A stretch of 64,000 nucleotides of DNA, from NCBI GenBank assembly GCA_016787265.1, contig JAEUVF010000010.1:223591-287590 (forward strand), written 5' to 3'. Position 1 is the stretch's first letter. The number at the start of each line of letters is the position of its first letter. Below are positions 1 through 64,000 of the stretch, piece by piece. The translations under genes were made by a program, and so were the position numbers. Below the pieces are notes generated by a model. It was not told the DNA's origin. It saw nothing but the letters and a program-made list of their open reading frames with translations, and did no database searches. This stretch comes from Flavipsychrobacter sp. Lineage in GTDB: Bacteria; Bacteroidota; Bacteroidia; Chitinophagales; Chitinophagaceae.

Positions 1-1
1 A

Positions 2-1039
2 TTTGCTTATGCAATCACTCAATTCGTTTGTGCGCCGGTGTTAGGTAATCTGAGTGATCGGTTTGGCCGGAGGCCCGTGTTATTGTTTTCGTTGCTGGGA
101 TTCGGGATGGATTATATATTAATGGCCTTTGCCCCTACAATCGGGTGGCTTTTTGTTGGAAGGATCATCGCAGGATTATTTGGTGCGAGTATTACAACTG
201 CTTCAGCTTATATAGCAGATATCAGTACACCTGAGAACAGGGCGCAGAATTTCGGGATGATCGGAGCCGCTTTCGGATTGGGATTTATTATCGGACCGGT
301 TATTGGGGGTATTTTGGGTGAATATGGTGCGCGGGTACCTTTTTTTGCAGCAGCCGGATTGAGCCTGCTGAATGCATTATATGGTTATTTTGTTTTACCC
401 GAATCCTTACCGTTGGTCAACAGGCGAAAATTTGAATGGAAGCGGGCCAACCCGTTGGGAGCTTTCAAACACCTGCGTAAGTATCCGGAGGTATCCGGGC
501 TGGTGATTTCCCTGGTATTGATTTATGTAGCTGCGCATGCGGTGCAAACAACATGGACCTATTATAACATTGAGAAATTTGGCTGGTCAGAGCAAATGAT
601 CGGGTATTCCCTGGGTTTGGTGGGCTTGATGGTGGCGCTGGTGCAGGGAGGATTAATCAGGCTGGTGATGCCCAGGCTCGGGTATCAGCGAAGCATTTAT
701 ACCGGCTTGTTTCTGTATAGCCTTGGTTTTTTGCTATTCGCATTTGCTACGGAAACCTGGATGATGTTTGTTTTTTCAGTAGTGTATTGTTTGGGTGGTA
801 TAACGATGCCCTCTATACAAGGTTATATATCCACGGTGGTTCCTGCCAGTGAACAGGGTGAGTTGCAGGGAGGATTAACTGGTTTGATGAGTGCTACATC
901 CATTGTTGGACCGCTTCTGATGACCAATCTGTTTGCCTTTTTTACGAAAAGCGGCACATCCTATTATTTCCCGGGTGCTCCGTTCCTGGCCGCCGCAGTA
1001 TTGGTATTAATCAGCGGATTACTGGCCAAAAAAGCATAA
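2..1039 (+). CDS. TCR/Tet-family MFS efflux transporter (5' end lies outside the window)
   Basis: The frame is open from base 2. It gives [28 protein letters not shown], the TetA-class MFS signature. Hydrophobic helices continue to the stop at 1039. Confidence 0.8.
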
Positions 1040-1205
1040 ACAGAGAATACTATTTGGCAGTACCAGGATTTAAGCCTAAGTTTGCGCCGTTATTGAGTTG
1101 TTGATCCCGGTTAGGATCGAGTTATTCTGCTACGCAAATTCTGCTATCTGATTTCTCCCGCCCGTATCGTATCGCTCATTTTTTATTTATCTTTTTTTTA
1201 TTTAC

Positions 1206-1520
1206 ATGAACATTTACGTTTCAAACCTGAGCTTCAATGTTGAAGACGAAGACCTGAGAGAATTTTTCGCTGAGTATGGCGAAGTAACATCTGCCCGTGT
1301 TATCATGGACAAATTCACCAACAAGAGCCGTGGTTTCGGTTTTGTTGAAATGTCTGATGATGCAGCTGCCCAGAAAGCAATCGCTGAACTGGATGGTGGC
1401 ATGGTTGAAGGTCGTGCTATCCGCGTAACTGTTGCCAAGCCTCGTGAAGAGCGCAGCAACAACGGTGGTGGTGGTAACCGTCGTTCTTTCAGCAACAACA
1501 ACAGCGGAAGCCGCTGGTAA
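1206..1520 (+). CDS. RRM-type RNA-binding protein with Gly/Asn-rich tail
   Basis: RNP-2 (IYVSNL) and RNP-1 (RGFGFVEM) motifs are present. Length is 104 aa, with a C-terminal NNGGGGNRRSFSNNN tail. Confidence 0.9.
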   Translation: MNIYVSNLSFNVEDEDLREFFAEYGEVTSARVIMDKFTNKSRGFGFVEMSDDAAAQKAIAELDGGMVEGRAIRVTVAKPREERSNNGGGGNRRSFSNNNSGSRW

Positions 1521-1528
1521 ACTGATTT

Positions 1529-1554
1529 AACCGGTCAGGTTAACCTGACCGGTT
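1529..1554. terminator. Bidirectional hairpin terminator between convergent genes
   Basis: Perfect 26-nt palindrome AACCGGTCAGGTTAACCTGACCGGTT. It lies 9 nt after the rbp stop and 14 nt after the stop of the minus-strand gene, and is followed by a T-rich run. Confidence 0.6.
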
Positions 1555-1567
1555 ATTCTTTCTCTTT

Positions 1568-3997
1568 CTATTCCACGATGCGTTCCATTCGTGTCAGTTT
1601 TCCCTCTACGTTAATTCCTTCTACAATTATTCTCCAGCGTTTTGTACTATCGTTATTGTAAACGGTAAACAGAATTCTTCGGTTATCCTTTTCTGTTATA
1701 ATGAATGGATTCCAGAATAAGGTCGTGCGATTGTCTTCCTGATCATGCCGCTGTTCATAACGCATATAATCAGGAGAATAAAATTCTTTCTGGGGTACAT
1801 ATCCCGGAATAGTGGCAAAATTCAATCCTTTTATATTCTCGTTGGCTGCGGCCCCTTTTTTGGTATAAACCGCAATAGCTCCTCCACTACCACCACCTGG
1901 TGCACCCAGAAAGGGGGGGCGGAATACTTTCACCATGGCCACATCGGTCATCGGAATGTTTTGGACCATGGAAACATCACTAATCATTTCATTCAGAAAC
2001 AGGGAAGGCACCCCACCTCTCCAGTTCATGGACATGTTATTGCCCATTCCTGAAATCTGTAATCCGGCAACTCTTCCCTGGAGATACTGCAGAACGGTCA
2101 TGGCCCCTCGTGCAGCCATATCATCTTCAACTATAAACGTATAATCATTCTGACCACGGAATAATCCGGAAGTATACTCTTCTTCCATTTTTTCCTGTTT
2201 GGATTTAACTTTTGCAGTTACTGTAACTCCTTCCAGGGTTTGAACCTTACGGGAGGCTTCTGCCGCTGCGAGATTTTTTTCTCCCATCAGCAGTGATTTT
2301 TGAATTGCTCTCGGATCTAGCCTGGGAAAAACAGGCAAAGGTTTACTGGCAGTGGAAAATGGAATTGCTGCTGGTAAAAAAGCGGGCTTCACATCAATCA
2401 GTGCTTTGGTGGTCAGCAATTTGTTTTTATCGTTGTTGAACTGGTAATAAAGTTTTGCAGTATCATAAAAGACCATACCACCCAACCTGAAATTTCCATC
2501 GCTGGCAACCGGTATGGAAAGAAATTGCTGTCCTCCGCCTTTTAGGGTGAGGATCCCTGTTAGTTCCTGGTTGGTGAGTTCGCTTTTCGTAAGGCCACTG
2601 ACTTTCCCATTAGCGGTAATATAATCTTCGGGACGGTGTTTAATTTCAGGAAATTTTCCAGCCAGCACATCTTCCCATTTGAATCTGCGCCATCCATTGG
2701 TCATCATTACCAGATCAAGATGTTTTGCTACAGAATCCGCTTCACTGGAGAAATAATAGCCCGGTTGATGGATATAGCCTTTTAAATCCGGACTAAGCAA
2801 TAATCCGGAATAGATATCTTCTTCACCTTTTTGAACCGGGTTAATATCAGCATCGGTTATAGACATAGACAGGTTACACTGAATATCATCTGGCACATCC
2901 ACCTGGATTACATTCCGATCCCGTTTAGTCATGCCTTTCAGGGGTACATTTACATCTGTAATGAAATAATAGTCCTGGCGGTTTACAAATACGATCCTTT
3001 CGGCCAGGGGTTTATTGTCATCTGTGAACAGGGTTACCTGAACAATCCCGGCTGGTACATTTTCAGTAGGGATGATCGCCTTAACTTCCGCTGATTTTTT
3101 GAGATTTACCTTGGCCCGATAAATCATTTGCTGTTGGGTTTGTGCCACCACCTGTACCGCTTCCAGGGTAGGGTTCTCACCTTCTTTTCTTTTTACACTG
3201 TACTGAATACCTGCCTGGTTATAATCAACCATAAGAACCACTCCCTGTGATTTGCCGGTGGGGAGGTTTTTTTGCTGGGTTTTGCCGGCAGGATCTTTCC
3301 AGCTGGCTTTATAGGACTCGCCGGCTTGCGGGGTCAGTTCAAAAAATCCCATGCCATTGTGAGTGGTATTGAAACTGGCAACTTTAGCTCCTTTTGAGTT
3401 AAGGATATCACCGCTAATTGTTATGGGTAGTCCTCTGCGATCATTGGCTTTGAAAGCAACCCGTGAGGTGACACCCTGTACCAGGTCGCCACCTTCCGGA
3501 AAGAAATCCAGGAAAAACTGTGGGTTGTTGCTGGCGGCAGGTTTTGTGTTGGCCACAGCAGCGGATGCGGGTTGTAAAACCGGAATCGCTTTGGAATAAA
3601 GGAAGGCTGAATCGAAATTCAGCATCCAGCGTGTATAGGCCCGGATGTACACAATCGAATCTTTCATATTCTCGGGAAGATCGAAAGCGGCGGCGGCCCC
3701 ACCGATAGCGATTGGACTGATTCGCCGGTCGAGGATTTTTCCTTCAGCGTCAATCAATTCCGTATAAAGGTTATTACTAATGGTGGTGATGGTGGAGCCC
3801 ACCATAATGTATGCTTTCAACCAGATGGTTTCCCCGGGGGTGTAGGCAGCTTTATCGTACTGCACATAGATTTTTTCCTGGGGGTATTCATTATCCAGTT
3901 TAATGAGCACGGAATCTATCAATTGGGCGTGGGCTCCAAGCGAGCAGGAAATTACCAGCGCCAGTACGGCCAGAAATCTGTAGTTCAGTAGCTTCAT
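1568..3997 (-). CDS. Secreted 809-aa protein: MG2-like N-terminus plus TonB-receptor plug-like C-terminal domain, no beta-barrel
   Basis: Signal peptide MKLLNYRFLAVLALVISCSLGAHAQ. YVQYDKAAYTPGETIWLKAYIM is MG2-like. The C-terminal LQYLQGRVAGLQI...GGAIAVYTKKG is plug-like, and only about 90 aa follow it. Confidence 0.6.
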   Translation of the reverse strand: MKLLNYRFLAVLALVISCSLGAHAQLIDSVLIKLDNEYPQEKIYVQYDKAAYTPGETIWLKAYIMVGSTITTISNNLYTELIDAEGKILDRRISPIAIGGAAAAFDLPENMKDSIVYIRAYTRWMLNFDSAFLYSKAIPVLQPASAAVANTKPAASNNPQFFLDFFPEGGDLVQGVTSRVAFKANDRRGLPITISGDILNSKGAKVASFNTTHNGMGFFELTPQAGESYKASWKDPAGKTQQKNLPTGKSQGVVLMVDYNQAGIQYSVKRKEGENPTLEAVQVVAQTQQQMIYRAKVNLKKSAEVKAIIPTENVPAGIVQVTLFTDDNKPLAERIVFVNRQDYYFITDVNVPLKGMTKRDRNVIQVDVPDDIQCNLSMSITDADINPVQKGEEDIYSGLLLSPDLKGYIHQPGYYFSSEADSVAKHLDLVMMTNGWRRFKWEDVLAGKFPEIKHRPEDYITANGKVSGLTKSELTNQELTGILTLKGGGQQFLSIPVASDGNFRLGGMVFYDTAKLYYQFNNDKNKLLTTKALIDVKPAFLPAAIPFSTASKPLPVFPRLDPRAIQKSLLMGEKNLAAAEASRKVQTLEGVTVTAKVKSKQEKMEEEYTSGLFRGQNDYTFIVEDDMAARGAMTVLQYLQGRVAGLQISGMGNNMSMNWRGGVPSLFLNEMISDVSMVQNIPMTDVAMVKVFRPPFLGAPGGGSGGAIAVYTKKGAAANENIKGLNFATIPGYVPQKEFYSPDYMRYEQRHDQEDNRTTLFWNPFIITEKDNRRILFTVYNNDSTKRWRIIVEGINVEGKLTRMERIVE

Positions 3998-4048
3998 AAT
4001 CGGTAAACTTCAAGAAGGCTCAATATCCTTAATTTTTTTTTGCCTTCC

Positions 4049-4056
4049 TACATTTG
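4049..4056 (+). promoter_or_regulatory. Candidate Bacteroidota sigma-A -7 box (TAnnTTTG)
   Basis: TACATTTG, 19 nt upstream of the ATG at 4075. Confidence 0.35.
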
Positions 4057-4074
4057 CCTGATTAAAGAACCTAT

Positions 4075-4443
4075 ATGAGTACGTTAATTCAGGAATTTAA
4101 TGACTATCGGGCAAGAATGAACGAGGTCATCCTCAGTAAGAATAACCTGGTAATGAAAAGATTGTGGAATCTGGACACCAATACCTATGAGGAGGGTGCA
4201 CTGGACAGGAAAACCAAGGAAATGCTGGGACTGGTAGCAAGTATGGTGTTACGTTGTGATGATTGCATCAAATATCACCTGGGGAAAAGTTTTGAGTTGG
4301 GGGTAACAACGGAGCAGGTATATGAAGTATTTGCGGTAGCGAATATAGTTGGGGGTACGATTGTAATTCCGCATACCCGCAGAGCAGCTGAATATTGGGA
4401 AGAGTTGGTGAAAGCTTCAGAAGGATCAGGTAAAAACCAATAA
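4075..4443 (+). CDS. Carboxymuconolactone decarboxylase / AhpD-like family protein
   Basis: 122 aa with an AhpD-like CxxC motif (LRCDDCIKYHL). Confidence 0.75.
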   Translation: MSTLIQEFNDYRARMNEVILSKNNLVMKRLWNLDTNTYEEGALDRKTKEMLGLVASMVLRCDDCIKYHLGKSFELGVTTEQVYEVFAVANIVGGTIVIPHTRRAAEYWEELVKASEGSGKNQ

Positions 4444-4503
4444 GATCGCAACCCGAATACCGTTGAAATTACCCTTAATTTCAGGGCAATAAACGATATT
4501 CTG

Positions 4504-5847
4504 ATGCTAAATACTATGATTTCAAAATTTTCCACGCTGGTGGGAGGACTTGCTTTATGTTTCTCACTCCAGGCTCAGACCTATACACCTGCTCCAGTCA
4601 ACCTGGAAGCAAGGAAGGTTTTCCAGGATAATAAATATGGTTTATTTATTCACTGGGGACTATCCAGTATGCTGGGCGATGGAGAGTGGGTGATGAATAA
4701 CCGGAATATCAAGGTAGAAGATTACAAACGATTGATGCCGGCATTTTATCCGGCACAGTTTGATGCGGATAAGTGGGTGCAGACAGCCAAAAATGCCGGG
4801 ATGAAATACATCGTATTCATTACACGACACCACGATGGATTTTCCAACTGGGATACCAAACAATCTGAATGGAAAATCACCAATACTCCCTTTAAGCGGG
4901 ATGTGTTGAAAGAACTGGCGGCTGCCTGTAAAAAAGAAGGTATTAAGTTGGGTTTATATTATTCCACGCTCGACTGGTATCGTGATGATTATCCTCATGA
5001 AACCGGCCGAACCGGACAAGGGACCGGTCGCACCGGAAAAGGAAACTATGCCTCCTACCTCCAGTTCATGAAGAACCAGCTCACTGAATTGCTGACGAAT
5101 TATGGTGAGATCATGTCGATCTGGTTTGACGGACATTGGGACCAGACAAATCCGGAGGGAGCACATGACAGGAGTTCGCGTATAGATTGGCGTTATGAAG
5201 AAATATACGGATTGATTCATTCTCTTCAGCCGCAATGCCTGATTGGCAACAATCATCACCTGACTCCATTGCCCGGAGAAGATTTCCAGATGTTTGAAAG
5301 AGATTTGCCCGGTGAGAATAAATCAGGGTTGAGTTTCCAGGAAGCTTCACAGGAAGTACCGTTGGAAACCTGTGAAACCATCAATGGAGCCTGGGGTTAT
5401 GATATTAAGGATCGCAGGTATAAAACAGTAAACCAGGTGATTCAATTACTGGTGGGAGCTGCAGGCAGAAATGCCAACCTTTTATTGAATGTAGGACCAA
5501 TGCCCAGTGGTTTGATACAACCGGAGTTTACAGATACCCTGGCTGCAGCCGGAAAATGGCTGGAGAAATATGGCGAAACAATTTATGGAACACGTGGTGG
5601 GCCGATAGCACCACAGCCCTGGGGAGTGAGCACTCAAAAAGGGAAGAAAATTTACCTGCATGTATTCAAACAGCCCTATGGAAACATGATGCTGTTACCA
5701 GGGTTTAAGGAGAAAGTGAAGCAGGTGCAGGTATTTATCAATCGCCAGCCGGTAAAGTTCAAACAGCAGGCGGAAGGGTTGATACTACAAACCGAAGGAA
5801 TTTCATTTGATGGTGCAGATGAAGTTATAGAGATAGAACTGCGTTAA
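4504..5847 (+). CDS. Alpha-L-fucosidase (GH29)
   Basis: Signal peptide, then YGLFIHWGLSSMLGDGEWVM and ITRHHDGFSNWDT, both typical of GH29. Confidence 0.85.
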   Translation: MLNTMISKFSTLVGGLALCFSLQAQTYTPAPVNLEARKVFQDNKYGLFIHWGLSSMLGDGEWVMNNRNIKVEDYKRLMPAFYPAQFDADKWVQTAKNAGMKYIVFITRHHDGFSNWDTKQSEWKITNTPFKRDVLKELAAACKKEGIKLGLYYSTLDWYRDDYPHETGRTGQGTGRTGKGNYASYLQFMKNQLTELLTNYGEIMSIWFDGHWDQTNPEGAHDRSSRIDWRYEEIYGLIHSLQPQCLIGNNHHLTPLPGEDFQMFERDLPGENKSGLSFQEASQEVPLETCETINGAWGYDIKDRRYKTVNQVIQLLVGAAGRNANLLLNVGPMPSGLIQPEFTDTLAAAGKWLEKYGETIYGTRGGPIAPQPWGVSTQKGKKIYLHVFKQPYGNMMLLPGFKEKVKQVQVFINRQPVKFKQQAEGLILQTEGISFDGADEVIEIELR

Positions 5848-5850
5848 GCA

Positions 5851-6218
5851 ATGACTGCAAGAAGAAAGTTTCTGCAAACTGCATCTTTGCTGGGCCTGGG
5901 ATGGATTTTTCCGGAGAAGATTGTGTCCAATTTGGAAACAGATGAGCCTGTCCATTCAGATACCAGGGTTTTCTGGTATGAGTTGCTAGGTAAAATAGCT
6001 TTACCCATACTCGGTCCAATGAGCAGGGGACAGTTAAAGGCTGTTATGAAGATCGAATACAGTCCGGCCTGGGATGGTCGTGAAAAGGGCGTGGCATAAA
6101 TGGAGGCATTTGGACGATTGATAGCAGGACTTACTCCCTGGCTGGTCCTGCCACAGGATGAAACACCGGAGGGTAAGTTGCGTAGTAAAATAACGGAACT
6201 TGTATTCCCTCTTCCGGC
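5851..6218 (+). pseudogene. DUF2264-family gene remnant (Tat signal, in-frame TAA, 3' truncation)
   Basis: The Tat-like leader MTARRKFLQTASLLGLG and SPAWDGREKGVA resemble the DUF2264 N-terminus as I recall it. A TAA stop sits at 6097-6099. The same frame continues MEAFGRLIAGLTPWLVLPQDETPEGKLRSK, also DUF2264-like. The frame then runs into the lacI-family gene, leaving about 120 codons. Confidence 0.55.
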
Positions 6219-7232
6219 TCACCTCTTATGTTCCACCAGTTCACCCTCTATGAGAATGTTTTGGGGTGCGGGTTGCTGATCTTCCGGTGCATCCATCAAT
6301 TGCATTAGAATTTCAGCAGCTTTTCTGCCTTGTTTGCCGGGATATTGTTCAATGGATGCCATAGGCGGACTTTCAAGATATCCGGAAATCGGGAGGTTGG
6401 CATAACTGACAAAAAAGATATCCTTGTTGTTCTTGATTTTTTTGGATTTACAGTATTGAATGGCATCGAGCGCTACATAATCGTTGATGGCTAAAACTGC
6501 TGTGGGCGGTTGTTTCAGACTGAGCAGACTCTCCATGGCCGTTGCTGTTCCTTCTCTGGTAAGATCGCAATAGGCAACCAGCGTAAGATCGATTTTAAGC
6601 CGCTTTTTCTGCATTACTTCCATGTAGGTATCTGTGCGTTCCTTGGAAGACTTCATTTCTTTCGGACCATTGATGATACCGATTCTGCGGTGCCCTTGTT
6701 CCATCAGATAAGAAATCGCCTGGTGAGTGCCATGGGGCATATTAAAAGCTACTTTATTATACTCATTGGAAGCGGGGACACGATCAAAAAATACTACCGG
6801 GATACCATATTTTTCCAAAATGGCAAAATGATCCAGGTTTTTGGTATGCTTGGAAAGGGAGATAATAATACCGTCTACACGCTGGTTTTTCATCGCGGTA
6901 AGAATCTCGATTTCCCGCTCCACATTATCCTGGGATTGCCCAATCAGCACATTGTATTTGTGCTGCATGGCAACTTCTTCTATTCCGCTGATAGCACCGG
7001 CAAAAAAATCTTCAATCAGGTAAGGAAGTATTACACCAATAGTAAAGGTCTTTCGTTGTTTGAAAAAAATTGCGGTCTGATTGGGTTCATAGCCCAATTC
7101 CCTGGCTAACTCCTGCACCCTGGTTTTAGTACGCAAGCCAATACTGGGGTGGTCGTGTAAGGCGCGGGAAACGGTTGAAACAGAAATTTTCAACTGTTTG
7201 GCAATTTCTTTGATCGTAGGTACCTTACTCAT
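6219..7232 (-). CDS. LacI-family transcriptional regulator
   Basis: N-terminal HTH IKEIAKQLKISVSTVSRALH followed by a periplasmic-binding-protein-like sugar-binding fold. Length 337 aa. Confidence 0.9.
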   Translation of the reverse strand: MSKVPTIKEIAKQLKISVSTVSRALHDHPSIGLRTKTRVQELARELGYEPNQTAIFFKQRKTFTIGVILPYLIEDFFAGAISGIEEVAMQHKYNVLIGQSQDNVEREIEILTAMKNQRVDGIIISLSKHTKNLDHFAILEKYGIPVVFFDRVPASNEYNKVAFNMPHGTHQAISYLMEQGHRRIGIINGPKEMKSSKERTDTYMEVMQKKRLKIDLTLVAYCDLTREGTATAMESLLSLKQPPTAVLAINDYVALDAIQYCKSKKIKNNKDIFFVSYANLPISGYLESPPMASIEQYPGKQGRKAAEILMQLMDAPEDQQPAPQNILIEGELVEHKR

Positions 7233-7242
7233 GTTTAGCAGT

Positions 7243-7254
7243 GGGTTCGAACCC
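7243..7254. promoter_or_regulatory. 12-bp perfect palindrome in the lacI-family gene leader (possible auto-operator)
   Basis: GGGTTCGAACCC with a central CG, 11 nt upstream of the regulator start codon. Confidence 0.25.
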
Positions 7255-7437
7255 TAAAAATAACCATAAATCAACTAAACAAAAGGCAGTTAAAATTGTA
7301 ATATTGTTCTTGGTTTTTCGCTCCTTTTAGCAGCAGTAAACTTCTTTACCAAAATGAAAGTATTTCAACCTGGCTGCTTCTACTTACTCCTGATATTTCC
7401 AACAGCAATTTTTAAACTGAGTTTAATCTAATAATAT

Positions 7438-8310
7438 ATGAGAAAGCTTCTCCGGGTCTTTTTTCTATTTATTGTATTGGTAGCTTGTAACAATGCTTCC
7501 GATAAATCAATGAACAGTAGCGTTTCACTGGTTGACAGTATTCAGTCTTCCACTAATCATTACTGTTATGAAAATGCGGCTGGAACTGATTCTGTCAGCC
7601 TCCATATTGACCTGGTTGGTACGGATGTGTCGGGTGAATTGCTTTATGCCATCCGCGGTAAAGACAGAAACGAAGGTTCTGTTCATGGAGAATGGTTCGG
7701 TGATACATTGTTGCTTGACTATATGTATCAGTCGGAGGGAAGCTTATCATCCCGCCAGGTTGTATTTCTTAAACAGGATAGTTTACTGGTGGAAGGGTAT
7801 GGTGCCAGTGAGGAAATTGAAGGAAAGCTTCGGTTTGTCAACAGGGCTGAACTTTCATTTGGTCAGGGAATCAGGTTAAAAGAGGTGAGCTGTGAAGCAC
7901 TCCTGATGGCTTCCAGTCCTGCTGCTTCAACTGCACCTATTCAGGTAGAGCAGGGTAGTGAAGGGCTTTATAAGTATAAGTGGGAATTGAAGGAGTTAAA
8001 GGGCGAATCAATTGATGAAGCGAAAAGGCCTCAGTTTGCGTTGCTATTAATGCCTGGTCAACCGGGTCATGTATCTGGTAAGGGTGGATGTAATCGTATT
8101 TCAGGGTCTTTTGAACTCAATGGAACCAATGGTTTGAAATTTGGAGCAATTGCGAGTACTAAAATGGCTTGTCCGGATATGGAACAGGAAGCTATTTTCC
8201 TGAAATCTCTTTCTGAAGTAAATCAATGGAAGATTGTAAACAATGAATTGCATCTGATGTTGAATGGATCAAGTATAGCTATTTTTCAAGCGGTAACCGG
8301 TAAAAAATAA
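7438..8310 (+). CDS. Lipoprotein with C-terminal META (HslJ-like) domain
   Basis: Lipobox FIVLVAC. The C-terminal GKGGCNRISGSFELNG...ASTKMACP is typical of the META domain. Confidence 0.7.
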   Translation: MRKLLRVFFLFIVLVACNNASDKSMNSSVSLVDSIQSSTNHYCYENAAGTDSVSLHIDLVGTDVSGELLYAIRGKDRNEGSVHGEWFGDTLLLDYMYQSEGSLSSRQVVFLKQDSLLVEGYGASEEIEGKLRFVNRAELSFGQGIRLKEVSCEALLMASSPAASTAPIQVEQGSEGLYKYKWELKELKGESIDEAKRPQFALLLMPGQPGHVSGKGGCNRISGSFELNGTNGLKFGAIASTKMACPDMEQEAIFLKSLSEVNQWKIVNNELHLMLNGSSIAIFQAVTGKK

Positions 8311-8311
8311 T

Positions 8312-9400
8312 ATGAGAAAACTTCTTGTTTCACTGGCTGGCTGGCTCTTTTTGACCGATTCGGCTTCCGCCCAATTGCTTCAACCAGGTTTTGATAAGGC
8401 AGAATATGAAGAGTTGATTAAAGTATCGGTTCGAACAGCAAAGGCAAAGGCGTATGCAGATACATTTCCGGAACCTCAGCGATTTCAGATGGTGTACGAG
8501 TCGCCCGTAATGGGACTTGAAAATCTGTGGGATTTGTGGACAGACAGAAACGGACAGGCAGTGATCAGCCTCAGGGGTACGACTACCAATATGGATAGCT
8601 GGCTGGCCAATATTTATGCAGCCATGGTTCCGGCCAGGGGGACTCTAAAATTAGAGGAAGGATATAATTTTGATTACCAGCTGGCCACACATCCACAGGC
8701 GGCGGTGCATGTGGGCTGGTTGCTGGCAACCGGCTACCTGGTTCGGGACATATTGCCTAAACTGGATTCAACCTACCTGTCGGGTACTAAAAATATCCTG
8801 ATCATGGGGCATAGCCAGGGGGGAGGGATTGCCTATCTGCTGACGGCCCATTTATACAGTTTGCAGCGATCGGGGAAATTACCGGCGGATATTCGTTTCA
8901 AGACCTATTGCAGTGCCGGACCAAAGCCAGGTAATCTTTATTTCGCCTATGATTATGAGGCCCTGACCTATGGTGGGTGGGCATTTAATGTGGTGAATGC
9001 TGCTGACTGGGTTCCGGAGGTTCCACTTTCTATACAAACGATCCAGGATTTCAACAGTACCAATCCATTCACCAATGCAAAATCACTGATCCGGAGGCAG
9101 AAGTTTCCGGATAAACTGGTCTTGAAGTATGTATACAACCGTCTGAGTAAACCCAGCATCCGGGCGCAGCGGAATTACCAGAGATACCTGGGAAAACATA
9201 CTTCCAAAATCGTGGGTAAAAAATTGAATGGTTTCCAGGCTCCCGGGTATTATAATTCCAATCATTATGTGCGTACCGGGTCCACAATAGTGTTACATCC
9301 GGATGAGGAGTACCGGTTGCGCTGGCAGGATAGTAAAACAGACATGTTTGTGCACCATTTGCACAGTCCCTATCTCTTCCTGTTGCGGAAACTACCATAA
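8312..9400 (+). CDS. Class-3 lipase / alpha-beta hydrolase family protein
   Basis: Signal peptide and the nucleophile elbow ILIMGHSQGGGIAYLL (GxSxG). Confidence 0.7.
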   Translation: MRKLLVSLAGWLFLTDSASAQLLQPGFDKAEYEELIKVSVRTAKAKAYADTFPEPQRFQMVYESPVMGLENLWDLWTDRNGQAVISLRGTTTNMDSWLANIYAAMVPARGTLKLEEGYNFDYQLATHPQAAVHVGWLLATGYLVRDILPKLDSTYLSGTKNILIMGHSQGGGIAYLLTAHLYSLQRSGKLPADIRFKTYCSAGPKPGNLYFAYDYEALTYGGWAFNVVNAADWVPEVPLSIQTIQDFNSTNPFTNAKSLIRRQKFPDKLVLKYVYNRLSKPSIRAQRNYQRYLGKHTSKIVGKKLNGFQAPGYYNSNHYVRTGSTIVLHPDEEYRLRWQDSKTDMFVHHLHSPYLFLLRKLP

Positions 9401-9423
9401 TAGCACCCGACCGGTAAAAAACC

Positions 9424-9431
9424 TAACTTTG
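9424..9431 (+). promoter_or_regulatory. Candidate -7 box (TAnnTTTG) for korB
   Basis: TAACTTTG, 17 nt upstream of the ATG at 9448. Confidence 0.35.
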
Positions 9432-9447
9432 CGGATTATTTGAGGAT

Positions 9448-10491
9448 ATGAGTACAATTGAAGCGGCCCCGGCAGCAGCACCGGGATTAACACCCAAGGA
9501 TTTTGCAACGGATCAGGAAGTACGCTGGTGCCCCGGATGCGGGGATTATTCCATCCTGGCCCAGGTGCAGAAAGTGATGCCTGGTATCGGTGTACCAAGA
9601 GAAAATATCGTTATAATTTCCGGTATTGGATGCAGCAGCCGTTTCCCGTATTATATGAATACGTATGGAATGCATTCCATTCATGGAAGGGCGACAGCCA
9701 TCGCAAGCGGGCTGAAAGCCACCCGTCCGGAATTAAGTATCTGGATTGTTACGGGAGATGGTGATGGACTGAGTATCGGGGGTAATCATACCATTCATTT
9801 GCTTCGCCGCAATTTTGACGTCAATATCCTGCTCTTCAATAACCAGATTTATGGTTTAACCAAGGGGCAATATTCACCCACTTCAGAGGAGCATAAAGTC
9901 ACCAAGAGTACACCATTTGGATCAATCGATCATCCCTTTAATCCATTGGCCCTGGCCATGGGTGCTGATGCGAGTTTTATTGCCAGGAGTATGGATCGGG
10001 ACCCGAAGCATTTACAGGAAATGCTGGTCCGTAGTCATGGCCATAAAGGTGCATCCTTCCTGGAGATTTACCAGAACTGTAATATTTTCAACGACGGTGC
10101 ATTTGAAATCTTTACGGAGAAATCATCCAAACCGGAGCAAGCGCTCTTCCTGGAACAGGGAAAACCGCTTTTATATGGAGCTAATAAAGACAAGGGAATA
10201 CGGCTGGATGGATTAAGACCTGTACTGGTGGATCTGAACGATGGTTTTAGTGCAGATGACTGCTGGATTCATGACGAAAGGGATTTTTACAAAGCTCAAA
10301 TTCTCGTACGTCTCTTTGATGATCCGCGTTTAGAAGGGCATATGCCAAGGCCCTTCGGTGTTTTTTATGAAACGGACCGGGCTTGTTATGAAGATATCAT
10401 GGCAATGCAGATTGAAGAAGCAATTTCGCTTAAGGGTAACGGTGATCTCGACCGTCTGCTGCGTGGCTCCGAAGTCTGGACCATACAATAG
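9448..10491 (+). CDS. korB: 2-oxoacid:ferredoxin oxidoreductase beta subunit
   Basis: WCPGCGDYSIL Cys motif and the TPP-binding GDGDGLSIGGNH. Length 347 aa. Confidence 0.85.
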   Translation: MSTIEAAPAAAPGLTPKDFATDQEVRWCPGCGDYSILAQVQKVMPGIGVPRENIVIISGIGCSSRFPYYMNTYGMHSIHGRATAIASGLKATRPELSIWIVTGDGDGLSIGGNHTIHLLRRNFDVNILLFNNQIYGLTKGQYSPTSEEHKVTKSTPFGSIDHPFNPLALAMGADASFIARSMDRDPKHLQEMLVRSHGHKGASFLEIYQNCNIFNDGAFEIFTEKSSKPEQALFLEQGKPLLYGANKDKGIRLDGLRPVLVDLNDGFSADDCWIHDERDFYKAQILVRLFDDPRLEGHMPRPFGVFYETDRACYEDIMAMQIEEAISLKGNGDLDRLLRGSEVWTIQ

Positions 10492-10607
10492 TCAGCGCTT
10501 TACATAGTATAAAAAATAAGCCAGCGATGGAAATCGCCGGCCTGTGCTTACCTCTGAAACCACAAAAAGAAAGAGGTTATATATGGGTTTTCAATAATCT
10601 CAGTTGA

Positions 10608-10627
10608 TATGCAAACCGGTTTGCATA
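10608..10627. promoter_or_regulatory. Perfect 20-bp palindrome, LacI/PurR-type operator-like
   Basis: TATGCAAACCGGTTTGCATA. The core TGCAAACCGGTTTGCA resembles the TGnAAnCGnTTnCA class. It lies inside a 530-bp non-coding gap. Confidence 0.35.
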
Positions 10628-11021
10628 CAGTAAATAAAAAGGGGTAATTGATCAGATGGCTTTGTCAGGATAAGGCAAGCTTCGTACTGCTAAAAGGAAA
10701 AGGTAGGGATTGGAATCGCAGGAATTGGATAAATGTTAAAATGTCTAAAAAACTGGTTAAAATTAAAGCCTGAAGCAATACAACACAAAAATTAGTCTAA
10801 AAATTCCGCTATTTTTTTCTTTTTGTATTCCTACCACCAGTCAGGCACTGTTTTTTCATCCATGTATCAATATTTCTCATGCCGAAGCGATTCCCGGCGT
10901 TTACCTTCCAGGGACTGTTGCCAAGGCCGGAGGCTCATCGTGATTCCAATTTCCTGGTATTCTACAGGATGCCAAAAACCCACCGGCATGAAGAGTCTGG
11001 CCTTTCTTCTTAACTTAGAAT

Positions 11022-11636
11022 ATGCTAATTCATGTACATCCGGAAAATCCGCAACCGCGGGCGATCCGGACGATTGTTGAAACTCTACGTGAGGGTGGGA
11101 TTATCATTTATCCAACAGATACGATTTATGGTATTGGATGTGATATTTTCCAACCCAAAGCGATTGAACAAATCTGCCGGATCAAACAGGTGGATCCTGC
11201 CAAGGCACAACTATCCTTTATTTGTTATGACCTGAGTGACCTGAGCCAGTATACCAAATCTATCTCTACTCCATTGTATCGTTTGCTGAAAAGCCATTTG
11301 CCTGGTCCATATACATTTATCCTTCCGGCAAGTAAAGAGGTCCCCAAAATATTAAAAAGCCGGAAAGATACCATTGGACTGCGGGTACCTGGTAATAACA
11401 TAGCCCGCACGATCGTTCGGGAGTTGGGGCATCCCATTTTGAGTGCTTCTCTTCCAGGGGAAATGGTAGAGGAATATACCGATCCGGAAATGATGCAGGC
11501 CAACTTTGGAAAACTGGTAAGCCTGGTAGTTGATGGGGGCATTGGTGGTTGGACTCCCTCCACGATAATTGATTGTACACAGGATCCGCCGGAACTGGTA
11601 CGCCAGGGTGCCGGAGAGTGGTCCGAAACAGATTAA
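11022..11636 (+). CDS. tsaC: L-threonylcarbamoyladenylate synthase (YrdC/Sua5 family)
   Basis: IIIYPTDTIYGIGCD and GLRVPGNNIAR motifs. Length 204 aa. Confidence 0.85.
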   Translation: MLIHVHPENPQPRAIRTIVETLREGGIIIYPTDTIYGIGCDIFQPKAIEQICRIKQVDPAKAQLSFICYDLSDLSQYTKSISTPLYRLLKSHLPGPYTFILPASKEVPKILKSRKDTIGLRVPGNNIARTIVRELGHPILSASLPGEMVEEYTDPEMMQANFGKLVSLVVDGGIGGWTPSTIIDCTQDPPELVRQGAGEWSETD

Positions 11637-12233
11637 TCAGAAAAGGGATGGGCTGGCAGCATTGATCTGAAAACTCTTCCTGTGAAATTCACATAATCCG
11701 TGTTGCAGGATCGCGTCCCGGTGAACTTTTGTACCGTAACCTTTATTTTGGTGCCATCCGTACTGCGGATAAGACTGATGCAGTAGCTTCATATGATCAT
11801 CGCGACAGGTTTTGGCAAGAATACTGGCAGCAGCAATGGAAGCATAAAGAGCATCTCCTTTGATGATACAACGGTGAGGGATACCCGAAAAAGAACGAAA
11901 ACGATTCCCGTCAATGAGTAATAATTCCGGCTTTGTATGCAGGCTTTGAATCGAGCTGTGCATGGCTTTCCAGGTAGCCTGCAGAATATTGATGCGATCG
12001 ATCTCTGCTTCTTCCACGGATGCAACCGCCCAGGCTATTGCGTTTTCCTGGATGAAGGCGCGTAATTCGTACCTGTCTTTTTCTTTCACCTGTTTGGAAT
12101 CGTTGAGTAGCGGATGGTAGAAATCAGCAGGGAGGATTACAGCTGCAGCGAATACGGGTCCGGCATAACAACCTCGGCCGGCTTCATCAATTCCGGCTTC
12201 CAGTAATTCTGTTTGGTAGGAGGTTTTAAGCAT
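11637..12233 (-). CDS. rnhB: Ribonuclease HII
   Basis: AGIDEAGRGCYAGPV and LNDSK motifs. Length 198 aa. Confidence 0.9.
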   Translation of the reverse strand: MLKTSYQTELLEAGIDEAGRGCYAGPVFAAAVILPADFYHPLLNDSKQVKEKDRYELRAFIQENAIAWAVASVEEAEIDRINILQATWKAMHSSIQSLHTKPELLLIDGNRFRSFSGIPHRCIIKGDALYASIAAASILAKTCRDDHMKLLHQSYPQYGWHQNKGYGTKVHRDAILQHGLCEFHRKSFQINAASPSLF

Positions 12234-12299
12234 TGTACAGGCTCAAAAATAGAAAGAATCTTTTGTCGTATTTTCATTGGTTTACAAAAACTCAGAAAT

Positions 12300-12935
12300 A
12301 TGTCAGTAACTGAAATCAGGGAGCATTTTCCAACTTTTGAAAAGGAATTGATCGACGATATAGAAGCAAAAAGTGAAATCCGCTCTTTTACCGCAGGGGA
12401 ACAATTGATGCGCACAGGGCAATATTTTAAAAGCACCATGCTTATTGTGGAGGGGCTTGTAAAAGTATACCGGGAGGATGACCAGGGGAATGAGTTTTTC
12501 ATGTATTACCTGCAGCCCGGACAGGCCTGTGCGCTGAGTATGGTATGTGCTGTGAAGCAGGAAACCAGCCAGATTATGGCTAAGGCGGTAAAAGATACCG
12601 AGGTGATCAGTATTCCGTTGGCGTATATGGACGAATGGATGGGCAAGTACAAATCCTGGTACCATTTTGTGCTGGAGACCTATCGTGCACGTTTTGAAGA
12701 ATTACTAGTTACAATTGATCATATCGCGTTCAGGGCGATGGACGAACGGCTGGAATTCTACCTGAAAAAACATGTCCAGACCCTGGGCTCCAATATCATT
12801 CCAATTAGTCACCAGGAGATTGCGGACGAGCTTAATTCATCCCGTGAAGTGATCTCCCGGTTGTTAAAGAAAATGGAACAATTGGGCAAGGTTAAGCTGC
12901 AACGAAACTCAATAGAAGTGATCCACCTGAGCTAG
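12300..12935 (+). CDS. Crp/Fnr-family transcriptional regulator
   Basis: cNMP-binding-like N-terminus and C-terminal HTH SHQEIADELNSSREVISRLLKKME. I chose the ATG at 12300 because the ORF-track start at 12213 overlaps rnhB. Confidence 0.8.
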   Translation: MSVTEIREHFPTFEKELIDDIEAKSEIRSFTAGEQLMRTGQYFKSTMLIVEGLVKVYREDDQGNEFFMYYLQPGQACALSMVCAVKQETSQIMAKAVKDTEVISIPLAYMDEWMGKYKSWYHFVLETYRARFEELLVTIDHIAFRAMDERLEFYLKKHVQTLGSNIIPISHQEIADELNSSREVISRLLKKMEQLGKVKLQRNSIEVIHLS

Positions 12936-12943
12936 TGGAACAA

Positions 12944-12959
12944 TGTGACAAAAGTCATA
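12944..12959. promoter_or_regulatory. CRP-like box TGTGAC-AAAA-GTCATA upstream of the sulfur operon
   Basis: Matches TGTGA-N6-TCACA at 9 of 10 core positions. It lies 57 nt upstream of the ATG at 13016 and directly downstream of the Crp/Fnr gene. Confidence 0.45.
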
Positions 12960-13015
12960 GACCAGGGCTTTATTTAGTATCAAATTTGTGTTCGTAACAG
13001 AGAAATGATAGCAAT

Positions 13016-14431
13016 ATGAAAATCGAACAAATATATACGGGATGTCTGGCACAGGGTGCCTATTATATTGAAAGTGCAGGAGAAGCAATGGTAATAGATC
13101 CGCTTCGCGAAGTGGAACCCTACCTGGAACGTGCCAAAGCAGATAGTGCCAGCATCAAATACGTTTTTGAAACTCATTTCCATGCTGATTTTGTAAGTGG
13201 TCATATCGATCTGGCCAAGAAAAGCGGAGCCACCATTGTATACGGACCGAATGCAAATCCCAGTTTTGATGCGTACATCGCAAAAGACGGGGAAGAGTTC
13301 AAAGTGGGTAAACTGACTATTAAAGTCATCCATACACCTGGTCACACTATGGAGAGTACCTGCTATCTTTTAAAAGATGCTCATGGAAAACATATCGGAT
13401 TGTTTTCAGGTGATACGCTATTTATTGGTGATGTGGGCAGACCTGATCTGGCGCAGAAAGCAGCAGACATGACACAGGAACAATTAGCCGAAACACTTTT
13501 TGATTCCCTGAGAAACAAGATCATGCCACTTGCAGATGATATTATCGTGTATCCGGCTCATGGTGCAGGCAGTGCCTGTGGAAAGAATATGAGTAAGGAA
13601 ACAACGGATACATTGGGTAATCAGAAGAAAACCAATTATGCGTTGAGGGCGGATATGACGAAGGAAGAATTTGTTAAGGAAGTAACAACCGGCCTGATGC
13701 CTCCTCCGGCATATTTCCCACTAAACGTGATGATGAATAAAGAGGGTTATGACAGCATTGATGAAGTGCTGGAGCGCGGACAACATGCCTTATCACCTGC
13801 AGCGTTTGAAGTTGCTGCGAATGAAACCGGTGCGTTGATATTGGATACACGTGATCCGCAGGTGTTTGCAAAAGGATTTGTACCGAACTCAATCAATATC
13901 GGGATTGACGGAAACTTTGCTCCCTGGGTTGGTGCCCTGATTCCGGATGTGAAACAGGCGATTCTCCTGGTTGCAGAACCCAATCGCGTAGAAGAAGTGG
14001 TAACGCGACTGGCCCGTGTGGGATATGATTATACAATTGGTTACCTGGAAGGTGGATTTGAAGCCTGGGAGAAAGAAGGTAAGGAAGTGGATCGTATTAA
14101 GTCCATTACTGCGGAAGAGCTGGCTGCGATTGCCGCAAAAGAGGAAGTGCATATCCTGGATGTGCGCAAAAACAGTGAGTACCTCAGTGAGCATGTTGAG
14201 AATGCGGAGAATGCACCACTGGATTATGTAAATGAGAGCATGCTCAAAGTAGATAAAAACAAAACCTATTATGTGCATTGCGCAGGAGGTTACCGCTCCA
14301 TGATCTTTAATTCCATTCTGCGTGCTAGAGGATATGATAATCTGATTGATGTAAAAGGTGGATTTAAAGCAATCAAAGAGAGTGAAAAGTTGAAGGTGAC
14401 GGATTATGTATGTCCGAGTACGTTACTGTGA
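13016..14431 (+). CDS. Persulfide dioxygenase (MBL fold)-rhodanese fusion protein
   Basis: MBL motif ETHFHADFVSGH. Two C-terminal rhodanese-like modules, the last with the active-site loop YVHCAGGYRS. Length 471 aa. Confidence 0.8.
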   Translation: MKIEQIYTGCLAQGAYYIESAGEAMVIDPLREVEPYLERAKADSASIKYVFETHFHADFVSGHIDLAKKSGATIVYGPNANPSFDAYIAKDGEEFKVGKLTIKVIHTPGHTMESTCYLLKDAHGKHIGLFSGDTLFIGDVGRPDLAQKAADMTQEQLAETLFDSLRNKIMPLADDIIVYPAHGAGSACGKNMSKETTDTLGNQKKTNYALRADMTKEEFVKEVTTGLMPPPAYFPLNVMMNKEGYDSIDEVLERGQHALSPAAFEVAANETGALILDTRDPQVFAKGFVPNSINIGIDGNFAPWVGALIPDVKQAILLVAEPNRVEEVVTRLARVGYDYTIGYLEGGFEAWEKEGKEVDRIKSITAEELAAIAAKEEVHILDVRKNSEYLSEHVENAENAPLDYVNESMLKVDKNKTYYVHCAGGYRSMIFNSILRARGYDNLIDVKGGFKAIKESEKLKVTDYVCPSTLL

Positions 14432-14487
14432 GAAGGTGAAAGGTGAAAGGTGAAAGGTGAAAAAAAGTGAAAAGTGAAAAGTGAAAG
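14432..14487 (+). repeat. C-free G/A tandem repeat: (GGTGAAA)x4 then (AGTGAAA)x3
   Basis: GAAGGTGAAAGGTGAAAGGTGAAAGGTGAAAAAAAGTGAAAAGTGAAAAGTGAAAG read directly. It fills the spacer between the PDO-rhodanese stop and the next ATG. Confidence 0.9.
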
Positions 14488-14503
14488 CTAAAAAAGAAAA
14501 ATT

Positions 14504-14809
14504 ATGATGAATATATTCAAATCGATGTTTGGTCCGGCTGAAGATTTTAAAGCCCTCAAAGAAGCAGGTGCAATTGTGCTGGATGTGAGAACTCCGGCTG
14601 AATTTCAATCCGGACATGTAAAGGGATCTGTAAACATTCCCCTGGACATCCTCAATAAGCAGTTGAATAGTCTGAAGAAAGAAGGTAAAGCAATCATTGC
14701 TGTTTGCCGGTCTGGAAACAGAAGTGCAATGGCGGTGTCTCAGTTAAAAGCGGCTGGTATTGAAGCGTATAATGGAGGGGCATGGAACAGCCTGCAGCGG
14801 AAGTTGTGA
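14504..14809 (+). CDS. Single-domain rhodanese sulfurtransferase
   Basis: 101 aa with the active-site loop VCRSGNRS. Confidence 0.85.
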   Translation: MMNIFKSMFGPAEDFKALKEAGAIVLDVRTPAEFQSGHVKGSVNIPLDILNKQLNSLKKEGKAIIAVCRSGNRSAMAVSQLKAAGIEAYNGGAWNSLQRKL

Positions 14810-14813
14810 GCAT

Positions 14814-14872
14814 GGAAGATGGAGGAAAGGAAGATGGAGGAAAGGAAGAGGGAGGAAAGGAAGATGGAGGAT
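14814..14872 (+). repeat. C-free G/A tandem repeat, 15-nt unit GGAGGAAAGGAAGAT, about 3.5 copies
   Basis: GGAAGAT GGAGGAAAGGAAGAT GGAGGAAAGGAAGAG GGAGGAAAGGAAGAT GGAGGAT read directly. It fills the spacer before the ATG at 14887. Confidence 0.9.
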
Positions 14873-14886
14873 AAAAAATAGTAAAA

Positions 14887-15138
14887 ATGGATAGAGTATT
14901 AAGGGGATGGAATTTCATGCGTTGGTTGAGATTAGGTATTGGGGTGTATGCACTGGTGGCTGCGGTGCAGCAACAGGAACTGATACTTGGCATTGCGGGA
15001 ATTTTTCTGACGGCAATGGCTGTGTTTGGATTCGGATGTTGTGCTGGCGGATATTGTGCACCCTCGCCCAGGAGAAATTCCCGGAATAACACAACCGGAA
15101 CTTCCATCCAATTTGAAGAAATAAAATCAGATAACTAA
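14887..15138 (+). CDS. Small two-helix membrane protein with GCCAGGYC motif
   Basis: 83-aa ORF in operon position. Hydrophobic segments LRLGIGVYALVAAV and ILGIAGIFLTAMAVFGFGCCAGGYC. I cannot assign a family. Confidence 0.5.
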   Translation: MDRVLRGWNFMRWLRLGIGVYALVAAVQQQELILGIAGIFLTAMAVFGFGCCAGGYCAPSPRRNSRNNTTGTSIQFEEIKSDN

Positions 15139-15143
15139 GTACC

Positions 15144-15437
15144 ATGAATAAATTTCAGGAACTGATCAATTCTGACAAACCCGTACTGGTTGACTTTTTT
15201 GCAGAGTGGTGCGGTCCTTGTAAAATGATGGCACCCATACTCAAAGATGTGAAAAACAAACTGGGTGATGCAGTTACGATTGTAAAAGTGGACGTAGATA
15301 AAAATCCGGATGCAGCCCGCCAGTTTAATATTCAGGGGGTGCCCACACTGATAGTTTTTCAGAAAGGTGAGGTCAAATGGCGCCAAAGCGGAGTTGTACA
15401 GGCACGTCAGATAGAACATGTATTAAACTCGGTATAA
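15144..15437 (+). CDS. trxA: Thioredoxin
   Basis: WCGPCK active site. Length 97 aa. Confidence 0.9.
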   Translation: MNKFQELINSDKPVLVDFFAEWCGPCKMMAPILKDVKNKLGDAVTIVKVDVDKNPDAARQFNIQGVPTLIVFQKGEVKWRQSGVVQARQIEHVLNSV

Positions 15438-15472
15438 AATAAATTCAAAATCGTAAACATTAATCGATCCAT

Positions 15473-16036
15473 ATGCTTGAATGGTTATCGCAGCCCTGGC
15501 CCTGGTATATAGCTGGTCCGCTGATTGGGCTGACAGTGCCTACACTGTTAATTTTAGGAAACAAAAGTTTTGGGATTTCATCATCCCTCCGGCACGTTTG
15601 TGCAGCATGTCTGCCTGCAAAAATTCCATTCTTTCAGTACAACTGGAAAAAGGAAGTATGGAACCTGTTTTTCGTGCTCGGGATATTTTTTGGCGGTGTG
15701 CTGGCAGCCTGGTTGTTGTCAAATCCTGACCCCATGGTAGTACATCCAAATCTCCAGGCTGAGATGGCCGGGTATGGAATTACTGACTACAGTGGGTTGG
15801 TACCAACAGAAATTTTTAACTGGCCTGCACTTCTTACTCCGCGAGGGTTTATTATGATGGTTGCCGGTGGTTTCCTGGTTGGATTTGGTACCCGTTATGC
15901 AGGAGGTTGTACTTCCGGTCATGCCATTATGGGTATAAGTAACCTTCAGATGCCTTCAGTGATTGCTACCTGTTGTTTTATGGTGGGTGGTTTTATCATG
16001 GCCAACCTGATCCTTCCCTTCATTTTATCACTTTAA
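15473..16036 (+). CDS. YeeE/YedE-family sulfur-compound transporter, N-terminal half-protein
   Basis: Polytopic, with the conserved RYAGGCTSGHAIMG motif. Length 187 aa. Confidence 0.75.
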   Translation: MLEWLSQPWPWYIAGPLIGLTVPTLLILGNKSFGISSSLRHVCAACLPAKIPFFQYNWKKEVWNLFFVLGIFFGGVLAAWLLSNPDPMVVHPNLQAEMAGYGITDYSGLVPTEIFNWPALLTPRGFIMMVAGGFLVGFGTRYAGGCTSGHAIMGISNLQMPSVIATCCFMVGGFIMANLILPFILSL

Positions 16037-16048
16037 GATTTATTGAAA

Positions 16049-16576
16049 ATGTCAACAACCAATACATTTGTTCAAAACCAGGAACCAAAAGTTCATGATA
16101 CGGATTTTGAAGTCCGTTCGCTCGACACCATGTGTGTCAGCGATACCGAATTTAAAGAGCCCTGGTATGGCAATCTGAAATACCTGCTGATAGGTGTGTT
16201 ATTCGGGATCGTTTTTGTAAAAGCTGAAATCATCAGCTGGTTCCGGATCCAGGAAATGTTCCGCCTGCAAAGTTTTCATATGTACGGCGTAATCGGATCT
16301 GCCATAGCAGTTGGTATGCTTTCTATCTTCCTGATTAAGAAATTCAATATTAAAACCATTCATGGCGAGAAAATTGAATTCCACGATAAGAAATTCAACA
16401 AAGGACAGATCTATGGTGGACTGCTCTTTGGTTTAGGTTGGGCGATCACAGGTGCCTGTCCTGGTCCGCTGTTTGCACAAATCGGAACCGGCGCAACAGC
16501 TGTGGTTGTTACCTTGCTGAGCGCTATTGCGGGAACCTGGGTGTATGGAAAGTTCAGAGAGAAGTTACCGCACTAG
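16049..16576 (+). CDS. YeeE/YedE-family transporter, second half-protein
   Basis: Polytopic, with GWAITGACPGP. I prefer the ATG at 16049 over the TTG at 16043. Confidence 0.7.
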   Translation: MSTTNTFVQNQEPKVHDTDFEVRSLDTMCVSDTEFKEPWYGNLKYLLIGVLFGIVFVKAEIISWFRIQEMFRLQSFHMYGVIGSAIAVGMLSIFLIKKFNIKTIHGEKIEFHDKKFNKGQIYGGLLFGLGWAITGACPGPLFAQIGTGATAVVVTLLSAIAGTWVYGKFREKLPH

Positions 16577-16626
16577 GAAGTGAAAGGTGAAAGGTGAGAA
16601 GTGAAAAATCGTGAAAGGTGAAAAAA
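16577..16626 (+). repeat. G/A-rich degenerate GTGAAAG-type tandem repeat after the last operon gene
   Basis: GAAGTGAAAGGTGAAAGGTGAGAAGTGAAAAATCGTGAAAGGTGAAAAAA. Same 7-mer family as 14432-14487. It fills the whole gap between two convergent stop codons. Confidence 0.85.
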
Positions 16627-17628
16627 TTAGAGGACCTGGAAGCCGTAGGCATAAGGGTCATCTTCGGGGTCAATAGTGATGGTATTGTATCCATACACTT
16701 TGGCCCATCCTTCAATACCTGGACGGATAGCCGGTTTACCGGCTATCATTGTTTCTTCTTCAATCGTTCCAATAAAAGTGGAGCCGATTATACTTTCATG
16801 AATAAATTGATCTCCTTTTTTCAATAAGCCTTTGGTATACCATTGCGCCATTCGTGCAGAAGTTCCGGTTCCACAAGGACTGCGATCAATGGCTTTATCT
16901 CCATAGAACACCGCATTTCGCGCCGTTGATGAGGGATTCAGTACTGCACCCGTCCAGAGAATATGTGAACAACCCCGGATGGTTGGATCATCCGGATGGA
17001 CGAATTCATATTGCTGGTTGATTCGTTTTCTCAACTCCCTTGCCCAGGCAATTAATTTATCCGCAGGATACTGTTCCAGTCCGGCAAAATTCTTCTGCAC
17101 ATCCACGATCGCATAAAAATTACCTCCATAAGAAACATCGATCACCAGTTCTCCGAGTTCCGGGCAGTCCACGGTTAATTCAGTTGCCGCGAGATACGCC
17201 GGAACATTGGTGAGCTTTACAGATTTTACTTTATAGCCTTCCTGCCTGTAGGAAATTTCCACCAATCCGGCTGGTGCTTCCATTCTGATACGTCCGGGAA
17301 TTTTGGGTGTAATCAATCCTTCTTCAATTGCAATGGTAATGGTACCAATCGTGCCATGTCCACACATGGGCAAACAGCCACTGGTTTCTATAAAAAGTAC
17401 TGCTACATCATTGGCAGCATCATGTGGCGCATATAAAATGGAGCCGCTCATCATATCATGCCCACGAGGCTCGAACATCAGGCCTTTCCGGATCCAGTCA
17501 AAGTTGTTCAGAAAATGCTGTCTCTTCTCACTCATGGTTTGGCCTTCCAGTGTTGGTCCGCCACCAGCTACCAGTCGCACCGGATTTCCACAGGTATGTG
17601 CATCGATACAGAAAAAAGTTTTCTTCAT
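16627..17628 (-). CDS. Proline racemase-family enzyme, predicted 4-hydroxyproline 2-epimerase
   Basis: IDAHTCGNPVRLV. Both catalytic Cys positions are present (LPMCGHGTIG and DRSPCGTGTSA), which is the Cys/Cys epimerase type rather than the Cys/Thr dehydratase type. Confidence 0.8.
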   Translation of the reverse strand: MKKTFFCIDAHTCGNPVRLVAGGGPTLEGQTMSEKRQHFLNNFDWIRKGLMFEPRGHDMMSGSILYAPHDAANDVAVLFIETSGCLPMCGHGTIGTITIAIEEGLITPKIPGRIRMEAPAGLVEISYRQEGYKVKSVKLTNVPAYLAATELTVDCPELGELVIDVSYGGNFYAIVDVQKNFAGLEQYPADKLIAWARELRKRINQQYEFVHPDDPTIRGCSHILWTGAVLNPSSTARNAVFYGDKAIDRSPCGTGTSARMAQWYTKGLLKKGDQFIHESIIGSTFIGTIEEETMIAGKPAIRPGIEGWAKVYGYNTITIDPEDDPYAYGFQVL

Positions 17629-17781
17629 ATAGAATCCTGAATATCCGAAATTACGGGTAGTTAAGCTAGTGCAATCACCTGTATTTAGTGAAAACTTTAC
17701 AGATTTTAGCCAATCCCTTTATTGGTTAAATTCTGAGAATGACAGGCTAAACCAGGTTTATCTCTTCCCTTCGATTTCCAC

Positions 17782-17789
17782 TATGTTTG
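17782..17789 (+). promoter_or_regulatory. Candidate -7 box (TAnnTTTG)
   Basis: TATGTTTG, 23 nt upstream of the ATG at 17812, in the divergent intergenic region. Confidence 0.35.
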
Positions 17790-17811
17790 ATCCAAACAGG
17801 CAGCGTTATAT

Positions 17812-19560
17812 ATGAGTACTAATTTATTCCGGATGATCCTTTGCAGTGGAATACTGCCTGGGGTGTTAACAGGAGGCAGTGTAGCTGCCCAGGTAGATAC
17901 CAAAAAAGAAATTTCCAGTCAGGCATCAGAGCTGACCCATACCATACAGCAGTATAAAGCAGACAAAGGCAGTTTGAGCCGGTTTTATTTCCTTGAAACT
18001 TCACCGGAACGTATTGGGCGGATGAAAGAATTGACGCAGCAATATCGAAAATTGCTGGATCGCTTTACCTACAACCAGCTTAGTATGGATGGCAAGGTTG
18101 ACTATGTATTATTCAGCCGGAATCTGCAGAATGAATGGAACCTGTTGGAGACCGGCGAAGCAGAACTCCCTATCGCGAAAGCATATGTTCCTTTTTCAGA
18201 TGAATTGTTTGGCTATGAAAGAAAAAGAAGGAGAGGTGCGGTATTACCTGCAGCAAGGTTGGCCGGAGAATGGCAGGGTTGGAAAAAACAGTTGGAAGAG
18301 CGCATTACTGCAATAGAAAAAGATCAGCAGTTAACACTATCGATGGCTTATGCGGTTCAGAAAAGGCTGGAGGATATTCAGGCAGCAGCCAAATCTGTAT
18401 ATGAATTTTATTATGGGTATGATCCCCAATTCAGCTGGTGGATTGAACAACCCTATAAAGGAACCGACAGCCTGATCAAACGGTACAGCAATGCTGTAAT
18501 GGCAAAGGCAAGAAAAAACTCCGCAACGGCAGATGATGGTAGCGGGATCCTGGGCCGGCCTATAGGAGCTGGGGAACTGAAAAGACAGCTGGAACTGGAA
18601 TTCATTCCTTATACAGCTGAAGAATTAATAAAGATAGCGGAGGAAGAATTTGCCTGGTGTGATAAGGAATTATTGAAGGCTACCAAAGAGATGGGTTTTG
18701 GAACCGACTGGAAAGCGGCCATGGAGAAGGTAAAGAACAGTTATGTACCGGAAGGCAGACAGCCTGAGATGATCCTGGATCTGTTTAACCAGAGTGTAGA
18801 ATTTATCAAAAAGCATAAACTGGTAACGATACCTCCTGTTGCAGAAGAGACCTGGCGAATGAATATGATGTCTCCGGAAAGGCAGTTGGTCAATCCGTTT
18901 TTCCTCGGTGGTGAAAGCATTATCATTTCTTATCCGACACATACCATGGAACAGGAGGATAAACTGATGAGCATGCGGGGTAATAATCCGCATTTTTCAA
19001 GAGCAACCGTACACCATGAACTGATTGCCGGGCATCATTTACAGATGTACCAGAATCAGCGCTATAAAACCTATCGTAATTTTTATACACCTTTCTGGAT
19101 CGAAGGATGGGCCCTTTATTGGGAGATGATTTTATGGGATATGAAATTCCCACGCGGACCGGAAGATAAAATAGGGATGTTGTTCTGGCGAATGCATCGT
19201 TGTGCGCGCATTATTTTTTCTTTGAACTATCATTTGGGTAAATGGACACCACAGCAATGTATTGATTTCCTGGTGGACAGGGTAGGACATGAACGCGCTA
19301 ATGCAGAAGGGGAAGTGCGTCGATCTTTTCAGGGCAATTACGGACCACTTTATCAACTGGCGTATATGATTGGTGGATTACAGTTTTACCAGTTGAAGAA
19401 AGAACTGGTGGATGGTGGAAAGATGAGTTATATGGAATTTCATGACCGGATTTTACAGGAACACCAGATGCCGGTAGAAATGATAAGGCATATTCTCACC
19501 AATACAGCACCTAAAAAAGAGTTTAAAACAGAATGGCGTTTTTATCCGACAATCAAATAA
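17812..19560 (+). CDS. DUF885-family protein (putative secreted metallopeptidase)
   Basis: Signal peptide and the HHELIAGHHLQ motif (DUF885 HExxGHH signature). Length 582 aa. Confidence 0.7.
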   Translation: MSTNLFRMILCSGILPGVLTGGSVAAQVDTKKEISSQASELTHTIQQYKADKGSLSRFYFLETSPERIGRMKELTQQYRKLLDRFTYNQLSMDGKVDYVLFSRNLQNEWNLLETGEAELPIAKAYVPFSDELFGYERKRRRGAVLPAARLAGEWQGWKKQLEERITAIEKDQQLTLSMAYAVQKRLEDIQAAAKSVYEFYYGYDPQFSWWIEQPYKGTDSLIKRYSNAVMAKARKNSATADDGSGILGRPIGAGELKRQLELEFIPYTAEELIKIAEEEFAWCDKELLKATKEMGFGTDWKAAMEKVKNSYVPEGRQPEMILDLFNQSVEFIKKHKLVTIPPVAEETWRMNMMSPERQLVNPFFLGGESIIISYPTHTMEQEDKLMSMRGNNPHFSRATVHHELIAGHHLQMYQNQRYKTYRNFYTPFWIEGWALYWEMILWDMKFPRGPEDKIGMLFWRMHRCARIIFSLNYHLGKWTPQQCIDFLVDRVGHERANAEGEVRRSFQGNYGPLYQLAYMIGGLQFYQLKKELVDGGKMSYMEFHDRILQEHQMPVEMIRHILTNTAPKKEFKTEWRFYPTIK

Positions 19561-19664
19561 AGAAATGCCAGTTAAAATCTGTAAATTTTTAATTAAATGC
19601 CGGATAGCTCGCTGTAATCACTTGTTCTAATTTCGAACCAACATAACTAGCAAAATTTCATACT

Positions 19665-20609
19665 ATGGCAAGTATAAACTGGAACGGGGTTTACCCGGCC
19701 TTACTTACTCCCTTCAACCAACAGGAAGAAATTGATTTTGATCTGTATAAAATCAATCTGGATGCACAGATTGAAGCTGGTGTTGACGGCATAATCATCG
19801 GTGGATCACTTGGTGAAACAAGTACGTTATTAAGTGAGGAAAAAAATGAACTGCTAATCGTTTCCAAGGAATCAGTTCCAGCGCATATTCCGGTACTGGT
19901 GAATATTGCAGAGCAAAGTACAAAAGTGGCTGTAGCCCTGGCCCGGGAGGCAGAGAAAAATGGGGCCGATGGTTTAATGCTGTTGCCACCTATGCGGTAT
20001 AAGGCCGATGACCGTGAGACAGTAGAGTTCTTTAAAGCAGTTGCCCGCAATACATCCTTACCGATTCTATTGTATAACAATCCTGTAGATTATAAAATTG
20101 AGATCACACTGGATATGTTTGAACAGTTGCTGGAATGTGAAAACATTCAGGCAGTAAAAGAATCCACCCGCAATACCATGAATGTAACGAGGATGCTTAA
20201 CCGATTTGGAGAGCGGTATAAGATATTAACGGGAGTTGATCCGATTGCAGTGGAAAGCCTGATGTTAGGCGCACATGGTTGGGTAGCCGGACTGGTGGAT
20301 GCTTTCCCAAGGGAAACGGTTGCAATTTACCGCCTGGTAAAGGCTGGTCGTTACGAGGAAGCGGTAGCCATTCACAGGTGGTTCCTTCCACTATGTGAAC
20401 TGGATATTCTTCCGAAGCTGGTACAATATATCAAACTGGCGGCAAAAGCAACGGGAATCGGGTCGGAGTATGTTCGGGCTCCCAGGTTGGTGCTGGAAGG
20501 TGAGGAGTTAAAAAGAGTGCAGAAAATAATTGATGATGCATTGGCCTGTCGCCCCGAATTACCAGATTATCTCAACCTGCAAACAGTATCCAATGCTCAG
20601 TGGGCTTAG
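19665..20609 (+). CDS. DHDPS/NAL-family lyase, predicted delta1-pyrroline-4-hydroxy-2-carboxylate deaminase
   Basis: 314 aa, DapA-like (GIIIGGSLGE, LYNNP, Schiff-base Lys context QAVKEST). The specific function is inferred from the Hyp cluster context. Confidence 0.7.
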   Translation: MASINWNGVYPALLTPFNQQEEIDFDLYKINLDAQIEAGVDGIIIGGSLGETSTLLSEEKNELLIVSKESVPAHIPVLVNIAEQSTKVAVALAREAEKNGADGLMLLPPMRYKADDRETVEFFKAVARNTSLPILLYNNPVDYKIEITLDMFEQLLECENIQAVKESTRNTMNVTRMLNRFGERYKILTGVDPIAVESLMLGAHGWVAGLVDAFPRETVAIYRLVKAGRYEEAVAIHRWFLPLCELDILPKLVQYIKLAAKATGIGSEYVRAPRLVLEGEELKRVQKIIDDALACRPELPDYLNLQTVSNAQWA

Positions 20610-22185
20610 TATTATTGGTCGTGGCCGTGGAGCTGTAACTGCTCATCAATTGCGTGCCAGAAGTCCAATTACCGGACAATCCTTACCGGAAGAATTTTAT
20701 ATTGCCAGCCCGGATGAAATTAACCGGACATTGGAACTGGCTTCGAAGGCTGCTCCTGAATTCAGTGGATTAAACGCAGCGCAAAGGGCGGTATTTCTGG
20801 ATGCTATTGGGGAGGAGATACTGGCTATCGGACCGGCTTTGCTGGAGCGGGCTCATCTTGAAACCGGATTGCCGGAGGCAAGACTAAGTGGAGAAAGAGA
20901 TCGTACCGTTAATCAGTTAAAATTATTTGCTGCTGTATTGCGCGAAGGTAGCTGGGTGAATGCTGTTATTGATACGGCTTTGCCGGATCGCAAACCCCTG
21001 CCTCGAACGGATCTCCGAAAGATGAATGTGGCGATTGGGCCGGTGGTTGTTTTCGCGGCAAGCAATTTTCCCTTTGCATTTTCAACAGCCGGAGGCGATA
21101 CTGCTGCTGCGCTGGCTGCAGGCTGTCCGGTAATTGTAAAAGCGCATGGATCGCATCTTGGTACCAATGAACTGGTTGCATCCGCTATTCAAAAAGCTTC
21201 CATTAAATGTGGTATGCCGGAAGGAGTATTCTCATCACTCATAGGAGAAGGCGCTGCATTGGGTCAGCAACTGGCCAAGGATGAGCGCATCAAGGCAATC
21301 GGGTTTACCGGATCTTTTAAAGCAGGCATGGCCTTGTTTCATACAGCAACCAAAGAGCGAAAAGAACCCATCCCTGTTTATGCAGAGATGAGCAGCATCA
21401 ATCCGGTACTGTTGTTACCAGCGCTCGTAAAAGCTGATCCGGAGGCACTTGCAACACAACTGGCAACTTCTATCACGTTGGGTGTAGGACAGTTTTGTAC
21501 CAATCCGGGTTTATTATTCATGCTCGAAGATGAGCATACAGACAATCTGATAAAGGCGTTAACAGAAGCGTTGAAAAAAGCAACAGCAGGTGTGATGCTG
21601 AACAGTTCAATCTGCCGAAGTTATTATAGTAACCGTACTCATCTGAAAGAGATAAGCGGCGTAAAAGCGTTGCTGGAAGGAGAAGACGAAGCGGTCGATT
21701 GCAAAGGAAGCGCTGCTTTATATGAAGTGAGTGCTGCTGATTTTTTGAAGCATGCGGAATTGCAGGAGGAAGTTTTCGGTCCGGCATCACTGATAGTAAG
21801 ATGTAAGACAAAAGAAGATATGTTGAAAGCCATTCAGCATATGCAGGGACAATTAACCGGTTCTGTCTTTGGACAAGTTCCGGAGCTGGATGATTTCAGA
21901 GATTCCATCACGCTACTGCAAAGCCGGGTGGGCAGATTGATCTTTAACCAGGTACCAACCGGTGTGGAAGTTTGCCATGCGATGGTACATGGAGGCCCTT
22001 TCCCGGCTACAACCGATGCAGGAGCTACTTCGGTAGGAGCTTCTTCCATAGAGCGTTTTTTGCGGCCCGTATGCTGGCAGAATTGTCCGGCTGATTTTCT
22101 TCCTGAGGCCTTACAAAACAACAATCCATTAGGGATCATGCGCAAGATCAATGGTCAGTATACCCGGGATCCCATAACCAGTTAA
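20593..22185 (+). CDS. Aldehyde dehydrogenase, predicted alpha-ketoglutarate semialdehyde dehydrogenase
   Basis: ALDH fold (FTGSFKAG, EMSSINP, GQFCTNPG catalytic Cys context). The ATG at 20593 gives a 17-nt overlap with the upstream gene. Confidence 0.75.
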   Translation: MLSGLSIIGRGRGAVTAHQLRARSPITGQSLPEEFYIASPDEINRTLELASKAAPEFSGLNAAQRAVFLDAIGEEILAIGPALLERAHLETGLPEARLSGERDRTVNQLKLFAAVLREGSWVNAVIDTALPDRKPLPRTDLRKMNVAIGPVVVFAASNFPFAFSTAGGDTAAALAAGCPVIVKAHGSHLGTNELVASAIQKASIKCGMPEGVFSSLIGEGAALGQQLAKDERIKAIGFTGSFKAGMALFHTATKERKEPIPVYAEMSSINPVLLLPALVKADPEALATQLATSITLGVGQFCTNPGLLFMLEDEHTDNLIKALTEALKKATAGVMLNSSICRSYYSNRTHLKEISGVKALLEGEDEAVDCKGSAALYEVSAADFLKHAELQEEVFGPASLIVRCKTKEDMLKAIQHMQGQLTGSVFGQVPELDDFRDSITLLQSRVGRLIFNQVPTGVEVCHAMVHGGPFPATTDAGATSVGASSIERFLRPVCWQNCPADFLPEALQNNNPLGIMRKINGQYTRDPITS

Positions 22186-22189
22186 AGAA

Positions 22190-23428
22190 ATGAAAGCGGT
22201 AATTATAGGAGGAGGAATCATTGGCCTGAGCAGTGCCTTTTATTTGTCGGAGGCAGGTTGGGAAGTGGAGGTAATCGAAGCAGCTGATTTTACCGATAAT
22301 TGTTCTTATGGCAATCTTGGTATGATTGTTCCCAGCCATTTTGTGCCATTGGCAGCGCCTGGAATTGTAGCACAGGGAATTCGCTGGATGTTTAATTCCA
22401 GTAGTCCATTTTATATAAGGCCCGCTTTAGATCCAAAGCTGATCAACTGGGGCTTAAAATTTCTTCGCAGTGCGAATGCAAAGCAGGCAAACGCAGCAGC
22501 AAGGCCTTTGCTGGAACTCAACCTGTTCAGCAAATCCTTATATGAAGAGCTTGCAACAAAAATGAATCTTGGCCTCGGGAAAAAGGGCATCCTGATGTAT
22601 TTCAAAACGGAGGCGGTTGCGGAAGAGGAACATCATCTTGCTGAAAAGGCGAGAGCGATGGGGCTTGATGTCGTTTACCTGAACAAGCAGGAAGTGCTTC
22701 ATCTCGAACCGGAGCAACAACCGGATGTATTGGGGGCAGTGCATTATCGTTGTGATGCGCATTTGCATCCCAATTCTTTGATGCGTGAAATGATTAATGT
22801 ACTGAAGCAAAAGGGTGTCAGGTTATCACCCGAAATGCCGCTTCAAAAGATTGTACGCAATCAGGATCAAATCAGCGAAATCATTGCAGGTGGAGAAACC
22901 ATAAAAGCTGACCTGTTTGTGATGGCCAGTGGTTCCTGGTTACCTGAAACGATGAAGCAGGCAGGCATAACCATTCCCCTGATGCCAGGTAAAGGATATT
23001 CATTTACAGGAAATGAAAGGGGTCCGGCATTAAACATTCCTGCTATTTTATGTGAAGCAAGAGTAGCGATTACTCCCATGGCAGGCGGATTGCGATTTGG
23101 CGGAACCATGGAATTGTCAGGCTTCCAGCATAAGGTGAACATGAACCGGGTGAGAGGAATAGTAGAATCCGTACCCAGGTATTTTCCTGCAATGAAGCTT
23201 GAAATGCCCCAGGAGCAGGAAGTATGGTATGGATTCAGACCCTGTTCACCCGATGGTCTGCCCTATATTGGGTATGCAAAAAATTGCAGGAACCTGTTGG
23301 TGGCAGGCGGGCATGCGATGATGGGACTCAGTTTAGGTCCGGCTACGGGAAAACTGATCGCAGAATTGGCACAATCCCAAAGCACATCAGTGGATATTAA
23401 GGCTTTTGACCCGAATCGTTTTTCCTAA
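22190..23428 (+). CDS. FAD-dependent oxidoreductase (DadA-like), predicted D-hydroxyproline dehydrogenase
   Basis: N-terminal Rossmann VIIGGGIIGLSSAF. Length 412 aa. It starts 5 nt after the ALDH stop. Confidence 0.7.
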   Translation: MKAVIIGGGIIGLSSAFYLSEAGWEVEVIEAADFTDNCSYGNLGMIVPSHFVPLAAPGIVAQGIRWMFNSSSPFYIRPALDPKLINWGLKFLRSANAKQANAAARPLLELNLFSKSLYEELATKMNLGLGKKGILMYFKTEAVAEEEHHLAEKARAMGLDVVYLNKQEVLHLEPEQQPDVLGAVHYRCDAHLHPNSLMREMINVLKQKGVRLSPEMPLQKIVRNQDQISEIIAGGETIKADLFVMASGSWLPETMKQAGITIPLMPGKGYSFTGNERGPALNIPAILCEARVAITPMAGGLRFGGTMELSGFQHKVNMNRVRGIVESVPRYFPAMKLEMPQEQEVWYGFRPCSPDGLPYIGYAKNCRNLLVAGGHAMMGLSLGPATGKLIAELAQSQSTSVDIKAFDPNRFS

Positions 23429-24806
23429 TCGCAAAGTAAATAGGAATGCCAAGCAGGGTAATGATTAGTCCGGGCCAGGTATAATTCGGTTTGAAAAAGA
23501 TCAGCAACACACAGAAGCTCAATCCCATCAAGATATAAAGAATTGGTAATACCGGGTATCCGAATGCTTTGTAAGGCCTCGGGTGATCCGGTCTTTTTTT
23601 ACGCAGGATAAATATACCGGCGATGGTGAGCATGTAAAAACCAACTACTACGAAAGAGATCATGTCCAGCAACTGGCCATATTGCCCGCTTACGCTCCAG
23701 GCACAGGCAAAAAGACATTGAAACCAAAGCGCATAACCAGGAACGTTATTGCCATTAAGTGTTCCTGCTTTCTTGAAAAAGAGTCGGTCTTTGGCCATGG
23801 TATGATAGACTCTTGCCCCTGCAAGGATCAGTCCGTTATTGCATCCAAACGTGCTGATCATGATCATGACTGCAATAATAATGGTACCTGCAGGACCAAA
23901 AATTACCTGTGCAGCAGCAACCCCGACCCTGTCTTTATCAGCACCAGCGATACCATCCAGTGGAAGCACTGCCAGGTAAACCATGTTGGTGCATACATAT
24001 ATGATGGTAACCAATAAGGTTCCGAGAAACAAACTAAGACCAATATTGCGTTGCGGGTTTTTGATTTCGCCTGCAATAAACGTTACATTGTTCCAGGAAT
24101 CGCTGCTGAAAATAGAGCCAACCATGGCTGCAGCTATGGCACCCAGCACTGCGATTCCTGTATAAAGTTCGGTGCCTTCACCCGGAGTGAATTTGCCAAG
24201 TAACCAGGGCAATTCCCAGTTCTGTTTCCATATCTCTGGCTGAAAAGCAAATAAACCAAAGAGGATCAAACCGAGCAGACTGAGAATCTTGGTAAGAGTA
24301 AAGGTGGTCTGAATCAATTTCCCATTTTGAATACCCCGGGTATTGATAAAAGTCAGCAAAATAATAATAACAATAGATAGCAGCTGGGCTGCTGAAATAT
24401 TAAAACTTCCAATGGATAACAGAATGGCATCTTCTCCAACAGCCGGAAAAATATAAGCAGTAAATTTTGCAAAGGCGACAGCCACTGCTGCGATGGTAGC
24501 TGTTTGAATGACGGAGAAAAAACTCCAGCCATATAAAAATCCTATGAGTGGATTGTAGGCTTCTTTCAGGTATACATACTGACCACCTGCTTTCGGAAAC
24601 ATGGAACTCAGTTCTCCATAACTGAGCGCTGCAGTAATGGTCATAAAGCCGGTGATCAACCAGATGGCGATCAGCCAGCCGGCACTGCCCACATTACGGG
24701 TGATATCCGCACTCACAATGAAGATTCCGGAACCAATCATTGAGCCGGCAACAATCATAGTGGCATCCAGTAATCTTAGGGTAGGCTTAAAGTTCGAATC
24801 CTGCAT
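23397..24806 (-). CDS. APC-superfamily amino acid permease
   Basis: 469 aa with about 12 hydrophobic helices. The N-terminal IVAGSMIGSGIF motif is typical of the APC family. Confidence 0.8.
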   Translation of the reverse strand: MQDSNFKPTLRLLDATMIVAGSMIGSGIFIVSADITRNVGSAGWLIAIWLITGFMTITAALSYGELSSMFPKAGGQYVYLKEAYNPLIGFLYGWSFFSVIQTATIAAVAVAFAKFTAYIFPAVGEDAILLSIGSFNISAAQLLSIVIIILLTFINTRGIQNGKLIQTTFTLTKILSLLGLILFGLFAFQPEIWKQNWELPWLLGKFTPGEGTELYTGIAVLGAIAAAMVGSIFSSDSWNNVTFIAGEIKNPQRNIGLSLFLGTLLVTIIYVCTNMVYLAVLPLDGIAGADKDRVGVAAAQVIFGPAGTIIIAVMIMISTFGCNNGLILAGARVYHTMAKDRLFFKKAGTLNGNNVPGYALWFQCLFACAWSVSGQYGQLLDMISFVVVGFYMLTIAGIFILRKKRPDHPRPYKAFGYPVLPILYILMGLSFCVLLIFFKPNYTWPGLIITLLGIPIYFAIRKNDSGQKP

Positions 24807-25040
24807 ACAGTTTGTTTAGGTAAAGGGAAATTAGGGAATTCATTTTCCCGACAGCCATCCGGGTTAAAATCTGGGGTGCTTCCGCTAAATCAGGTAAAAC
24901 TCACCGAAATCAAAAGGGGCTAATATCTGGTAACAATTAAATAAAATGTGTGAATCCATAGCTGTTTTCTGATTCTAAATTTAAGTGTAAAATATACAAT
25001 TAACCGATTGCTTTCTGTCACAACCAAAAATTGTCAAGCT

Positions 25041-28028
25041 ATGAGAATTTCTTACAGGAGGATCAGTGCCTTGCTGGTTTTTCTATTTATGACTGTAATT
25101 CTTGCTGGTGCCTGTTTCGAATTGCGGGCCCAGGAAAGATCACCAAACCGCATAAATGGAAAAATTACCAATGAAGAGGGCCTTCCGTTACCGGGTGTTT
25201 CGGTCACGGAAATTGGAACACAGAATGGAACCACAACAGATGAAAAGGGCGAATTTGTTTTAACACTGACGCGAACCAATTCAAAAATCCGGATTAGTTC
25301 GGTAGGGTTTGCGAGCCAGGATATTGATCCGGCCGGGCGCTCTACATTTTCCATACAATTGAGTGCGGCTGAGTCAAGCCTGGATGATGTGGTAGTAGTT
25401 GGATATGGTAAACAGAAAAAGGGAGAAGTAACAGGTGCTGTTGCAAATGTAAAAAGAGAAGATTTCACCCAGGGGTTTGCGCGGGATGCAGGGCAACTGA
25501 TTCAGGGTAAGGTAGCCGGACTCGCAATTGTTACTCCCAGTGGTAACCCCAATGCCACCACGCAGATATCATTAAGAGGAAATAGTACGATATTGTCTAC
25601 AACTGAGCCACTCATATTAATTGATGGTATCCCCGGCTCATTGAACACGGTTGCACCGGAAGACATTGAATCCATAGATGTATTGAAAGACGGATCTGCT
25701 GCTGCGATCTATGGAACCAGGGGTACTAATGGAGTAATTCTAATTACCACCCGTAAAAGAAGCGGAAAGATGCCTGCTACACTTAGTTACGATAGTTATG
25801 TCAGTGTTCAGAACATTGCCAGGCGCATGGAGTTCCTGGAGGCGGCGGATGTACGTAAACTGGTGAATGATGGATTTTACCCTGACGCCTACGATAAAGG
25901 AACCAGTACAGACTGGCTGAAAGAGATCAGCCGGAATCCTGTGAGTCATGTACATAATGTTTCACTTCAGGGCGGAACAGCACAGTCAAATTATATCGCT
26001 ACACTTAATTTGCGCAACTGGGAAGGTCTGTTCAATCGTTCCGACAACAAACAATTCACCGGTCGTATTGATCTGAATCATTCCATGCTGGATAATCGGT
26101 TGCGCTTTAACGTGAGTTTGCTTGGCAGAAACCGGAAGTATTTCGCCGGTCCCAACTATGATTATATCTACCGGCAGGCAATCATTCGCAATCCCACTGA
26201 CAGTGTATATGATTACCTGGGGAGATGGAAAGAAGATCCCAATGCATATAACTATGATAACCCGGTCCGCAGCATTGAAGAAACATCCGGTGAGTTCCGA
26301 ACATCAGAACTTCGTTTAAACGGTAGTGTGATTTTCTCTCCCATAAAGGACCTGAATATTAAGTTACTTGTTTCAAATGTGAAGATCAATTCACTGTCGG
26401 GATATTCTGAAAGTTTTAATCACCGGGCCTCTGTTGTGAATAACCGGACCGGGTATGCATCCCGAACCACCAGCCTCTTTCAGGATAACCTGTTGGAGTT
26501 GACTACAGATTATACCAAATCATTTGGTCAGCATCGGGTAACCGTGCTGGGTGGCTATAGCTGGCAGGATGTGACAAGTGAAGGATTTAATGCGGCCAAT
26601 TCCAATTTCCCAACAGATCTGTATACCTACAATAACCTTGCAGCAGGTGATGCCCTGCTCTTGCAAAATAACAGTGCATTTGGATTAGGCTCCTTTAAAA
26701 CCAATCATAAACTGATCGGGTTTTTCGGAAGGGTGAATTATTCGCTCAGTGAGAAATACCTGCTCATGGCAAGTATGCGCTATGAAGGCTCTTCCAAATT
26801 TGGAGCCAACTACAAGTGGGGAACATTCCCGGCGGTTTCAGTTGGATGGAGGCTAAACAGGGAATCATTCCTGACTAATGCTAAATTCCTGGATGACCTG
26901 AAACTGCGGGCAGGATTTGGTATCACCGGTACAGTTCCAACAGACCCGTATCAATCACTCATTTCACTGGCGTATAGCAATAACCGTTACCTGTACAATG
27001 GTCAGTGGATACAGCCGATTTCACCGACCAGAAACCCTAACCCTGATTTGCGTTGGGAGAAAAAGGAGGAATATAATATCGGATTGGATTATGCCATGTT
27101 CCGCGGGCGTTTGAGTGGTAGTATCGATTTCTACCAGCGCAACACCAAGGATATGTTGTACAACTTCCCGGTGCCTGTTCCACCGAATCTGTTTGGGACC
27201 ACGCTGGCGAATGCCGGCAGCATGTTAAACCGTGGTGTGGAAATCCTGGTGAATTATGATTTTATCCGCAAGAAGGATATCGATTTCAGAGCCAACCTTA
27301 CCTATTCTGCCAATAAGAATAAACTGATTTCCATTTCAAATGATTTGTATCAGACAACCAATGATTTCTTTTTCGCAGGGTATACCGGTGAACCTATCCA
27401 GGAATCAACACATCGCGTGAAAGTGGGTGAATCCATTGGAAATTTCTGGGGCTACAAAACCATTGATGTAGATGCTGATGGAAAATGGATCATTGAAGGG
27501 GAGGATGGTAAACCGAAGCCAATTGGCCAGTCTACCCCTTCTGATAAAAAAGTGCTGGGTAATGGTATTCCAAAACATGTAGCGGGACTCAATCTCTATT
27601 TCCGGTACAAGAGAGCAGATATCGCTGTAAACATGCGTGGTGCATTTGGTTACCAGATTCTGAATTTCCAGCGCATGTATTATGAAAATCCCAAGATCAA
27701 ACAATACAATATGCTGAAATCCGCACTGGACCCGGTATATGGAAAAAGAATGCTGGATAATGACCTGGCGTATGTATCCTATTACATTGAAGATGGTGAT
27801 CACTGGAAAGTTGATAACGTAACCCTTGGATACAACTTTGATGTTAAGAACAGCAGGTATTTCCGTACAGCGCGGGTATACGCTTCTGCACTCAACCTGC
27901 TGGTGTTGACCGGTTATAAAGGAATTGATCCGGAGGTTAACAGGCTGGGCCTTGATCCGGGCGTGGATTCCAGGGACAAGTACCCAACAACAAGAACATT
28001 CACCATGGGAGTAAACATTGGTTTTTAA
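25041..28028 (+). CDS. susC: SusC/RagA-family TonB-linked outer membrane protein
   Basis: Carboxypeptidase-regulatory-like N-terminus (GKITNEEGLPLPGVSV), TonB box DDVVVVGYG, plug (AAAIYGTRGTNGVILITT) and a C-terminal barrel ending NIGF. Confidence 0.9.
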   Translation: MRISYRRISALLVFLFMTVILAGACFELRAQERSPNRINGKITNEEGLPLPGVSVTEIGTQNGTTTDEKGEFVLTLTRTNSKIRISSVGFASQDIDPAGRSTFSIQLSAAESSLDDVVVVGYGKQKKGEVTGAVANVKREDFTQGFARDAGQLIQGKVAGLAIVTPSGNPNATTQISLRGNSTILSTTEPLILIDGIPGSLNTVAPEDIESIDVLKDGSAAAIYGTRGTNGVILITTRKRSGKMPATLSYDSYVSVQNIARRMEFLEAADVRKLVNDGFYPDAYDKGTSTDWLKEISRNPVSHVHNVSLQGGTAQSNYIATLNLRNWEGLFNRSDNKQFTGRIDLNHSMLDNRLRFNVSLLGRNRKYFAGPNYDYIYRQAIIRNPTDSVYDYLGRWKEDPNAYNYDNPVRSIEETSGEFRTSELRLNGSVIFSPIKDLNIKLLVSNVKINSLSGYSESFNHRASVVNNRTGYASRTTSLFQDNLLELTTDYTKSFGQHRVTVLGGYSWQDVTSEGFNAANSNFPTDLYTYNNLAAGDALLLQNNSAFGLGSFKTNHKLIGFFGRVNYSLSEKYLLMASMRYEGSSKFGANYKWGTFPAVSVGWRLNRESFLTNAKFLDDLKLRAGFGITGTVPTDPYQSLISLAYSNNRYLYNGQWIQPISPTRNPNPDLRWEKKEEYNIGLDYAMFRGRLSGSIDFYQRNTKDMLYNFPVPVPPNLFGTTLANAGSMLNRGVEILVNYDFIRKKDIDFRANLTYSANKNKLISISNDLYQTTNDFFFAGYTGEPIQESTHRVKVGESIGNFWGYKTIDVDADGKWIIEGEDGKPKPIGQSTPSDKKVLGNGIPKHVAGLNLYFRYKRADIAVNMRGAFGYQILNFQRMYYENPKIKQYNMLKSALDPVYGKRMLDNDLAYVSYYIEDGDHWKVDNVTLGYNFDVKNSRYFRTARVYASALNLLVLTGYKGIDPEVNRLGLDPGVDSRDKYPTTRTFTMGVNIGF

Positions 28029-28045
28029 TGTAAAAAAGAGTAATC

Positions 28046-29625
28046 ATGAAACAACATAAAATTCTAAGTATCTCAGTATTGATGGCAGGTGCATTTCTGC
28101 TGAATACAGGATGTACCAAACTGGATGAAGAAGTATATGACCAGGTATTGGAAACTTCCTTTCGTCCGTCTGAAAAAGATATACCGGCGATTATTGGTCC
28201 GGCTTATACCATCATGCGTCCCATGTATGCGGGCTGGCAGGGAAATTTTGATCTGCAGGAAGAACCGGCTGATGTAATTGTAACACCGGCGCGACCGAAT
28301 GGATGGTATGATGGTGGTACTTACCAGCGGATGCACAACCACGAATGGAACCAGGTGCAATGGCAGCCGCAGAACTTATGGAATAACTGTTACAATGGGA
28401 TCAATACTGTAAACCGGATTCTGTTCCAGATTGAGTCTGGCTCTATTCCGATTGCCAATGGAAAAGATGCGCTGGTATCTGAGTTGAAAGCGTTGAGAGC
28501 ATTTTATTATTCCCTGTTGGTGGATACACATGGTAATGTACCATTGGTAACGGATTTCTCGGATGCAACTTTACCGCAACAGGCAACCCGGCAGCAGGTA
28601 TATGAATTTGTAGAGAAGGAGTTGCTTGAAAACATGAACAATCTGAGTGCGGTTGCGGATAAGTCGATGTATGGACGTATTAATAAATGGGTCGCAAAAA
28701 CGATATTGGCACGTCTTTACCTGAATGCAGAAGTATATACCGGTACTGCGCAATGGCAGAAATGTATTGAGCAGTGCAACGATATCATCAATGCGAATAT
28801 TTACATCCTGGAATCGAATTACAAGAACAATTTTGTGACGGCAAATGAGAACTCAAAAGAACTGATATTGGCAGTTCCTTATGATGAGGTTTTTGCGACG
28901 CAGAATTCAATTCATATGAAAACACTTGCAACCGCCCATCGGAATGTGTTGAATATGGAGGAAACTGTGCGGTTCCTCAGTTCATTGATACCTATGATCC
29001 GGATGATACACGTATGAAAGATACCTGGATCATGGGACCTCAGTACAGTGTAACAACCGGTGAAGAGATTCTGAATTATACGCGCCATGTGGATGGCATT
29101 GCGCTGGCGGATTATTTCCAGGGTTATCGCATTGGTAAATATGAAATCAAAGTTGGTGCACGGGGTGGATTAAGTACTGATTTTGCCGTGTTCCGTTATG
29201 CGGATATTCTTATGATGAAAGCGGAGTCACTACTCAGAACAGGTAATGCCGGGGATGCAGCAACCCTGGTAACCCAGGTACGTCAGCGCGCATTTGCAAC
29301 TACCAATCCGGTAAAAGCAATTGTAACTGCAAATGATCTTACAAAAGGAAGTGTTTACAATTATGGTTACTGGAAAGATGGGGCTGTAACTGAAGTACAG
29401 GGTGGTGCAGATATTCCCTTTGGTCGGTTCTATGATGAGTTGGGATGGGAGTTTGCTGCAGAAGCGCACCGCCGCCAGGATATGATCCGCTTTGGCATAT
29501 TCTCTCGCAAGATATGGTTCAATCACCGGCCGAAGAATGATGGCAAGTTGAGAACCCTGTTCCCGATTCCGGAAGCAGAACTGAATAAGAATCCCAATCT
29601 GGTACAAAACCCCGATTACAGATAA
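28046..29625 (+). pseudogene. susD: SusD/RagB-family lipoprotein gene interrupted by a frameshift
   Basis: Two ORFs (28046-29017 and 29014-29625) together make a typical roughly 525-aa SusD. The lipobox is LLNTGC. The downstream frame already reads YGGNCAVPQFIDTYDPDDTR before the first ORF's stop. Confidence 0.7.
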
Positions 29626-29654
29626 TTACCTTTATATTCTTAACTGAAAACAGT

Positions 29655-32063
29655 ATGACGAATTTTCGTCTTTCAATTGCAATAGCCGGCTCCCTTGTTT
29701 CACAATTTGTGGCAGCACAGGATGTGCAATATGATTATCCGATACAACCGGTTCCTTTTACGCATGTGCATTTTCATGATGCTTTCTGGGCACCTAAGAT
29801 TGAAGTGAATGCAAAAGTCAGTATTCCCTATACGCTTCAAAAATGCAGGGAAACCGGCCGCATTGATAATTTCCTGAAAGCAGCCGGTAAAATGCCGGTA
29901 GGAAAGATCACGGAATATCCTTTTGACGATACGGATGTTTATAAGCTGATTGAAGGAGCTTCTTATTCTCTGCAAACCAGGCCTGACCCGGAGTTAGAGA
30001 AAACACTGGATACCCTCATCAGTATCATTGCTGACGCGCAGGAGCCGGATGGTTATCTCTATACCTTCCGCACGATGAAACCGGATACCCTGCATCCCTG
30101 GATCAGTCCGAAGCGCTGGGAAAAAGATCCTGACCTGAGCCATGAACTGTACAATAGCGGGCACCTGTACGAAGCAGCAGTAGCGCATTACCTGGCAACA
30201 GGCAAACGTAATTTCCTGGACATCGCATTAAAAAATGCGGATCTCCTGCTACGCGATTTCGGTCCGGGCAAAGCAGCCTATTTTCCTGGTCACCAGGTGG
30301 TGGAAATGGGATTGGCCCGCCTGTATCGCGTCACTGGCAAAAAGGAGTACCTGGACCTGGCCAAGTTTTTCCTGGATATCAGAGGCAATGGTAATATCAA
30401 GGGAGCTGAGTATAGTCAGTCGCACAAGATGGTGACTGATCAGCATGAAGCAGTTGGGCATGCAGTACGCGCAGCCTACATGTACACCGGTATGGCGGAT
30501 GTTGCTGCACTCACCGGAAACAAAGATTATATCAACGCCATCCAGGATATCTGGAAAGATGTTATGGAGCATAAGTTATACCTCACCGGCGGAATTGGTG
30601 CAACCGGTCACGGTGAAGCATTTGGTGCTGCGTATCAATTACCAAATATGTCGGCCTATGCAGAAACCTGTGCATCCATTGCCAATGTGTACTGGAACAG
30701 TCGCATGTTTTTAATGAATGGTGATGCACAGTATGTGGATGTGCTGGAGCGCATCTTATACAATGGCTTGTTATCAGGTGTATCCTTGAGCGGCGACCGG
30801 TTTTTCTATCCGAATCCCCTGGCATCCATGGGACAGCATCAGCGAAGCGCCTGGTTTGGTTGTGCCTGTTGTATCAGCAATATGACAAGGTTCATGCCAT
30901 CGGTTCCCGGATATGTATATGCGAAAAAGGCGAATGATCTCTATGTGAATTTATATGTAGCCAGTTCTTCGGATATCCAGTTGCCTGCCGGGAAACTGCA
31001 ACTGGAGCAGGTAACAGAATATCCCTGGAAGGGACGGGTGGATATCATTATGAAAGAAGCTCCTTCAAAAGCTTATACGGTAAGATTACGTATTCCAGGT
31101 TGGGCCAGGCAGGAAGCGGTTCCAGGAAGTTTATATGCATTCCTGGATACACAAAGAAAGCCCATTCGAATCCTCCTGAATGGCAAGGCGGTTGACTATA
31201 AGATGGAGAAAGGCTACGCGGTAATCAATCGCAGCTGGAAAAAAGGAGATAAGCTGGAACTGGATTTGCCTCTTGAAATTGAAAAAGTAATCGCAAACCA
31301 GCAGGTGAAAGATAATATCAATCGTTTCGCCCTGCAGCGCGGACCAATTGTATATTGCATAGAGGGACCAGACAATAAAGACAATGCGGTGAATAATATT
31401 GTGGTGGATCGTTCGGCAGGAATTCAGGCCAACTATGAGCCGGAATTATTGAATGGTGTAATGGTGCTGACTGCAAAAGGGAGCAGCACCAAAAGACAGG
31501 TGAATACAACTGCTCTCCTGCGTTCTGAGCAAACAGTAAAGGCCATCCCATACTATTCCTGGAATAACCGTGGTGCAGGAGAAATGCAGGTTTGGATTCC
31601 CTACGCAGAATCTGCAGCCTTACCAATGCCGACGCCAACCATTGCATCCAAAAGTAAAGTCAGTTCATCACAGAAAAATCCCCGTATGTTGAAAGGGATG
31701 AACGATCAGTATGAGCCATCGAGTTCACAGGATCGCAATTCCATTTACCTGCATTGGTGGCCAAAGGAAAATACAACCGAATGGGTTCAATATGATTTCG
31801 ATCAGCTTCAAACCATGCGTTTGAGTAAATTCTACTGGTTTGATGATGCTCCGTTTGGAGGCTGCAGGATTCCGGCTGGTTACCAGCTGCTCTATGAAAA
31901 GGATGGCAACTGGCTGCCGGTGGAAGTGGAACAGCAGGATCCCATATCAAAAGATGCCTATAACAGCATCCGGTTCAAACCGGTGCAGACTAAGGCACTT
32001 CGGCTGGAGGTTAAATTACCGGAGAAACATTCTGCCGGTATTCATGAATGGATTGTGAACTGA
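29655..32063 (+). CDS. GH127 (DUF1680) beta-L-arabinofuranosidase-family protein with C-terminal discoidin/F5-8-type-C-like domain
   Basis: Signal peptide. AYAETCASIANV (Glu-x-Cys) and WFGCACCISNMTRF (Cys-Cys) match the Zn/nucleophile cysteines of the GH127 family. The C-terminal NTTEWVQYDF...YWFDD is discoidin-like. Confidence 0.8.
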   Translation: MTNFRLSIAIAGSLVSQFVAAQDVQYDYPIQPVPFTHVHFHDAFWAPKIEVNAKVSIPYTLQKCRETGRIDNFLKAAGKMPVGKITEYPFDDTDVYKLIEGASYSLQTRPDPELEKTLDTLISIIADAQEPDGYLYTFRTMKPDTLHPWISPKRWEKDPDLSHELYNSGHLYEAAVAHYLATGKRNFLDIALKNADLLLRDFGPGKAAYFPGHQVVEMGLARLYRVTGKKEYLDLAKFFLDIRGNGNIKGAEYSQSHKMVTDQHEAVGHAVRAAYMYTGMADVAALTGNKDYINAIQDIWKDVMEHKLYLTGGIGATGHGEAFGAAYQLPNMSAYAETCASIANVYWNSRMFLMNGDAQYVDVLERILYNGLLSGVSLSGDRFFYPNPLASMGQHQRSAWFGCACCISNMTRFMPSVPGYVYAKKANDLYVNLYVASSSDIQLPAGKLQLEQVTEYPWKGRVDIIMKEAPSKAYTVRLRIPGWARQEAVPGSLYAFLDTQRKPIRILLNGKAVDYKMEKGYAVINRSWKKGDKLELDLPLEIEKVIANQQVKDNINRFALQRGPIVYCIEGPDNKDNAVNNIVVDRSAGIQANYEPELLNGVMVLTAKGSSTKRQVNTTALLRSEQTVKAIPYYSWNNRGAGEMQVWIPYAESAALPMPTPTIASKSKVSSSQKNPRMLKGMNDQYEPSSSQDRNSIYLHWWPKENTTEWVQYDFDQLQTMRLSKFYWFDDAPFGGCRIPAGYQLLYEKDGNWLPVEVEQQDPISKDAYNSIRFKPVQTKALRLEVKLPEKHSAGIHEWIVN

Positions 32064-32064
32064 T

Positions 32065-32949
32065 TTAGCTGGCAACCTCATAGGTGTGCATCGCATAGGA
32101 TTCCACATACTCGCTGGGCGATTTGCCTAATACTGCTTTGAAAACGCGATTGAAATTGGTAATACTGTTGAATCCGCAGCTATAAGCTATCGTTGAAATA
32201 CTGTCGAACCCGCCCTCCGTAAGTTTTTTACAGGCCTCATTGATCCTCACTTCATTGAGAAAAGAAACAAACGTGTGGCGGGTTCTTTTTTTGAAAAAGC
32301 GACAGAAAGCCTGTGGGGTCATATGTGCCTGTTTGGCCACATCATCCAGCGTGATCTGTTCGGCATAATTGCTCAAAATAAAATTGTAAATCCTGCCGAG
32401 ACGCAGCCCTTCATTTTCACTGAACTGTGCCATTTCTGACACGCTTCCCAGTTCTTTCAGCTGAGAGGAGGCACAACAGGCCCGCAGCAGTTCCAGGAAA
32501 CTGATGATCTGATCAAGGTTGGATTGCTGCTCCATTTTCAACATGAGGCTGCTGATTTCCAGCGTCATTTCCTCCGGCAGAATAAACCCTGAGCGATGTT
32601 TCTGCAGGAACAGACGAATCAGTTTGGTCTCAGTCAGATCAAACAGGAACTGCAGTTTGCCGAAAGGATTAAAGAAAATGGTTAAGGCTTCCACTTCAAG
32701 ATTTCCACCGTAATAAATGGGATCATTTTTGAATACATGCGGCTGGTTGGCACCAATGCAGAAGATCTCATTCGCCCTGAATGGGTACATATTGTTTTCA
32801 ACCACCAGGGTTCCTTCACCCTTAATAATCCAGGTCAGTTGGATTTCATCATGCCGATGTAAGTGCTGATACATAAACGGGAGCTTGTCGCGCTGGACAA
32901 TGATGTTTTTCTCTCCCGGAACCGGTATGGTGAATTGCAGAACCTTCAT
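32065..32949 (-). CDS. AraC-family transcriptional regulator (cupin N-terminal domain)
   Basis: C-terminal double HTH (LDDVAKQAHMTPQAFCRFFKKRT...GFNSITNFNRVFK). Length 294 aa. Confidence 0.85.
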   Translation of the reverse strand: MKVLQFTIPVPGEKNIIVQRDKLPFMYQHLHRHDEIQLTWIIKGEGTLVVENNMYPFRANEIFCIGANQPHVFKNDPIYYGGNLEVEALTIFFNPFGKLQFLFDLTETKLIRLFLQKHRSGFILPEEMTLEISSLMLKMEQQSNLDQIISFLELLRACCASSQLKELGSVSEMAQFSENEGLRLGRIYNFILSNYAEQITLDDVAKQAHMTPQAFCRFFKKRTRHTFVSFLNEVRINEACKKLTEGGFDSISTIAYSCGFNSITNFNRVFKAVLGKSPSEYVESYAMHTYEVAS

Positions 32950-33068
32950 GTTCAGGATATTAAGTGTATGAATTACAGTAATTTACGGTATTCCATGAAA
33001 TTATCCCGCAATAGTGAAAATATGTGGATAGGCGGTTAAAATACGGGCAAACCAAAATCATTTTTGGG

Positions 33069-33084
33069 CGTGACCACAGTCACA
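33069..33084. promoter_or_regulatory. CRP-like box CGTGAC-CACA-GTCACA upstream of sqr
   Basis: Perfect GTGAC/GTCAC inverted repeat with a 4-nt spacer, 48 nt upstream of the ATG at 33132. It has the same GTGAC-N4-GTCA core as 12944-12959. Confidence 0.45.
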
Positions 33085-33131
33085 ATTACCCGGTACCCCT
33101 CTGTTTACCTTTAGTGTTCAATGCAACCACT

Positions 33132-34331
33132 ATGCAACAACATCACCAAATTCTGATAATTGGAGGTGGTAATGCCGGTATTTCGGCTGCCGCTCAATTG
33201 CTTCGTAAAAGAAAATCGCTGCAAATCGCGATTATGGAGCCATCTGAAAAACATTATTACCAACCGGCCTGGACATTAGTAGGTGGTGGCACATTTAATA
33301 TACATGATACTGTTCGATCCGAGGCTTCTGTGATGCCATCCGGTGTAAAGTGGATCAAAGAGGCTGCGGCCAAATTTGAACCGGAATCCAACAAGGTGAT
33401 CAGTGCTAACGGTAATGAATACACGTATGATTACCTGATCGTTGCACCAGGTATTCAACTGAACTGGCACCTGGTGAAAGGCCTGCCCGAAACTCTGGGC
33501 AGAAATGGTGTTACTTCCAATTATTCTTTTGACCTCGCACCCTATACATTCGAACTATTACAAGGCATGAAGGAAGGAGATACAGCTTTGTTTACAAGTC
33601 CGGGTACCCCGGTAAAATGTGGCGGAGCGCCTCAAAAAATCATGTACCTCACAGCCGATTACCTGCGTAAACACGGATTACAGGGTAAAACCAAGGTGGA
33701 ATTTGTTACTGCAGGCGGCGTTATTTTCGGCATCAAAAAATATGCGGATCAGCTCATGAAAAAAGTGAATGAGTATGGTATTGAGCTGCATTTCAAACAC
33801 GACCTGGTAGAGATTGATGGTCCGGGTAAAACCGCCACCTTTAAAGTAACCGATTCACAAGGCGTGTCCAGTTATATAACCAAACATTTTGACATGATCC
33901 ATGTGGTACCACCTCAAAGCGCACCGGATTTTATTAAAAACAGTCCGCTGGCCAATGAAGCCGGATGGGTGGATGTCCATAAGTTCACCTTACAACACAA
34001 TCGGTTCCCCAACATATTTGGCCTTGGAGATGCTACCAGTACACCGAATGCCAAAACCGGTGCAGCAGTTCGCAAACAGGCGCCTGTATTGGTGAAGAAT
34101 TTATTAGCTGTCATTGATGGTCAGCCCATGCAGGGAAATTATACCGGTTATGGAAGTTGTCCACTGGTAGTAGGGTATGGTCAATTAATCCTTGCGGAGT
34201 TTGATTATGATAACAAACCGATGGAGACCTTCCCCTTTGATCAGGCAAAACCCCGCTGGAGCATGTGGGCACTGAAGAAATATGTATTGCCCTGGATGTA
34301 CTGGAATAAAATTCTCAAGGGAACAGCCTAA
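33132..34331 (+). CDS. sqr: Type II (SQOR-like) sulfide:quinone oxidoreductase
   Basis: ILIIGGGNAGISAA FAD motif. The redox cysteines sit in PVKCGGAPQKIMYL and YTGYGSCPLVVGYG, as in mitochondrial-type SQR. Confidence 0.75.
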   Translation: MQQHHQILIIGGGNAGISAAAQLLRKRKSLQIAIMEPSEKHYYQPAWTLVGGGTFNIHDTVRSEASVMPSGVKWIKEAAAKFEPESNKVISANGNEYTYDYLIVAPGIQLNWHLVKGLPETLGRNGVTSNYSFDLAPYTFELLQGMKEGDTALFTSPGTPVKCGGAPQKIMYLTADYLRKHGLQGKTKVEFVTAGGVIFGIKKYADQLMKKVNEYGIELHFKHDLVEIDGPGKTATFKVTDSQGVSSYITKHFDMIHVVPPQSAPDFIKNSPLANEAGWVDVHKFTLQHNRFPNIFGLGDATSTPNAKTGAAVRKQAPVLVKNLLAVIDGQPMQGNYTGYGSCPLVVGYGQLILAEFDYDNKPMETFPFDQAKPRWSMWALKKYVLPWMYWNKILKGTA

Positions 34332-34365
34332 GCATTTCTTACGTAAATTGGGTCAAAGTGCTGGC

Positions 34366-34683
34366 ATGACTGCAGACAAACCGACTTCTACACGCACCAA
34401 GCTTTCGTTGACGGATGAACTGGCGGTAGAAAGGACCCGCCTGGCCAATGAACGTACTTTATTGGCCTATATCCGATCAAGTTTGTATTTTTCCATCGCC
34501 GGACTCACACTGAATAGTTTTTTTCAACTGAAACTAGGGTGGTTGCTGGAACTTGCTTTCTGGCTGGTGGCAGTAGGAATTCTGATCAGTGGGATCATCC
34601 GGTACCGTCGCGTAGCGAAAAAACTGAATATATCAGCATTTGCGCAAAAGCGCTGGCATTTGTTAATGGAAGAAGAAGTTTAA
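34366..34683 (+). CDS. DUF202 (YidH-like) small membrane protein
   Basis: LAVERTRLANERTLLAYIRSSL motif followed by two hydrophobic helices. Confidence 0.65.
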   Translation: MTADKPTSTRTKLSLTDELAVERTRLANERTLLAYIRSSLYFSIAGLTLNSFFQLKLGWLLELAFWLVAVGILISGIIRYRRVAKKLNISAFAQKRWHLLMEEEV

Positions 34684-34704
34684 AGCATTGAATAAACGAA
34701 GCAC

Positions 34705-35538
34705 ATGGCGAATATTTTAGTTCCTTTTGATTTTTCTGCCAATGCCATCAGCGCATTGGACCAGGCCCTATACATTGCAAAAGAGAAAGGGTTTACAATT
34801 GAAGTATTGCATATCCTGAATTTTAAAGCTGCACATGATTATCCGGAGGAGTGGCATATTGACCCGCACCATGTAGATATGGGAGCGATTGAAGCAAAAC
34901 TGGCAGAGATCGTTGCTGAACGCAGTGCAGCCTGCTGTGGTGCATCCGGACCTGCTGTAACCACCTCGGTTCGCGAAAGTGTTATGATCAATGGCGGGAT
35001 CATCAATCATATGCTGGAAAACAAGGCAGAATTAATTGTGATGGGTACCCATGGTGCTTCCAATGCTGTAGAACGATTCTGGGGAAGCAATACCAGTACC
35101 ATGATCAATCATAGCTTATTCCCCATCCTGGCCGTACCCCGCGACTGGCATCCGGTAAAGCTGGAAGAATTGCTGGCTGCCATCTCTCTTAAGGAAGCAA
35201 AGGTATGCCTGCCGAAGTTGTCGGAATGGACCAACTGGTTCAATGTGAAAGCAGAAGTTATCTCACTGACATCGGTACCCGAAGCCGACCAGGATGAACT
35301 GGAGGCTGCCGTGCAGGCCTATCCCGAAATAACAGCACACCTGGTGCCAAAGAAAGATGACCTGCCCATGTGGAAGAACCTGGTGAACTATACTGCCGGA
35401 CGCAAAAAAGCGGTATTGCTGATGTTTGTGCATGAGCGTAGCGTATTTGATAAACTCTTCAATTATAGCATAACATCCAAGGTAGCCGATGGCATTAATA
35501 TTCCGTTGTTGGCAATTCCGACTACCAAAAAGTCCTGA
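34705..35538 (+). CDS. Tandem universal stress protein (UspA family)
   Basis: 277 aa, two Usp modules (ILVPFDFS...VMGTHG). Confidence 0.75.
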   Translation: MANILVPFDFSANAISALDQALYIAKEKGFTIEVLHILNFKAAHDYPEEWHIDPHHVDMGAIEAKLAEIVAERSAACCGASGPAVTTSVRESVMINGGIINHMLENKAELIVMGTHGASNAVERFWGSNTSTMINHSLFPILAVPRDWHPVKLEELLAAISLKEAKVCLPKLSEWTNWFNVKAEVISLTSVPEADQDELEAAVQAYPEITAHLVPKKDDLPMWKNLVNYTAGRKKAVLLMFVHERSVFDKLFNYSITSKVADGINIPLLAIPTTKKS

Positions 35539-35588
35539 GTTTCAACAGTGGTTGGCATAACCATCCCAATGGGATAACTTTGCGGGCC

Positions 35589-36662
35589 ATGGAAACCATT
35601 CGTCAGCAAAAGGGACAGCGAGCCGTAGCAAACTGGCTGCTCATCGGGGTAGGAATGATCATTGTACAAATCTTATTAGGGGGAATTACCCGCTTAACAG
35701 GATCTGGACTCTCCATTACAGAATGGGAAGTTGTAACCGGTACCCTGCCACCTTTAAATGAGGCCGGATGGCTGCAGAAATTTCAGGAGTACCAGCAAAC
35801 TCCCCAGTACCGCCTGCTGAATACCGATTTCAACCTGGATGATTTCAAATTTATATTCTTCTGGGAATGGTTTCACCGCTTTTGGGCCAGGCTCATTGGA
35901 GTTGTATTCGTAGTGGGATTTGTTTACCTCATTTCAAAGCGTTACCTGAAACGCGAAATGGTGAATCCCCTGCTGATTCTCTTTGTGTTGGGAGCACTGC
36001 AGGGATCAGTAGGCTGGATCATGGTGGCAAGTGGCTTAACCGGTGATGCGGTTTATGTGAAGCCTACCCGGCTGGCTATGCATTTTGTACTGGCGCTTGG
36101 ATTATTATCCTATACCTTCTGGTTTGCCCTCCAATTGCTGGTTCCTGACCGGGAGCGGCGGTATGCTCCGGCAATAAAAAAGTTTACCTGGATCATTTTA
36201 GGAATCTTGACTCTGCAGCTGGTGTATGGGGCATTGATGGCCGGGCATAAAGCTGCGGCAATAGCCTCCACCTGGCCAACCATCAACGGGGCCTGGGTAC
36301 CGGCGGGAATGGGGAGTCATAGTCCCTGGCTGATCAACCTGATTGATAATACTATTACAGTTCATTTTGTACATAGAAATTTAGCCTATCTGATTACTAT
36401 TCTGGTGATCCTCCTATACAGGAAAGCAAGCCTGGAACCGGTATCTCCGGCCGCACGCAAGTACTTGCGCTGGCCGTTGTTGCTGGTGGTGGTGCAGGTT
36501 TTGCTGGGAATATTATCAGTTTTAACCAGTAAAAGTATTGTGCCGAATCAGTGGGGTAATTTTGAATGGATGGCTCAATTGCACCAATTGGTGGCGATGT
36601 TCCTGGTTTTATCACTGGTGGGCATCCTGTATCTTTTCGGCGAGCGCAGGCAGCGCGCATAA
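35589..36662 (+). CDS. ctaA: Heme A synthase (COX15/CtaA family)
   Basis: LLGGITRLTGSGLSITEW and conserved His-containing helices. Polytopic. Confidence 0.8.
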   Translation: METIRQQKGQRAVANWLLIGVGMIIVQILLGGITRLTGSGLSITEWEVVTGTLPPLNEAGWLQKFQEYQQTPQYRLLNTDFNLDDFKFIFFWEWFHRFWARLIGVVFVVGFVYLISKRYLKREMVNPLLILFVLGALQGSVGWIMVASGLTGDAVYVKPTRLAMHFVLALGLLSYTFWFALQLLVPDRERRYAPAIKKFTWIILGILTLQLVYGALMAGHKAAAIASTWPTINGAWVPAGMGSHSPWLINLIDNTITVHFVHRNLAYLITILVILLYRKASLEPVSPAARKYLRWPLLLVVVQVLLGILSVLTSKSIVPNQWGNFEWMAQLHQLVAMFLVLSLVGILYLFGERRQRA

Positions 36663-36707
36663 TTTGAGCCTTGTCTAAACGTTCTAAGAGTGTATCTTGG
36701 AACCTCG

Positions 36708-38939
36708 ATGAAGCAGCGACTGAAAGCCATATTCTATTCCTTTGCCGTGCAGTTAATACTGCTGCATTTCAAAAAATTCCAGATACTGCTGATCTTTTGG
36801 TTTGCGCTGTTTGGTGCGGTAAGTGGCAACTTCATGGCCAGCTTTGGGGTGGATTCCCTGTATTTATCACCGGAATACCTGGGCAGTGTAAATGCGATAT
36901 CAGCGGGGATTGTTGGCATGTCTGTAGGCATCTTCATCATGAGCTGGAACATCACTACGTTTATCCTCTTCAGCCGGCATTTTCGATTTCTTGCTACCAC
37001 CACAAGACCATTCCTGAAGTATTGCATCAATAATGCTGTCATTCCCCTTCTTTTCCTGGTCTTTTATTTTATAAATGCGGTTGACTTTGACCTGCACAAG
37101 GAACTGTTATCAGTGAGTGAAGTGATGACCCTGGTTGGTGGGTTTTTGATTGGACTGGTATTGATTGTTTTTCTTTCTCTGGGTTATTTTTTTGGTGCGG
37201 ATATCACTATTGCGAGGAACATGATCAGCCTGGATCCTTCGCCAATGGCGATGCACCGGGGCGTGAAGCCACATATCGTATTAAACAGTGGTGGCAGCAG
37301 GTTAATCAAGGTGACAACCTACCTGAGCGGTCGGCTCAATGTAAAAGCTGTGCGTGATGTTACCCACTACAGCAAAGAATTCCTGGAGAATATCTTCAGT
37401 CGCCATCATTTTGCAGCGGTTTTATCCATCTTTATTGCCTTCGTTTTTTTAATGATGGTAGGATTTCTGCTTGATTATGAAATGTTCAAATTACCGGCAG
37501 CAGCCAGCATTACGATCTTTTTTGCGATCCTGGTATCTGTGGCCGGAGCGTTTTCCTATTTCTTACAAAGCTGGAGTGTTCCTTTTGCGGTAGTATTGGT
37601 TATTGTGCTGAATCTTTTGTATCGCTATGGGGTGATCGATCCAACCAATAAAGCCTATGGCCTGAATTATGGAAAAGAGATTCAGAAAGCTTCTTATACG
37701 CCTTCCAATCTTGCTGCCTTGAGTACTGCTGAACGGGTGAGTACTGATTCCCTGAGAATGGTGCAGGTACTGGAGAACTGGAAAAGAAGGCAGGGAGTGG
37801 AGAAGCCACATCTTTACATCGTAAATGTAAGTGGAGGAGGAACCCGAAGCGCAACCTTCACCATGGGTGTGATGCAAAAGCTGGACAGCATCTGCGGCGG
37901 TCAGTTGATGCGGAAGACCTTTATGATCACAGGTGCTTCGGGTGGTATGCTGGGAGCAGCTTATTTCAGGGCATTATCCAGGGAGCGTGACCTGGGCAAG
38001 CCGGTTCGTTTGCAGGATCCTGCATATGTGGATGATATCTCGAAAGATTTGCTGAATCCTACATTTTCTTCTTTTGTGGCGCGGGACCTTGCCGCACCTG
38101 CGCAGAAGTTCAGTGTGGGGAAATACAAGTATGTAAAAGACCGCGCGTATTCATTTGAGCAGCAGTTAAACATCAATACGCGTTATTTACTGGATAAGGA
38201 ATTCAGTGCACTGGCGAAAGAAGAACAGGAGGCATTGATGCCTACCATGATCTTTAATTCAGTAATTACCAGGGATGGAAGGAAAATGCTGATCAGTACA
38301 CATCCGCTCAGCTTTTTGATGAAACCATCGGGAGATCCGCGTTTACAACATCCTACCGATCCGGATGCAGTTGATTTTGCAGCTTTGTTATCGAGGCAGG
38401 ATCCGATGAATCTTCGGTTACTCACGGCGCTTCGCATGAATGCCACATTCCCCTATGTGTTACCGAATGTATGGTTGCCGACTGATCCGGTGATTGATGT
38501 GATGGATGCGGGATTGCGGGATAATTATGGAATTGAAACTGCGGTTCGGTTTATTCATGTATTCAGGAACTGGATCAAAGAAAATACCAGCGGAGTAACG
38601 CTCCTGCAGATCAAGGATCGCCAGGGTGGTGGATGGGAGCATCCTTTTGAATCAAAAGCGGTATCTGAAATTGTAACCAAGCCCTTGTTGCTGTTGCAGT
38701 TGAACTGGTATAAAATGCAGCAGTACAATCACCAGGATCAGTTGGGCATGGTGAGTGATTTGTTACCCGGACAATTCAACCGGATCAGTTTTCATTATCT
38801 GCCGGAGAAAGAAGAAACCAAGGCAGCGCTGAATTTTCATTTAACGCAACGCGAGAAAGTGGATATCCGGCATGCATTGGATAATCAGCTCAATGCTTTG
38901 GCATTTAAACGATTTAAGGAATCCCTGTCCGGTTTTTAA
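36708..38939 (+). CDS. Membrane-anchored patatin-like phospholipase
   Basis: The N-terminal roughly 330 aa carry multiple TM helices. The patatin triad elements follow: oxyanion VSGGGTRS, nucleophile GASGG, and catalytic Asp in MDAGLRDNYG. Confidence 0.8.
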   Translation: MKQRLKAIFYSFAVQLILLHFKKFQILLIFWFALFGAVSGNFMASFGVDSLYLSPEYLGSVNAISAGIVGMSVGIFIMSWNITTFILFSRHFRFLATTTRPFLKYCINNAVIPLLFLVFYFINAVDFDLHKELLSVSEVMTLVGGFLIGLVLIVFLSLGYFFGADITIARNMISLDPSPMAMHRGVKPHIVLNSGGSRLIKVTTYLSGRLNVKAVRDVTHYSKEFLENIFSRHHFAAVLSIFIAFVFLMMVGFLLDYEMFKLPAAASITIFFAILVSVAGAFSYFLQSWSVPFAVVLVIVLNLLYRYGVIDPTNKAYGLNYGKEIQKASYTPSNLAALSTAERVSTDSLRMVQVLENWKRRQGVEKPHLYIVNVSGGGTRSATFTMGVMQKLDSICGGQLMRKTFMITGASGGMLGAAYFRALSRERDLGKPVRLQDPAYVDDISKDLLNPTFSSFVARDLAAPAQKFSVGKYKYVKDRAYSFEQQLNINTRYLLDKEFSALAKEEQEALMPTMIFNSVITRDGRKMLISTHPLSFLMKPSGDPRLQHPTDPDAVDFAALLSRQDPMNLRLLTALRMNATFPYVLPNVWLPTDPVIDVMDAGLRDNYGIETAVRFIHVFRNWIKENTSGVTLLQIKDRQGGGWEHPFESKAVSEIVTKPLLLLQLNWYKMQQYNHQDQLGMVSDLLPGQFNRISFHYLPEKEETKAALNFHLTQREKVDIRHALDNQLNALAFKRFKESLSGF

Positions 38940-38971
38940 GGCTTCACCTGTTATCTATAAAACAAATCAGT

Positions 38972-39334
38972 ATGCAAGAGTATGTATTGATCTTCCGTCA
39001 TGAAGATGGGAAAGAAGTTGCTTCACCTGAGCAAATGCAGGAATGGATGAAGCAGACCATGGACTGGATTGGCACTATTGCCGCGAAGAACAAGTTTGTG
39101 AGTGGAACAGGCCTGCCTTTTGAGGAGGCAAAAGTGGTGAAGGCAACCGACAAGGGATTGATCGTAACCAATGGTCCGTTTGGGGATATCAAGGAAACCC
39201 TGGGAGGATTTGTCATTGTGAAAGCGGATTCGGTGGAAGAAGCGGTTGAATTTGCAAAAGGAAGTCCGGTTTTGCAGGGAGTTGGCAACAGTGTGGAGGT
39301 GCGCAAAATAGCAAGTGGGGATGGCATCCATTAA
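38972..39334 (+). CDS. YciI/DGPF-family protein
   Basis: 120 aa with GPFGDIKETLGGFVIVKADSVEEAVEFAK, typical of YciI-like proteins. Confidence 0.75.
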   Translation: MQEYVLIFRHEDGKEVASPEQMQEWMKQTMDWIGTIAAKNKFVSGTGLPFEEAKVVKATDKGLIVTNGPFGDIKETLGGFVIVKADSVEEAVEFAKGSPVLQGVGNSVEVRKIASGDGIH

Positions 39335-40547
39335 GCAGGATACCGCGCAATTGGTGCCACATTTATTCCGGACGGAATTCCGGAAAATAACTACTTATTT
39401 ATGTTGCCAGTATGGGCTGGAGTACCTGGGAGAAGCGGAGGATATTGCGAGTGAGAGTTTCCTAGCTGCCCTGGAAACCTGGCCTTATAAAGGAATACCT
39501 CCCAATCCGGCTGCCTGGTTGTACCGGGTGGCCAAGAACAAAGCGATGAACCGGCTGGAGCAAAAAGCATCACGCAGAAAAATAGAAGCACAATTACCGG
39601 CAGCGGATGGGGAGGATATATCCTATGCGGAAGAGGAAGGGGATCAGTTGCGCATGTTGTTTGCGATTTGTCATCCTGCGTTATCGCAGGAAACGCAGGT
39701 GACCATGGCGCTTCGGATAATGGCAGGATTTGGTTTGGATGAAATTTCATCCGCCTTATTGATTGGGAAGGAGACCATTCAGAAAAGATTGTATCGGGGA
39801 AGGGAGACACTGAAGGAGCGAGGGATTGTGTTGGAAATGCCAACAGGTGCTGCATTGCAGGAACGCCTGGAAATGGTATTGTTAACTATTTATCTCATGT
39901 TTACGGAGGGTTATTATTCAGAAACGAAGGAGGAGCTGATTAGGGAGGATTTGTGTTTTGAAGCTATGCGACTGGCTTATCTCTTAACAGAGTTGCCGCA
40001 AACTAATAGTCCGAAAGTGCGGGCATTACTGGCCTTGTTTTGTTTTCAGGCATCGCGGTTTGCTGCGCGCAGGAATAAGAATGGGGAATGGTTACTGTAT
40101 GATCAACAGGATGCTTCCTTGTGGGACCAGCAACTAATTGCAAAAGGAGTGGAGTGGTTGCACAAGGCAAGTGTGGGTGAGGAGTTAAGTTTTTATCATT
40201 TGGAGGCTGCGATCGCGTATTGGTATTCACGGCCGGAGGATAGCCCGGAGAAATGGGAAGCTATAGTAGGGCTATACGAGCAGTTAATCGTTTTAAAACC
40301 CTCGCCTGTGGTCGCCTTGAACAGGATATTTGCCGTGTATAAATTAAGGGGCGCGAAAGAGGCAATTAATCTCGCTGACCGGCTGGCGTTAACTGATAAT
40401 CCGTATTACTATATGCTGGTTGGTGAGCTGCACAGTGAATTGGACAAACCGTATGCACTGGAATGTTTCAGGAAAGCGCATCAGTTAGTGCATACAGATG
40501 CTGATCGTCGGTTTGTTGAAAAGCGATTGCAGGAAATGGGAGGTTGA
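39321..40547 (+). CDS. ECF sigma factor with long C-terminal extension (ECF42-like)
   Basis: Sigma-2 region (WLYRVAKNKAMN) and sigma-4 region (GKETIQKRLYRGRETLKE), plus a helical extension of about 230 aa. It overlaps the end of the yciI-like gene. Confidence 0.75.
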   Translation: MASIKQDTAQLVPHLFRTEFRKITTYLCCQYGLEYLGEAEDIASESFLAALETWPYKGIPPNPAAWLYRVAKNKAMNRLEQKASRRKIEAQLPAADGEDISYAEEEGDQLRMLFAICHPALSQETQVTMALRIMAGFGLDEISSALLIGKETIQKRLYRGRETLKERGIVLEMPTGAALQERLEMVLLTIYLMFTEGYYSETKEELIREDLCFEAMRLAYLLTELPQTNSPKVRALLALFCFQASRFAARRNKNGEWLLYDQQDASLWDQQLIAKGVEWLHKASVGEELSFYHLEAAIAYWYSRPEDSPEKWEAIVGLYEQLIVLKPSPVVALNRIFAVYKLRGAKEAINLADRLALTDNPYYYMLVGELHSELDKPYALECFRKAHQLVHTDADRRFVEKRLQEMGG

Positions 40548-40563
40548 TGGTAGAATAGTTCCA

Positions 40564-41814
40564 TTACTCAATCTTCCGCATTTCTTTCCAGCGTTGATCC
40601 TGGAAGACAGAGGATGGGTCGAAATTCGGGCTGTTGGAAAGCAGAAAAGAGGAGCCATCGCTGCGGCTCCAGGCATGGTTATATCCGGAGCTTAGTTCGA
40701 CGGTCCCATTTTCATCACGGTAGTGTTCCACTTCGCGGATGGTTTTAATGAAATTGGTATGCATCCGGTCCTGGGAGCTTTGTTTTGCTTCCCAGCTTCT
40801 CATCTGATTATCCATTTCGGCTAAACGGCGATTACCTGCTGCAATAGTTTGTTCACCAATTTGACGGGTACGTTCATCCATTAATCGGATTTTTCCCAGG
40901 TGTTCAATTTGCTTTTGTTCCCGCACGGATCTCCAGTAATTGTTGGTGGCTTCTTTCCAATCCGGATTGGTTCGGATACTGCCTATAATCATGCTGACAA
41001 TCTGTTCAGCTTCTTCCATTTTATCTGCTGGGTAGGTAAATATCATACGGCTGGCTGAGCTGGTATAATTGATCGCCATTGAACCATTGTATACATTAGG
41101 TACATACACTTCTGCATTCGTTACTCCGCAAATCAGAATGGCTGCCTGATTATTCGTAAGAGTTGCTTTGGCTGTCAATGCTGTGTGCCGGTAATTAACC
41201 TGTGCTGCACCGTATCGCATCATTTCAGCTCTTGCCTGATTATCCATTTCGCTATGGGCAGTAACAACTTCGGGATTATTTTTGGCTTCAATCAGGGTTG
41301 CGTTGCCGAGCTCCGGAAGCCATACCTGATCTATATACTGCCGGGCATCGATGGGCTCCCCTTTACCACAGTATTGGGAAGTTTGTTGCAATTGATTCAA
41401 TTGCTGATTCGTACTATATGCCCAGGTTAGGGCAGGCAGGATTTTGAAGCTGAATTCACCAGTAGGCGATTGTGCAGAAAAACTCATGGTGGTACCGGCG
41501 CATGTTTGTCCGGGTGCCGTCCAGATTACCCCACCTTCTGATTGCCAGTCTTTTGGCAAAAGAATACTATAGGCTTCTGCCGGTTGGGAGAATGCCTGGA
41601 GGTCCATGATTTTGACACGGTTGAACAGGTAGTAATCCTTTCCCTCAGTAAACTGGGGAGAGCTTTGTTGGTTGCCGGAATTTTCAGATGCTGCCGGGCT
41701 GGAATTTTCCACGGATGTAGCAATTTGATCGGTATCCGGATTGATATCGTTGTTGCAGGCGCTGGCGGCTAGCATAAGCACAGCTACCGGTATTGAGCGT
41801 AGGTTAAAAGGCAT
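40564..41814 (-). CDS. Lipoprotein of unknown function (416 aa)
   Basis: Lipobox LMLAASAC, a low-complexity linker, and a charged helical C-terminal region. I recognise no family. Confidence 0.6.
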   Translation of the reverse strand: MPFNLRSIPVAVLMLAASACNNDINPDTDQIATSVENSSPAASENSGNQQSSPQFTEGKDYYLFNRVKIMDLQAFSQPAEAYSILLPKDWQSEGGVIWTAPGQTCAGTTMSFSAQSPTGEFSFKILPALTWAYSTNQQLNQLQQTSQYCGKGEPIDARQYIDQVWLPELGNATLIEAKNNPEVVTAHSEMDNQARAEMMRYGAAQVNYRHTALTAKATLTNNQAAILICGVTNAEVYVPNVYNGSMAINYTSSASRMIFTYPADKMEEAEQIVSMIIGSIRTNPDWKEATNNYWRSVREQKQIEHLGKIRLMDERTRQIGEQTIAAGNRRLAEMDNQMRSWEAKQSSQDRMHTNFIKTIREVEHYRDENGTVELSSGYNHAWSRSDGSSFLLSNSPNFDPSSVFQDQRWKEMRKIE

Positions 41815-41882
41815 GGTATATCAGGTTATACTACTATATAACCGCCGGCAGGAAAAGGTAAACAAGAATAGAGGCAATACAA

Positions 41883-42302
41883 TTATTGTCTACCTGGTTC
41901 GGTTCCGGTGAAATTGATCCGTTTGAACATCACATCCGGACTGTTATCGTCTTTGTGTAAGCGAAGAAAGCGGTCATCTGCCTCTAAAATCAGGATAGTA
42001 TCCGTTTCGAGGATAAGTAAATTGTCAATCACTTTGTAGTCAGTTATTGAATTATTTTCTTCAACTCCTCCGGGTTGATCAGATTCATATTGACCATTGG
42101 GGGAAAACCGGATGGTCAATCCCTTATTTGACTTGTTAAACGTCTTCAAATCTTCTTTTCGTACTGCTGAAAGGTCCTCTTTAGAATAAAACTGATAAAA
42201 CTCCCATTTTCCAATAATCAGTTTTGCATAATCAGGAGTACTACATGAACTGATTACTGCAAGTATAAAAATGGAAATACAGATAAGTATTGAGTTTTTC
42301 AT
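41883..42302 (-). CDS. Small lipoprotein, lipocalin-like
   Basis: Lipobox AVISSC followed by LIIGKWEF, typical of lipocalin-like domains. I chose the internal ATG at 42302. Confidence 0.55.
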   Translation of the reverse strand: MKNSILICISIFILAVISSCSTPDYAKLIIGKWEFYQFYSKEDLSAVRKEDLKTFNKSNKGLTIRFSPNGQYESDQPGGVEENNSITDYKVIDNLLILETDTILILEADDRFLRLHKDDNSPDVMFKRINFTGTEPGRQ

Positions 42303-42359
42303 CGGAGCCAAGATATTTATTAGATTTAGAAACTGCAATAATGACAAAAAGAAAAATCA

Positions 42360-43310
42360 ATGCAAAATCTCAAAGTAGCAACAGCTCAATTTGAAAACCG
42401 GTCAGGTGATAAGTTGTATAACTTATCGGTGATGGATTCACTGGCGGCGAAGGCTGCAGCTGATGGTGCACAGGTAATTGCTTTCCATGAATGCTCGGTA
42501 ACGGGATATAGTTTTGCCCGCAAATTATCGAGGGAGGAATTGCTGGCTCAGGCAGAATTAATTCCGGAAGGGGAAAGCATTTCGCAACTCAGGCAAATAA
42601 GCGCTCGCCATAATATTGTGGTGCTGGCCGGATTGTTTGAAAAGGATCGGGATGATAAAATTTACAAAGCCTATGTGTGTGTGGATCGAAATGGCCTGAT
42701 AGCCAAATTCAGAAAGCTGCATCCCTTTATCAATCCTCATATTCTGCCTGGTACTGAATATTGTGTATTTGATTTGTTTGGGTGGAAGTGTGGCATTCTG
42801 ATCTGTTACGACAACAATATCATCGAAAATGTAAGGGCTACCAAATTGCTGGGGGCTGATATTATTTTCATGCCACATGTAACTATGTGTACGCCGTCTA
42901 CTCGTCCGGGTGCCGGATTTGTTGATCCTGCCTTATGGGAAAACAGGGAGGCGGATCCAACCTCGCTGCGACTGGAATTTGATGGTATGAAGGGAAGAGC
43001 CTGGTTAATGAAATGGTTGCCAGCAAGGGCGTATGACAATGCTATTTATGCCATCTTTTCCAACCCTATTGGCATGGATGATGACCAACTGAAGAATGGT
43101 TGCTCCATGATACTTGATCCTTATGGAGATATTATTGCGGAGTGCAGAAGTTTTGAGGACAGTTATGTGATCGCAACCCTGACTCCAGAGAAGTTAACCC
43201 TGGCAGGAGGGCATCGGTATCTGAAAGCAAGACGGCCAGAGTTGTACAAAGACCTGATAGGGAAAGAGCATCAATCCGAGCAGAAGGTAGTTTGGCTGGA
43301 AAAGAAATAG
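42360..43310 (+). CDS. Carbon-nitrogen hydrolase (nitrilase superfamily) protein
   Basis: Glu-Lys-Cys triad contexts are visible: IAFHECSV, KFRKLHPF, CGILICYDN. Confidence 0.8.
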   Translation: MQNLKVATAQFENRSGDKLYNLSVMDSLAAKAAADGAQVIAFHECSVTGYSFARKLSREELLAQAELIPEGESISQLRQISARHNIVVLAGLFEKDRDDKIYKAYVCVDRNGLIAKFRKLHPFINPHILPGTEYCVFDLFGWKCGILICYDNNIIENVRATKLLGADIIFMPHVTMCTPSTRPGAGFVDPALWENREADPTSLRLEFDGMKGRAWLMKWLPARAYDNAIYAIFSNPIGMDDDQLKNGCSMILDPYGDIIAECRSFEDSYVIATLTPEKLTLAGGHRYLKARRPELYKDLIGKEHQSEQKVVWLEKK

Positions 43311-43321
43311 AGACTGCTCAA

Positions 43322-44197
43322 TCAATAATATTCGTAAGTATAGCGGGTAACAAAAGTTTCTCTTTCGGATGAATTGTTTACAATATGGGAAAGGGTTCCA
43401 TCTGAGTTATAAAAATATTCTGTCCTGTTGCTGACAGGAACGGAAAGCTTTGTTTTATAATAATTGGATTCATACCTGGTGCATTGTCCGGCAACATTGT
43501 ACTGCCAGCTATTGTCAAAATTGCTATTTTTCATTGTTATTAACTTTCCTTTCCCCTGTTTTTTTCGAATATATCGAAAGCTGCCATAGTGGACATTCAC
43601 AATACTATCTAACAGGCCATCTGCATGGTAGTAATAGCGACTGTTTTCTAAAACATGTCCCGTTTGATCTATTCTCTCATGTGAGATAACTCTTCCCTGT
43701 TCATCGAAGGATTCGGTAGTGAGTATATAATTTGCTGTATCTACCATCGATATGGAATGCAGTTTACCCTCTTTCCAAACCGATTTATGTTCGGGATACT
43801 TATTGCCTTTGGTATCAAAATAGGTTGCTTTTGCCACCTGGCCAGTAGGGTGATACTCGAAAAGAGCTGTTATGCATAAATCGGATTCCATTGTCGGTGT
43901 TTTCTGCAGACAGGAAATTAAACTTCGAATAGCACCAGTGCTGTCTACTGAAATTATATCTACATAGCTTGTTTTCGCTGCGCCTGGTGGGTCTTTTATA
44001 GCGGTAATTTTTTTGACTCCTGCTGCCTGTAGGATGGCTTTTGTATTGAGCACTGTGTCTGAAAGATTACCAGGACCTGCACCTTGGGGATAACCATGCG
44101 ATCGTATTTGAGCAGCAGATTCCGGAAGGCAAACAGCTAATAAGAAAACCGCAACACAGCCTGCTTTCAGCCATTGAAACATGGATAAGTTCTTCAC
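43322..44197 (-). CDS. Secreted protein of unknown function (291 aa)
   Basis: Signal peptide ending ESAAQ. Repeated YYHADGLLDSIVN and EYFYNSDGTLSHIVN segments look YD/MORN-like. Its start overlaps the upstream gene's stop by 4 nt. Confidence 0.6.
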   Translation of the reverse strand: MKNLSMFQWLKAGCVAVFLLAVCLPESAAQIRSHGYPQGAGPGNLSDTVLNTKAILQAAGVKKITAIKDPPGAAKTSYVDIISVDSTGAIRSLISCLQKTPTMESDLCITALFEYHPTGQVAKATYFDTKGNKYPEHKSVWKEGKLHSISMVDTANYILTTESFDEQGRVISHERIDQTGHVLENSRYYYHADGLLDSIVNVHYGSFRYIRKKQGKGKLITMKNSNFDNSWQYNVAGQCTRYESNYYKTKLSVPVSNRTEYFYNSDGTLSHIVNNSSERETFVTRYTYEYY

Positions 44198-44679
44198 TTT
44201 ATAAGATTTCTGTTCGTGTCATATAGTCCTACCAACAAACTGTTTCCATTTGCATCTATCCTAACACCACCATACCTCGCAGAATCATACTGGGCGGCAT
44301 TGCCTTCCTGGAAGAAATAAGATTCTGCGCCGATATTCATATCCCAGATCCTTGGCGCAGTATATTCTATGAGTAATTCGCCGGAAGCAAGGGGTTCTCT
44401 GCCAGGCTGAATACGGATCGGTTGAGCCACACTGTTAGTATCCTGTTTAATTACAAAATACCCGCGCTTGGGAATGGAATCATGATTGAATTCACGTGCG
44501 ATTTTATAACTCAATTGCATGTAATCGCCCTGCATAAGGGATCGGGGATCCACTGGTGCCAGTTCCAGTAAAACCAGTGTGCCTTCTTTTAAGAGTTTTT
44601 CTTTTCCCAGTATGGAATAGAAAAAATAACCCAATACCAGGAAGAGGTTGAGCAGAATGATCCATTTACTAATTTTCAT
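44194..44679 (-). CDS. GDYXXLXY-domain membrane-anchored protein
   Basis: N-terminal TM helix and the literal motif MQGDYMQLSY. Confidence 0.8.
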   Translation of the reverse strand: MKISKWIILLNLFLVLGYFFYSILGKEKLLKEGTLVLLELAPVDPRSLMQGDYMQLSYKIAREFNHDSIPKRGYFVIKQDTNSVAQPIRIQPGREPLASGELLIEYTAPRIWDMNIGAESYFFQEGNAAQYDSARYGGVRIDANGNSLLVGLYDTNRNLIK

Positions 44680-45655
44680 TCGGACTCAGTTTTTTATGTA
44701 GAAAAAAATATAACACCAGAAAGAGTGCACCGGAAATCAGCAGCAGGATGGATTTGGTTAATAAGGTAAAACTCAAATCATAATAATATTGAGAAATAAA
44801 ATAAATGCCACTCAGAATACCGAGTACGAATCCTGTTTTGTACCCAAATTGAAAGCCCAGCAGGACTAGTAAGATCGCTCCTGAAATGGCGGGCGCGAAA
44901 AGCGTCGGCAATAGCAACAAGGTTACCAAGAGAAGGAGTTTCATTTGCGGTCCGGTTTCTTCTGCATTAAATTCTTTAGATAACTCGTTTACCTGGTACA
45001 GGATCGTTCCAATTATTCCAACAGAAGCAATCCAGAATAGATGTGGTGAAATCGGCGTGGTCATACGTATTCCCAACAGATAAAGCGCACTTAAAAAGGA
45101 AAGGGTGCTGGCTGTTCGGATGGCGGGATACAATTGTGCAGGCTTCCCCTCCTGTTGTCCAAACCAGGAGCTATGGGTATATACAAAATAACAGGTGGCC
45201 GCCAATAGCGGAGTATACACCAGCAGGAACTCGTACTGATTATTGGAAAAAAGTATGGCAATAATGCTGGCATGGATGGATAACATGGCCACTAATGCCA
45301 GCACCTGGTTTTGCGTCATGTATAAACTGAGGGCGGCTATCGCTATAAAAATCAGATAGGTAAGCGTTTCTGATACGCCAAATTCGTTGAGTCCGATCCC
45401 AATCAGGATGCCTCCAATCAGGAATAGTGAAATACTGAAGGTATCCAGCAATATATTGTTGTACTGTTTATCCAGCCAGATCGCACCAGCTATAAATACG
45501 ATGCCGAAAATGAGTTGAGCAAGCGCTGATTCATATAATCCGGCAATGAATAAAAACCCTACAAAAGCACAGCTTGCCAGGATCCCACCAATAATTGAAA
45601 TTATTTTGATTGGAAGAGAAGGTTGCGCGGATGAATGGTTATCAGGATTGTTCAT
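44669..45655 (-). CDS. Polytopic membrane protein, DUF4401-like
   Basis: 328 aa with about 9-10 TM helices. It sits between a DUF2157-like gene and a GDYXXLXY gene, as in the conserved trio. The family call comes from context and topology. Confidence 0.5.
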   Translation of the reverse strand: MNNPDNHSSAQPSLPIKIISIIGGILASCAFVGFLFIAGLYESALAQLIFGIVFIAGAIWLDKQYNNILLDTFSISLFLIGGILIGIGLNEFGVSETLTYLIFIAIAALSLYMTQNQVLALVAMLSIHASIIAILFSNNQYEFLLVYTPLLAATCYFVYTHSSWFGQQEGKPAQLYPAIRTASTLSFLSALYLLGIRMTTPISPHLFWIASVGIIGTILYQVNELSKEFNAEETGPQMKLLLLVTLLLLPTLFAPAISGAILLVLLGFQFGYKTGFVLGILSGIYFISQYYYDLSFTLLTKSILLLISGALFLVLYFFLHKKLSPNEN

Positions 45656-46511
45656 GTGCCCATTTCTTTTGAAGGTCCAGCAAAAATTTGATGGTCAGGG
45701 AAGCGCTTCCGATGATAAAGAGGCTGATAAAAAGGAAGCTGCCTGCATCATTTGAGATCTTCAGAAACCAGGCAGAACCAATAATTATCAGACTTACGGG
45801 AATAATCGAAAGGTAAAAGATGGAATGTTGATGCAGGCCATACCAGATTCCTGCTGCATAAGCCAGAACTGCCAGCAGTAGAAGTAACCAGAAACTTGGA
45901 TCCTGGTTACGGAACATTCCGGTTGTAATTCCTATGGTGGAAAAACTGATGGCAGCCAGGGCTACCAGGTTGGTGAACCAGGTGGGAATCGACTTCCCTG
46001 CTTTCATCAGGAATTTGCTTACGATCAGTGCTACCAGGTTTACGAGAAAGAGAAGGGTGAAAACCAGGGTATCAGACCAGTGATTGGCAACCTGATTGGC
46101 ATAGAGTAAAATCGTTGTGTTGATCAGTAAGAGATACAGCACCCATAAGGGAGGAAAGTTTGCCACCAGTACCCAGATCGAAATGAAAACTGTCCAGGCC
46201 AGAAAAAAATCATAGGCATTGGCACCGGTTTGATAGATCTGCCCATACACAGCAAACAAGACCCCCACCAATGCTGCAGCAGCTGTTAACAGGATGTTTC
46301 GGATCATAGGATCAAACTGCGGTCTCAGGGAAAGTAGTGTGGTTGCAATGAGGAGTCCGCCTGTTAATGAAAGCTTTGCAAATTTTGGAAGGGCTTCCCA
46401 ATTGTACGCAAAGAAGAAAATGATTCCGGCTATTGTAAACCCAATACCCAGGGTCAGCAGCAGGATCCGGACAAAACGGTACCAATCCTGCTGGCTGGGT
46501 GGATGATTCAT
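45642..46511 (-). CDS. Polytopic membrane protein, DUF2157-like
   Basis: FFFAYNWEALPKFAKL resembles the DUF2157 AANW motif. Length 289 aa, multi-TM. Confidence 0.5.
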   Translation of the reverse strand: MNHPPSQQDWYRFVRILLLTLGIGFTIAGIIFFFAYNWEALPKFAKLSLTGGLLIATTLLSLRPQFDPMIRNILLTAAAALVGVLFAVYGQIYQTGANAYDFFLAWTVFISIWVLVANFPPLWVLYLLLINTTILLYANQVANHWSDTLVFTLLFLVNLVALIVSKFLMKAGKSIPTWFTNLVALAAISFSTIGITTGMFRNQDPSFWLLLLLAVLAYAAGIWYGLHQHSIFYLSIIPVSLIIIGSAWFLKISNDAGSFLFISLFIIGSASLTIKFLLDLQKKWAHEQS

Positions 46512-46538
46512 ATTGGTTAAGGTTTTAGGGTTGTTGAT

Positions 46539-47027
46539 TTACAGTTTCCATTCGGGTCGTTCGAAATGGCAGGTATACCCGAATGGATTTTTTTGCAGGT
46601 AATCCTGGTGCTCTTCTTCCGCTTCCCAGAAATCCGTGGCTGGAACAACTTCGGTAACAATTTTACCCGGCCATTTTCCCGAGGCTTCCATCTCTTTGAT
46701 CAGTTGAAGAGCTGTTTGTTTTTGTTCTTCATCCAGGTAAAAAATGGCGGATCGGTAAGAAAGCCCGATATCATTTCCCTGCCGGTTCTTGGTGGTAGGG
46801 TTGTGGATCATGAAAAAATATTCGAGCAGCTTCCGGTAGGAGAGGGTATCTGCATCAAAGCTGATGGCGATGCCTTCAGCATGGGTACCATGATTGCGGT
46901 AAGTGGCATTGGGAACATCTCCACCTGTGTACCCAACAACGGTGTGTTTTACGCCGGGCAGTTGCCGGATCAGTTCTTCCACACCCCAGAAACAACCACC
47001 GGCCAATATTGCTTTTTCAGTTCTCAT
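46539..47027 (-). CDS. msrA: Peptide-methionine (S)-S-oxide reductase
   Basis: GGCFWGVE active-site motif. Length 162 aa. Confidence 0.9.
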
Positions 47028-48714
47028 TGAAGATTATTTTACCATCAAACAGCGTTAAAACTACTTTTGTTTTGGCAATATCCATAGCAGGGATAGAAAA
47101 CATATCCTGGTTAAACACGATGATATCTGCAAGGTAACCCGGCTGTAATTTGCCTTTGATCTTTTCCTCGAAAGAGGAGTACGCGCCTCCCTGCGTATAG
47201 GCTTTTAATGCGTCCTGGATGGTGATTCTTTGTTCCGGCACCCATCCGCCAGGTGGCTGTCCCTCCGGCGTTTGCCGGTTCACTGCAATATGCAATCCAC
47301 GAATCGGATCGGGGGTGGTGCAGGCCGGCCAATCACTACTGAAAACCAGATGCACCTTGTTCTTCAACATGGACTGCCACATAAAGGCATGCGGAATTCT
47401 TTTTTCTCCGACAGCTTTGGCCCATACTTCGATATTGCCCGGATCTGCATGAATGGGTTGCATGGAAGCCATCACGCCCAGCTTCGCAAACCGGGGAACA
47501 TCCTGCGGGTTGCATTGTTCGATGTGTTCAATGCGATGGCGTCTGGCTTTGGTGCCATTTGTTTGCTGTGCTTTTTCGTAGGCATTCAATGCTTCTCTTA
47601 CGGTGCGATCTCCAATGGCATGGGTATAAATCTGGAATCCTTCTTTATCAAACCTGTTTAAAAGCGATTGATATTTTTCCAGCGGCAAAGCAAAATCACT
47701 ATTGGCATGCGTGCCATCGGGTAGGGCATCACTATAAGGTTCGAGCATGGGAGAAGTGTGCGATTCAATCACGCCATCCAGCATGAATTTAATACTAACG
47801 GCTTTGAGTAGGGGATGACCTTTGGTGCGGTTTTTTAATTGAATAAATTGCAGGATGTCTTCTTCTTTTGTCTGTTTGCCGGCACTGAAGGAAGTGGAAG
47901 ATCGAAGGGTGAGTTCACCTTGTTTAAGCAGGGTTTCATACAATGCGAACTCGGCAACAGAACCACTGGCATTTTGAATACTGGTAATGCCGAGTCGCGC
48001 TGCGTATTTCATACCTATGCGGAGTGCATCCAGTTTTTCTTCTGTAGTGGGGGGAGGTACTATTTTCTCCACCAGGCTGCCGGCTGCTTCTGTTAAAGCA
48101 CCGGTTGGATTTCCCTCCGGATCTTTAATGATCGAACCAAATCCATCAAATTGAGTAGTGCTGGAAATACCTGCCAGTTCCATTGCTTTGCTGTTCACCC
48201 AGATACTGTGACCATCATAGGCATCTAATACAATCGGGCGGTCGGGACTGATTTTATCCAAAGCGATGAGTGCGTCGCGGTCGGGCATTCCTCCTTCAAA
48301 AAGATTGTATTGCCAGCCCATACCGGTAATCCATTTTTTGTTGGGATGTGCTTTTACAAAAGTTGAAATGGCTTTAAGTGCTTCCTCCAGTGTTTTTGCC
48401 TGGTAAAGATCAACGCCTGTGAGTCCCATGGATCCGGAAAGAAAATGGGTATGGGCATCATTGATCCCTGCCGTAGCAAGCTGGCCTTTGAGGTCAACTA
48501 GTTGAGTGGATTTTTGTGCCAGTTTTTTGATGTCAGTATTTGAACCGATGCGAGTGATAGTGTTACCGGTTATAGCAATTGCTTCGACAAATTCTGCATC
48601 CTTGCCTGTCCAGATTTTTCCATTGTATAAAATGAGTGTGGGAGCTTTGCTCTTTTGCGCAAACAGGAATTGACTGTTAATGAGTAGTGCGGCAATAAAC
48701 AGTAGGAATCGCAT
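47017..48714 (-). CDS. Secreted amidohydrolase-family (Amidohydro_3-like) metal hydrolase
   Basis: Signal peptide and the HxH metal motif GINDAHTHF. Length 565 aa. Confidence 0.75.
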
Positions 48715-48742
48715 AGTATCTAAAAATACTTAACTTTCAGCC

Positions 48743-49447
48743 ATGCGTGTAGTATTCCTGAGTTTACTGATGGTGTTGTCTGTGTTGTCTTTTGCACAGC
48801 AGCCTGGGGCGATGCCAGAAGTGAAGAAATTCTATTTTAAGAGCTTTTTCGACCGGGTAAAATCCCCTCAGAAAGGAGCTGATTTTGTAGAAACGATAAC
48901 GGTTGGAGCAGATAGCATAACGCATGTTGAGATCCGCCATATTAACCTGGACCAGATTGTGCTGGATGCTTTCCTGAAAAAAGAAGAGCCGGTGGGAATG
49001 TGGTACTATCATCTTGCCAATGGCGGTCGCCTGTTAAATTATGATTTTGATTTGGTTTATGGATCCGCTGCACCGGATTCAACGGAAAGAGAGTTATTTA
49101 TGCCAAATCTTGCTGAAATATCCAATTTCCTGGTTGATGTACCAGAGAAAAAATATGTAGCGCCTGTACTTGCAACCGGCGATGGTGATCTGTCGGAATT
49201 CATGCAGAACAACCTGGTCTTTCCCTACTATTCAATGGTGAATAAACAATATGGGCGTGTATTAATTGGCTTGCAGATTGATGAAGAAGGAGGTGTTTCC
49301 AATATAACTGTCGAAAATGGAGTGAATGTTTTGCTGGATAAGGAGGCCATGCGGATCATGAAAAAAATCCGGTTTAAATCAGGCGCTACACTGGATGGTC
49401 AACCTAAACGAATTTATTACCGCCTCTACATTTCTTTTTTCCAATAA
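48743..49447 (+). CDS. TonB C-terminal-domain protein
   Basis: Signal/anchor sequence. The C-terminal GRVLIGLQIDEEGGVSNITVENG...AMRIMKK fits the TonB_C fold pattern. Confidence 0.6.
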   Translation: MRVVFLSLLMVLSVLSFAQQPGAMPEVKKFYFKSFFDRVKSPQKGADFVETITVGADSITHVEIRHINLDQIVLDAFLKKEEPVGMWYYHLANGGRLLNYDFDLVYGSAAPDSTERELFMPNLAEISNFLVDVPEKKYVAPVLATGDGDLSEFMQNNLVFPYYSMVNKQYGRVLIGLQIDEEGGVSNITVENGVNVLLDKEAMRIMKKIRFKSGATLDGQPKRIYYRLYISFFQ

Positions 49448-49457
49448 GTTGAGCCCG

Positions 49458-50114
49458 ATGAATACTGAACTGCTAATAAATCATACGGTTGATTTTGTAA
49501 AAGAACAATTGGCCAATGCAGAGGGCGGCCACGACTGGTGGCATATTCATCGCGTATGGAAAACTGCCCGGACAATTGCCGAAAAAGAAACCGGCGCCAA
49601 TCTGCTGCTGGTAGAACTTTCAGCGCTGCTGCACGATGTTGCGGATTCCAAATTTCATGGAGGGGATGATACTGTGGGCCCCAGGATCGCAGGAGAATTC
49701 CTGGCATCCCAGGGTGTTGATCCCGCAATCATCCAGGAAGTACAATTGATCATTTCGCATATCTCTTTTAAAGGTGGTCATAATATGGGCAATTATCAAT
49801 CACTCGAATTATCGATTGTGCAGGACGCGGATCGCCTGGATGCAATAGGGGCTATCGGTATTGCCCGTGCTTTCAATTATGGCGGATTCAAAAACCGGCC
49901 CCTATATGATCCGGCTCAACCACCGAATCTGCAGAAGACCGTGGAGCAGTACAAATTCAATAATGATCCTACCATCAATCATTTTTACGAAAAGTTATTT
50001 CTGCTGAAAGACCGGCTGAATACAGCTACAGGTAAGGCAATGGCGGAACAGCGACATGCTTTTATGGAAACCTATGTGGAGCAGTTCTATGCCGAGTGGG
50101 ATGGACATCGCTGA
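49458..50114 (+). CDS. HD-domain phosphohydrolase
   Basis: H...HD motif (WWHIHRV, LLHDVADSKF). I chose the ATG at 49458. Confidence 0.75.
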   Translation: MNTELLINHTVDFVKEQLANAEGGHDWWHIHRVWKTARTIAEKETGANLLLVELSALLHDVADSKFHGGDDTVGPRIAGEFLASQGVDPAIIQEVQLIISHISFKGGHNMGNYQSLELSIVQDADRLDAIGAIGIARAFNYGGFKNRPLYDPAQPPNLQKTVEQYKFNNDPTINHFYEKLFLLKDRLNTATGKAMAEQRHAFMETYVEQFYAEWDGHR

Positions 50115-50191
50115 TTTTATGCAAACGTTTCCATCGGCGGCTTTCATGGTTATTCGGTATTTTCAGGACTTCATAAAAATGCTTGTTTACC

Positions 50192-52063
50192 ATGAAGTCA
50201 GTAATTCGTATTGTTTGTTTGATGCTTTTTCTTGTTGCCGGCCAGTTTGTGCAGGCGCAACCTTCCATCCTCCCAAAGCCTGAAAAAATAGTGATGGGCA
50301 GCTCAGGAGATCCCTTTCTGATCTCTCCACAAACAGCTGTTGTAGTGGCGGATAAAAGTCTGCAATCCAGTGCAGATTTTCTGAACAGCTACCTGCTGAA
50401 CCGGTATGGTTTGAAACAGACTAAAATTAAAAAGGGAAAACAGCTCAATACCATTCAACTGCGACTGGGTAATACTGCTTCATCGGTTTCCGGTGCCTAT
50501 CAGCTGGCTGTATCCAATAAAGAAATAACCATCACCGGAACAGATGCACCCGGTGTGTTTTATGGTATTCAGACCCTGATCCAGTTGTTGCCAACCGATA
50601 CGGCTGCCTTGTTAACCATCGCGCCGGTTCAGGTGCAGGATGCGCCCCGCTTTCAGTACCGGGGTATGATGCTGGATGTGAGTCGCCATTTCTTCCCTGC
50701 TGATTTCATCAAGAAATACATTGACTTACTGGCACTTCATAAAATGAATCGCCTGCACTGGCATCTGACTGATGACCATGGCTGGAGAATTGAAATCAAG
50801 AAGTATCCTCAGCTAACGGCGGTAGGTGCCTGGAGGAATGGAACGGTTATTGGCAATTATCCGGGACAGGGAAATACCAATCAACGATATGGTGGCTTTT
50901 ATACACAGGCGGAAGTGAAGGATATCATTCAGTATGCAGAGAAGCGACATATCACGATTGTACCGGAGATTGAAATGCCGGGACATGCATCTGCAGCGAT
51001 TGCTGCATTTCCCTTCCTGAGTTGTTTCCCGGATCAACCAACTTTCATTAATAAATATCCATCCGAGCTGACAAAACAAAAAGGAGGTAAACAGGTGCAG
51101 GAAACCTGGGGAGTGCATACAGATGTCTATTGTGCGGGAAATGATACCGTATTCAACATGATGCAGGATATTCTCACGGAAGTAATTAACCTCTTTCCCT
51201 CTGAATATATCCATATCGGCGGTGATGAATGCCCCAAAGACAACTGGAAAAAATGTCCGCGTTGTCAGCAACGCATCAGAGATCTGAAATTGAAAGACGA
51301 ACATGAACTGCAGTCCTATTTTGTACAGCGTATTGAAAAATTCATCAATTCAAAAGGACGTGTATTGATCGGTTGGGATGAGATCCTGGAAGGCGGGCTC
51401 GCGCCCAATGCGGTAGTGATGAGCTGGCGTGGGGAGGCAGGTGGAATAGAAGCTGCAAAACAGCGCCATGATGTGATCATGACACCCAACAGTTATGTAT
51501 ATTTTGATTATTTCCAGGGTAAACCGGCATTGGAACCTATGGCTATCGGGGGATACCTCACCTTACAGAAAGTGTATTCCTATGAACCTATTCCTGCCGC
51601 TTTAACAGCAGAGGAAGCGAAACATATCAAAGGTGTGCAGGCCAATGTTTGGACAGAGTATATTGCCACTGCAGATAAGGTAGAGTATATGACCCTGCCC
51701 AGGATGGCCGCGATAGCTGATATTGCCTGGACCACCCAGCCGAAGGATTGGAATGATTTTGCGAAGCGAATGGAAGCCCAATATGATCGTTATCGGTTCT
51801 GGAATTACCAGGCAGCACAGAGTGCATACAATGTGAAACAGTCGGTAGTAATTGACAGCGACCAGGGAAAAGCAACTGTCAGCTTTAGTACGGATAGTTT
51901 CCAGCCGGAGATTCATTTCACGCTGGATGGATCTGAACCCACTACCAAATCTACCCTCTATAAAAAGCCTTTTGATGTACGCCGTACGGTAACAGTGAAA
52001 GCCGCGAGTTTTAAAAATGGCAAGCAGGTAGGTAAAACAACCATTCAACAGATTGTGCTCTGA
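50192..52063 (+). CDS. Beta-N-acetylhexosaminidase (GH20)
   Basis: RGMMLDVSRHF, HWHLTDDHGWRIEIKKYP and the catalytic HIGGDECP. Confidence 0.9.
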   Translation: MKSVIRIVCLMLFLVAGQFVQAQPSILPKPEKIVMGSSGDPFLISPQTAVVVADKSLQSSADFLNSYLLNRYGLKQTKIKKGKQLNTIQLRLGNTASSVSGAYQLAVSNKEITITGTDAPGVFYGIQTLIQLLPTDTAALLTIAPVQVQDAPRFQYRGMMLDVSRHFFPADFIKKYIDLLALHKMNRLHWHLTDDHGWRIEIKKYPQLTAVGAWRNGTVIGNYPGQGNTNQRYGGFYTQAEVKDIIQYAEKRHITIVPEIEMPGHASAAIAAFPFLSCFPDQPTFINKYPSELTKQKGGKQVQETWGVHTDVYCAGNDTVFNMMQDILTEVINLFPSEYIHIGGDECPKDNWKKCPRCQQRIRDLKLKDEHELQSYFVQRIEKFINSKGRVLIGWDEILEGGLAPNAVVMSWRGEAGGIEAAKQRHDVIMTPNSYVYFDYFQGKPALEPMAIGGYLTLQKVYSYEPIPAALTAEEAKHIKGVQANVWTEYIATADKVEYMTLPRMAAIADIAWTTQPKDWNDFAKRMEAQYDRYRFWNYQAAQSAYNVKQSVVIDSDQGKATVSFSTDSFQPEIHFTLDGSEPTTKSTLYKKPFDVRRTVTVKAASFKNGKQVGKTTIQQIVL

Positions 52064-53589
52064 TGAAGTTGTTATTCGTATGTACAATTCCGTTAGTTGC
52101 GCTGATATTTGGCAGTAGTGACATACTGGCCCAACAGAAAAAAGCAAAGCCGAATGTTATCCTTATTTATACGGATGATCTGGGTTATGGAGATTTAAGT
52201 TGTTATGGAGCAACAAAACTTCAGACGCCCAATATTGATCGACTGGCAGGCCGGGGATTACGCTTTACCAGGGCATATACAACATCAGCTACCTGTACGC
52301 CATCCAGATATGCCTTGATGACGGGGCAATATCCGTGGAGAAAATCAGGTACAGGAGTATTACCCGGGGATGCTGCACTCATCGTACCGACTGATAAAAC
52401 CAGTTTGCCAAAAGTATTCAGGCAAGCGGGGTACAGAACCGGGATGGTGGGGAAATGGCATCTGGGATTGGGAACCGCAGTAGCAAAGAACTGGAATGGA
52501 GAAATCAAACCCGGACCAAATGAAGTCGGTTTTGATTATTCTTTTATTTTTCCGGCAACTGCAGACAGAGTGCCTACCGTGTTTGTTGAAAACCATCAGG
52601 TGGTGGCGCTGGACCCTGCAGATCCTATTGAAGTGAATTATAAAGAAAAGATCGGAGATGAGCCTACCGGTAAGGAACATCCGCAGTTATTAAAGATGAA
52701 AGCTTCTCCGAATCACGGGCATGATCAAACGATTGTGAACGGGATTGGAAGAATTGGGTATATGAAAGGAGGGAAGACAGCCAGGTGGACAGACGAGGAA
52801 ATGCCCCTGACTTTTCTATCGAAAGCGGAGGAGTTTATAAGTGCAGCCACAAGTGAGCCCTTCTTTCTGTTTTATTCCTTAACGGAGCCTCATGTACCGC
52901 GGATGCCATCTACCATGTTTAAAGGCAAAAGTGGATTAGGCTTCAGGGGAGACGCGATTCTTCAAATAGACTGGGCAGTAGGAGAAATCCTGAAAGCATT
53001 GGAAAATTCAGGAAAGGCGGCTAATACGCTGATCATTTTTTCCAGTGACAATGGCCCGGTTCTGGATGATGGATATGAGGATGGCGCAGTAACTCAATTG
53101 AATGGGCACCGTCCGGCAGGTGTACTCAGAGGCGGAAAATATAGCATATTGGAAGCGGGAACAAGGGTTCCCTTCATTGTATATCATCCAAAACTGGTGA
53201 AGCCGGGAATCAGCGATGCCCTGGTGAGCCAGGTAGATCTGTTGTCCTCTTTTGCGAATTTCCTGGGGGTACCATTGCCTCCAGGGGATGCGCAGGATTC
53301 TCAAAATCAGTGGGCGGTTTTGAATGGACGGTCTGCAAAAGGAAGAGTATCACTGGTATTGCAGGGAGCTAGTTATGCATTGGTACAGGATAACTGGAAA
53401 TATATTGCGCCATCCAAAGGGCCGGCTGTTTACCAGTTAACCAATATTGAATCGGGACATTCGGAACAACCGCAGTTGTATGATTTATCTGTTGACCCGG
53501 GGGAGCGGGTTAATCTTGCTGAGCGATATCCCGACAAAGTGAAGGAGCTGGCGGCAGCATTGAAAGCAGTAACTGCAGGGCTTCAATAA
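52063..53589 (+). CDS. Formylglycine-dependent sulfatase
   Basis: TDDLGYGDL and SATCTPSRYALMTG (CxPxR). The start overlaps the GH20 stop (TGATG). Confidence 0.9.
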   Translation: MKLLFVCTIPLVALIFGSSDILAQQKKAKPNVILIYTDDLGYGDLSCYGATKLQTPNIDRLAGRGLRFTRAYTTSATCTPSRYALMTGQYPWRKSGTGVLPGDAALIVPTDKTSLPKVFRQAGYRTGMVGKWHLGLGTAVAKNWNGEIKPGPNEVGFDYSFIFPATADRVPTVFVENHQVVALDPADPIEVNYKEKIGDEPTGKEHPQLLKMKASPNHGHDQTIVNGIGRIGYMKGGKTARWTDEEMPLTFLSKAEEFISAATSEPFFLFYSLTEPHVPRMPSTMFKGKSGLGFRGDAILQIDWAVGEILKALENSGKAANTLIIFSSDNGPVLDDGYEDGAVTQLNGHRPAGVLRGGKYSILEAGTRVPFIVYHPKLVKPGISDALVSQVDLLSSFANFLGVPLPPGDAQDSQNQWAVLNGRSAKGRVSLVLQGASYALVQDNWKYIAPSKGPAVYQLTNIESGHSEQPQLYDLSVDPGERVNLAERYPDKVKELAAALKAVTAGLQ

Positions 53590-53660
53590 AAAATACCTGT
53601 TCATTTTTCGGTGGTGTGGATGCATTCGTTGGTGTTCTTTTGTATGCTTAAATTTAATGC

Positions 53661-54722
53661 ATGGCCCACGCACTCACCGATGATCGTAGGTACCAGGCCC
53701 TGGTAGAGAAGGACCCGGAGTTTGAAGGAATTTTTATCACTGGCGTGAAAACGACCGGTATATTTTGTCGCCCTACCTGTACGGCGCGCAAACCCAAGCG
53801 CGAGAATGTGGAGTTTTTTCCAGGTGTACGGGATGCCATTGCTGCGGGGTATCGGCCATGTAAAGTTTGCCGGCCCATGGAGCAACCGGCAGCAACACCG
53901 GAGGCTATCCGGGCTCTGATCAGGGAATTGGAAAATGATCCATCCATCCGGTTAAAAGATTCTGATTTGAGGCAGAAAGGCTTTGAACCTGCAACGCTTC
54001 GTAGATGGTTTCTCAAACACCATGGTATGAGTTTTCATGCTTTCCAGCGGATGCTTCGAATCAACAGTGCATTCAAAAAAATTCAACAGGGAGAATCGGT
54101 AACAGGTGCTGCCTTCGACGCGGGGTATGAATCCAACAGTGGCTTTGTAGAAGGATTTCGTTCGATCTTTGGGGTAACACCTTCCAAATCAAAAAATGCC
54201 GGTATGATAGACTGCAAGCGAATTGAAACACCTTTAGGTACCATGCTGGCCTGTGCTACCAGCAAAGGGATTTGTCTGTTGGAGTTTTCAGATCGTCGCA
54301 TGCTGGAGACAGAATTGGTGTATTTATCAAAACGTTTGAACGCGACTATTGTACAGGGACCTAATCCGCATTTTGAATTATTGGAAAAAGAACTTACGGC
54401 CTATTTTGAAGGGAAGTTAAAAACATTTACCACACCTATTGATCTGATTGGAAGTCCGTTTCAATTGGAAGTCTGGAATCAGTTATTGACGATTCCTTAT
54501 GGTAAAACGCGTTCGTATAAAGAGCAGGCGGATGCCCTGGGCAAACCCCTTGCGATACGAGCTGTAGCCAATGCAAATGGACTGAACAAGATAAGTATTA
54601 TCGTGCCCTGTCATCGGGTGATAGGTTCGGATGGAAGCTTAACCGGCTATGGAGGCGGCTTGTGGAGGAAAGAGAAGTTGTTGCAACTGGAAGGGGCGCC
54701 GATCCGTTTATCACTTTTTTGA
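53661..54722 (+). CDS. ada: Ada-type bifunctional regulator / O6-methylguanine-DNA methyltransferase
   Basis: N-terminal Cys4 (CRPTCTARKPK...CKVCRP), a central AraC HTH, and a C-terminal IVPCHRVI. Confidence 0.85.
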   Translation: MAHALTDDRRYQALVEKDPEFEGIFITGVKTTGIFCRPTCTARKPKRENVEFFPGVRDAIAAGYRPCKVCRPMEQPAATPEAIRALIRELENDPSIRLKDSDLRQKGFEPATLRRWFLKHHGMSFHAFQRMLRINSAFKKIQQGESVTGAAFDAGYESNSGFVEGFRSIFGVTPSKSKNAGMIDCKRIETPLGTMLACATSKGICLLEFSDRRMLETELVYLSKRLNATIVQGPNPHFELLEKELTAYFEGKLKTFTTPIDLIGSPFQLEVWNQLLTIPYGKTRSYKEQADALGKPLAIRAVANANGLNKISIIVPCHRVIGSDGSLTGYGGGLWRKEKLLQLEGAPIRLSLF

Positions 54723-54743
54723 AATCAGTTGGGCGAAATAAAA

Positions 54744-54769
54744 GAAGCTGCCTCAATTGAGACAGCTTC
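54744..54769. terminator. Hairpin between convergent ada and adhesin genes
   Basis: GAAGCTGCCTC-AATT-GAGACAGCTTC, an 11-bp stem with one mismatch, followed by GTGTTTAT. Confidence 0.45.
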
Positions 54770-54789
54770 GTGTTTATGATGCCTGCCAC

Positions 54790-57700
54790 TTATTTAATGT
54801 TCAGCTTATCGGCTTCTTTAAAGTACTGGCCGTATACCCCAAGGATATAAGTGCCTGTTGTCAGATGGCCTGTACGCAGGGTAAATGTATTGATACCCTG
54901 ATTCAGTTGCCTGGCTTCCAGGATCAATGTTTGTCCGTTTACTGTGTACAATACAATCGATGCTTTTTGTGCACGGTCTGCATAAATACGAACCTGGAGT
55001 TGACCCGAACCACTGCTCCATGCCTGAACGGAGTTTTGATTAGAAGCGGGCACGATGGTAAGTTGCCCATTTTGATAACTGATGTTATAATTAGGTGATG
55101 CTGCACCAGTAACGTTAACTTCAAAAATACCGATGGGTGAATTAGTAACTGCTGTTGTAGTAGCGGTTGGTGCAGTACTAAGGTCGGCGGGCTGATCACC
55201 ACCTGCAAGTCCGATATACTGGAAGGTAAATGCCGGATTCGGCTGGCCTTGTTTTCTTAATTTTGAATCCACTTTAATGAGCAGGTCTGCTTTGGTGATC
55301 GTCAGACTCGCTTTTTCAAAGCTTTCAATGGTATAATTGGTACCGCCAGAGAGGGATCCAATGGTGATATCATATACACCCGCATTCTTTCCTTCCATTC
55401 TTGAAAGTTTTCCTTCCAGGGTTTCACCCTCCAGTACTCCTTCGGTAGTGAAGCTGAAAGCAGGATCCGGACTGCCATATACTTTCGTTGCTGCTGTAGC
55501 TTTAACAGTAGCTGCTTTTGGTAAGATCGTTCCAACTGAACCATTTACGGATGCAGCTTCCAATGTGTAATTACCTGCATCTTTTCCGGAAAGGGTGATA
55601 CCCTCTACTGTGATCTGTTTGCCGGTACCGGCATTTTTGTTGTCGTAAGAAGCAGACGCTGGTACTTCCAGGCTTACCTCATCTTCTCCGAAAAGCGTTG
55701 GAAGCACGAGGTGTTCTTTACTGATAGCAGCTTTTGTGGTACCATCGTAGATTTTGGAAATTGTATGATCCTGGCTAAACGTCAGCGTCAATACATAAGG
55801 CTCGATTGTTCCAACTGCGGTTGTATGCTGACTTGTTAACTGGTAATTGTCTTTGTCTTTACCATCCAGTTGGAGTGAGTGAATATCAACCGGAATATTG
55901 GTACCAACATTTTTAGATTCAAAATCAGCAGCAGCCAGTACACTCAGTTCATCACCTGCTACCGTACCCGAAATTTCCAGGGAAAGATCGTTCGGGTTCA
56001 TAGTAGTGGTACCATCATAGGTTTTGTACAAACCACGCTGGGTGGTTTGGGTAACGTTTACCATTTTAGGCTGAATCGTTCCTGGTGTGGTTAAGGTACT
56101 GGAGGAAAGTTCATAGTTGTCTTTATCGTTTCCTACAAGTGCCTGAAGACTTAAGGTTACGGTTTTATTGGTGCCTGCATTCTTGTTGTCGAAGGCTGCG
56201 GCAGTTTGTACAAATACTTCGTCTGATCCTACCAGTCCGGTTAATTCAACAGGATTGCTTTCCAGTTCCAGGTTGGAGGAACCATCATAGGTTTTCACCA
56301 GTTGCGCATTGTTTTTGATTTGTGCGATAATGGTTTTCTTGTTGATTTCGCCAGTAGTGGAGATCGAACTTGTAGAAAGTACATAGTTTTCAAGATTATC
56401 TCCAGTGAGTTGGAAATTATCAATTGTAACTGCTTTGTTTATTCCTGCTGTTTCTGATATAAAATGAGCAGCGGCAGTAGCTTCGAGTACATCCCCATTC
56501 ACAGTGTTTTGAATGGTTAATGCATTTTGAGGCAGCGTCAGCAAATGATTTCCATCATAGGTTTTTTCAAGTGCTACAGTAGTGTTGCGTTCAATAGTTA
56601 GTATTCTTTTTTGAATTGTAACCAACTGACCTAGAGCAGGTGCAGGTTTATAATCCTGGTTACCAGCCTGGTTGGCAGTAATAGTTACCTGTCCGGCTTT
56701 TTTCGCATACAGGATACCGTTGCTGATTTCTGCGATGGAAGGATCACTGGAGCTGAACGATACCGACAATCCTGAGCTGCTGCTGGCCAGCAAACTAAAT
56801 TGATCGCCATAGGTCTGCGCAGGAATGGTTTCAAAGCTGATGGATTGAGTCGCTTTCACATTCACAGCAAGGCTTACTTCATTGGAGATGGCGGCAGTAG
56901 CACAAAGACCAGTTGCGATACAACGGTAGTTGGAACCATCCAATTCTCCGGAAGCATGAGTGATTATCAGTCTTGAACTGGTTACGCCACTGTAAACTGC
57001 ATTGTTGGAAAGGTTTACAAATCCATTTCCTGTATTTACCTGCCATTGATAACTGGTTGCATTTGCAGCAGTAATTTCGAAAGAGGTGGATTCACCTTCT
57101 TCTATTGCTTTTGATATTGGTTGTGATGAGATAGCTGTCAGGGCATTTACAGTAACTGCTACCTGGATAGTAGTACCGGTACAAATTCCATTGGATGGAG
57201 TAATTGTATAATTAATTTTTCCATTACCCGTGAGCGTTTGGAAGATTGTTTCACCGGAACCATTGCTATAGCCAGCAACATCACCAGATACAGCGGCAAC
57301 TGTCCAATTGAAGCTGGTACCATTGGAGCCGATAAGTTCAATCGACGTAGAGGAACCCGAACAGATAGTTTCTGTTGTTTTATTAACGGTTGCAGTAACA
57401 GCAGCGGGTTGTGTTAGTGTAAAGTTTCTGTTAGACTGACATCCATTTACATCTGTGATGGTAACGGAGTAAGTGCCGGCTGTTAATCCGGCTGCTGTAG
57501 AGGTAGTTGCTCCATTTGACCATAGATAGGTATAGGGAGCAGTGCCACCGGAAACTGTAACACTGGCGCTTCCATTGCTGGCACCATTACAGGATACATT
57601 GGTTTGAGAAGTGCCAACCTGCATTGCTGCTGGTTGTGTGATCGTAAAATTGCGGGTTGTCTGACAGCCGTATTGGTCAGTGATCGTTACGGTATAGGTA

Positions 57701-58938
57701 CCTGCAGCCAAACCAGTTGCCGTTGCAGCTGTTCCTCCCATGGGAGCCCAGCTATAGGTATATGGACCTACTCCACCAGTAACACTAACACCTGCTGAGC
57801 CATTGCTTCCGCCATTGCAGGTAATATTAGTTTGTGAAGTAGTAGCATTGATGGCCGTAGGCTGAATAATAGTGAAATTTCGGGTAGTAGAACAACCAAG
57901 GGCATCTGTTACGGTAACGGAATAGGGGCCTACTGGAAGACCGGTAATAGTAGAAGTAGTTGCACCCGTAGACCACAAATAAGTATAGGGTGCCGTTCCC
58001 GAGCTGGCAGTAACTGATAAAGCTCCTGTAGCTGTACCATTACAGGCAATATTGGTTTGGGATGTTGCTACATTAACACCACTTACACTTAGGGATGCAG
58101 CATTAGAAGTAACAGAGGACGATCCGCCTACAACGCAACGATATTGATAACCATTCATTACGGTGATAGCATTGGTCAGTGTAAGTGTACTGGTAGTGGC
58201 CCCGGAGTAGTAGGTATTGTTTGAGATATTGGTGAAACCGGAACCTGTATTTATCTGCCATTGATAGGAACTGGCATTTTCAGCAGTAACAGAAAATGTA
58301 GTATTGTTACCTACACAAAGTACCCTGTTGACTGGATGGGATGAAATAGTCGGTGCAGCAACTGCAGCAACCGGTCCCACTTTGATATCATCAATCCAGA
58401 AATACATGATCGCATTGAATTGAATGGATACGGATGTAACTGCAAGATCTTTGGTGTAAGTAATCGCACTGGTAGTGAGTGCGGTATTGTTTCCCTGCTT
58501 GGCAGTCATATCTCGATCCGTTTGAGTACCACCGCCTGCCAGATTATAGGTAATCGTATACCAGGGTGGGAGTGCCATAAACTGGGTATAGCTATTCATG
58601 CTCTGGTGTTTAACCCAGAACCCATAAAATTGAAAGGGTTGACCATCTTCTCTTTGTAAAGTGAATTGATCTCCTCCAGAGCCATCTTTCTTTAAGGAAG
58701 CACTATTGCTAACACCCTCAGTCGCAGAATTGGCGAAAGAACCATTGCCTCCACAGTCCATCTGGTATCGTACACCATCAATGGTAATAACAGCGCGGGT
58801 TTTCCAGAACGACCAGATCGGAGCAGAGAGCGTCGCGCCTGAGTTAAAGTTATAAGTTGTTTGAGAAAATGCCGGTTGTAAGGATACTAATAAAATTAAA
58901 GATAGGATTAGGGGTAAAATTTTTTTCATTGCTTCCAA
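54790..58938 (-). CDS. Giant T9SS-sorted cell-surface adhesin (Ig-like, SprB-type, Big_2 and MBG/YDG repeats)
   Basis: Signal peptide. Three CNG...PYTYxW SprB-type modules. A Big_2-like segment. About 7 KxYDG(T/S/N) MBG-type repeats. The C-terminal roughly 75 aa (VRIYADRAQKASIVLYTVNGQ...GTYILGVYGQ) look like a T9SS type A sorting domain. Confidence 0.85.
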   Translation of the reverse strand: MEAMKKILPLILSLILLVSLQPAFSQTTYNFNSGATLSAPIWSFWKTRAVITIDGVRYQMDCGGNGSFANSATEGVSNSASLKKDGSGGDQFTLQREDGQPFQFYGFWVKHQSMNSYTQFMALPPWYTITYNLAGGGTQTDRDMTAKQGNNTALTTSAITYTKDLAVTSVSIQFNAIMYFWIDDIKVGPVAAVAAPTISSHPVNRVLCVGNNTTFSVTAENASSYQWQINTGSGFTNISNNTYYSGATTSTLTLTNAITVMNGYQYRCVVGGSSSVTSNAASLSVSGVNVATSQTNIACNGTATGALSVTASSGTAPYTYLWSTGATTSTITGLPVGPYSVTVTDALGCSTTRNFTIIQPTAINATTSQTNITCNGGSNGSAGVSVTGGVGPYTYSWAPMGGTAATATGLAAGTYTVTITDQYGCQTTRNFTITQPAAMQVGTSQTNVSCNGASNGSASVTVSGGTAPYTYLWSNGATTSTAAGLTAGTYSVTITDVNGCQSNRNFTLTQPAAVTATVNKTTETICSGSSTSIELIGSNGTSFNWTVAAVSGDVAGYSNGSGETIFQTLTGNGKINYTITPSNGICTGTTIQVAVTVNALTAISSQPISKAIEEGESTSFEITAANATSYQWQVNTGNGFVNLSNNAVYSGVTSSRLIITHASGELDGSNYRCIATGLCATAAISNEVSLAVNVKATQSISFETIPAQTYGDQFSLLASSSSGLSVSFSSSDPSIAEISNGILYAKKAGQVTITANQAGNQDYKPAPALGQLVTIQKRILTIERNTTVALEKTYDGNHLLTLPQNALTIQNTVNGDVLEATAAAHFISETAGINKAVTIDNFQLTGDNLENYVLSTSSISTTGEINKKTIIAQIKNNAQLVKTYDGSSNLELESNPVELTGLVGSDEVFVQTAAAFDNKNAGTNKTVTLSLQALVGNDKDNYELSSSTLTTPGTIQPKMVNVTQTTQRGLYKTYDGTTTMNPNDLSLEISGTVAGDELSVLAAADFESKNVGTNIPVDIHSLQLDGKDKDNYQLTSQHTTAVGTIEPYVLTLTFSQDHTISKIYDGTTKAAISKEHLVLPTLFGEDEVSLEVPASASYDNKNAGTGKQITVEGITLSGKDAGNYTLEAASVNGSVGTILPKAATVKATAATKVYGSPDPAFSFTTEGVLEGETLEGKLSRMEGKNAGVYDITIGSLSGGTNYTIESFEKASLTITKADLLIKVDSKLRKQGQPNPAFTFQYIGLAGGDQPADLSTAPTATTTAVTNSPIGIFEVNVTGAASPNYNISYQNGQLTIVPASNQNSVQAWSSGSGQLQVRIYADRAQKASIVLYTVNGQTLILEARQLNQGINTFTLRTGHLTTGTYILGVYGQYFKEADKLNIK
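57406..58068 (-). repeat. Three tandem SprB-type repeat modules of about 73 aa inside the adhesin gene
   Basis: aa ~291-511: NIACNGTATG...GTAPYTYLWS...NFTIIQP / NITCNGGSNG...GPYTYSWAP...NFTITQP / NVSCNGASNG...TAPYTYLWSN...NFTLTQP. Confidence 0.7.
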
Positions 58939-59081
58939 TTACGGTTTGACATAGACGAACGGAATTGTAAAACCGTAATTGTATTGTCCCTTTGCTATTA
59001 GAATTTCCTTACAAAAAAATCTAATAGCATACTCTTAGTAAATCAATCAAGAGTGAATACAAAAGAAGGATTTGATTTATA

Positions 59082-59993
59082 TCAAATGGTCTGAATGAGC
59101 TGTATACTTCTGGGGAGTACACGAATATTGAGCGTTTCCTCACTCTCTTTTGGTTCTCCATCAATATGTAAAGGCGCCAGATCCTTGTTGCGGATCTGGA
59201 TTTTAGCTGTTTGAAAATATTGGATGGTTCCGGTTTGGTCTTCAAGTGCACTTGTTAGTTGTCCGGTTCTTACCTGCTGCATGAGGGCAAAAGGAAGTAT
59301 CGCTTTATTCATTTTGGGCACTACAACGATATCCAGTAATCCATCATTCAGGCTTGCCTTTGGTGCTATGGTAAACTGATTTCCAAATTGATTGCTGTTG
59401 GCAACACTTATAAAATACGCATCGGTCTGGATCACATGCTCTTCCACTACCATTTCGAAATGATAGGTGGTAGCAGTGAAATAATTCTTGATGGTTTGCT
59501 GGGTGTAGGTAAGCAGTCCTCTACCTGGCTGTTGTGCGAAATCATGGGCTACTTTGGCGTCAAATCCGAGTCCGCATAACATACAGGCAAACTGTTCATT
59601 TACCAGGAAGGCATCAATATAGCGGGCTTTTCCTGTGAAAGCGAGTTCAATAGCTTTTTGCGGGTTTTTGGGAATGCCAGCGCAATAAGCGAGACCGTTT
59701 CCGGATCCACAGGGTACAATTCCGAAATGAATATCCAGATCCCGCAAATCACTCAATACATTGTTTACGGTACCATCTCCCCCACATATAATTATATCTG
59801 TATATCCTTCTTCTTCTATTCGCTGGCGTACAAAGGAATAATCACCACTGGCAACGGTGGGTAACACAATAGCCTGCGAATGGAGCCTGGAAGCTGTTTG
59901 ATTGATTAATTCAGCCAAATCGGCTTTAGGCCGGGTTCCTGAAATCGGGTTGATCAGGAATATCAGTTTTTTCTGGGAGGGATCCACTAGCAT
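59082..59993 (-). CDS. Diacylglycerol/lipid kinase family protein (YegS/BmrU-like)
   Basis: IICGGDGTVNNV and PCGSGNGLA motifs. Confidence 0.8.
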   Translation of the reverse strand: MLVDPSQKKLIFLINPISGTRPKADLAELINQTASRLHSQAIVLPTVASGDYSFVRQRIEEEGYTDIIICGGDGTVNNVLSDLRDLDIHFGIVPCGSGNGLAYCAGIPKNPQKAIELAFTGKARYIDAFLVNEQFACMLCGLGFDAKVAHDFAQQPGRGLLTYTQQTIKNYFTATTYHFEMVVEEHVIQTDAYFISVANSNQFGNQFTIAPKASLNDGLLDIVVVPKMNKAILPFALMQQVRTGQLTSALEDQTGTIQYFQTAKIQIRNKDLAPLHIDGEPKESEETLNIRVLPRSIQLIQTI

Positions 59994-60026
59994 GCATTGC
60001 CCTTTGGTTAAGGCAAAGCTAAGGCT

Positions 60027-60986
60027 TCAGGGCTGTTTCAGCTTCTTAAATTCTGCCGCGGAAACTTTAATAACGGTTCCATGTCGGGCGCCGGCAGGAA
60101 ATTTCAGTTCCTGGCTTACATCTTCCCATTTTTTCAGGTCTTTGGATCGCAGGCAGGCATATCGTTTTGAGGTATACTGATCATAATACATCCACCAGTA
60201 GCCCTGGTGATAAATCATGGTGGGACCTTCTGCCCAGGTTTTACCGGAAATGGGTTCAGATGGTTTGGAATAGGGACCAGTCAGTTGTTTACTGATCGCG
60301 ATCCGTATATTCTTTTCAGGTGAAGGTTTCAGTGTTTCATCTTTCAGCAACATGCTGTAAGTGTTGCCGGTTTTATAGATGCTGGCATCAATTACATTAA
60401 AACCCTGGTCGTAAAGTAAGCTGGTTGGTGTGAATGTTTTAAAATCCCGGGTTAGTGTGTAGTAGATGCGATGATTGTATTTATCATCGCCATTTTCTTC
60501 TGTTTGGGGGAAGCGACCGGGAATGGTAGACGACCAAAAGATTAAAAATTGTTTTGACTGCTTATCATAAAATAATTCCGGTGCCCAGGTATTCAGGGTG
60601 GTTGGCTCGTGTTCCATAACAGGAATGAATACCTGCTCAGACCAGTGAATCAGATCCTTCGAGTGTGCATAACCGATACCCCGATCATTCCAGCTAACGG
60701 TCCAGACCATATGAAAACGCCCATCACCTCCGCGGGTAATGCAGGGGTCTCGCATCAGTTTATCATTGGCTACGGTAGGGGTAAGAAAAGAAGAGTCTCC
60801 TTTAAGCGAGGCCCACTGTACACCATCATAACTGAATGCAAGGTGCAGACCATCCTCTCCATTTCCTTTGAAATAGGAAAAAATAAGTACGCTATCGGTG
60901 GAACTTGACTGGGCGAAAGAAAATACTGGCAGTAATCCGAAGACTACTGCCAGTAAGAGTTTATATTTTTGGAACTTTATATCCAT
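60027..60986 (-). CDS. Secreted five-bladed beta-propeller glycoside hydrolase (GH43-superfamily-like)
   Basis: Signal peptide, MRDPCITRGGDGRFHMVW, WAPELFYD and AEGPTM patterns. Confidence 0.6.
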   Translation of the reverse strand: MDIKFQKYKLLLAVVFGLLPVFSFAQSSSTDSVLIFSYFKGNGEDGLHLAFSYDGVQWASLKGDSSFLTPTVANDKLMRDPCITRGGDGRFHMVWTVSWNDRGIGYAHSKDLIHWSEQVFIPVMEHEPTTLNTWAPELFYDKQSKQFLIFWSSTIPGRFPQTEENGDDKYNHRIYYTLTRDFKTFTPTSLLYDQGFNVIDASIYKTGNTYSMLLKDETLKPSPEKNIRIAISKQLTGPYSKPSEPISGKTWAEGPTMIYHQGYWWMYYDQYTSKRYACLRSKDLKKWEDVSQELKFPAGARHGTVIKVSAAEFKKLKQP

Positions 60987-62265
60987 TTTGGTAATTGGCT
61001 TTCAGCAGGGCATTTGCTGCTTTACTATTGAATTGACCCTTTACGGAATCCCATTTAAGCAGTTCCTTTGTACGGAATGCAATATTACCAAGCTGGCAAA
61101 CCTGTGCGGTTAAGGATGCCTGTTGGATAGGAGTATTTAATTTCGATGGGTTGTTGGATTTGATAGCGTCCAGCAGGTTGGCCATATGACGTTCTACAGA
61201 ATCACCCTGGTCCTTCTGAAAAGGTACAGGTTCCATTTTCCCTTTTTCCTCTTTCACATACCAGCCTTCCCGGTTTAATACCAGGGTACCGTTGTTGCCG
61301 ATAAAGGCAGTACCGTGCGTGAGTCCGTATGGACCGAGATCGATGCCGGTTGCATGTTCCCATACGATGTTAAACTTATCATATTCAAACACAGCTGCCA
61401 GGGTATCCGGCGTTTCAGCTGCATCATCGGGGTAAGCCATTTTGCCACCGGAAGCCATTACCTGGTTCGGGAACTGGGCTTTCATGCCTAATAAAGCATA
61501 GTCCATCATGTGTACACCCCAGTCTGTCATGAGTCCGCCTGCATAATCCCAGAACCATCTGAATTCAAAGTGAAAGCGATTCTGATTGAAAGGGCGTTTA
61601 GGGGCGGGGCCCAGCCATCTCGTGTAATCTACACCGTTAGGAGCTGGAGCATCCGGCCGGATAGGAACCGGTTTCATCCAGCCCATATAAGCCCAGGATT
61701 TCACTGTACGGATATTTCCGAGTTTGCCACTGTGAACAAAATTGATGGCGTCCTGGAAGTGAGGTGCGCTTCTTTGCCACTGGCCAACCTGTACGATGGA
61801 GCCATAGCGCTGCTGGGCAGCTTCCATCACGCGGCATTCTTCTACAGTGTTGCCACAGGGTTTTTCAACATAAACATGTTTGCCGGCGGCGCAGGCATCT
61901 ACCATCTGGATACAATGCCAGTGGTCAGGAGTGGCAATAATTACAAGATCAACATCTTTATTGGCAAGTAAATCACGGTGATCCTTATAGGTTTTAACCG
62001 GCATATTGATCGCCGCAAGTTCTCCGGCTCTTTTTGTCAGTACGTTTTCATCTACATCACAAAGTGCGATACAGCGAACATTTGGCTGTTTAAGAATTGA
62101 CTGGAGATTATGCCAGCCCATACCATAACATCCTATTAATCCAACATTGATCTGGTCTGCGGCACTAAGCCGACCAGAAAAAGCATTCGCTAAAGTGGGC
62201 ATTGCGGTTACGCCCAATGCAAGTGTTGCGGATTGAGCAAGAAAACGTCTACGTTGGTTTTGCAT
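60961..62265 (-). CDS. Tat-exported Gfo/Idh/MocA-family oxidoreductase
   Basis: Twin-arginine leader MQNQRRRFLAQSATLALG and Rossmann INVGLIGCYGMG. I chose the internal ATG at 62265. Confidence 0.8.
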   Translation of the reverse strand: MQNQRRRFLAQSATLALGVTAMPTLANAFSGRLSAADQINVGLIGCYGMGWHNLQSILKQPNVRCIALCDVDENVLTKRAGELAAINMPVKTYKDHRDLLANKDVDLVIIATPDHWHCIQMVDACAAGKHVYVEKPCGNTVEECRVMEAAQQRYGSIVQVGQWQRSAPHFQDAINFVHSGKLGNIRTVKSWAYMGWMKPVPIRPDAPAPNGVDYTRWLGPAPKRPFNQNRFHFEFRWFWDYAGGLMTDWGVHMMDYALLGMKAQFPNQVMASGGKMAYPDDAAETPDTLAAVFEYDKFNIVWEHATGIDLGPYGLTHGTAFIGNNGTLVLNREGWYVKEEKGKMEPVPFQKDQGDSVERHMANLLDAIKSNNPSKLNTPIQQASLTAQVCQLGNIAFRTKELLKWDSVKGQFNSKAANALLKANYQNGYKVPKI

Positions 62266-62338
62266 GACAAGCTTGATTAGTTTGATACCCGGAAATTTAC
62301 AAACTAAATCGTTAAATGCCATACTGTACTGTCGGTTT

Positions 62339-63394
62339 TTACCATCTGAGCAATGCACTGGCCCAGGTGAATCCACTTCCGAATGCGGCAAGACAAACCA
62401 GGTCGCCATCTGTTATTTTTCCTTTTTCCCAGGCTTCACAAAGTGCGATGGGTACAGATGCTGCTGTGGTGTTACCATATTGCTGGATATTATTGTATAC
62501 CTGATGGTCGCCCAGTTGCAATTGTTGTTGCACAAATTGTGCAATGCGCAAATTGGCCTGGTGCGGGATCAGCATGTTGATATCAGATGCTTTGAGTCCG
62601 TTTGCCTGCAGAGCTTCCATGATAACTTCAGGAAACTTAACAACGGCTTTTTTGAAAACAGCAGGCCCATCCATATTAGGGAAATTCTGTGCCTTGTCAA
62701 TCATTTCATGGCTCATGAACTGTTCTCCAATAGTAGCTCCTTCTTTAAAATCAGCATAGTGACCCCAGTGATTGGCATGGGTGCCCGGGTTGTACATGGC
62801 GAGCAATTCGGCGCTTTCGCCATCACTATGAAGATGTGTGCTTAAGATGCCCTGGTTGGCATTCCCGGTAGGTTGAAGCACAACTGCACCAGCGCCATCA
62901 CCAAAAATTACAGATACATTTCGACCCCGGGTACTGAAGTCCAGTCCGAAGGAATGTTTTTCACTTCCAATCACCAGGATGTTTTTGTACATCCCTGTTT
63001 TTATAAACTGGTCAGCTACCGATAATGCATAAACGAAGCCACTGCATTGATTGCGGATATCAAGGGCACCAATCTCTTTCATTTTCAGGGCTCGTTGAAC
63101 CAGTACACCGCAGCCAGGGAAATAATAATCAGGGGAGAGGGTAGCAAAAACAATGAAATCGATATCCTGTGGGGTGATGCCTGCTCTTTCGATTGCGATT
63201 TTAGCTGCTTCCACACCCATGGTAGTAGTGGTTTCACCCTGTCGGTCGGCATACCTGCGTTGGGTGATTCCTGTTCGTTCGCGGATCCATTCATCACTGG
63301 TTTCCATATACTGGGTCAGGTCCTGGTTGGTCACAACATTCTTTGGAACATACATTCCTATTCCCGCAATCTTTGATCGTAGCATGGCAAACAA
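62339..63394 (-). CDS. fabH: Beta-ketoacyl-ACP synthase III family protein
   Basis: Catalytic contexts NQCSGFVYAL (Cys), IPHQANLRI (His) and YGNTTAASVP (Asn). Confidence 0.85.
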   Translation of the reverse strand: MFAMLRSKIAGIGMYVPKNVVTNQDLTQYMETSDEWIRERTGITQRRYADRQGETTTTMGVEAAKIAIERAGITPQDIDFIVFATLSPDYYFPGCGVLVQRALKMKEIGALDIRNQCSGFVYALSVADQFIKTGMYKNILVIGSEKHSFGLDFSTRGRNVSVIFGDGAGAVVLQPTGNANQGILSTHLHSDGESAELLAMYNPGTHANHWGHYADFKEGATIGEQFMSHEMIDKAQNFPNMDGPAVFKKAVVKFPEVIMEALQANGLKASDINMLIPHQANLRIAQFVQQQLQLGDHQVYNNIQQYGNTTAASVPIALCEAWEKGKITDGDLVCLAAFGSGFTWASALLRW

Positions 63395-63476
63395 TTATGT
63401 TGCAAATATAGGCACTCCACTCCGCCTCGGCGGATGCCACCCGCCGTGACGGATTGAAATTTCGTAGATTAGAAAG

Positions 63477-63818
63477 ATGCGTTTTAAGTGGATCAGACAA
63501 AACCTGGAAGCACTGTTATGGGTGGGGGCTATTTTGTGGCTGGCTTTTGGCGTGGACTATCGTGCAACGGCAGCAGGATTTTGTCCCTTTCGGATCATGG
63601 GAATAGAAGCCCTTACTGGTTTGGAAGGATGCCCTGGTTGCGGCCTGGGAAGAAGTATCGCGGCAGCACTGCATGGTGAATTTAAACTATCCTGGAAGCA
63701 TCACTGGATAGGTATTCCTGCCCTGTTGATTATATGTAGCAGAATTGTAACTTTAATACGAACCCAAATTAAAAACCAACCCGGATATGATGGATACCTA
63801 CCTGATGAGTTTACCTGA
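63477..63818 (+). CDS. DUF2752-family membrane protein
   Basis: CPFRIMG...CPGCGLGRS paired-Cys motif flanked by TM helices. Confidence 0.7.
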   Translation: MRFKWIRQNLEALLWVGAILWLAFGVDYRATAAGFCPFRIMGIEALTGLEGCPGCGLGRSIAAALHGEFKLSWKHHWIGIPALLIICSRIVTLIRTQIKNQPGYDGYLPDEFT

Positions 63819-64000
63819 TTTGCAACCTGAAGAGGTTGCGGGAATCAAAGACCTGACCAGCAAAATGTCTGAATCTCAAAGAAATCAATTTCTCATGATC
63901 TATAGCGGAAAACGCAAAAAGCCAGGAGAGATCTTACTGCTGACCTGTTTGGGTTTTGTAGTAGTGGCGGGTATCCAGCGTTTTGTAGTTGGACAGGTAG
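63787..64000 (+). CDS. TM2-domain protein (3' end outside window)
   Basis: My own translation: MMDTYLMSLPDLQPEEVAGIKDLTSKMSESQRNQFLMIYSGKRKKPGEILLLTCLGFVVVAGIQRFVVGQV. The frame is still open at the window end. G(I/V)xRFxxG is the TM2 signature. This ORF is not in the supplied track. Confidence 0.6.
   Translation, partial: MMDTYLMSLPDLQPEEVAGIKDLTSKMSESQRNQFLMIYSGKRKKPGEILLLTCLGFVVVAGIQRFVVGQV

What the first reader, a model, noticed from the sequence alone, without database searches (positions are those of the whole stretch)
16627..32949. Hydroxyproline catabolon joined to a SusC/SusD-GH127 PUL: candidate extensin/HRGP (Hyp-arabinoside) utilisation locus
All four enzymes of the bacterial trans-4-hydroxy-L-proline pathway are contiguous:
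- Cys/Cys-type 4-Hyp 2-epimerase at 16627-17628
- DapA-like Pyr4H2C deaminase at 19665-20609
- KGSA dehydrogenase at 20593-22185
- FAD-dependent D-Hyp dehydrogenase at 22190-23428

A secreted DUF885 HExxGHH putative peptidase and an APC permease accompany them. Immediately next to them lie SusC, SusD, a GH127 enzyme and an AraC regulator. The founding GH127 enzyme (Bifidobacterium longum HypBA1) releases beta-L-arabinofuranose from Hyp-linked arabino-oligosaccharides of plant extensins. The Glu-x-Cys and Cys-Cys Zn/nucleophile motifs of that family can be read here.

Finding the glycan-removing enzyme, an outer-membrane import pair, a peptidase candidate and the complete Hyp-to-2-oxoglutarate route in one 16-kb block suggests one system. 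It would consume both the sugar and the unusual amino acid of hydroxyproline-rich glycoproteins. I am not aware of such a combined locus being characterised in Bacteroidota.
Basis: partly seen in the sequence, partly recalled or inferred. Interest (0 to 1): 0.7.

Follow-up and report, generated by a model that had tools for sequence, protein, structure and literature searches.

The report
Hydroxyproline catabolism joined to arabinofuranosidase locus
A soil/freshwater Flavihumibacter keeps the genes that burn the plant-wall amino acid hydroxyproline together with a sugar-stripping enzyme (GH127) and an outer-membrane import pair, apparently under one shared regulator, which looks like a previously undescribed system for eating hydroxyproline-rich plant glycoproteins, sugar and amino acid alike.

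Summary
Three corrections apply: SusD is broken by a 16-bp frameshifting deletion, the DUF885 motif is HExxxGHH, and a DPP-IV/S9 peptidase gene present in the closest relatives has been deleted between the permease and SusC.

- In all 11 Flavihumibacter species with enough flank, the GH127 ortholog stays beside Hyp genes through at least three rearrangements.
- In other Chitinophagaceae, GH127 or GH146 genes lie inside Hyp operons (16 of 80 metagenomic loci; Danxiaibacter). They are often accompanied by alpha-L-arabinofuranosidase, alpha-galactosidase, mutarotase or the L-arabinose catabolic genes (Chitinophaga).
- A bipartite direct-repeat box (half-sites 21 bp apart, AraC-like) marks Hyp operon promoters across genera. 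In the window it occurs five times and only in this block: upstream of HypEpi, DUF885, DapA-like, the former S9 site and SusC. A matrix trained without window sites still finds them (0.07 hits expected per 64 kb).

Nothing is shown biochemically. The closest structure, which I recall as BT3674, acts on arabinogalactan, so extensin versus AGP stays open. No prior description was found. I rate it a new variant of known kinds.

The parts
16627..17628 (-). 4-hydroxyproline 2-epimerase (Cys89/Cys252 type)
   Evidence: NF010578 equivalog at 587 bits against a cutoff of 376. PF05544 E 2e-127. Both catalytic Cys present.
17676..17713 (-). Hyp box (bipartite direct repeat), 48 nt upstream of HypEpi
   Evidence: PWM score 28.4. 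Leave-out PWM score 27.8. This site was not used for training.
17722..17759 (+). Hyp box, 53 nt upstream of DUF885
   Evidence: Leave-out PWM score 20.1.
17812..19560 (+). Exported DUF885 protein; candidate gluzincin-like peptidase (HHELIAGHH)
   Evidence: PF05960 at 160 bits. Signal peptide. Fold search: DUF885 structures first, then M32 carboxypeptidase 5WVU at prob 0.98 and TM about 0.37. Recurs in Hyp operons of L044, L049, L057, L059, L062, L065 and L129.
19568..19605 (+). Hyp box, 60 nt upstream of the DapA-like gene
   Evidence: PWM score 29.2. Leave-out PWM score 29.5. Not used for training. The same position is conserved in L003, L004 and L010.
19665..20609 (+). DHDPS-family protein; candidate Pyr4H2C deaminase
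   Evidence: PF00701. Below the DapA equivalog cutoff. Conserved partner of HypEpi in 44 of 80 loci.
20593..22185 (+). Aldehyde dehydrogenase; candidate 2-oxoglutarate semialdehyde dehydrogenase
   Evidence: PF00171. Operon partner in 42 of 80 loci. No equivalog reached.
22190..23428 (+). FAD-dependent DAO-family oxidoreductase; candidate D-hydroxyproline dehydrogenase
   Evidence: PF01266. NF001933 at 246 bits, below its cutoff. Operon partner in 33 of 80 loci.
23397..24806 (-). APC-family amino-acid permease; candidate Hyp importer
   Evidence: PF13520. Orthologs at 64-66% sit inside Hyp operons of L046, L057, L065 and L071. A Hyp box lies upstream of APC in L010 and L015.
24860..24897 (+). 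Hyp box; in L019 and L002 it lies 45-58 nt upstream of a DPP-IV/S9 peptidase gene that is deleted here
   Evidence: Leave-out PWM score 17.3.
24916..24953 (+). Hyp box proximal to SusC (54 nt before TTG 25008, 87 nt before ATG 25041)
   Evidence: PWM score 20.0, conserved in L019, L001 and L002. Leave-out PWM score 21.6. Not used for training.
25008..28028 (+). SusC/RagA-type TonB-dependent transporter
   Evidence: TIGR04056 at 682 bits and TIGR04057 signature. 48% ortholog in a Tannerellaceae SusC-SusD-GH127 triad, L039.
28046..29625 (+). SusD-like lipoprotein, frameshifted by a 16-bp deletion at about 28956
   Evidence: PF14322 on the first ORF and PF07980 on the second. Deletion seen against L001, L019 and L002.
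29655..32063 (+). Exported GH127 beta-L-arabinofuranosidase-family enzyme with an extra C-terminal discoidin-like domain
   Evidence: PF07944, PF20736, PF20737 and a weak PF22633 hit. 735 bits to 6EX6. Catalytic Glu and Cys and the Zn ligands conserved. Signal peptide.
32065..32949 (-). AraC-family regulator (cupin + HTH_18); candidate Hyp-responsive activator
   Evidence: Orthologs at about 60% lie divergent to the Hyp operon in L045, L057 and L065; AraC-family genes sit in the same divergent position in L129 and L131 (identity to the window not measured). Boxes lie in those divergent regions.
60027..60986 (-). Possible satellite: exported GH43/BT_3657-like arabinosidase
   Evidence: Own signal peptide. 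About 60% identical to the C-terminal domain of the GH146-GH43 fusion that sits beside HypEpi in L007-L009.
60970..62265 (-). Possible satellite: GFO/IDH/MocA oxidoreductase, ortholog of the Tat-signal gene lying between APC and GH127 in other Flavihumibacter
   Evidence: 73-76% identical to the GFO of L004-L010 and L015. Related genes occupy the HypEpi-DAO slot in L070, L100 and L105. GH109_C-bearing versions flank the Chitinophaga Hyp clusters.

Best explanation
Window 16627-32949 is one regulon-level unit, a hydroxyproline-glycoside/HRGP utilisation locus of a Flavihumibacter (Chitinophagaceae).

Proposed mechanism:
1. Hyp-O-arabinosylated glycopeptides from plant or algal hydroxyproline-rich glycoproteins cross the outer membrane through SusC/SusD. 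This step is inferred, and SusD is frameshifted in this strain.
2. In the periplasm, exported peptidase candidates trim the backbone. These are DUF885 here, plus a DPP-IV/S9 enzyme in close relatives. This step is inferred.
3. The exported GH127 removes beta-L-arabinofuranose. The family and an intact active site are shown. The substrate is inferred.
4. Free trans-4-Hyp enters through the APC permease. It is then converted by the epimerase, the D-Hyp dehydrogenase, the Pyr4H2C deaminase and the KGSA dehydrogenase to 2-oxoglutarate. The epimerase assignment is shown at equivalog level. The other three rest on family plus conserved operon context.
5. The AraC-family regulator at the end of the block activates every transcription unit. 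It would act through a bipartite direct-repeat box (GRTTAAWW-type half-sites 21 bp apart) placed about 45-60 nt upstream of start codons, probably in response to Hyp. The box distribution is shown. Regulator binding and the effector are inferred.
For: 1. **Conserved adjacency within the genus.** In 11 of 11 Flavihumibacter loci with enough flank, the GH127 ortholog (73-95% identical) lies within 10 kb of Hyp genes. This holds across different architectures: SusCD between APC and GH127; a GFO gene in that slot; SusCD moved upstream of DapA-like in L006; and HypEpi-DapA-GFO-GH127 with a GH146-GH43 fusion beside HypEpi in L007-L009.

2. **Independent recurrence in other genera.**
- Danxiaibacter flavus has GH146 between the APC permease and the DAO gene of its Hyp operon.
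- 16 of 80 metagenomic HypEpi loci carry GH127 or GH146. Twelve of the 18 genes lie within 2.5 kb of HypEpi, mostly co-directional.
- Co-resident genes include alpha-L-arabinofuranosidase, GH27 alpha-galactosidase and aldose-1-epimerase.
- The L-arabinose catabolic genes abut the Hyp cluster in two Chitinophaga genomes and in L048.

3. **The AraC gene brackets the GH127.** It is the ~60% ortholog of the regulator that sits divergent to the Hyp operon elsewhere, so GH127 and SusCD lie inside the Hyp cluster.

4. **The operator.**
- The generalised pattern gives 22 matches in 1.76 Mb. Nineteen lie 47-141 nt upstream of, and co-oriented with, Hyp or glycosidase genes, and 13 were not used to define it.
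- A PWM finds five boxes in the window, all in this block.
- A PWM trained without window, L002 or L003 sites scores them 27.8, 20.1, 29.5, 17.3 and 21.6. Only 0.07 hits at 18 or above are expected per simulated 64 kb.
- Boxes also precede GH146 (L005, L006), the S9 peptidase (L019, L002), APC (L010, L015) and GH127 (L071).

5. **Enzyme state.** The GH127 active site is intact and the protein is exported.

6. **Literature.** GH127 and GH146 enzymes cleave beta-L-Araf from Hyp-linked arabinosides, with GH146 XeHypBA1 and Bll4HypBA1 acting on Araf-beta1-Hyp (PMC10850190). An AraC-family, L-Hyp-binding activator of Hyp catabolism is known in P. aeruginosa (PMC6608401).
Against: - There are no expression, binding or enzyme data.
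- GH127 orthologs outside Flavihumibacter (Longitalea, Niastella, Acidobacteriota) have no Hyp genes within 10 kb.
- SusC-SusD-GH127 also exists as a stand-alone module in Tannerellaceae (L039).
- The closest solved structure (6EX6, 735 bits), which I recall as BT3674, belongs to an enzyme reported to act with galactanases on larch arabinogalactan, not on Hyp-arabinosides.
- In species with GFO|GH127 divergent promoters, no Hyp box was found upstream of GH127. A different palindrome sits there instead.
- The raw similarity of the two window intergenic regions is only modestly above chance (5 of 300 shuffles).
- The window block lacks GH121, GH146, alpha-galactosidase and arabinose catabolic genes.
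- SusD is frameshifted and the S9 gene is deleted here.
- Three of six named non-Flavihumibacter genomes sampled have no glycosidase or arabinose link at the Hyp cluster.
Confidence: 0.6

Rival explanations
1. There are two independent systems that are merely neighbours. One is a Hyp or Hyp-peptide catabolic cluster, fed for example by collagen or free Hyp. The other is a small glycan PUL (SusC/SusD/GH127) aimed at beta-L-Araf caps of arabinan or arabinogalactan. On this view the adjacency is inherited synteny within one genus.
For: - SusC-SusD-GH127 occurs without Hyp genes in Tannerellaceae (L039).
- GH127 orthologs outside the genus lack Hyp neighbours.
- Many Hyp clusters have no glycosidase (64 of 80 loci, although many of those contigs are short).
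Against: - The adjacency survives at least three rearrangements within the genus.
- Two different families, GH127 and GH146, are embedded in Hyp operons of other genera.
- The Hyp-cluster AraC ortholog lies beyond the GH127.
- A leave-out PWM finds Hyp boxes upstream of SusC.
Confidence: 0.17
2. The locus targets arabinogalactan-proteins rather than extensin-type Hyp-arabinosides. GH127 would remove beta-1,3-L-Araf caps from type II arabinogalactan side chains, as reported for BT3674. Hyp would come from the AGP core after other enzymes remove the Hyp-O-galactan.
For: [quoted passage not shown]
- The C-terminal domain gives a weak hit to a galactose-binding fold.
- Tat-signal GFO/GH109-like genes recur in the slot next to GH127.
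Against: - No galactanase, beta-galactosidase or glucuronidase was seen in any of the Hyp-linked loci examined.
- The accessory genes found instead are alpha-L-arabinofuranosidase, GH146, alpha-galactosidase and arabinose catabolism, which match extensin decoration: Hyp-Araf(1-4) and Ser-alpha-Gal.
Confidence: 0.15
3. In this particular strain the SusCD arm is a decaying remnant. The functional unit would be only Hyp uptake and catabolism plus a periplasmic GH127 acting on small Hyp-arabinosides that diffuse in or arrive by another route.
For: - A 16-bp frameshifting deletion in SusD.
- The S9 peptidase gene is deleted here and, with different breakpoints, in L001. It is split in L002.
- SusCD is absent from this slot in L003, L004, L007 and L010.
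Against: - SusC is intact and 96% identical to the relatives' copies.
- The deletion could be an assembly error.
- The SusC-proximal box is conserved.
Confidence: 0.3

Closest known systems
Bifidobacterium longum HRGP beta-L-arabinooligosaccharide cluster (HypBA1 GH127, HypBA2 GH121, HypAA GH43, ABC transporter) and the Xanthomonas euvesicatoria XeHypBA1/BA2/AA set
   Same: It uses a GH127/GH146-family cysteine glycosidase with the same Zn/Cys/Glu site. Relatives add GH43-like or GH51-like alpha-L-arabinofuranosidases. The presumed substrate class is the same, Hyp-linked beta-L-arabinofuranosides (PMC7263609, PMC10850190).
   Different: - No GH121 is present.
- Import is by SusC/SusD rather than an ABC system.
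- Most importantly, the sugar-removing genes are physically joined to the complete Hyp-to-2-oxoglutarate route and appear co-regulated with it. The papers read here do not report this for either organism.
Bacterial trans-4-hydroxy-L-proline pathway clusters (Pseudomonas lhp genes with AraC-type LhpR; Sinorhizobium hyp genes with GntR-type HypR)
   Same: The same four enzyme families occur in one cluster together with a permease. An AraC-family regulator is adjacent, as with LhpR.
   Different: This is a Bacteroidota version with exported glycosidases, SusC/SusD and peptidase candidates in the same cluster. The regulator's operator, a 21-bp-spaced direct repeat, is predicted here and not shown.
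Bacteroides thetaiotaomicron BT3674 (GH127; I recall 6EX6 as this protein) in the arabinogalactan-protein PUL
   Same: It is the closest solved structure (735 bits, residues 25-659 aligned). It is also a SusC/SusD-linked GH127.
   Different: The window enzyme has an extra C-terminal discoidin-like domain of about 140 residues. It sits in a Hyp catabolic cluster rather than a galactan PUL. That 6EX6 is BT3674 rests on my memory, because the paper search for the PDB code returned nothing relevant.
Classical Bacteroidota PULs (SusC/SusD + CAZymes + HTCS or ECF sigma/anti-sigma regulator)
   Same: It has a SusC/SusD pair followed immediately by a glycoside hydrolase.
   Different: The regulator is a cytoplasmic AraC-type protein shared with an amino-acid catabolic operon. 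The downstream catabolism encoded is for an amino acid, not a sugar.

Membership tests
GH127 (HypBA1-type beta-L-arabinofuranosidase) | PF07944 catalytic domain plus the GH127 middle and C-terminal domains | tested here: met
   PF07944 at 364 bits, PF20736 at 79 bits and PF20737 at 87 bits. 314-735 bits to five GH127 structures.
GH127 (HypBA1-type beta-L-arabinofuranosidase) | Acid/base Glu322, nucleophile Cys417 and Zn ligands Glu338, Cys340, Cys418 (HypBA1 numbering) | tested here: met
   E321, C405, E337, C339 and C406 align without gaps around the motifs.
GH127 (HypBA1-type beta-L-arabinofuranosidase) | Hydrolysis of beta-L-arabinofuranosides, specifically Ara(n)-Hyp | not testable with these tools
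   This needs a recombinant enzyme assay. The NCBIfam aceric-acid hydrolase equivalog was not reached (482 bits against a cutoff of 950), so it is not that specificity.
4-hydroxyproline 2-epimerase (proline racemase superfamily) | Equivalog-level HMM score and a Cys/Cys catalytic pair | tested here: met
   NF010578 at 587 bits against a cutoff of 376. The proline racemase and 3-Hyp dehydratase models score below their cutoffs. C89 and C252 are present.
Bacterial trans-4-Hyp to 2-oxoglutarate pathway cluster | D-Hyp dehydrogenase, Pyr4H2C deaminase (DHDPS family) and KGSA dehydrogenase clustered with the epimerase | tested here: inconclusive
   The right families are present and conserved as an operon in dozens of loci. 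No equivalog-level model is reached for any of the three, so the specific activities are inferred from context.
Polysaccharide utilisation locus (PUL) | Adjacent, intact SusC-like and SusD-like genes next to a CAZyme | tested here: inconclusive
   SusC is met (TIGR04056 at 682 bits) and the CAZyme is met. SusD is present but frameshifted by a 16-bp deletion in this window, while it is intact in L001, L019 and L002.
B. longum-type HRGP arabinooligosaccharide degradation cluster | GH121 beta-L-arabinobiosidase and a GH43 HypAA-type alpha-L-arabinofuranosidase alongside GH127 | tested here: not met
   Every ORF of the block is assigned to another family, and none is GH121 or GH43. A GH43/BT_3657-like gene lies 27 kb away at 60027-60986.
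LhpR-like AraC-family hydroxyproline regulator | N-terminal cupin/AraC ligand domain plus two HTH motifs; adjacent to Hyp genes; direct-repeat operator in target promoters; binds L-Hyp | tested here: inconclusive
   Domain architecture is met and adjacency is met. The candidate operator is found with strong positional specificity. Hyp binding, DNA binding and homology to LhpR itself were not tested.
Gluzincin metallopeptidase (for DUF885) | HEXXH-type zinc motif plus a downstream Glu on a thermolysin-like or M32/M3-like fold | tested here: inconclusive
   The motif is the non-canonical HHELIAGHH, with invariant E431 and E438 downstream. The sequence profile reaches only uncharacterised DUF885 structures. 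The fold search gives M32 carboxypeptidase 5WVU at E 0.049, prob 0.98 and TM 0.35-0.39.

The most novel reading that the evidence does not exclude
Chitinophagaceae possess a dedicated, Hyp-sensing AraC regulon, marked by a 21-bp-spaced 'Hyp box'. It unites deglycosylation of hydroxyproline-rich glycoproteins, peptide trimming, outer-membrane import and hydroxyproline catabolism in one modular locus.

- Deglycosylation genes: GH127, GH146, GH43/GH51 alpha-arabinofuranosidases and GH27 alpha-galactosidase.
- Peptide-trimming candidates: DUF885 and DPP-IV/S9.
- Import: SusC/SusD.

This would be the first system described that consumes both the glycan and the signature amino acid of extensin-type plant or algal wall proteins. 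Two recurrent members may carry new activities. The Tat-exported GFO/IDH/MocA (GH109-like) protein may be an oxidative glycosidase for Hyp-O- or Ser-O-glycosides. DUF885 may be a Hyp/Pro-peptide peptidase.
Probability: 0.35. Interest if true: 0.75.

Novelty: new variant of a known kind. Interest (0 to 1): 0.62.

Why it matters
Hydroxyproline-rich glycoproteins (extensins, AGPs, algal wall proteins) are a large and poorly tracked pool of carbon and nitrogen in soil, rhizosphere and fresh water. How bacteria mineralise them is essentially unknown outside the sugar-releasing enzymes of Bifidobacterium and Xanthomonas.

A locus that couples Hyp-glycoside cleavage to Hyp catabolism under one regulator would provide several things:
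- a genomic marker for HRGP degraders
- a defined regulon and operator to test
- candidate functions for two widespread unknowns, DUF885 and the Tat-GFO/GH109-like proteins
- a rationale for why abundant rhizosphere Chitinophagaceae carry so many GH127 and GH146 genes

It also shows a PUL-type import pair wired to an amino-acid pathway instead of a sugar pathway.

Tried and rejected
- **Operator pattern.** My first pattern had an off-by-one spacer and found nothing. It was corrected.
- **Raw similarity of the two divergent intergenic regions.** This is only modestly significant on its own (23 of 34 matches; 5 of 300 shuffles reach it). I therefore relied on cross-genus positional specificity and a leave-out PWM.
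- **Sigma-70 promoter and intrinsic terminator scans.** Both were at chance level and uninformative, as expected for Bacteroidota.
- **Palindrome.** The AAATGT-N8-ACATTT palindrome upstream of GH127 in GFO-bearing relatives is absent from the window.
- **DUF885.** The sequence profile against PDB found only uncharacterised DUF885 structures. Orthologs in Larkinella and Pseudoflavitalea are not in Hyp clusters, so DUF885 is not a Hyp-specific marker.
- **Literature.** The Xanthomonas HRGP paper mentions no gene cluster, transporter or Hyp catabolism. The search for PDB code 6EX6 returned irrelevant hits, so '6EX6 = BT3674' is from memory. No paper combines 'hydroxyproline epimerase' with 'arabinofuranosidase'.
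- **Collagen reading rejected.** I considered that the accessory genes indicate collagen use. The 'Collagen_bind_2' hit is only a domain name on a GH140-like protein, and the accessory glycosidases are arabinose- and galactose-directed.
- **Aceric-acid hydrolase (BT1003-type) rejected for the GH127.** It scores 482 bits against a cutoff of 950.


Full report
**1. What is there**

The window comes from a Flavihumibacter (Chitinophagaceae). The GH127 protein is 94-95% identical to those of F. cheonanensis and F. fluminis.

| Coordinates | Strand | Gene |
|---|---|---|
| 16627-17628 | - | 4-Hyp 2-epimerase |
| 17812-19560 | + | DUF885 |
| 19665-20609 | + | DHDPS-family protein |
| 20593-22185 | + | aldehyde dehydrogenase |
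| 22190-23428 | + | DAO-family flavoenzyme |
| 23397-24806 | - | APC permease |
| 25008-28028 | + | SusC |
| 28046-29625 | + | SusD |
| 29655-32063 | + | GH127 |
| 32065-32949 | - | AraC-family regulator |

- The epimerase passes the NCBIfam equivalog NF010578 (587 bits against a cutoff of 376). It carries both catalytic cysteines, C89 and C252.
- SusC scores 682 bits on TIGR04056.
- The GH127 carries every catalytic and zinc-binding residue of HypBA1: E321, E337, C339, C405 and C406, equivalent to E322, E338, C340, C417 and C418.
- Both GH127 and DUF885 have cleavable signal peptides.
- The three remaining Hyp-pathway enzymes are assigned by family and conserved operon context. None reaches an equivalog cutoff.

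Corrections to the observation:
- SusD is split into two frames by a 16-bp deletion at about 28956. Three relatives have an intact 1593-bp gene.
- The DUF885 motif is HHELIAGHH.
- The likely SusC start is the ATG at 25041.
- The APC|SusC intergenic region is a fusion of two intergenic regions of F. fluminis (L019). It is the scar left by deletion of a DPP-IV/S9 peptidase gene that L019 and L002 still carry there.

The block is flanked on the left by sulfur genes (MBL-rhodanese, YeeE/YedE). On the right are a pyridine-nucleotide-disulfide oxidoreductase, Usp, CtaA and a patatin-like protein.

**2. Is the adjacency conserved?

*From the GH127 side.* A scan of species-representative genomes gave 43 loci, which I mapped with tblastn.
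- All 11 Flavihumibacter loci with enough flank have Hyp genes within 10 kb of the GH127 ortholog.
- The architectures differ:
  - APC-SusC-SusD-GH127 (window, L001)
  - APC-S9-SusC-SusD-GH127 (L019, L002)
  - APC-FAH-GH127 (L003)
  - APC-GFO|GH127, with or without an alpha-L-arabinofuranosidase and a GH146 beyond AraC (L004, L005, L006, L010)
  - SusC-SusD relocated upstream of DapA-like (L006)
  - GH146-GH43 fusion|HypEpi|DapA|GFO|GH127 inside a YegS...FabH frame (L007-L009)
- The window still has that YegS...FabH frame at 59-63.4 kb. It contains only the GFO ortholog (73-76% identical) and a separate exported GH43-like arabinosidase.
- So GH127 has stayed with the Hyp genes through at least three rearrangements.
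- Outside the genus, GH127 orthologs (35-72% identical; Longitalea, Niastella, Acidobacteriota) have no Hyp neighbours.
- A Tannerellaceae MAG keeps SusC (48%), SusD (40-45%) and GH127 (43%) as a stand-alone module.

*From the Hyp side.* HypEpi is about 85% identical across Chitinophagaceae.

Named genomes gave the following:
- **Danxiaibacter flavus:** SusD-SusC-AraC | DHDPS-ALDH-HypEpi-APC-GH146-DAO.
- **Chitinophaga sp. XS-30 and a C. niabensis-like contig:** GH109-like, DHDPS-ALDH-HypEpi-DAO-DUF885, then an SSF transporter and araA-araD-araB. The niabensis-like contig also has a divergent AraC, which the XS-30 locus does not show.
- **Filimonas effusa:** AraC | the four enzymes plus a DPP-IV/S9 peptidase.
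- **Filimonas zeae and Agriterribacter:** no glycoside link.

A metagenome scan gave 80 HypEpi loci.
- 16 carry GH127 or GH146. Of the 18 genes, 12 lie within 2.5 kb of HypEpi, about 20 per Mb of flank.
- They are usually co-directional and often sit between HypEpi and the DAO gene (L060, L084, L088).
- The unassigned gaps in those operons encode an aldose-1-epimerase, an alpha-L-arabinofuranosidase, a GH27 alpha-galactosidase, GH140-like proteins, a GtaA-type six-hairpin protein and a small TIM-barrel hydrolase.
- Tat-signal GFO genes occupy the same HypEpi-DAO slot in L070, L100 and L105.
- Beta-L-Araf, alpha-L-Araf and Ser-O-alpha-Gal are the decorations of extensin (established knowledge; PMC7263609, PMC10850190).
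- I could not compute a proper genomic background. My estimate that GH127 and GH146 genes occur at about 1 per Mb in such genomes is from memory.

**3. Co-regulation in silico**

The two divergent promoter regions of the block share a bipartite element with identical spacing. As a raw similarity this is only modest, with 5 of 300 shuffles reaching it.

The same layout of two GRTTAAWW-type half-sites 21 bp apart sits upstream of the Hyp operon in Filimonas, Chitinophaga and several metagenomic loci.
- A generalised pattern gives 22 matches in 1.76 Mb. Nineteen lie 47-141 nt upstream of, and co-oriented with, DapA-like, DUF885, S9, SusC, FAH or GH146 genes. Thirteen of the matches were not used to define the pattern, and only 3 lie elsewhere.
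- A PWM adds three further window sites that were not in the training set: upstream of HypEpi (17676-17713), upstream of DapA-like (19568-19605), and a SusC-proximal box (24916-24953) conserved in L019, L001 and L002.
- A PWM built without any window, L002 or L003 site still scores the five window boxes 27.8, 20.1, 29.5, 17.3 and 21.6. Simulated 64-kb sequences give 0.07 hits at 18 or above.
- No comparably strong hit occurs elsewhere in the window.
- Boxes also precede APC (L010, L015), GH146 (two each in L005 and L006) and GH127 (L071).

Direct repeats two helical turns apart are the classic AraC-family layout (established knowledge). An AraC-family, L-Hyp-binding activator of Hyp catabolism is known in P. 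aeruginosa (PMC6608401). The window's AraC is the ~60% ortholog of the regulator that sits divergent to Hyp operons elsewhere. Here it lies beyond the GH127, so SusCD and GH127 are inside the Hyp cluster.

One counterpoint: in species with a GFO|GH127 divergent promoter I found no box upstream of GH127, but a different palindrome.

**4. Mechanism**

- *Shown:* gene content, the intact GH127 active site, export signals, conserved and recurrent linkage, and the box distribution.
- *Inferred:*
  - SusC/SusD imports HRGP glycopeptides.
  - DUF885 (and S9 in relatives) trims the peptides.
  - GH127 removes beta-L-Araf.
  - The APC permease imports Hyp.
  - The four enzymes yield 2-oxoglutarate.
  - AraC senses Hyp and activates all units.

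DUF885 remains a weak peptidase candidate. The profile search reaches only uncharacterised structures. An AF2 model (pLDDT 81) matches M32 carboxypeptidases only at TM about 0.37. Its orthologs also occur outside Hyp clusters.

**5. Comparison with what is known**

The closest systems are:
- the B. longum and Xanthomonas HRGP arabinoside-degrading enzyme sets, which handle the sugar side only
- Proteobacterial Hyp catabolic clusters, which handle the amino-acid side only
- the B. thetaiotaomicron AGP PUL GH127, BT3674

GH146 enzymes are reported to cleave Araf-beta1-Hyp directly (PMC10850190). This makes the GH146 genes embedded in Hyp operons especially telling.

The window's own GH127 is closest to 6EX6, which I recall as BT3674. 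Extensin-type and AGP-type substrates therefore cannot be separated by sequence.

Searches of the paper library found no description of a combined locus. A Latescibacteria in-silico study lists GH127 for extensin and mentions HRGPs, but describes no linked Hyp locus.

**6. Verdict**

- It is a new variant, a new combination of known kinds of system.
- In this particular strain the import and peptidase arm shows decay (SusD frameshift, S9 deletion). Close relatives such as F. fluminis are therefore the better experimental models.

Noticed in passing
window 28940-28970 (SusD): A 16-bp deletion relative to L001, L019 and L002 shifts the SusD frame and yields two ORFs that overlap at ATGA. It is either a real pseudogene or an assembly error.
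   Followed up: partly
window 24896-24916; L019 2931-5213; L002 2830-5109: A DPP-IV_N + Peptidase_S9 gene lies between APC and SusC in F. fluminis. It is split in L002, cleanly deleted in the window, and deleted with different breakpoints in L001, where the upstream box is lost too. A related S9 gene is the last gene of the Hyp operon in Filimonas effusa (L131).
   Followed up: partly
window 59082-63394 (- strand): The order here is YegS/DAGK, an exported GH43/BT_3657-like arabinosidase, a GFO/IDH/MocA and FabH. In L007-L009 this same frame encloses GH146-GH43, HypEpi, DapA, GFO and GH127, which indicates that the Hyp/GH127 genes were relocated in the window lineage.
   Followed up: yes
L004 9939-10000, L006 9822-10000, L007 9837-10000, L010 9817-10000: The divergent GFO|GH127 promoter regions share a palindrome, TAAATGTCA-N4/5-TACATTTA, and have no Hyp box. 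This suggests a second, unidentified regulator for GH127 and GFO in those species. The palindrome is absent from the window.
   Followed up: partly
L044 5849-7312, L129 5181-6647; L070, L100, L105: GFO/IDH/MocA oxidoreductases recur next to or inside Hyp operons. Some have Tat-like signals and some have a GH109 C-terminal domain. They may act as NAD-dependent glycosidases on Hyp-O- or Ser-O-glycosides, but that is speculation.
   Followed up: no
window 13016-16576 and 33024-34331: The Hyp/GH127 block is flanked on both sides by sulfur-related genes: MBL-rhodanese fusion and two YeeE/YedE-type sulfur transport ORFs on the left, and a Pyr_redox_2 oxidoreductase on the right. The block may have been inserted into a sulfide or persulfide handling cluster.
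   Followed up: no
window 33032-33069: A single strong half-site (GGTTAAAATAC) lies in the AraC|oxidoreductase intergenic region, with leave-out PWM score 13.2. Stronger versions occur at the orthologous place in L019, L024 and L001. This could reflect autoregulation of AraC. It also suggests that the GTG start at 33024 of the downstream ORF is too early.
   Followed up: no
window 50183-53589: A GH20 beta-hexosaminidase is immediately followed by a sulfatase with start and stop abutting, which suggests a small sulfated-glycan trimming pair. An Ada-type methyltransferase/regulator follows at 53661-54722.
   Followed up: no
window 54790-58938 (-): A 1382-aa protein with SprB repeats, YDG and MBG domains and a weak T9SS C-terminal sorting signal. 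It is probably a gliding or adhesion surface protein.
   Followed up: no
window 4504-7232: A GH29 alpha-L-fucosidase lies next to a divergently oriented LacI-family regulator. An 809-aa protein with only a weak MG2-domain hit sits upstream at 1568-3997.
   Followed up: no
L013, L014, L026, L028-L030, L039, L042: Outside Chitinophagaceae, GH127 orthologs are frequently paired with a second, distant GH127/GH146-like gene (23-27% identical) within 1-3 kb. This suggests a recurrent two-enzyme beta-L-arabinofuranosidase module.
   Followed up: no
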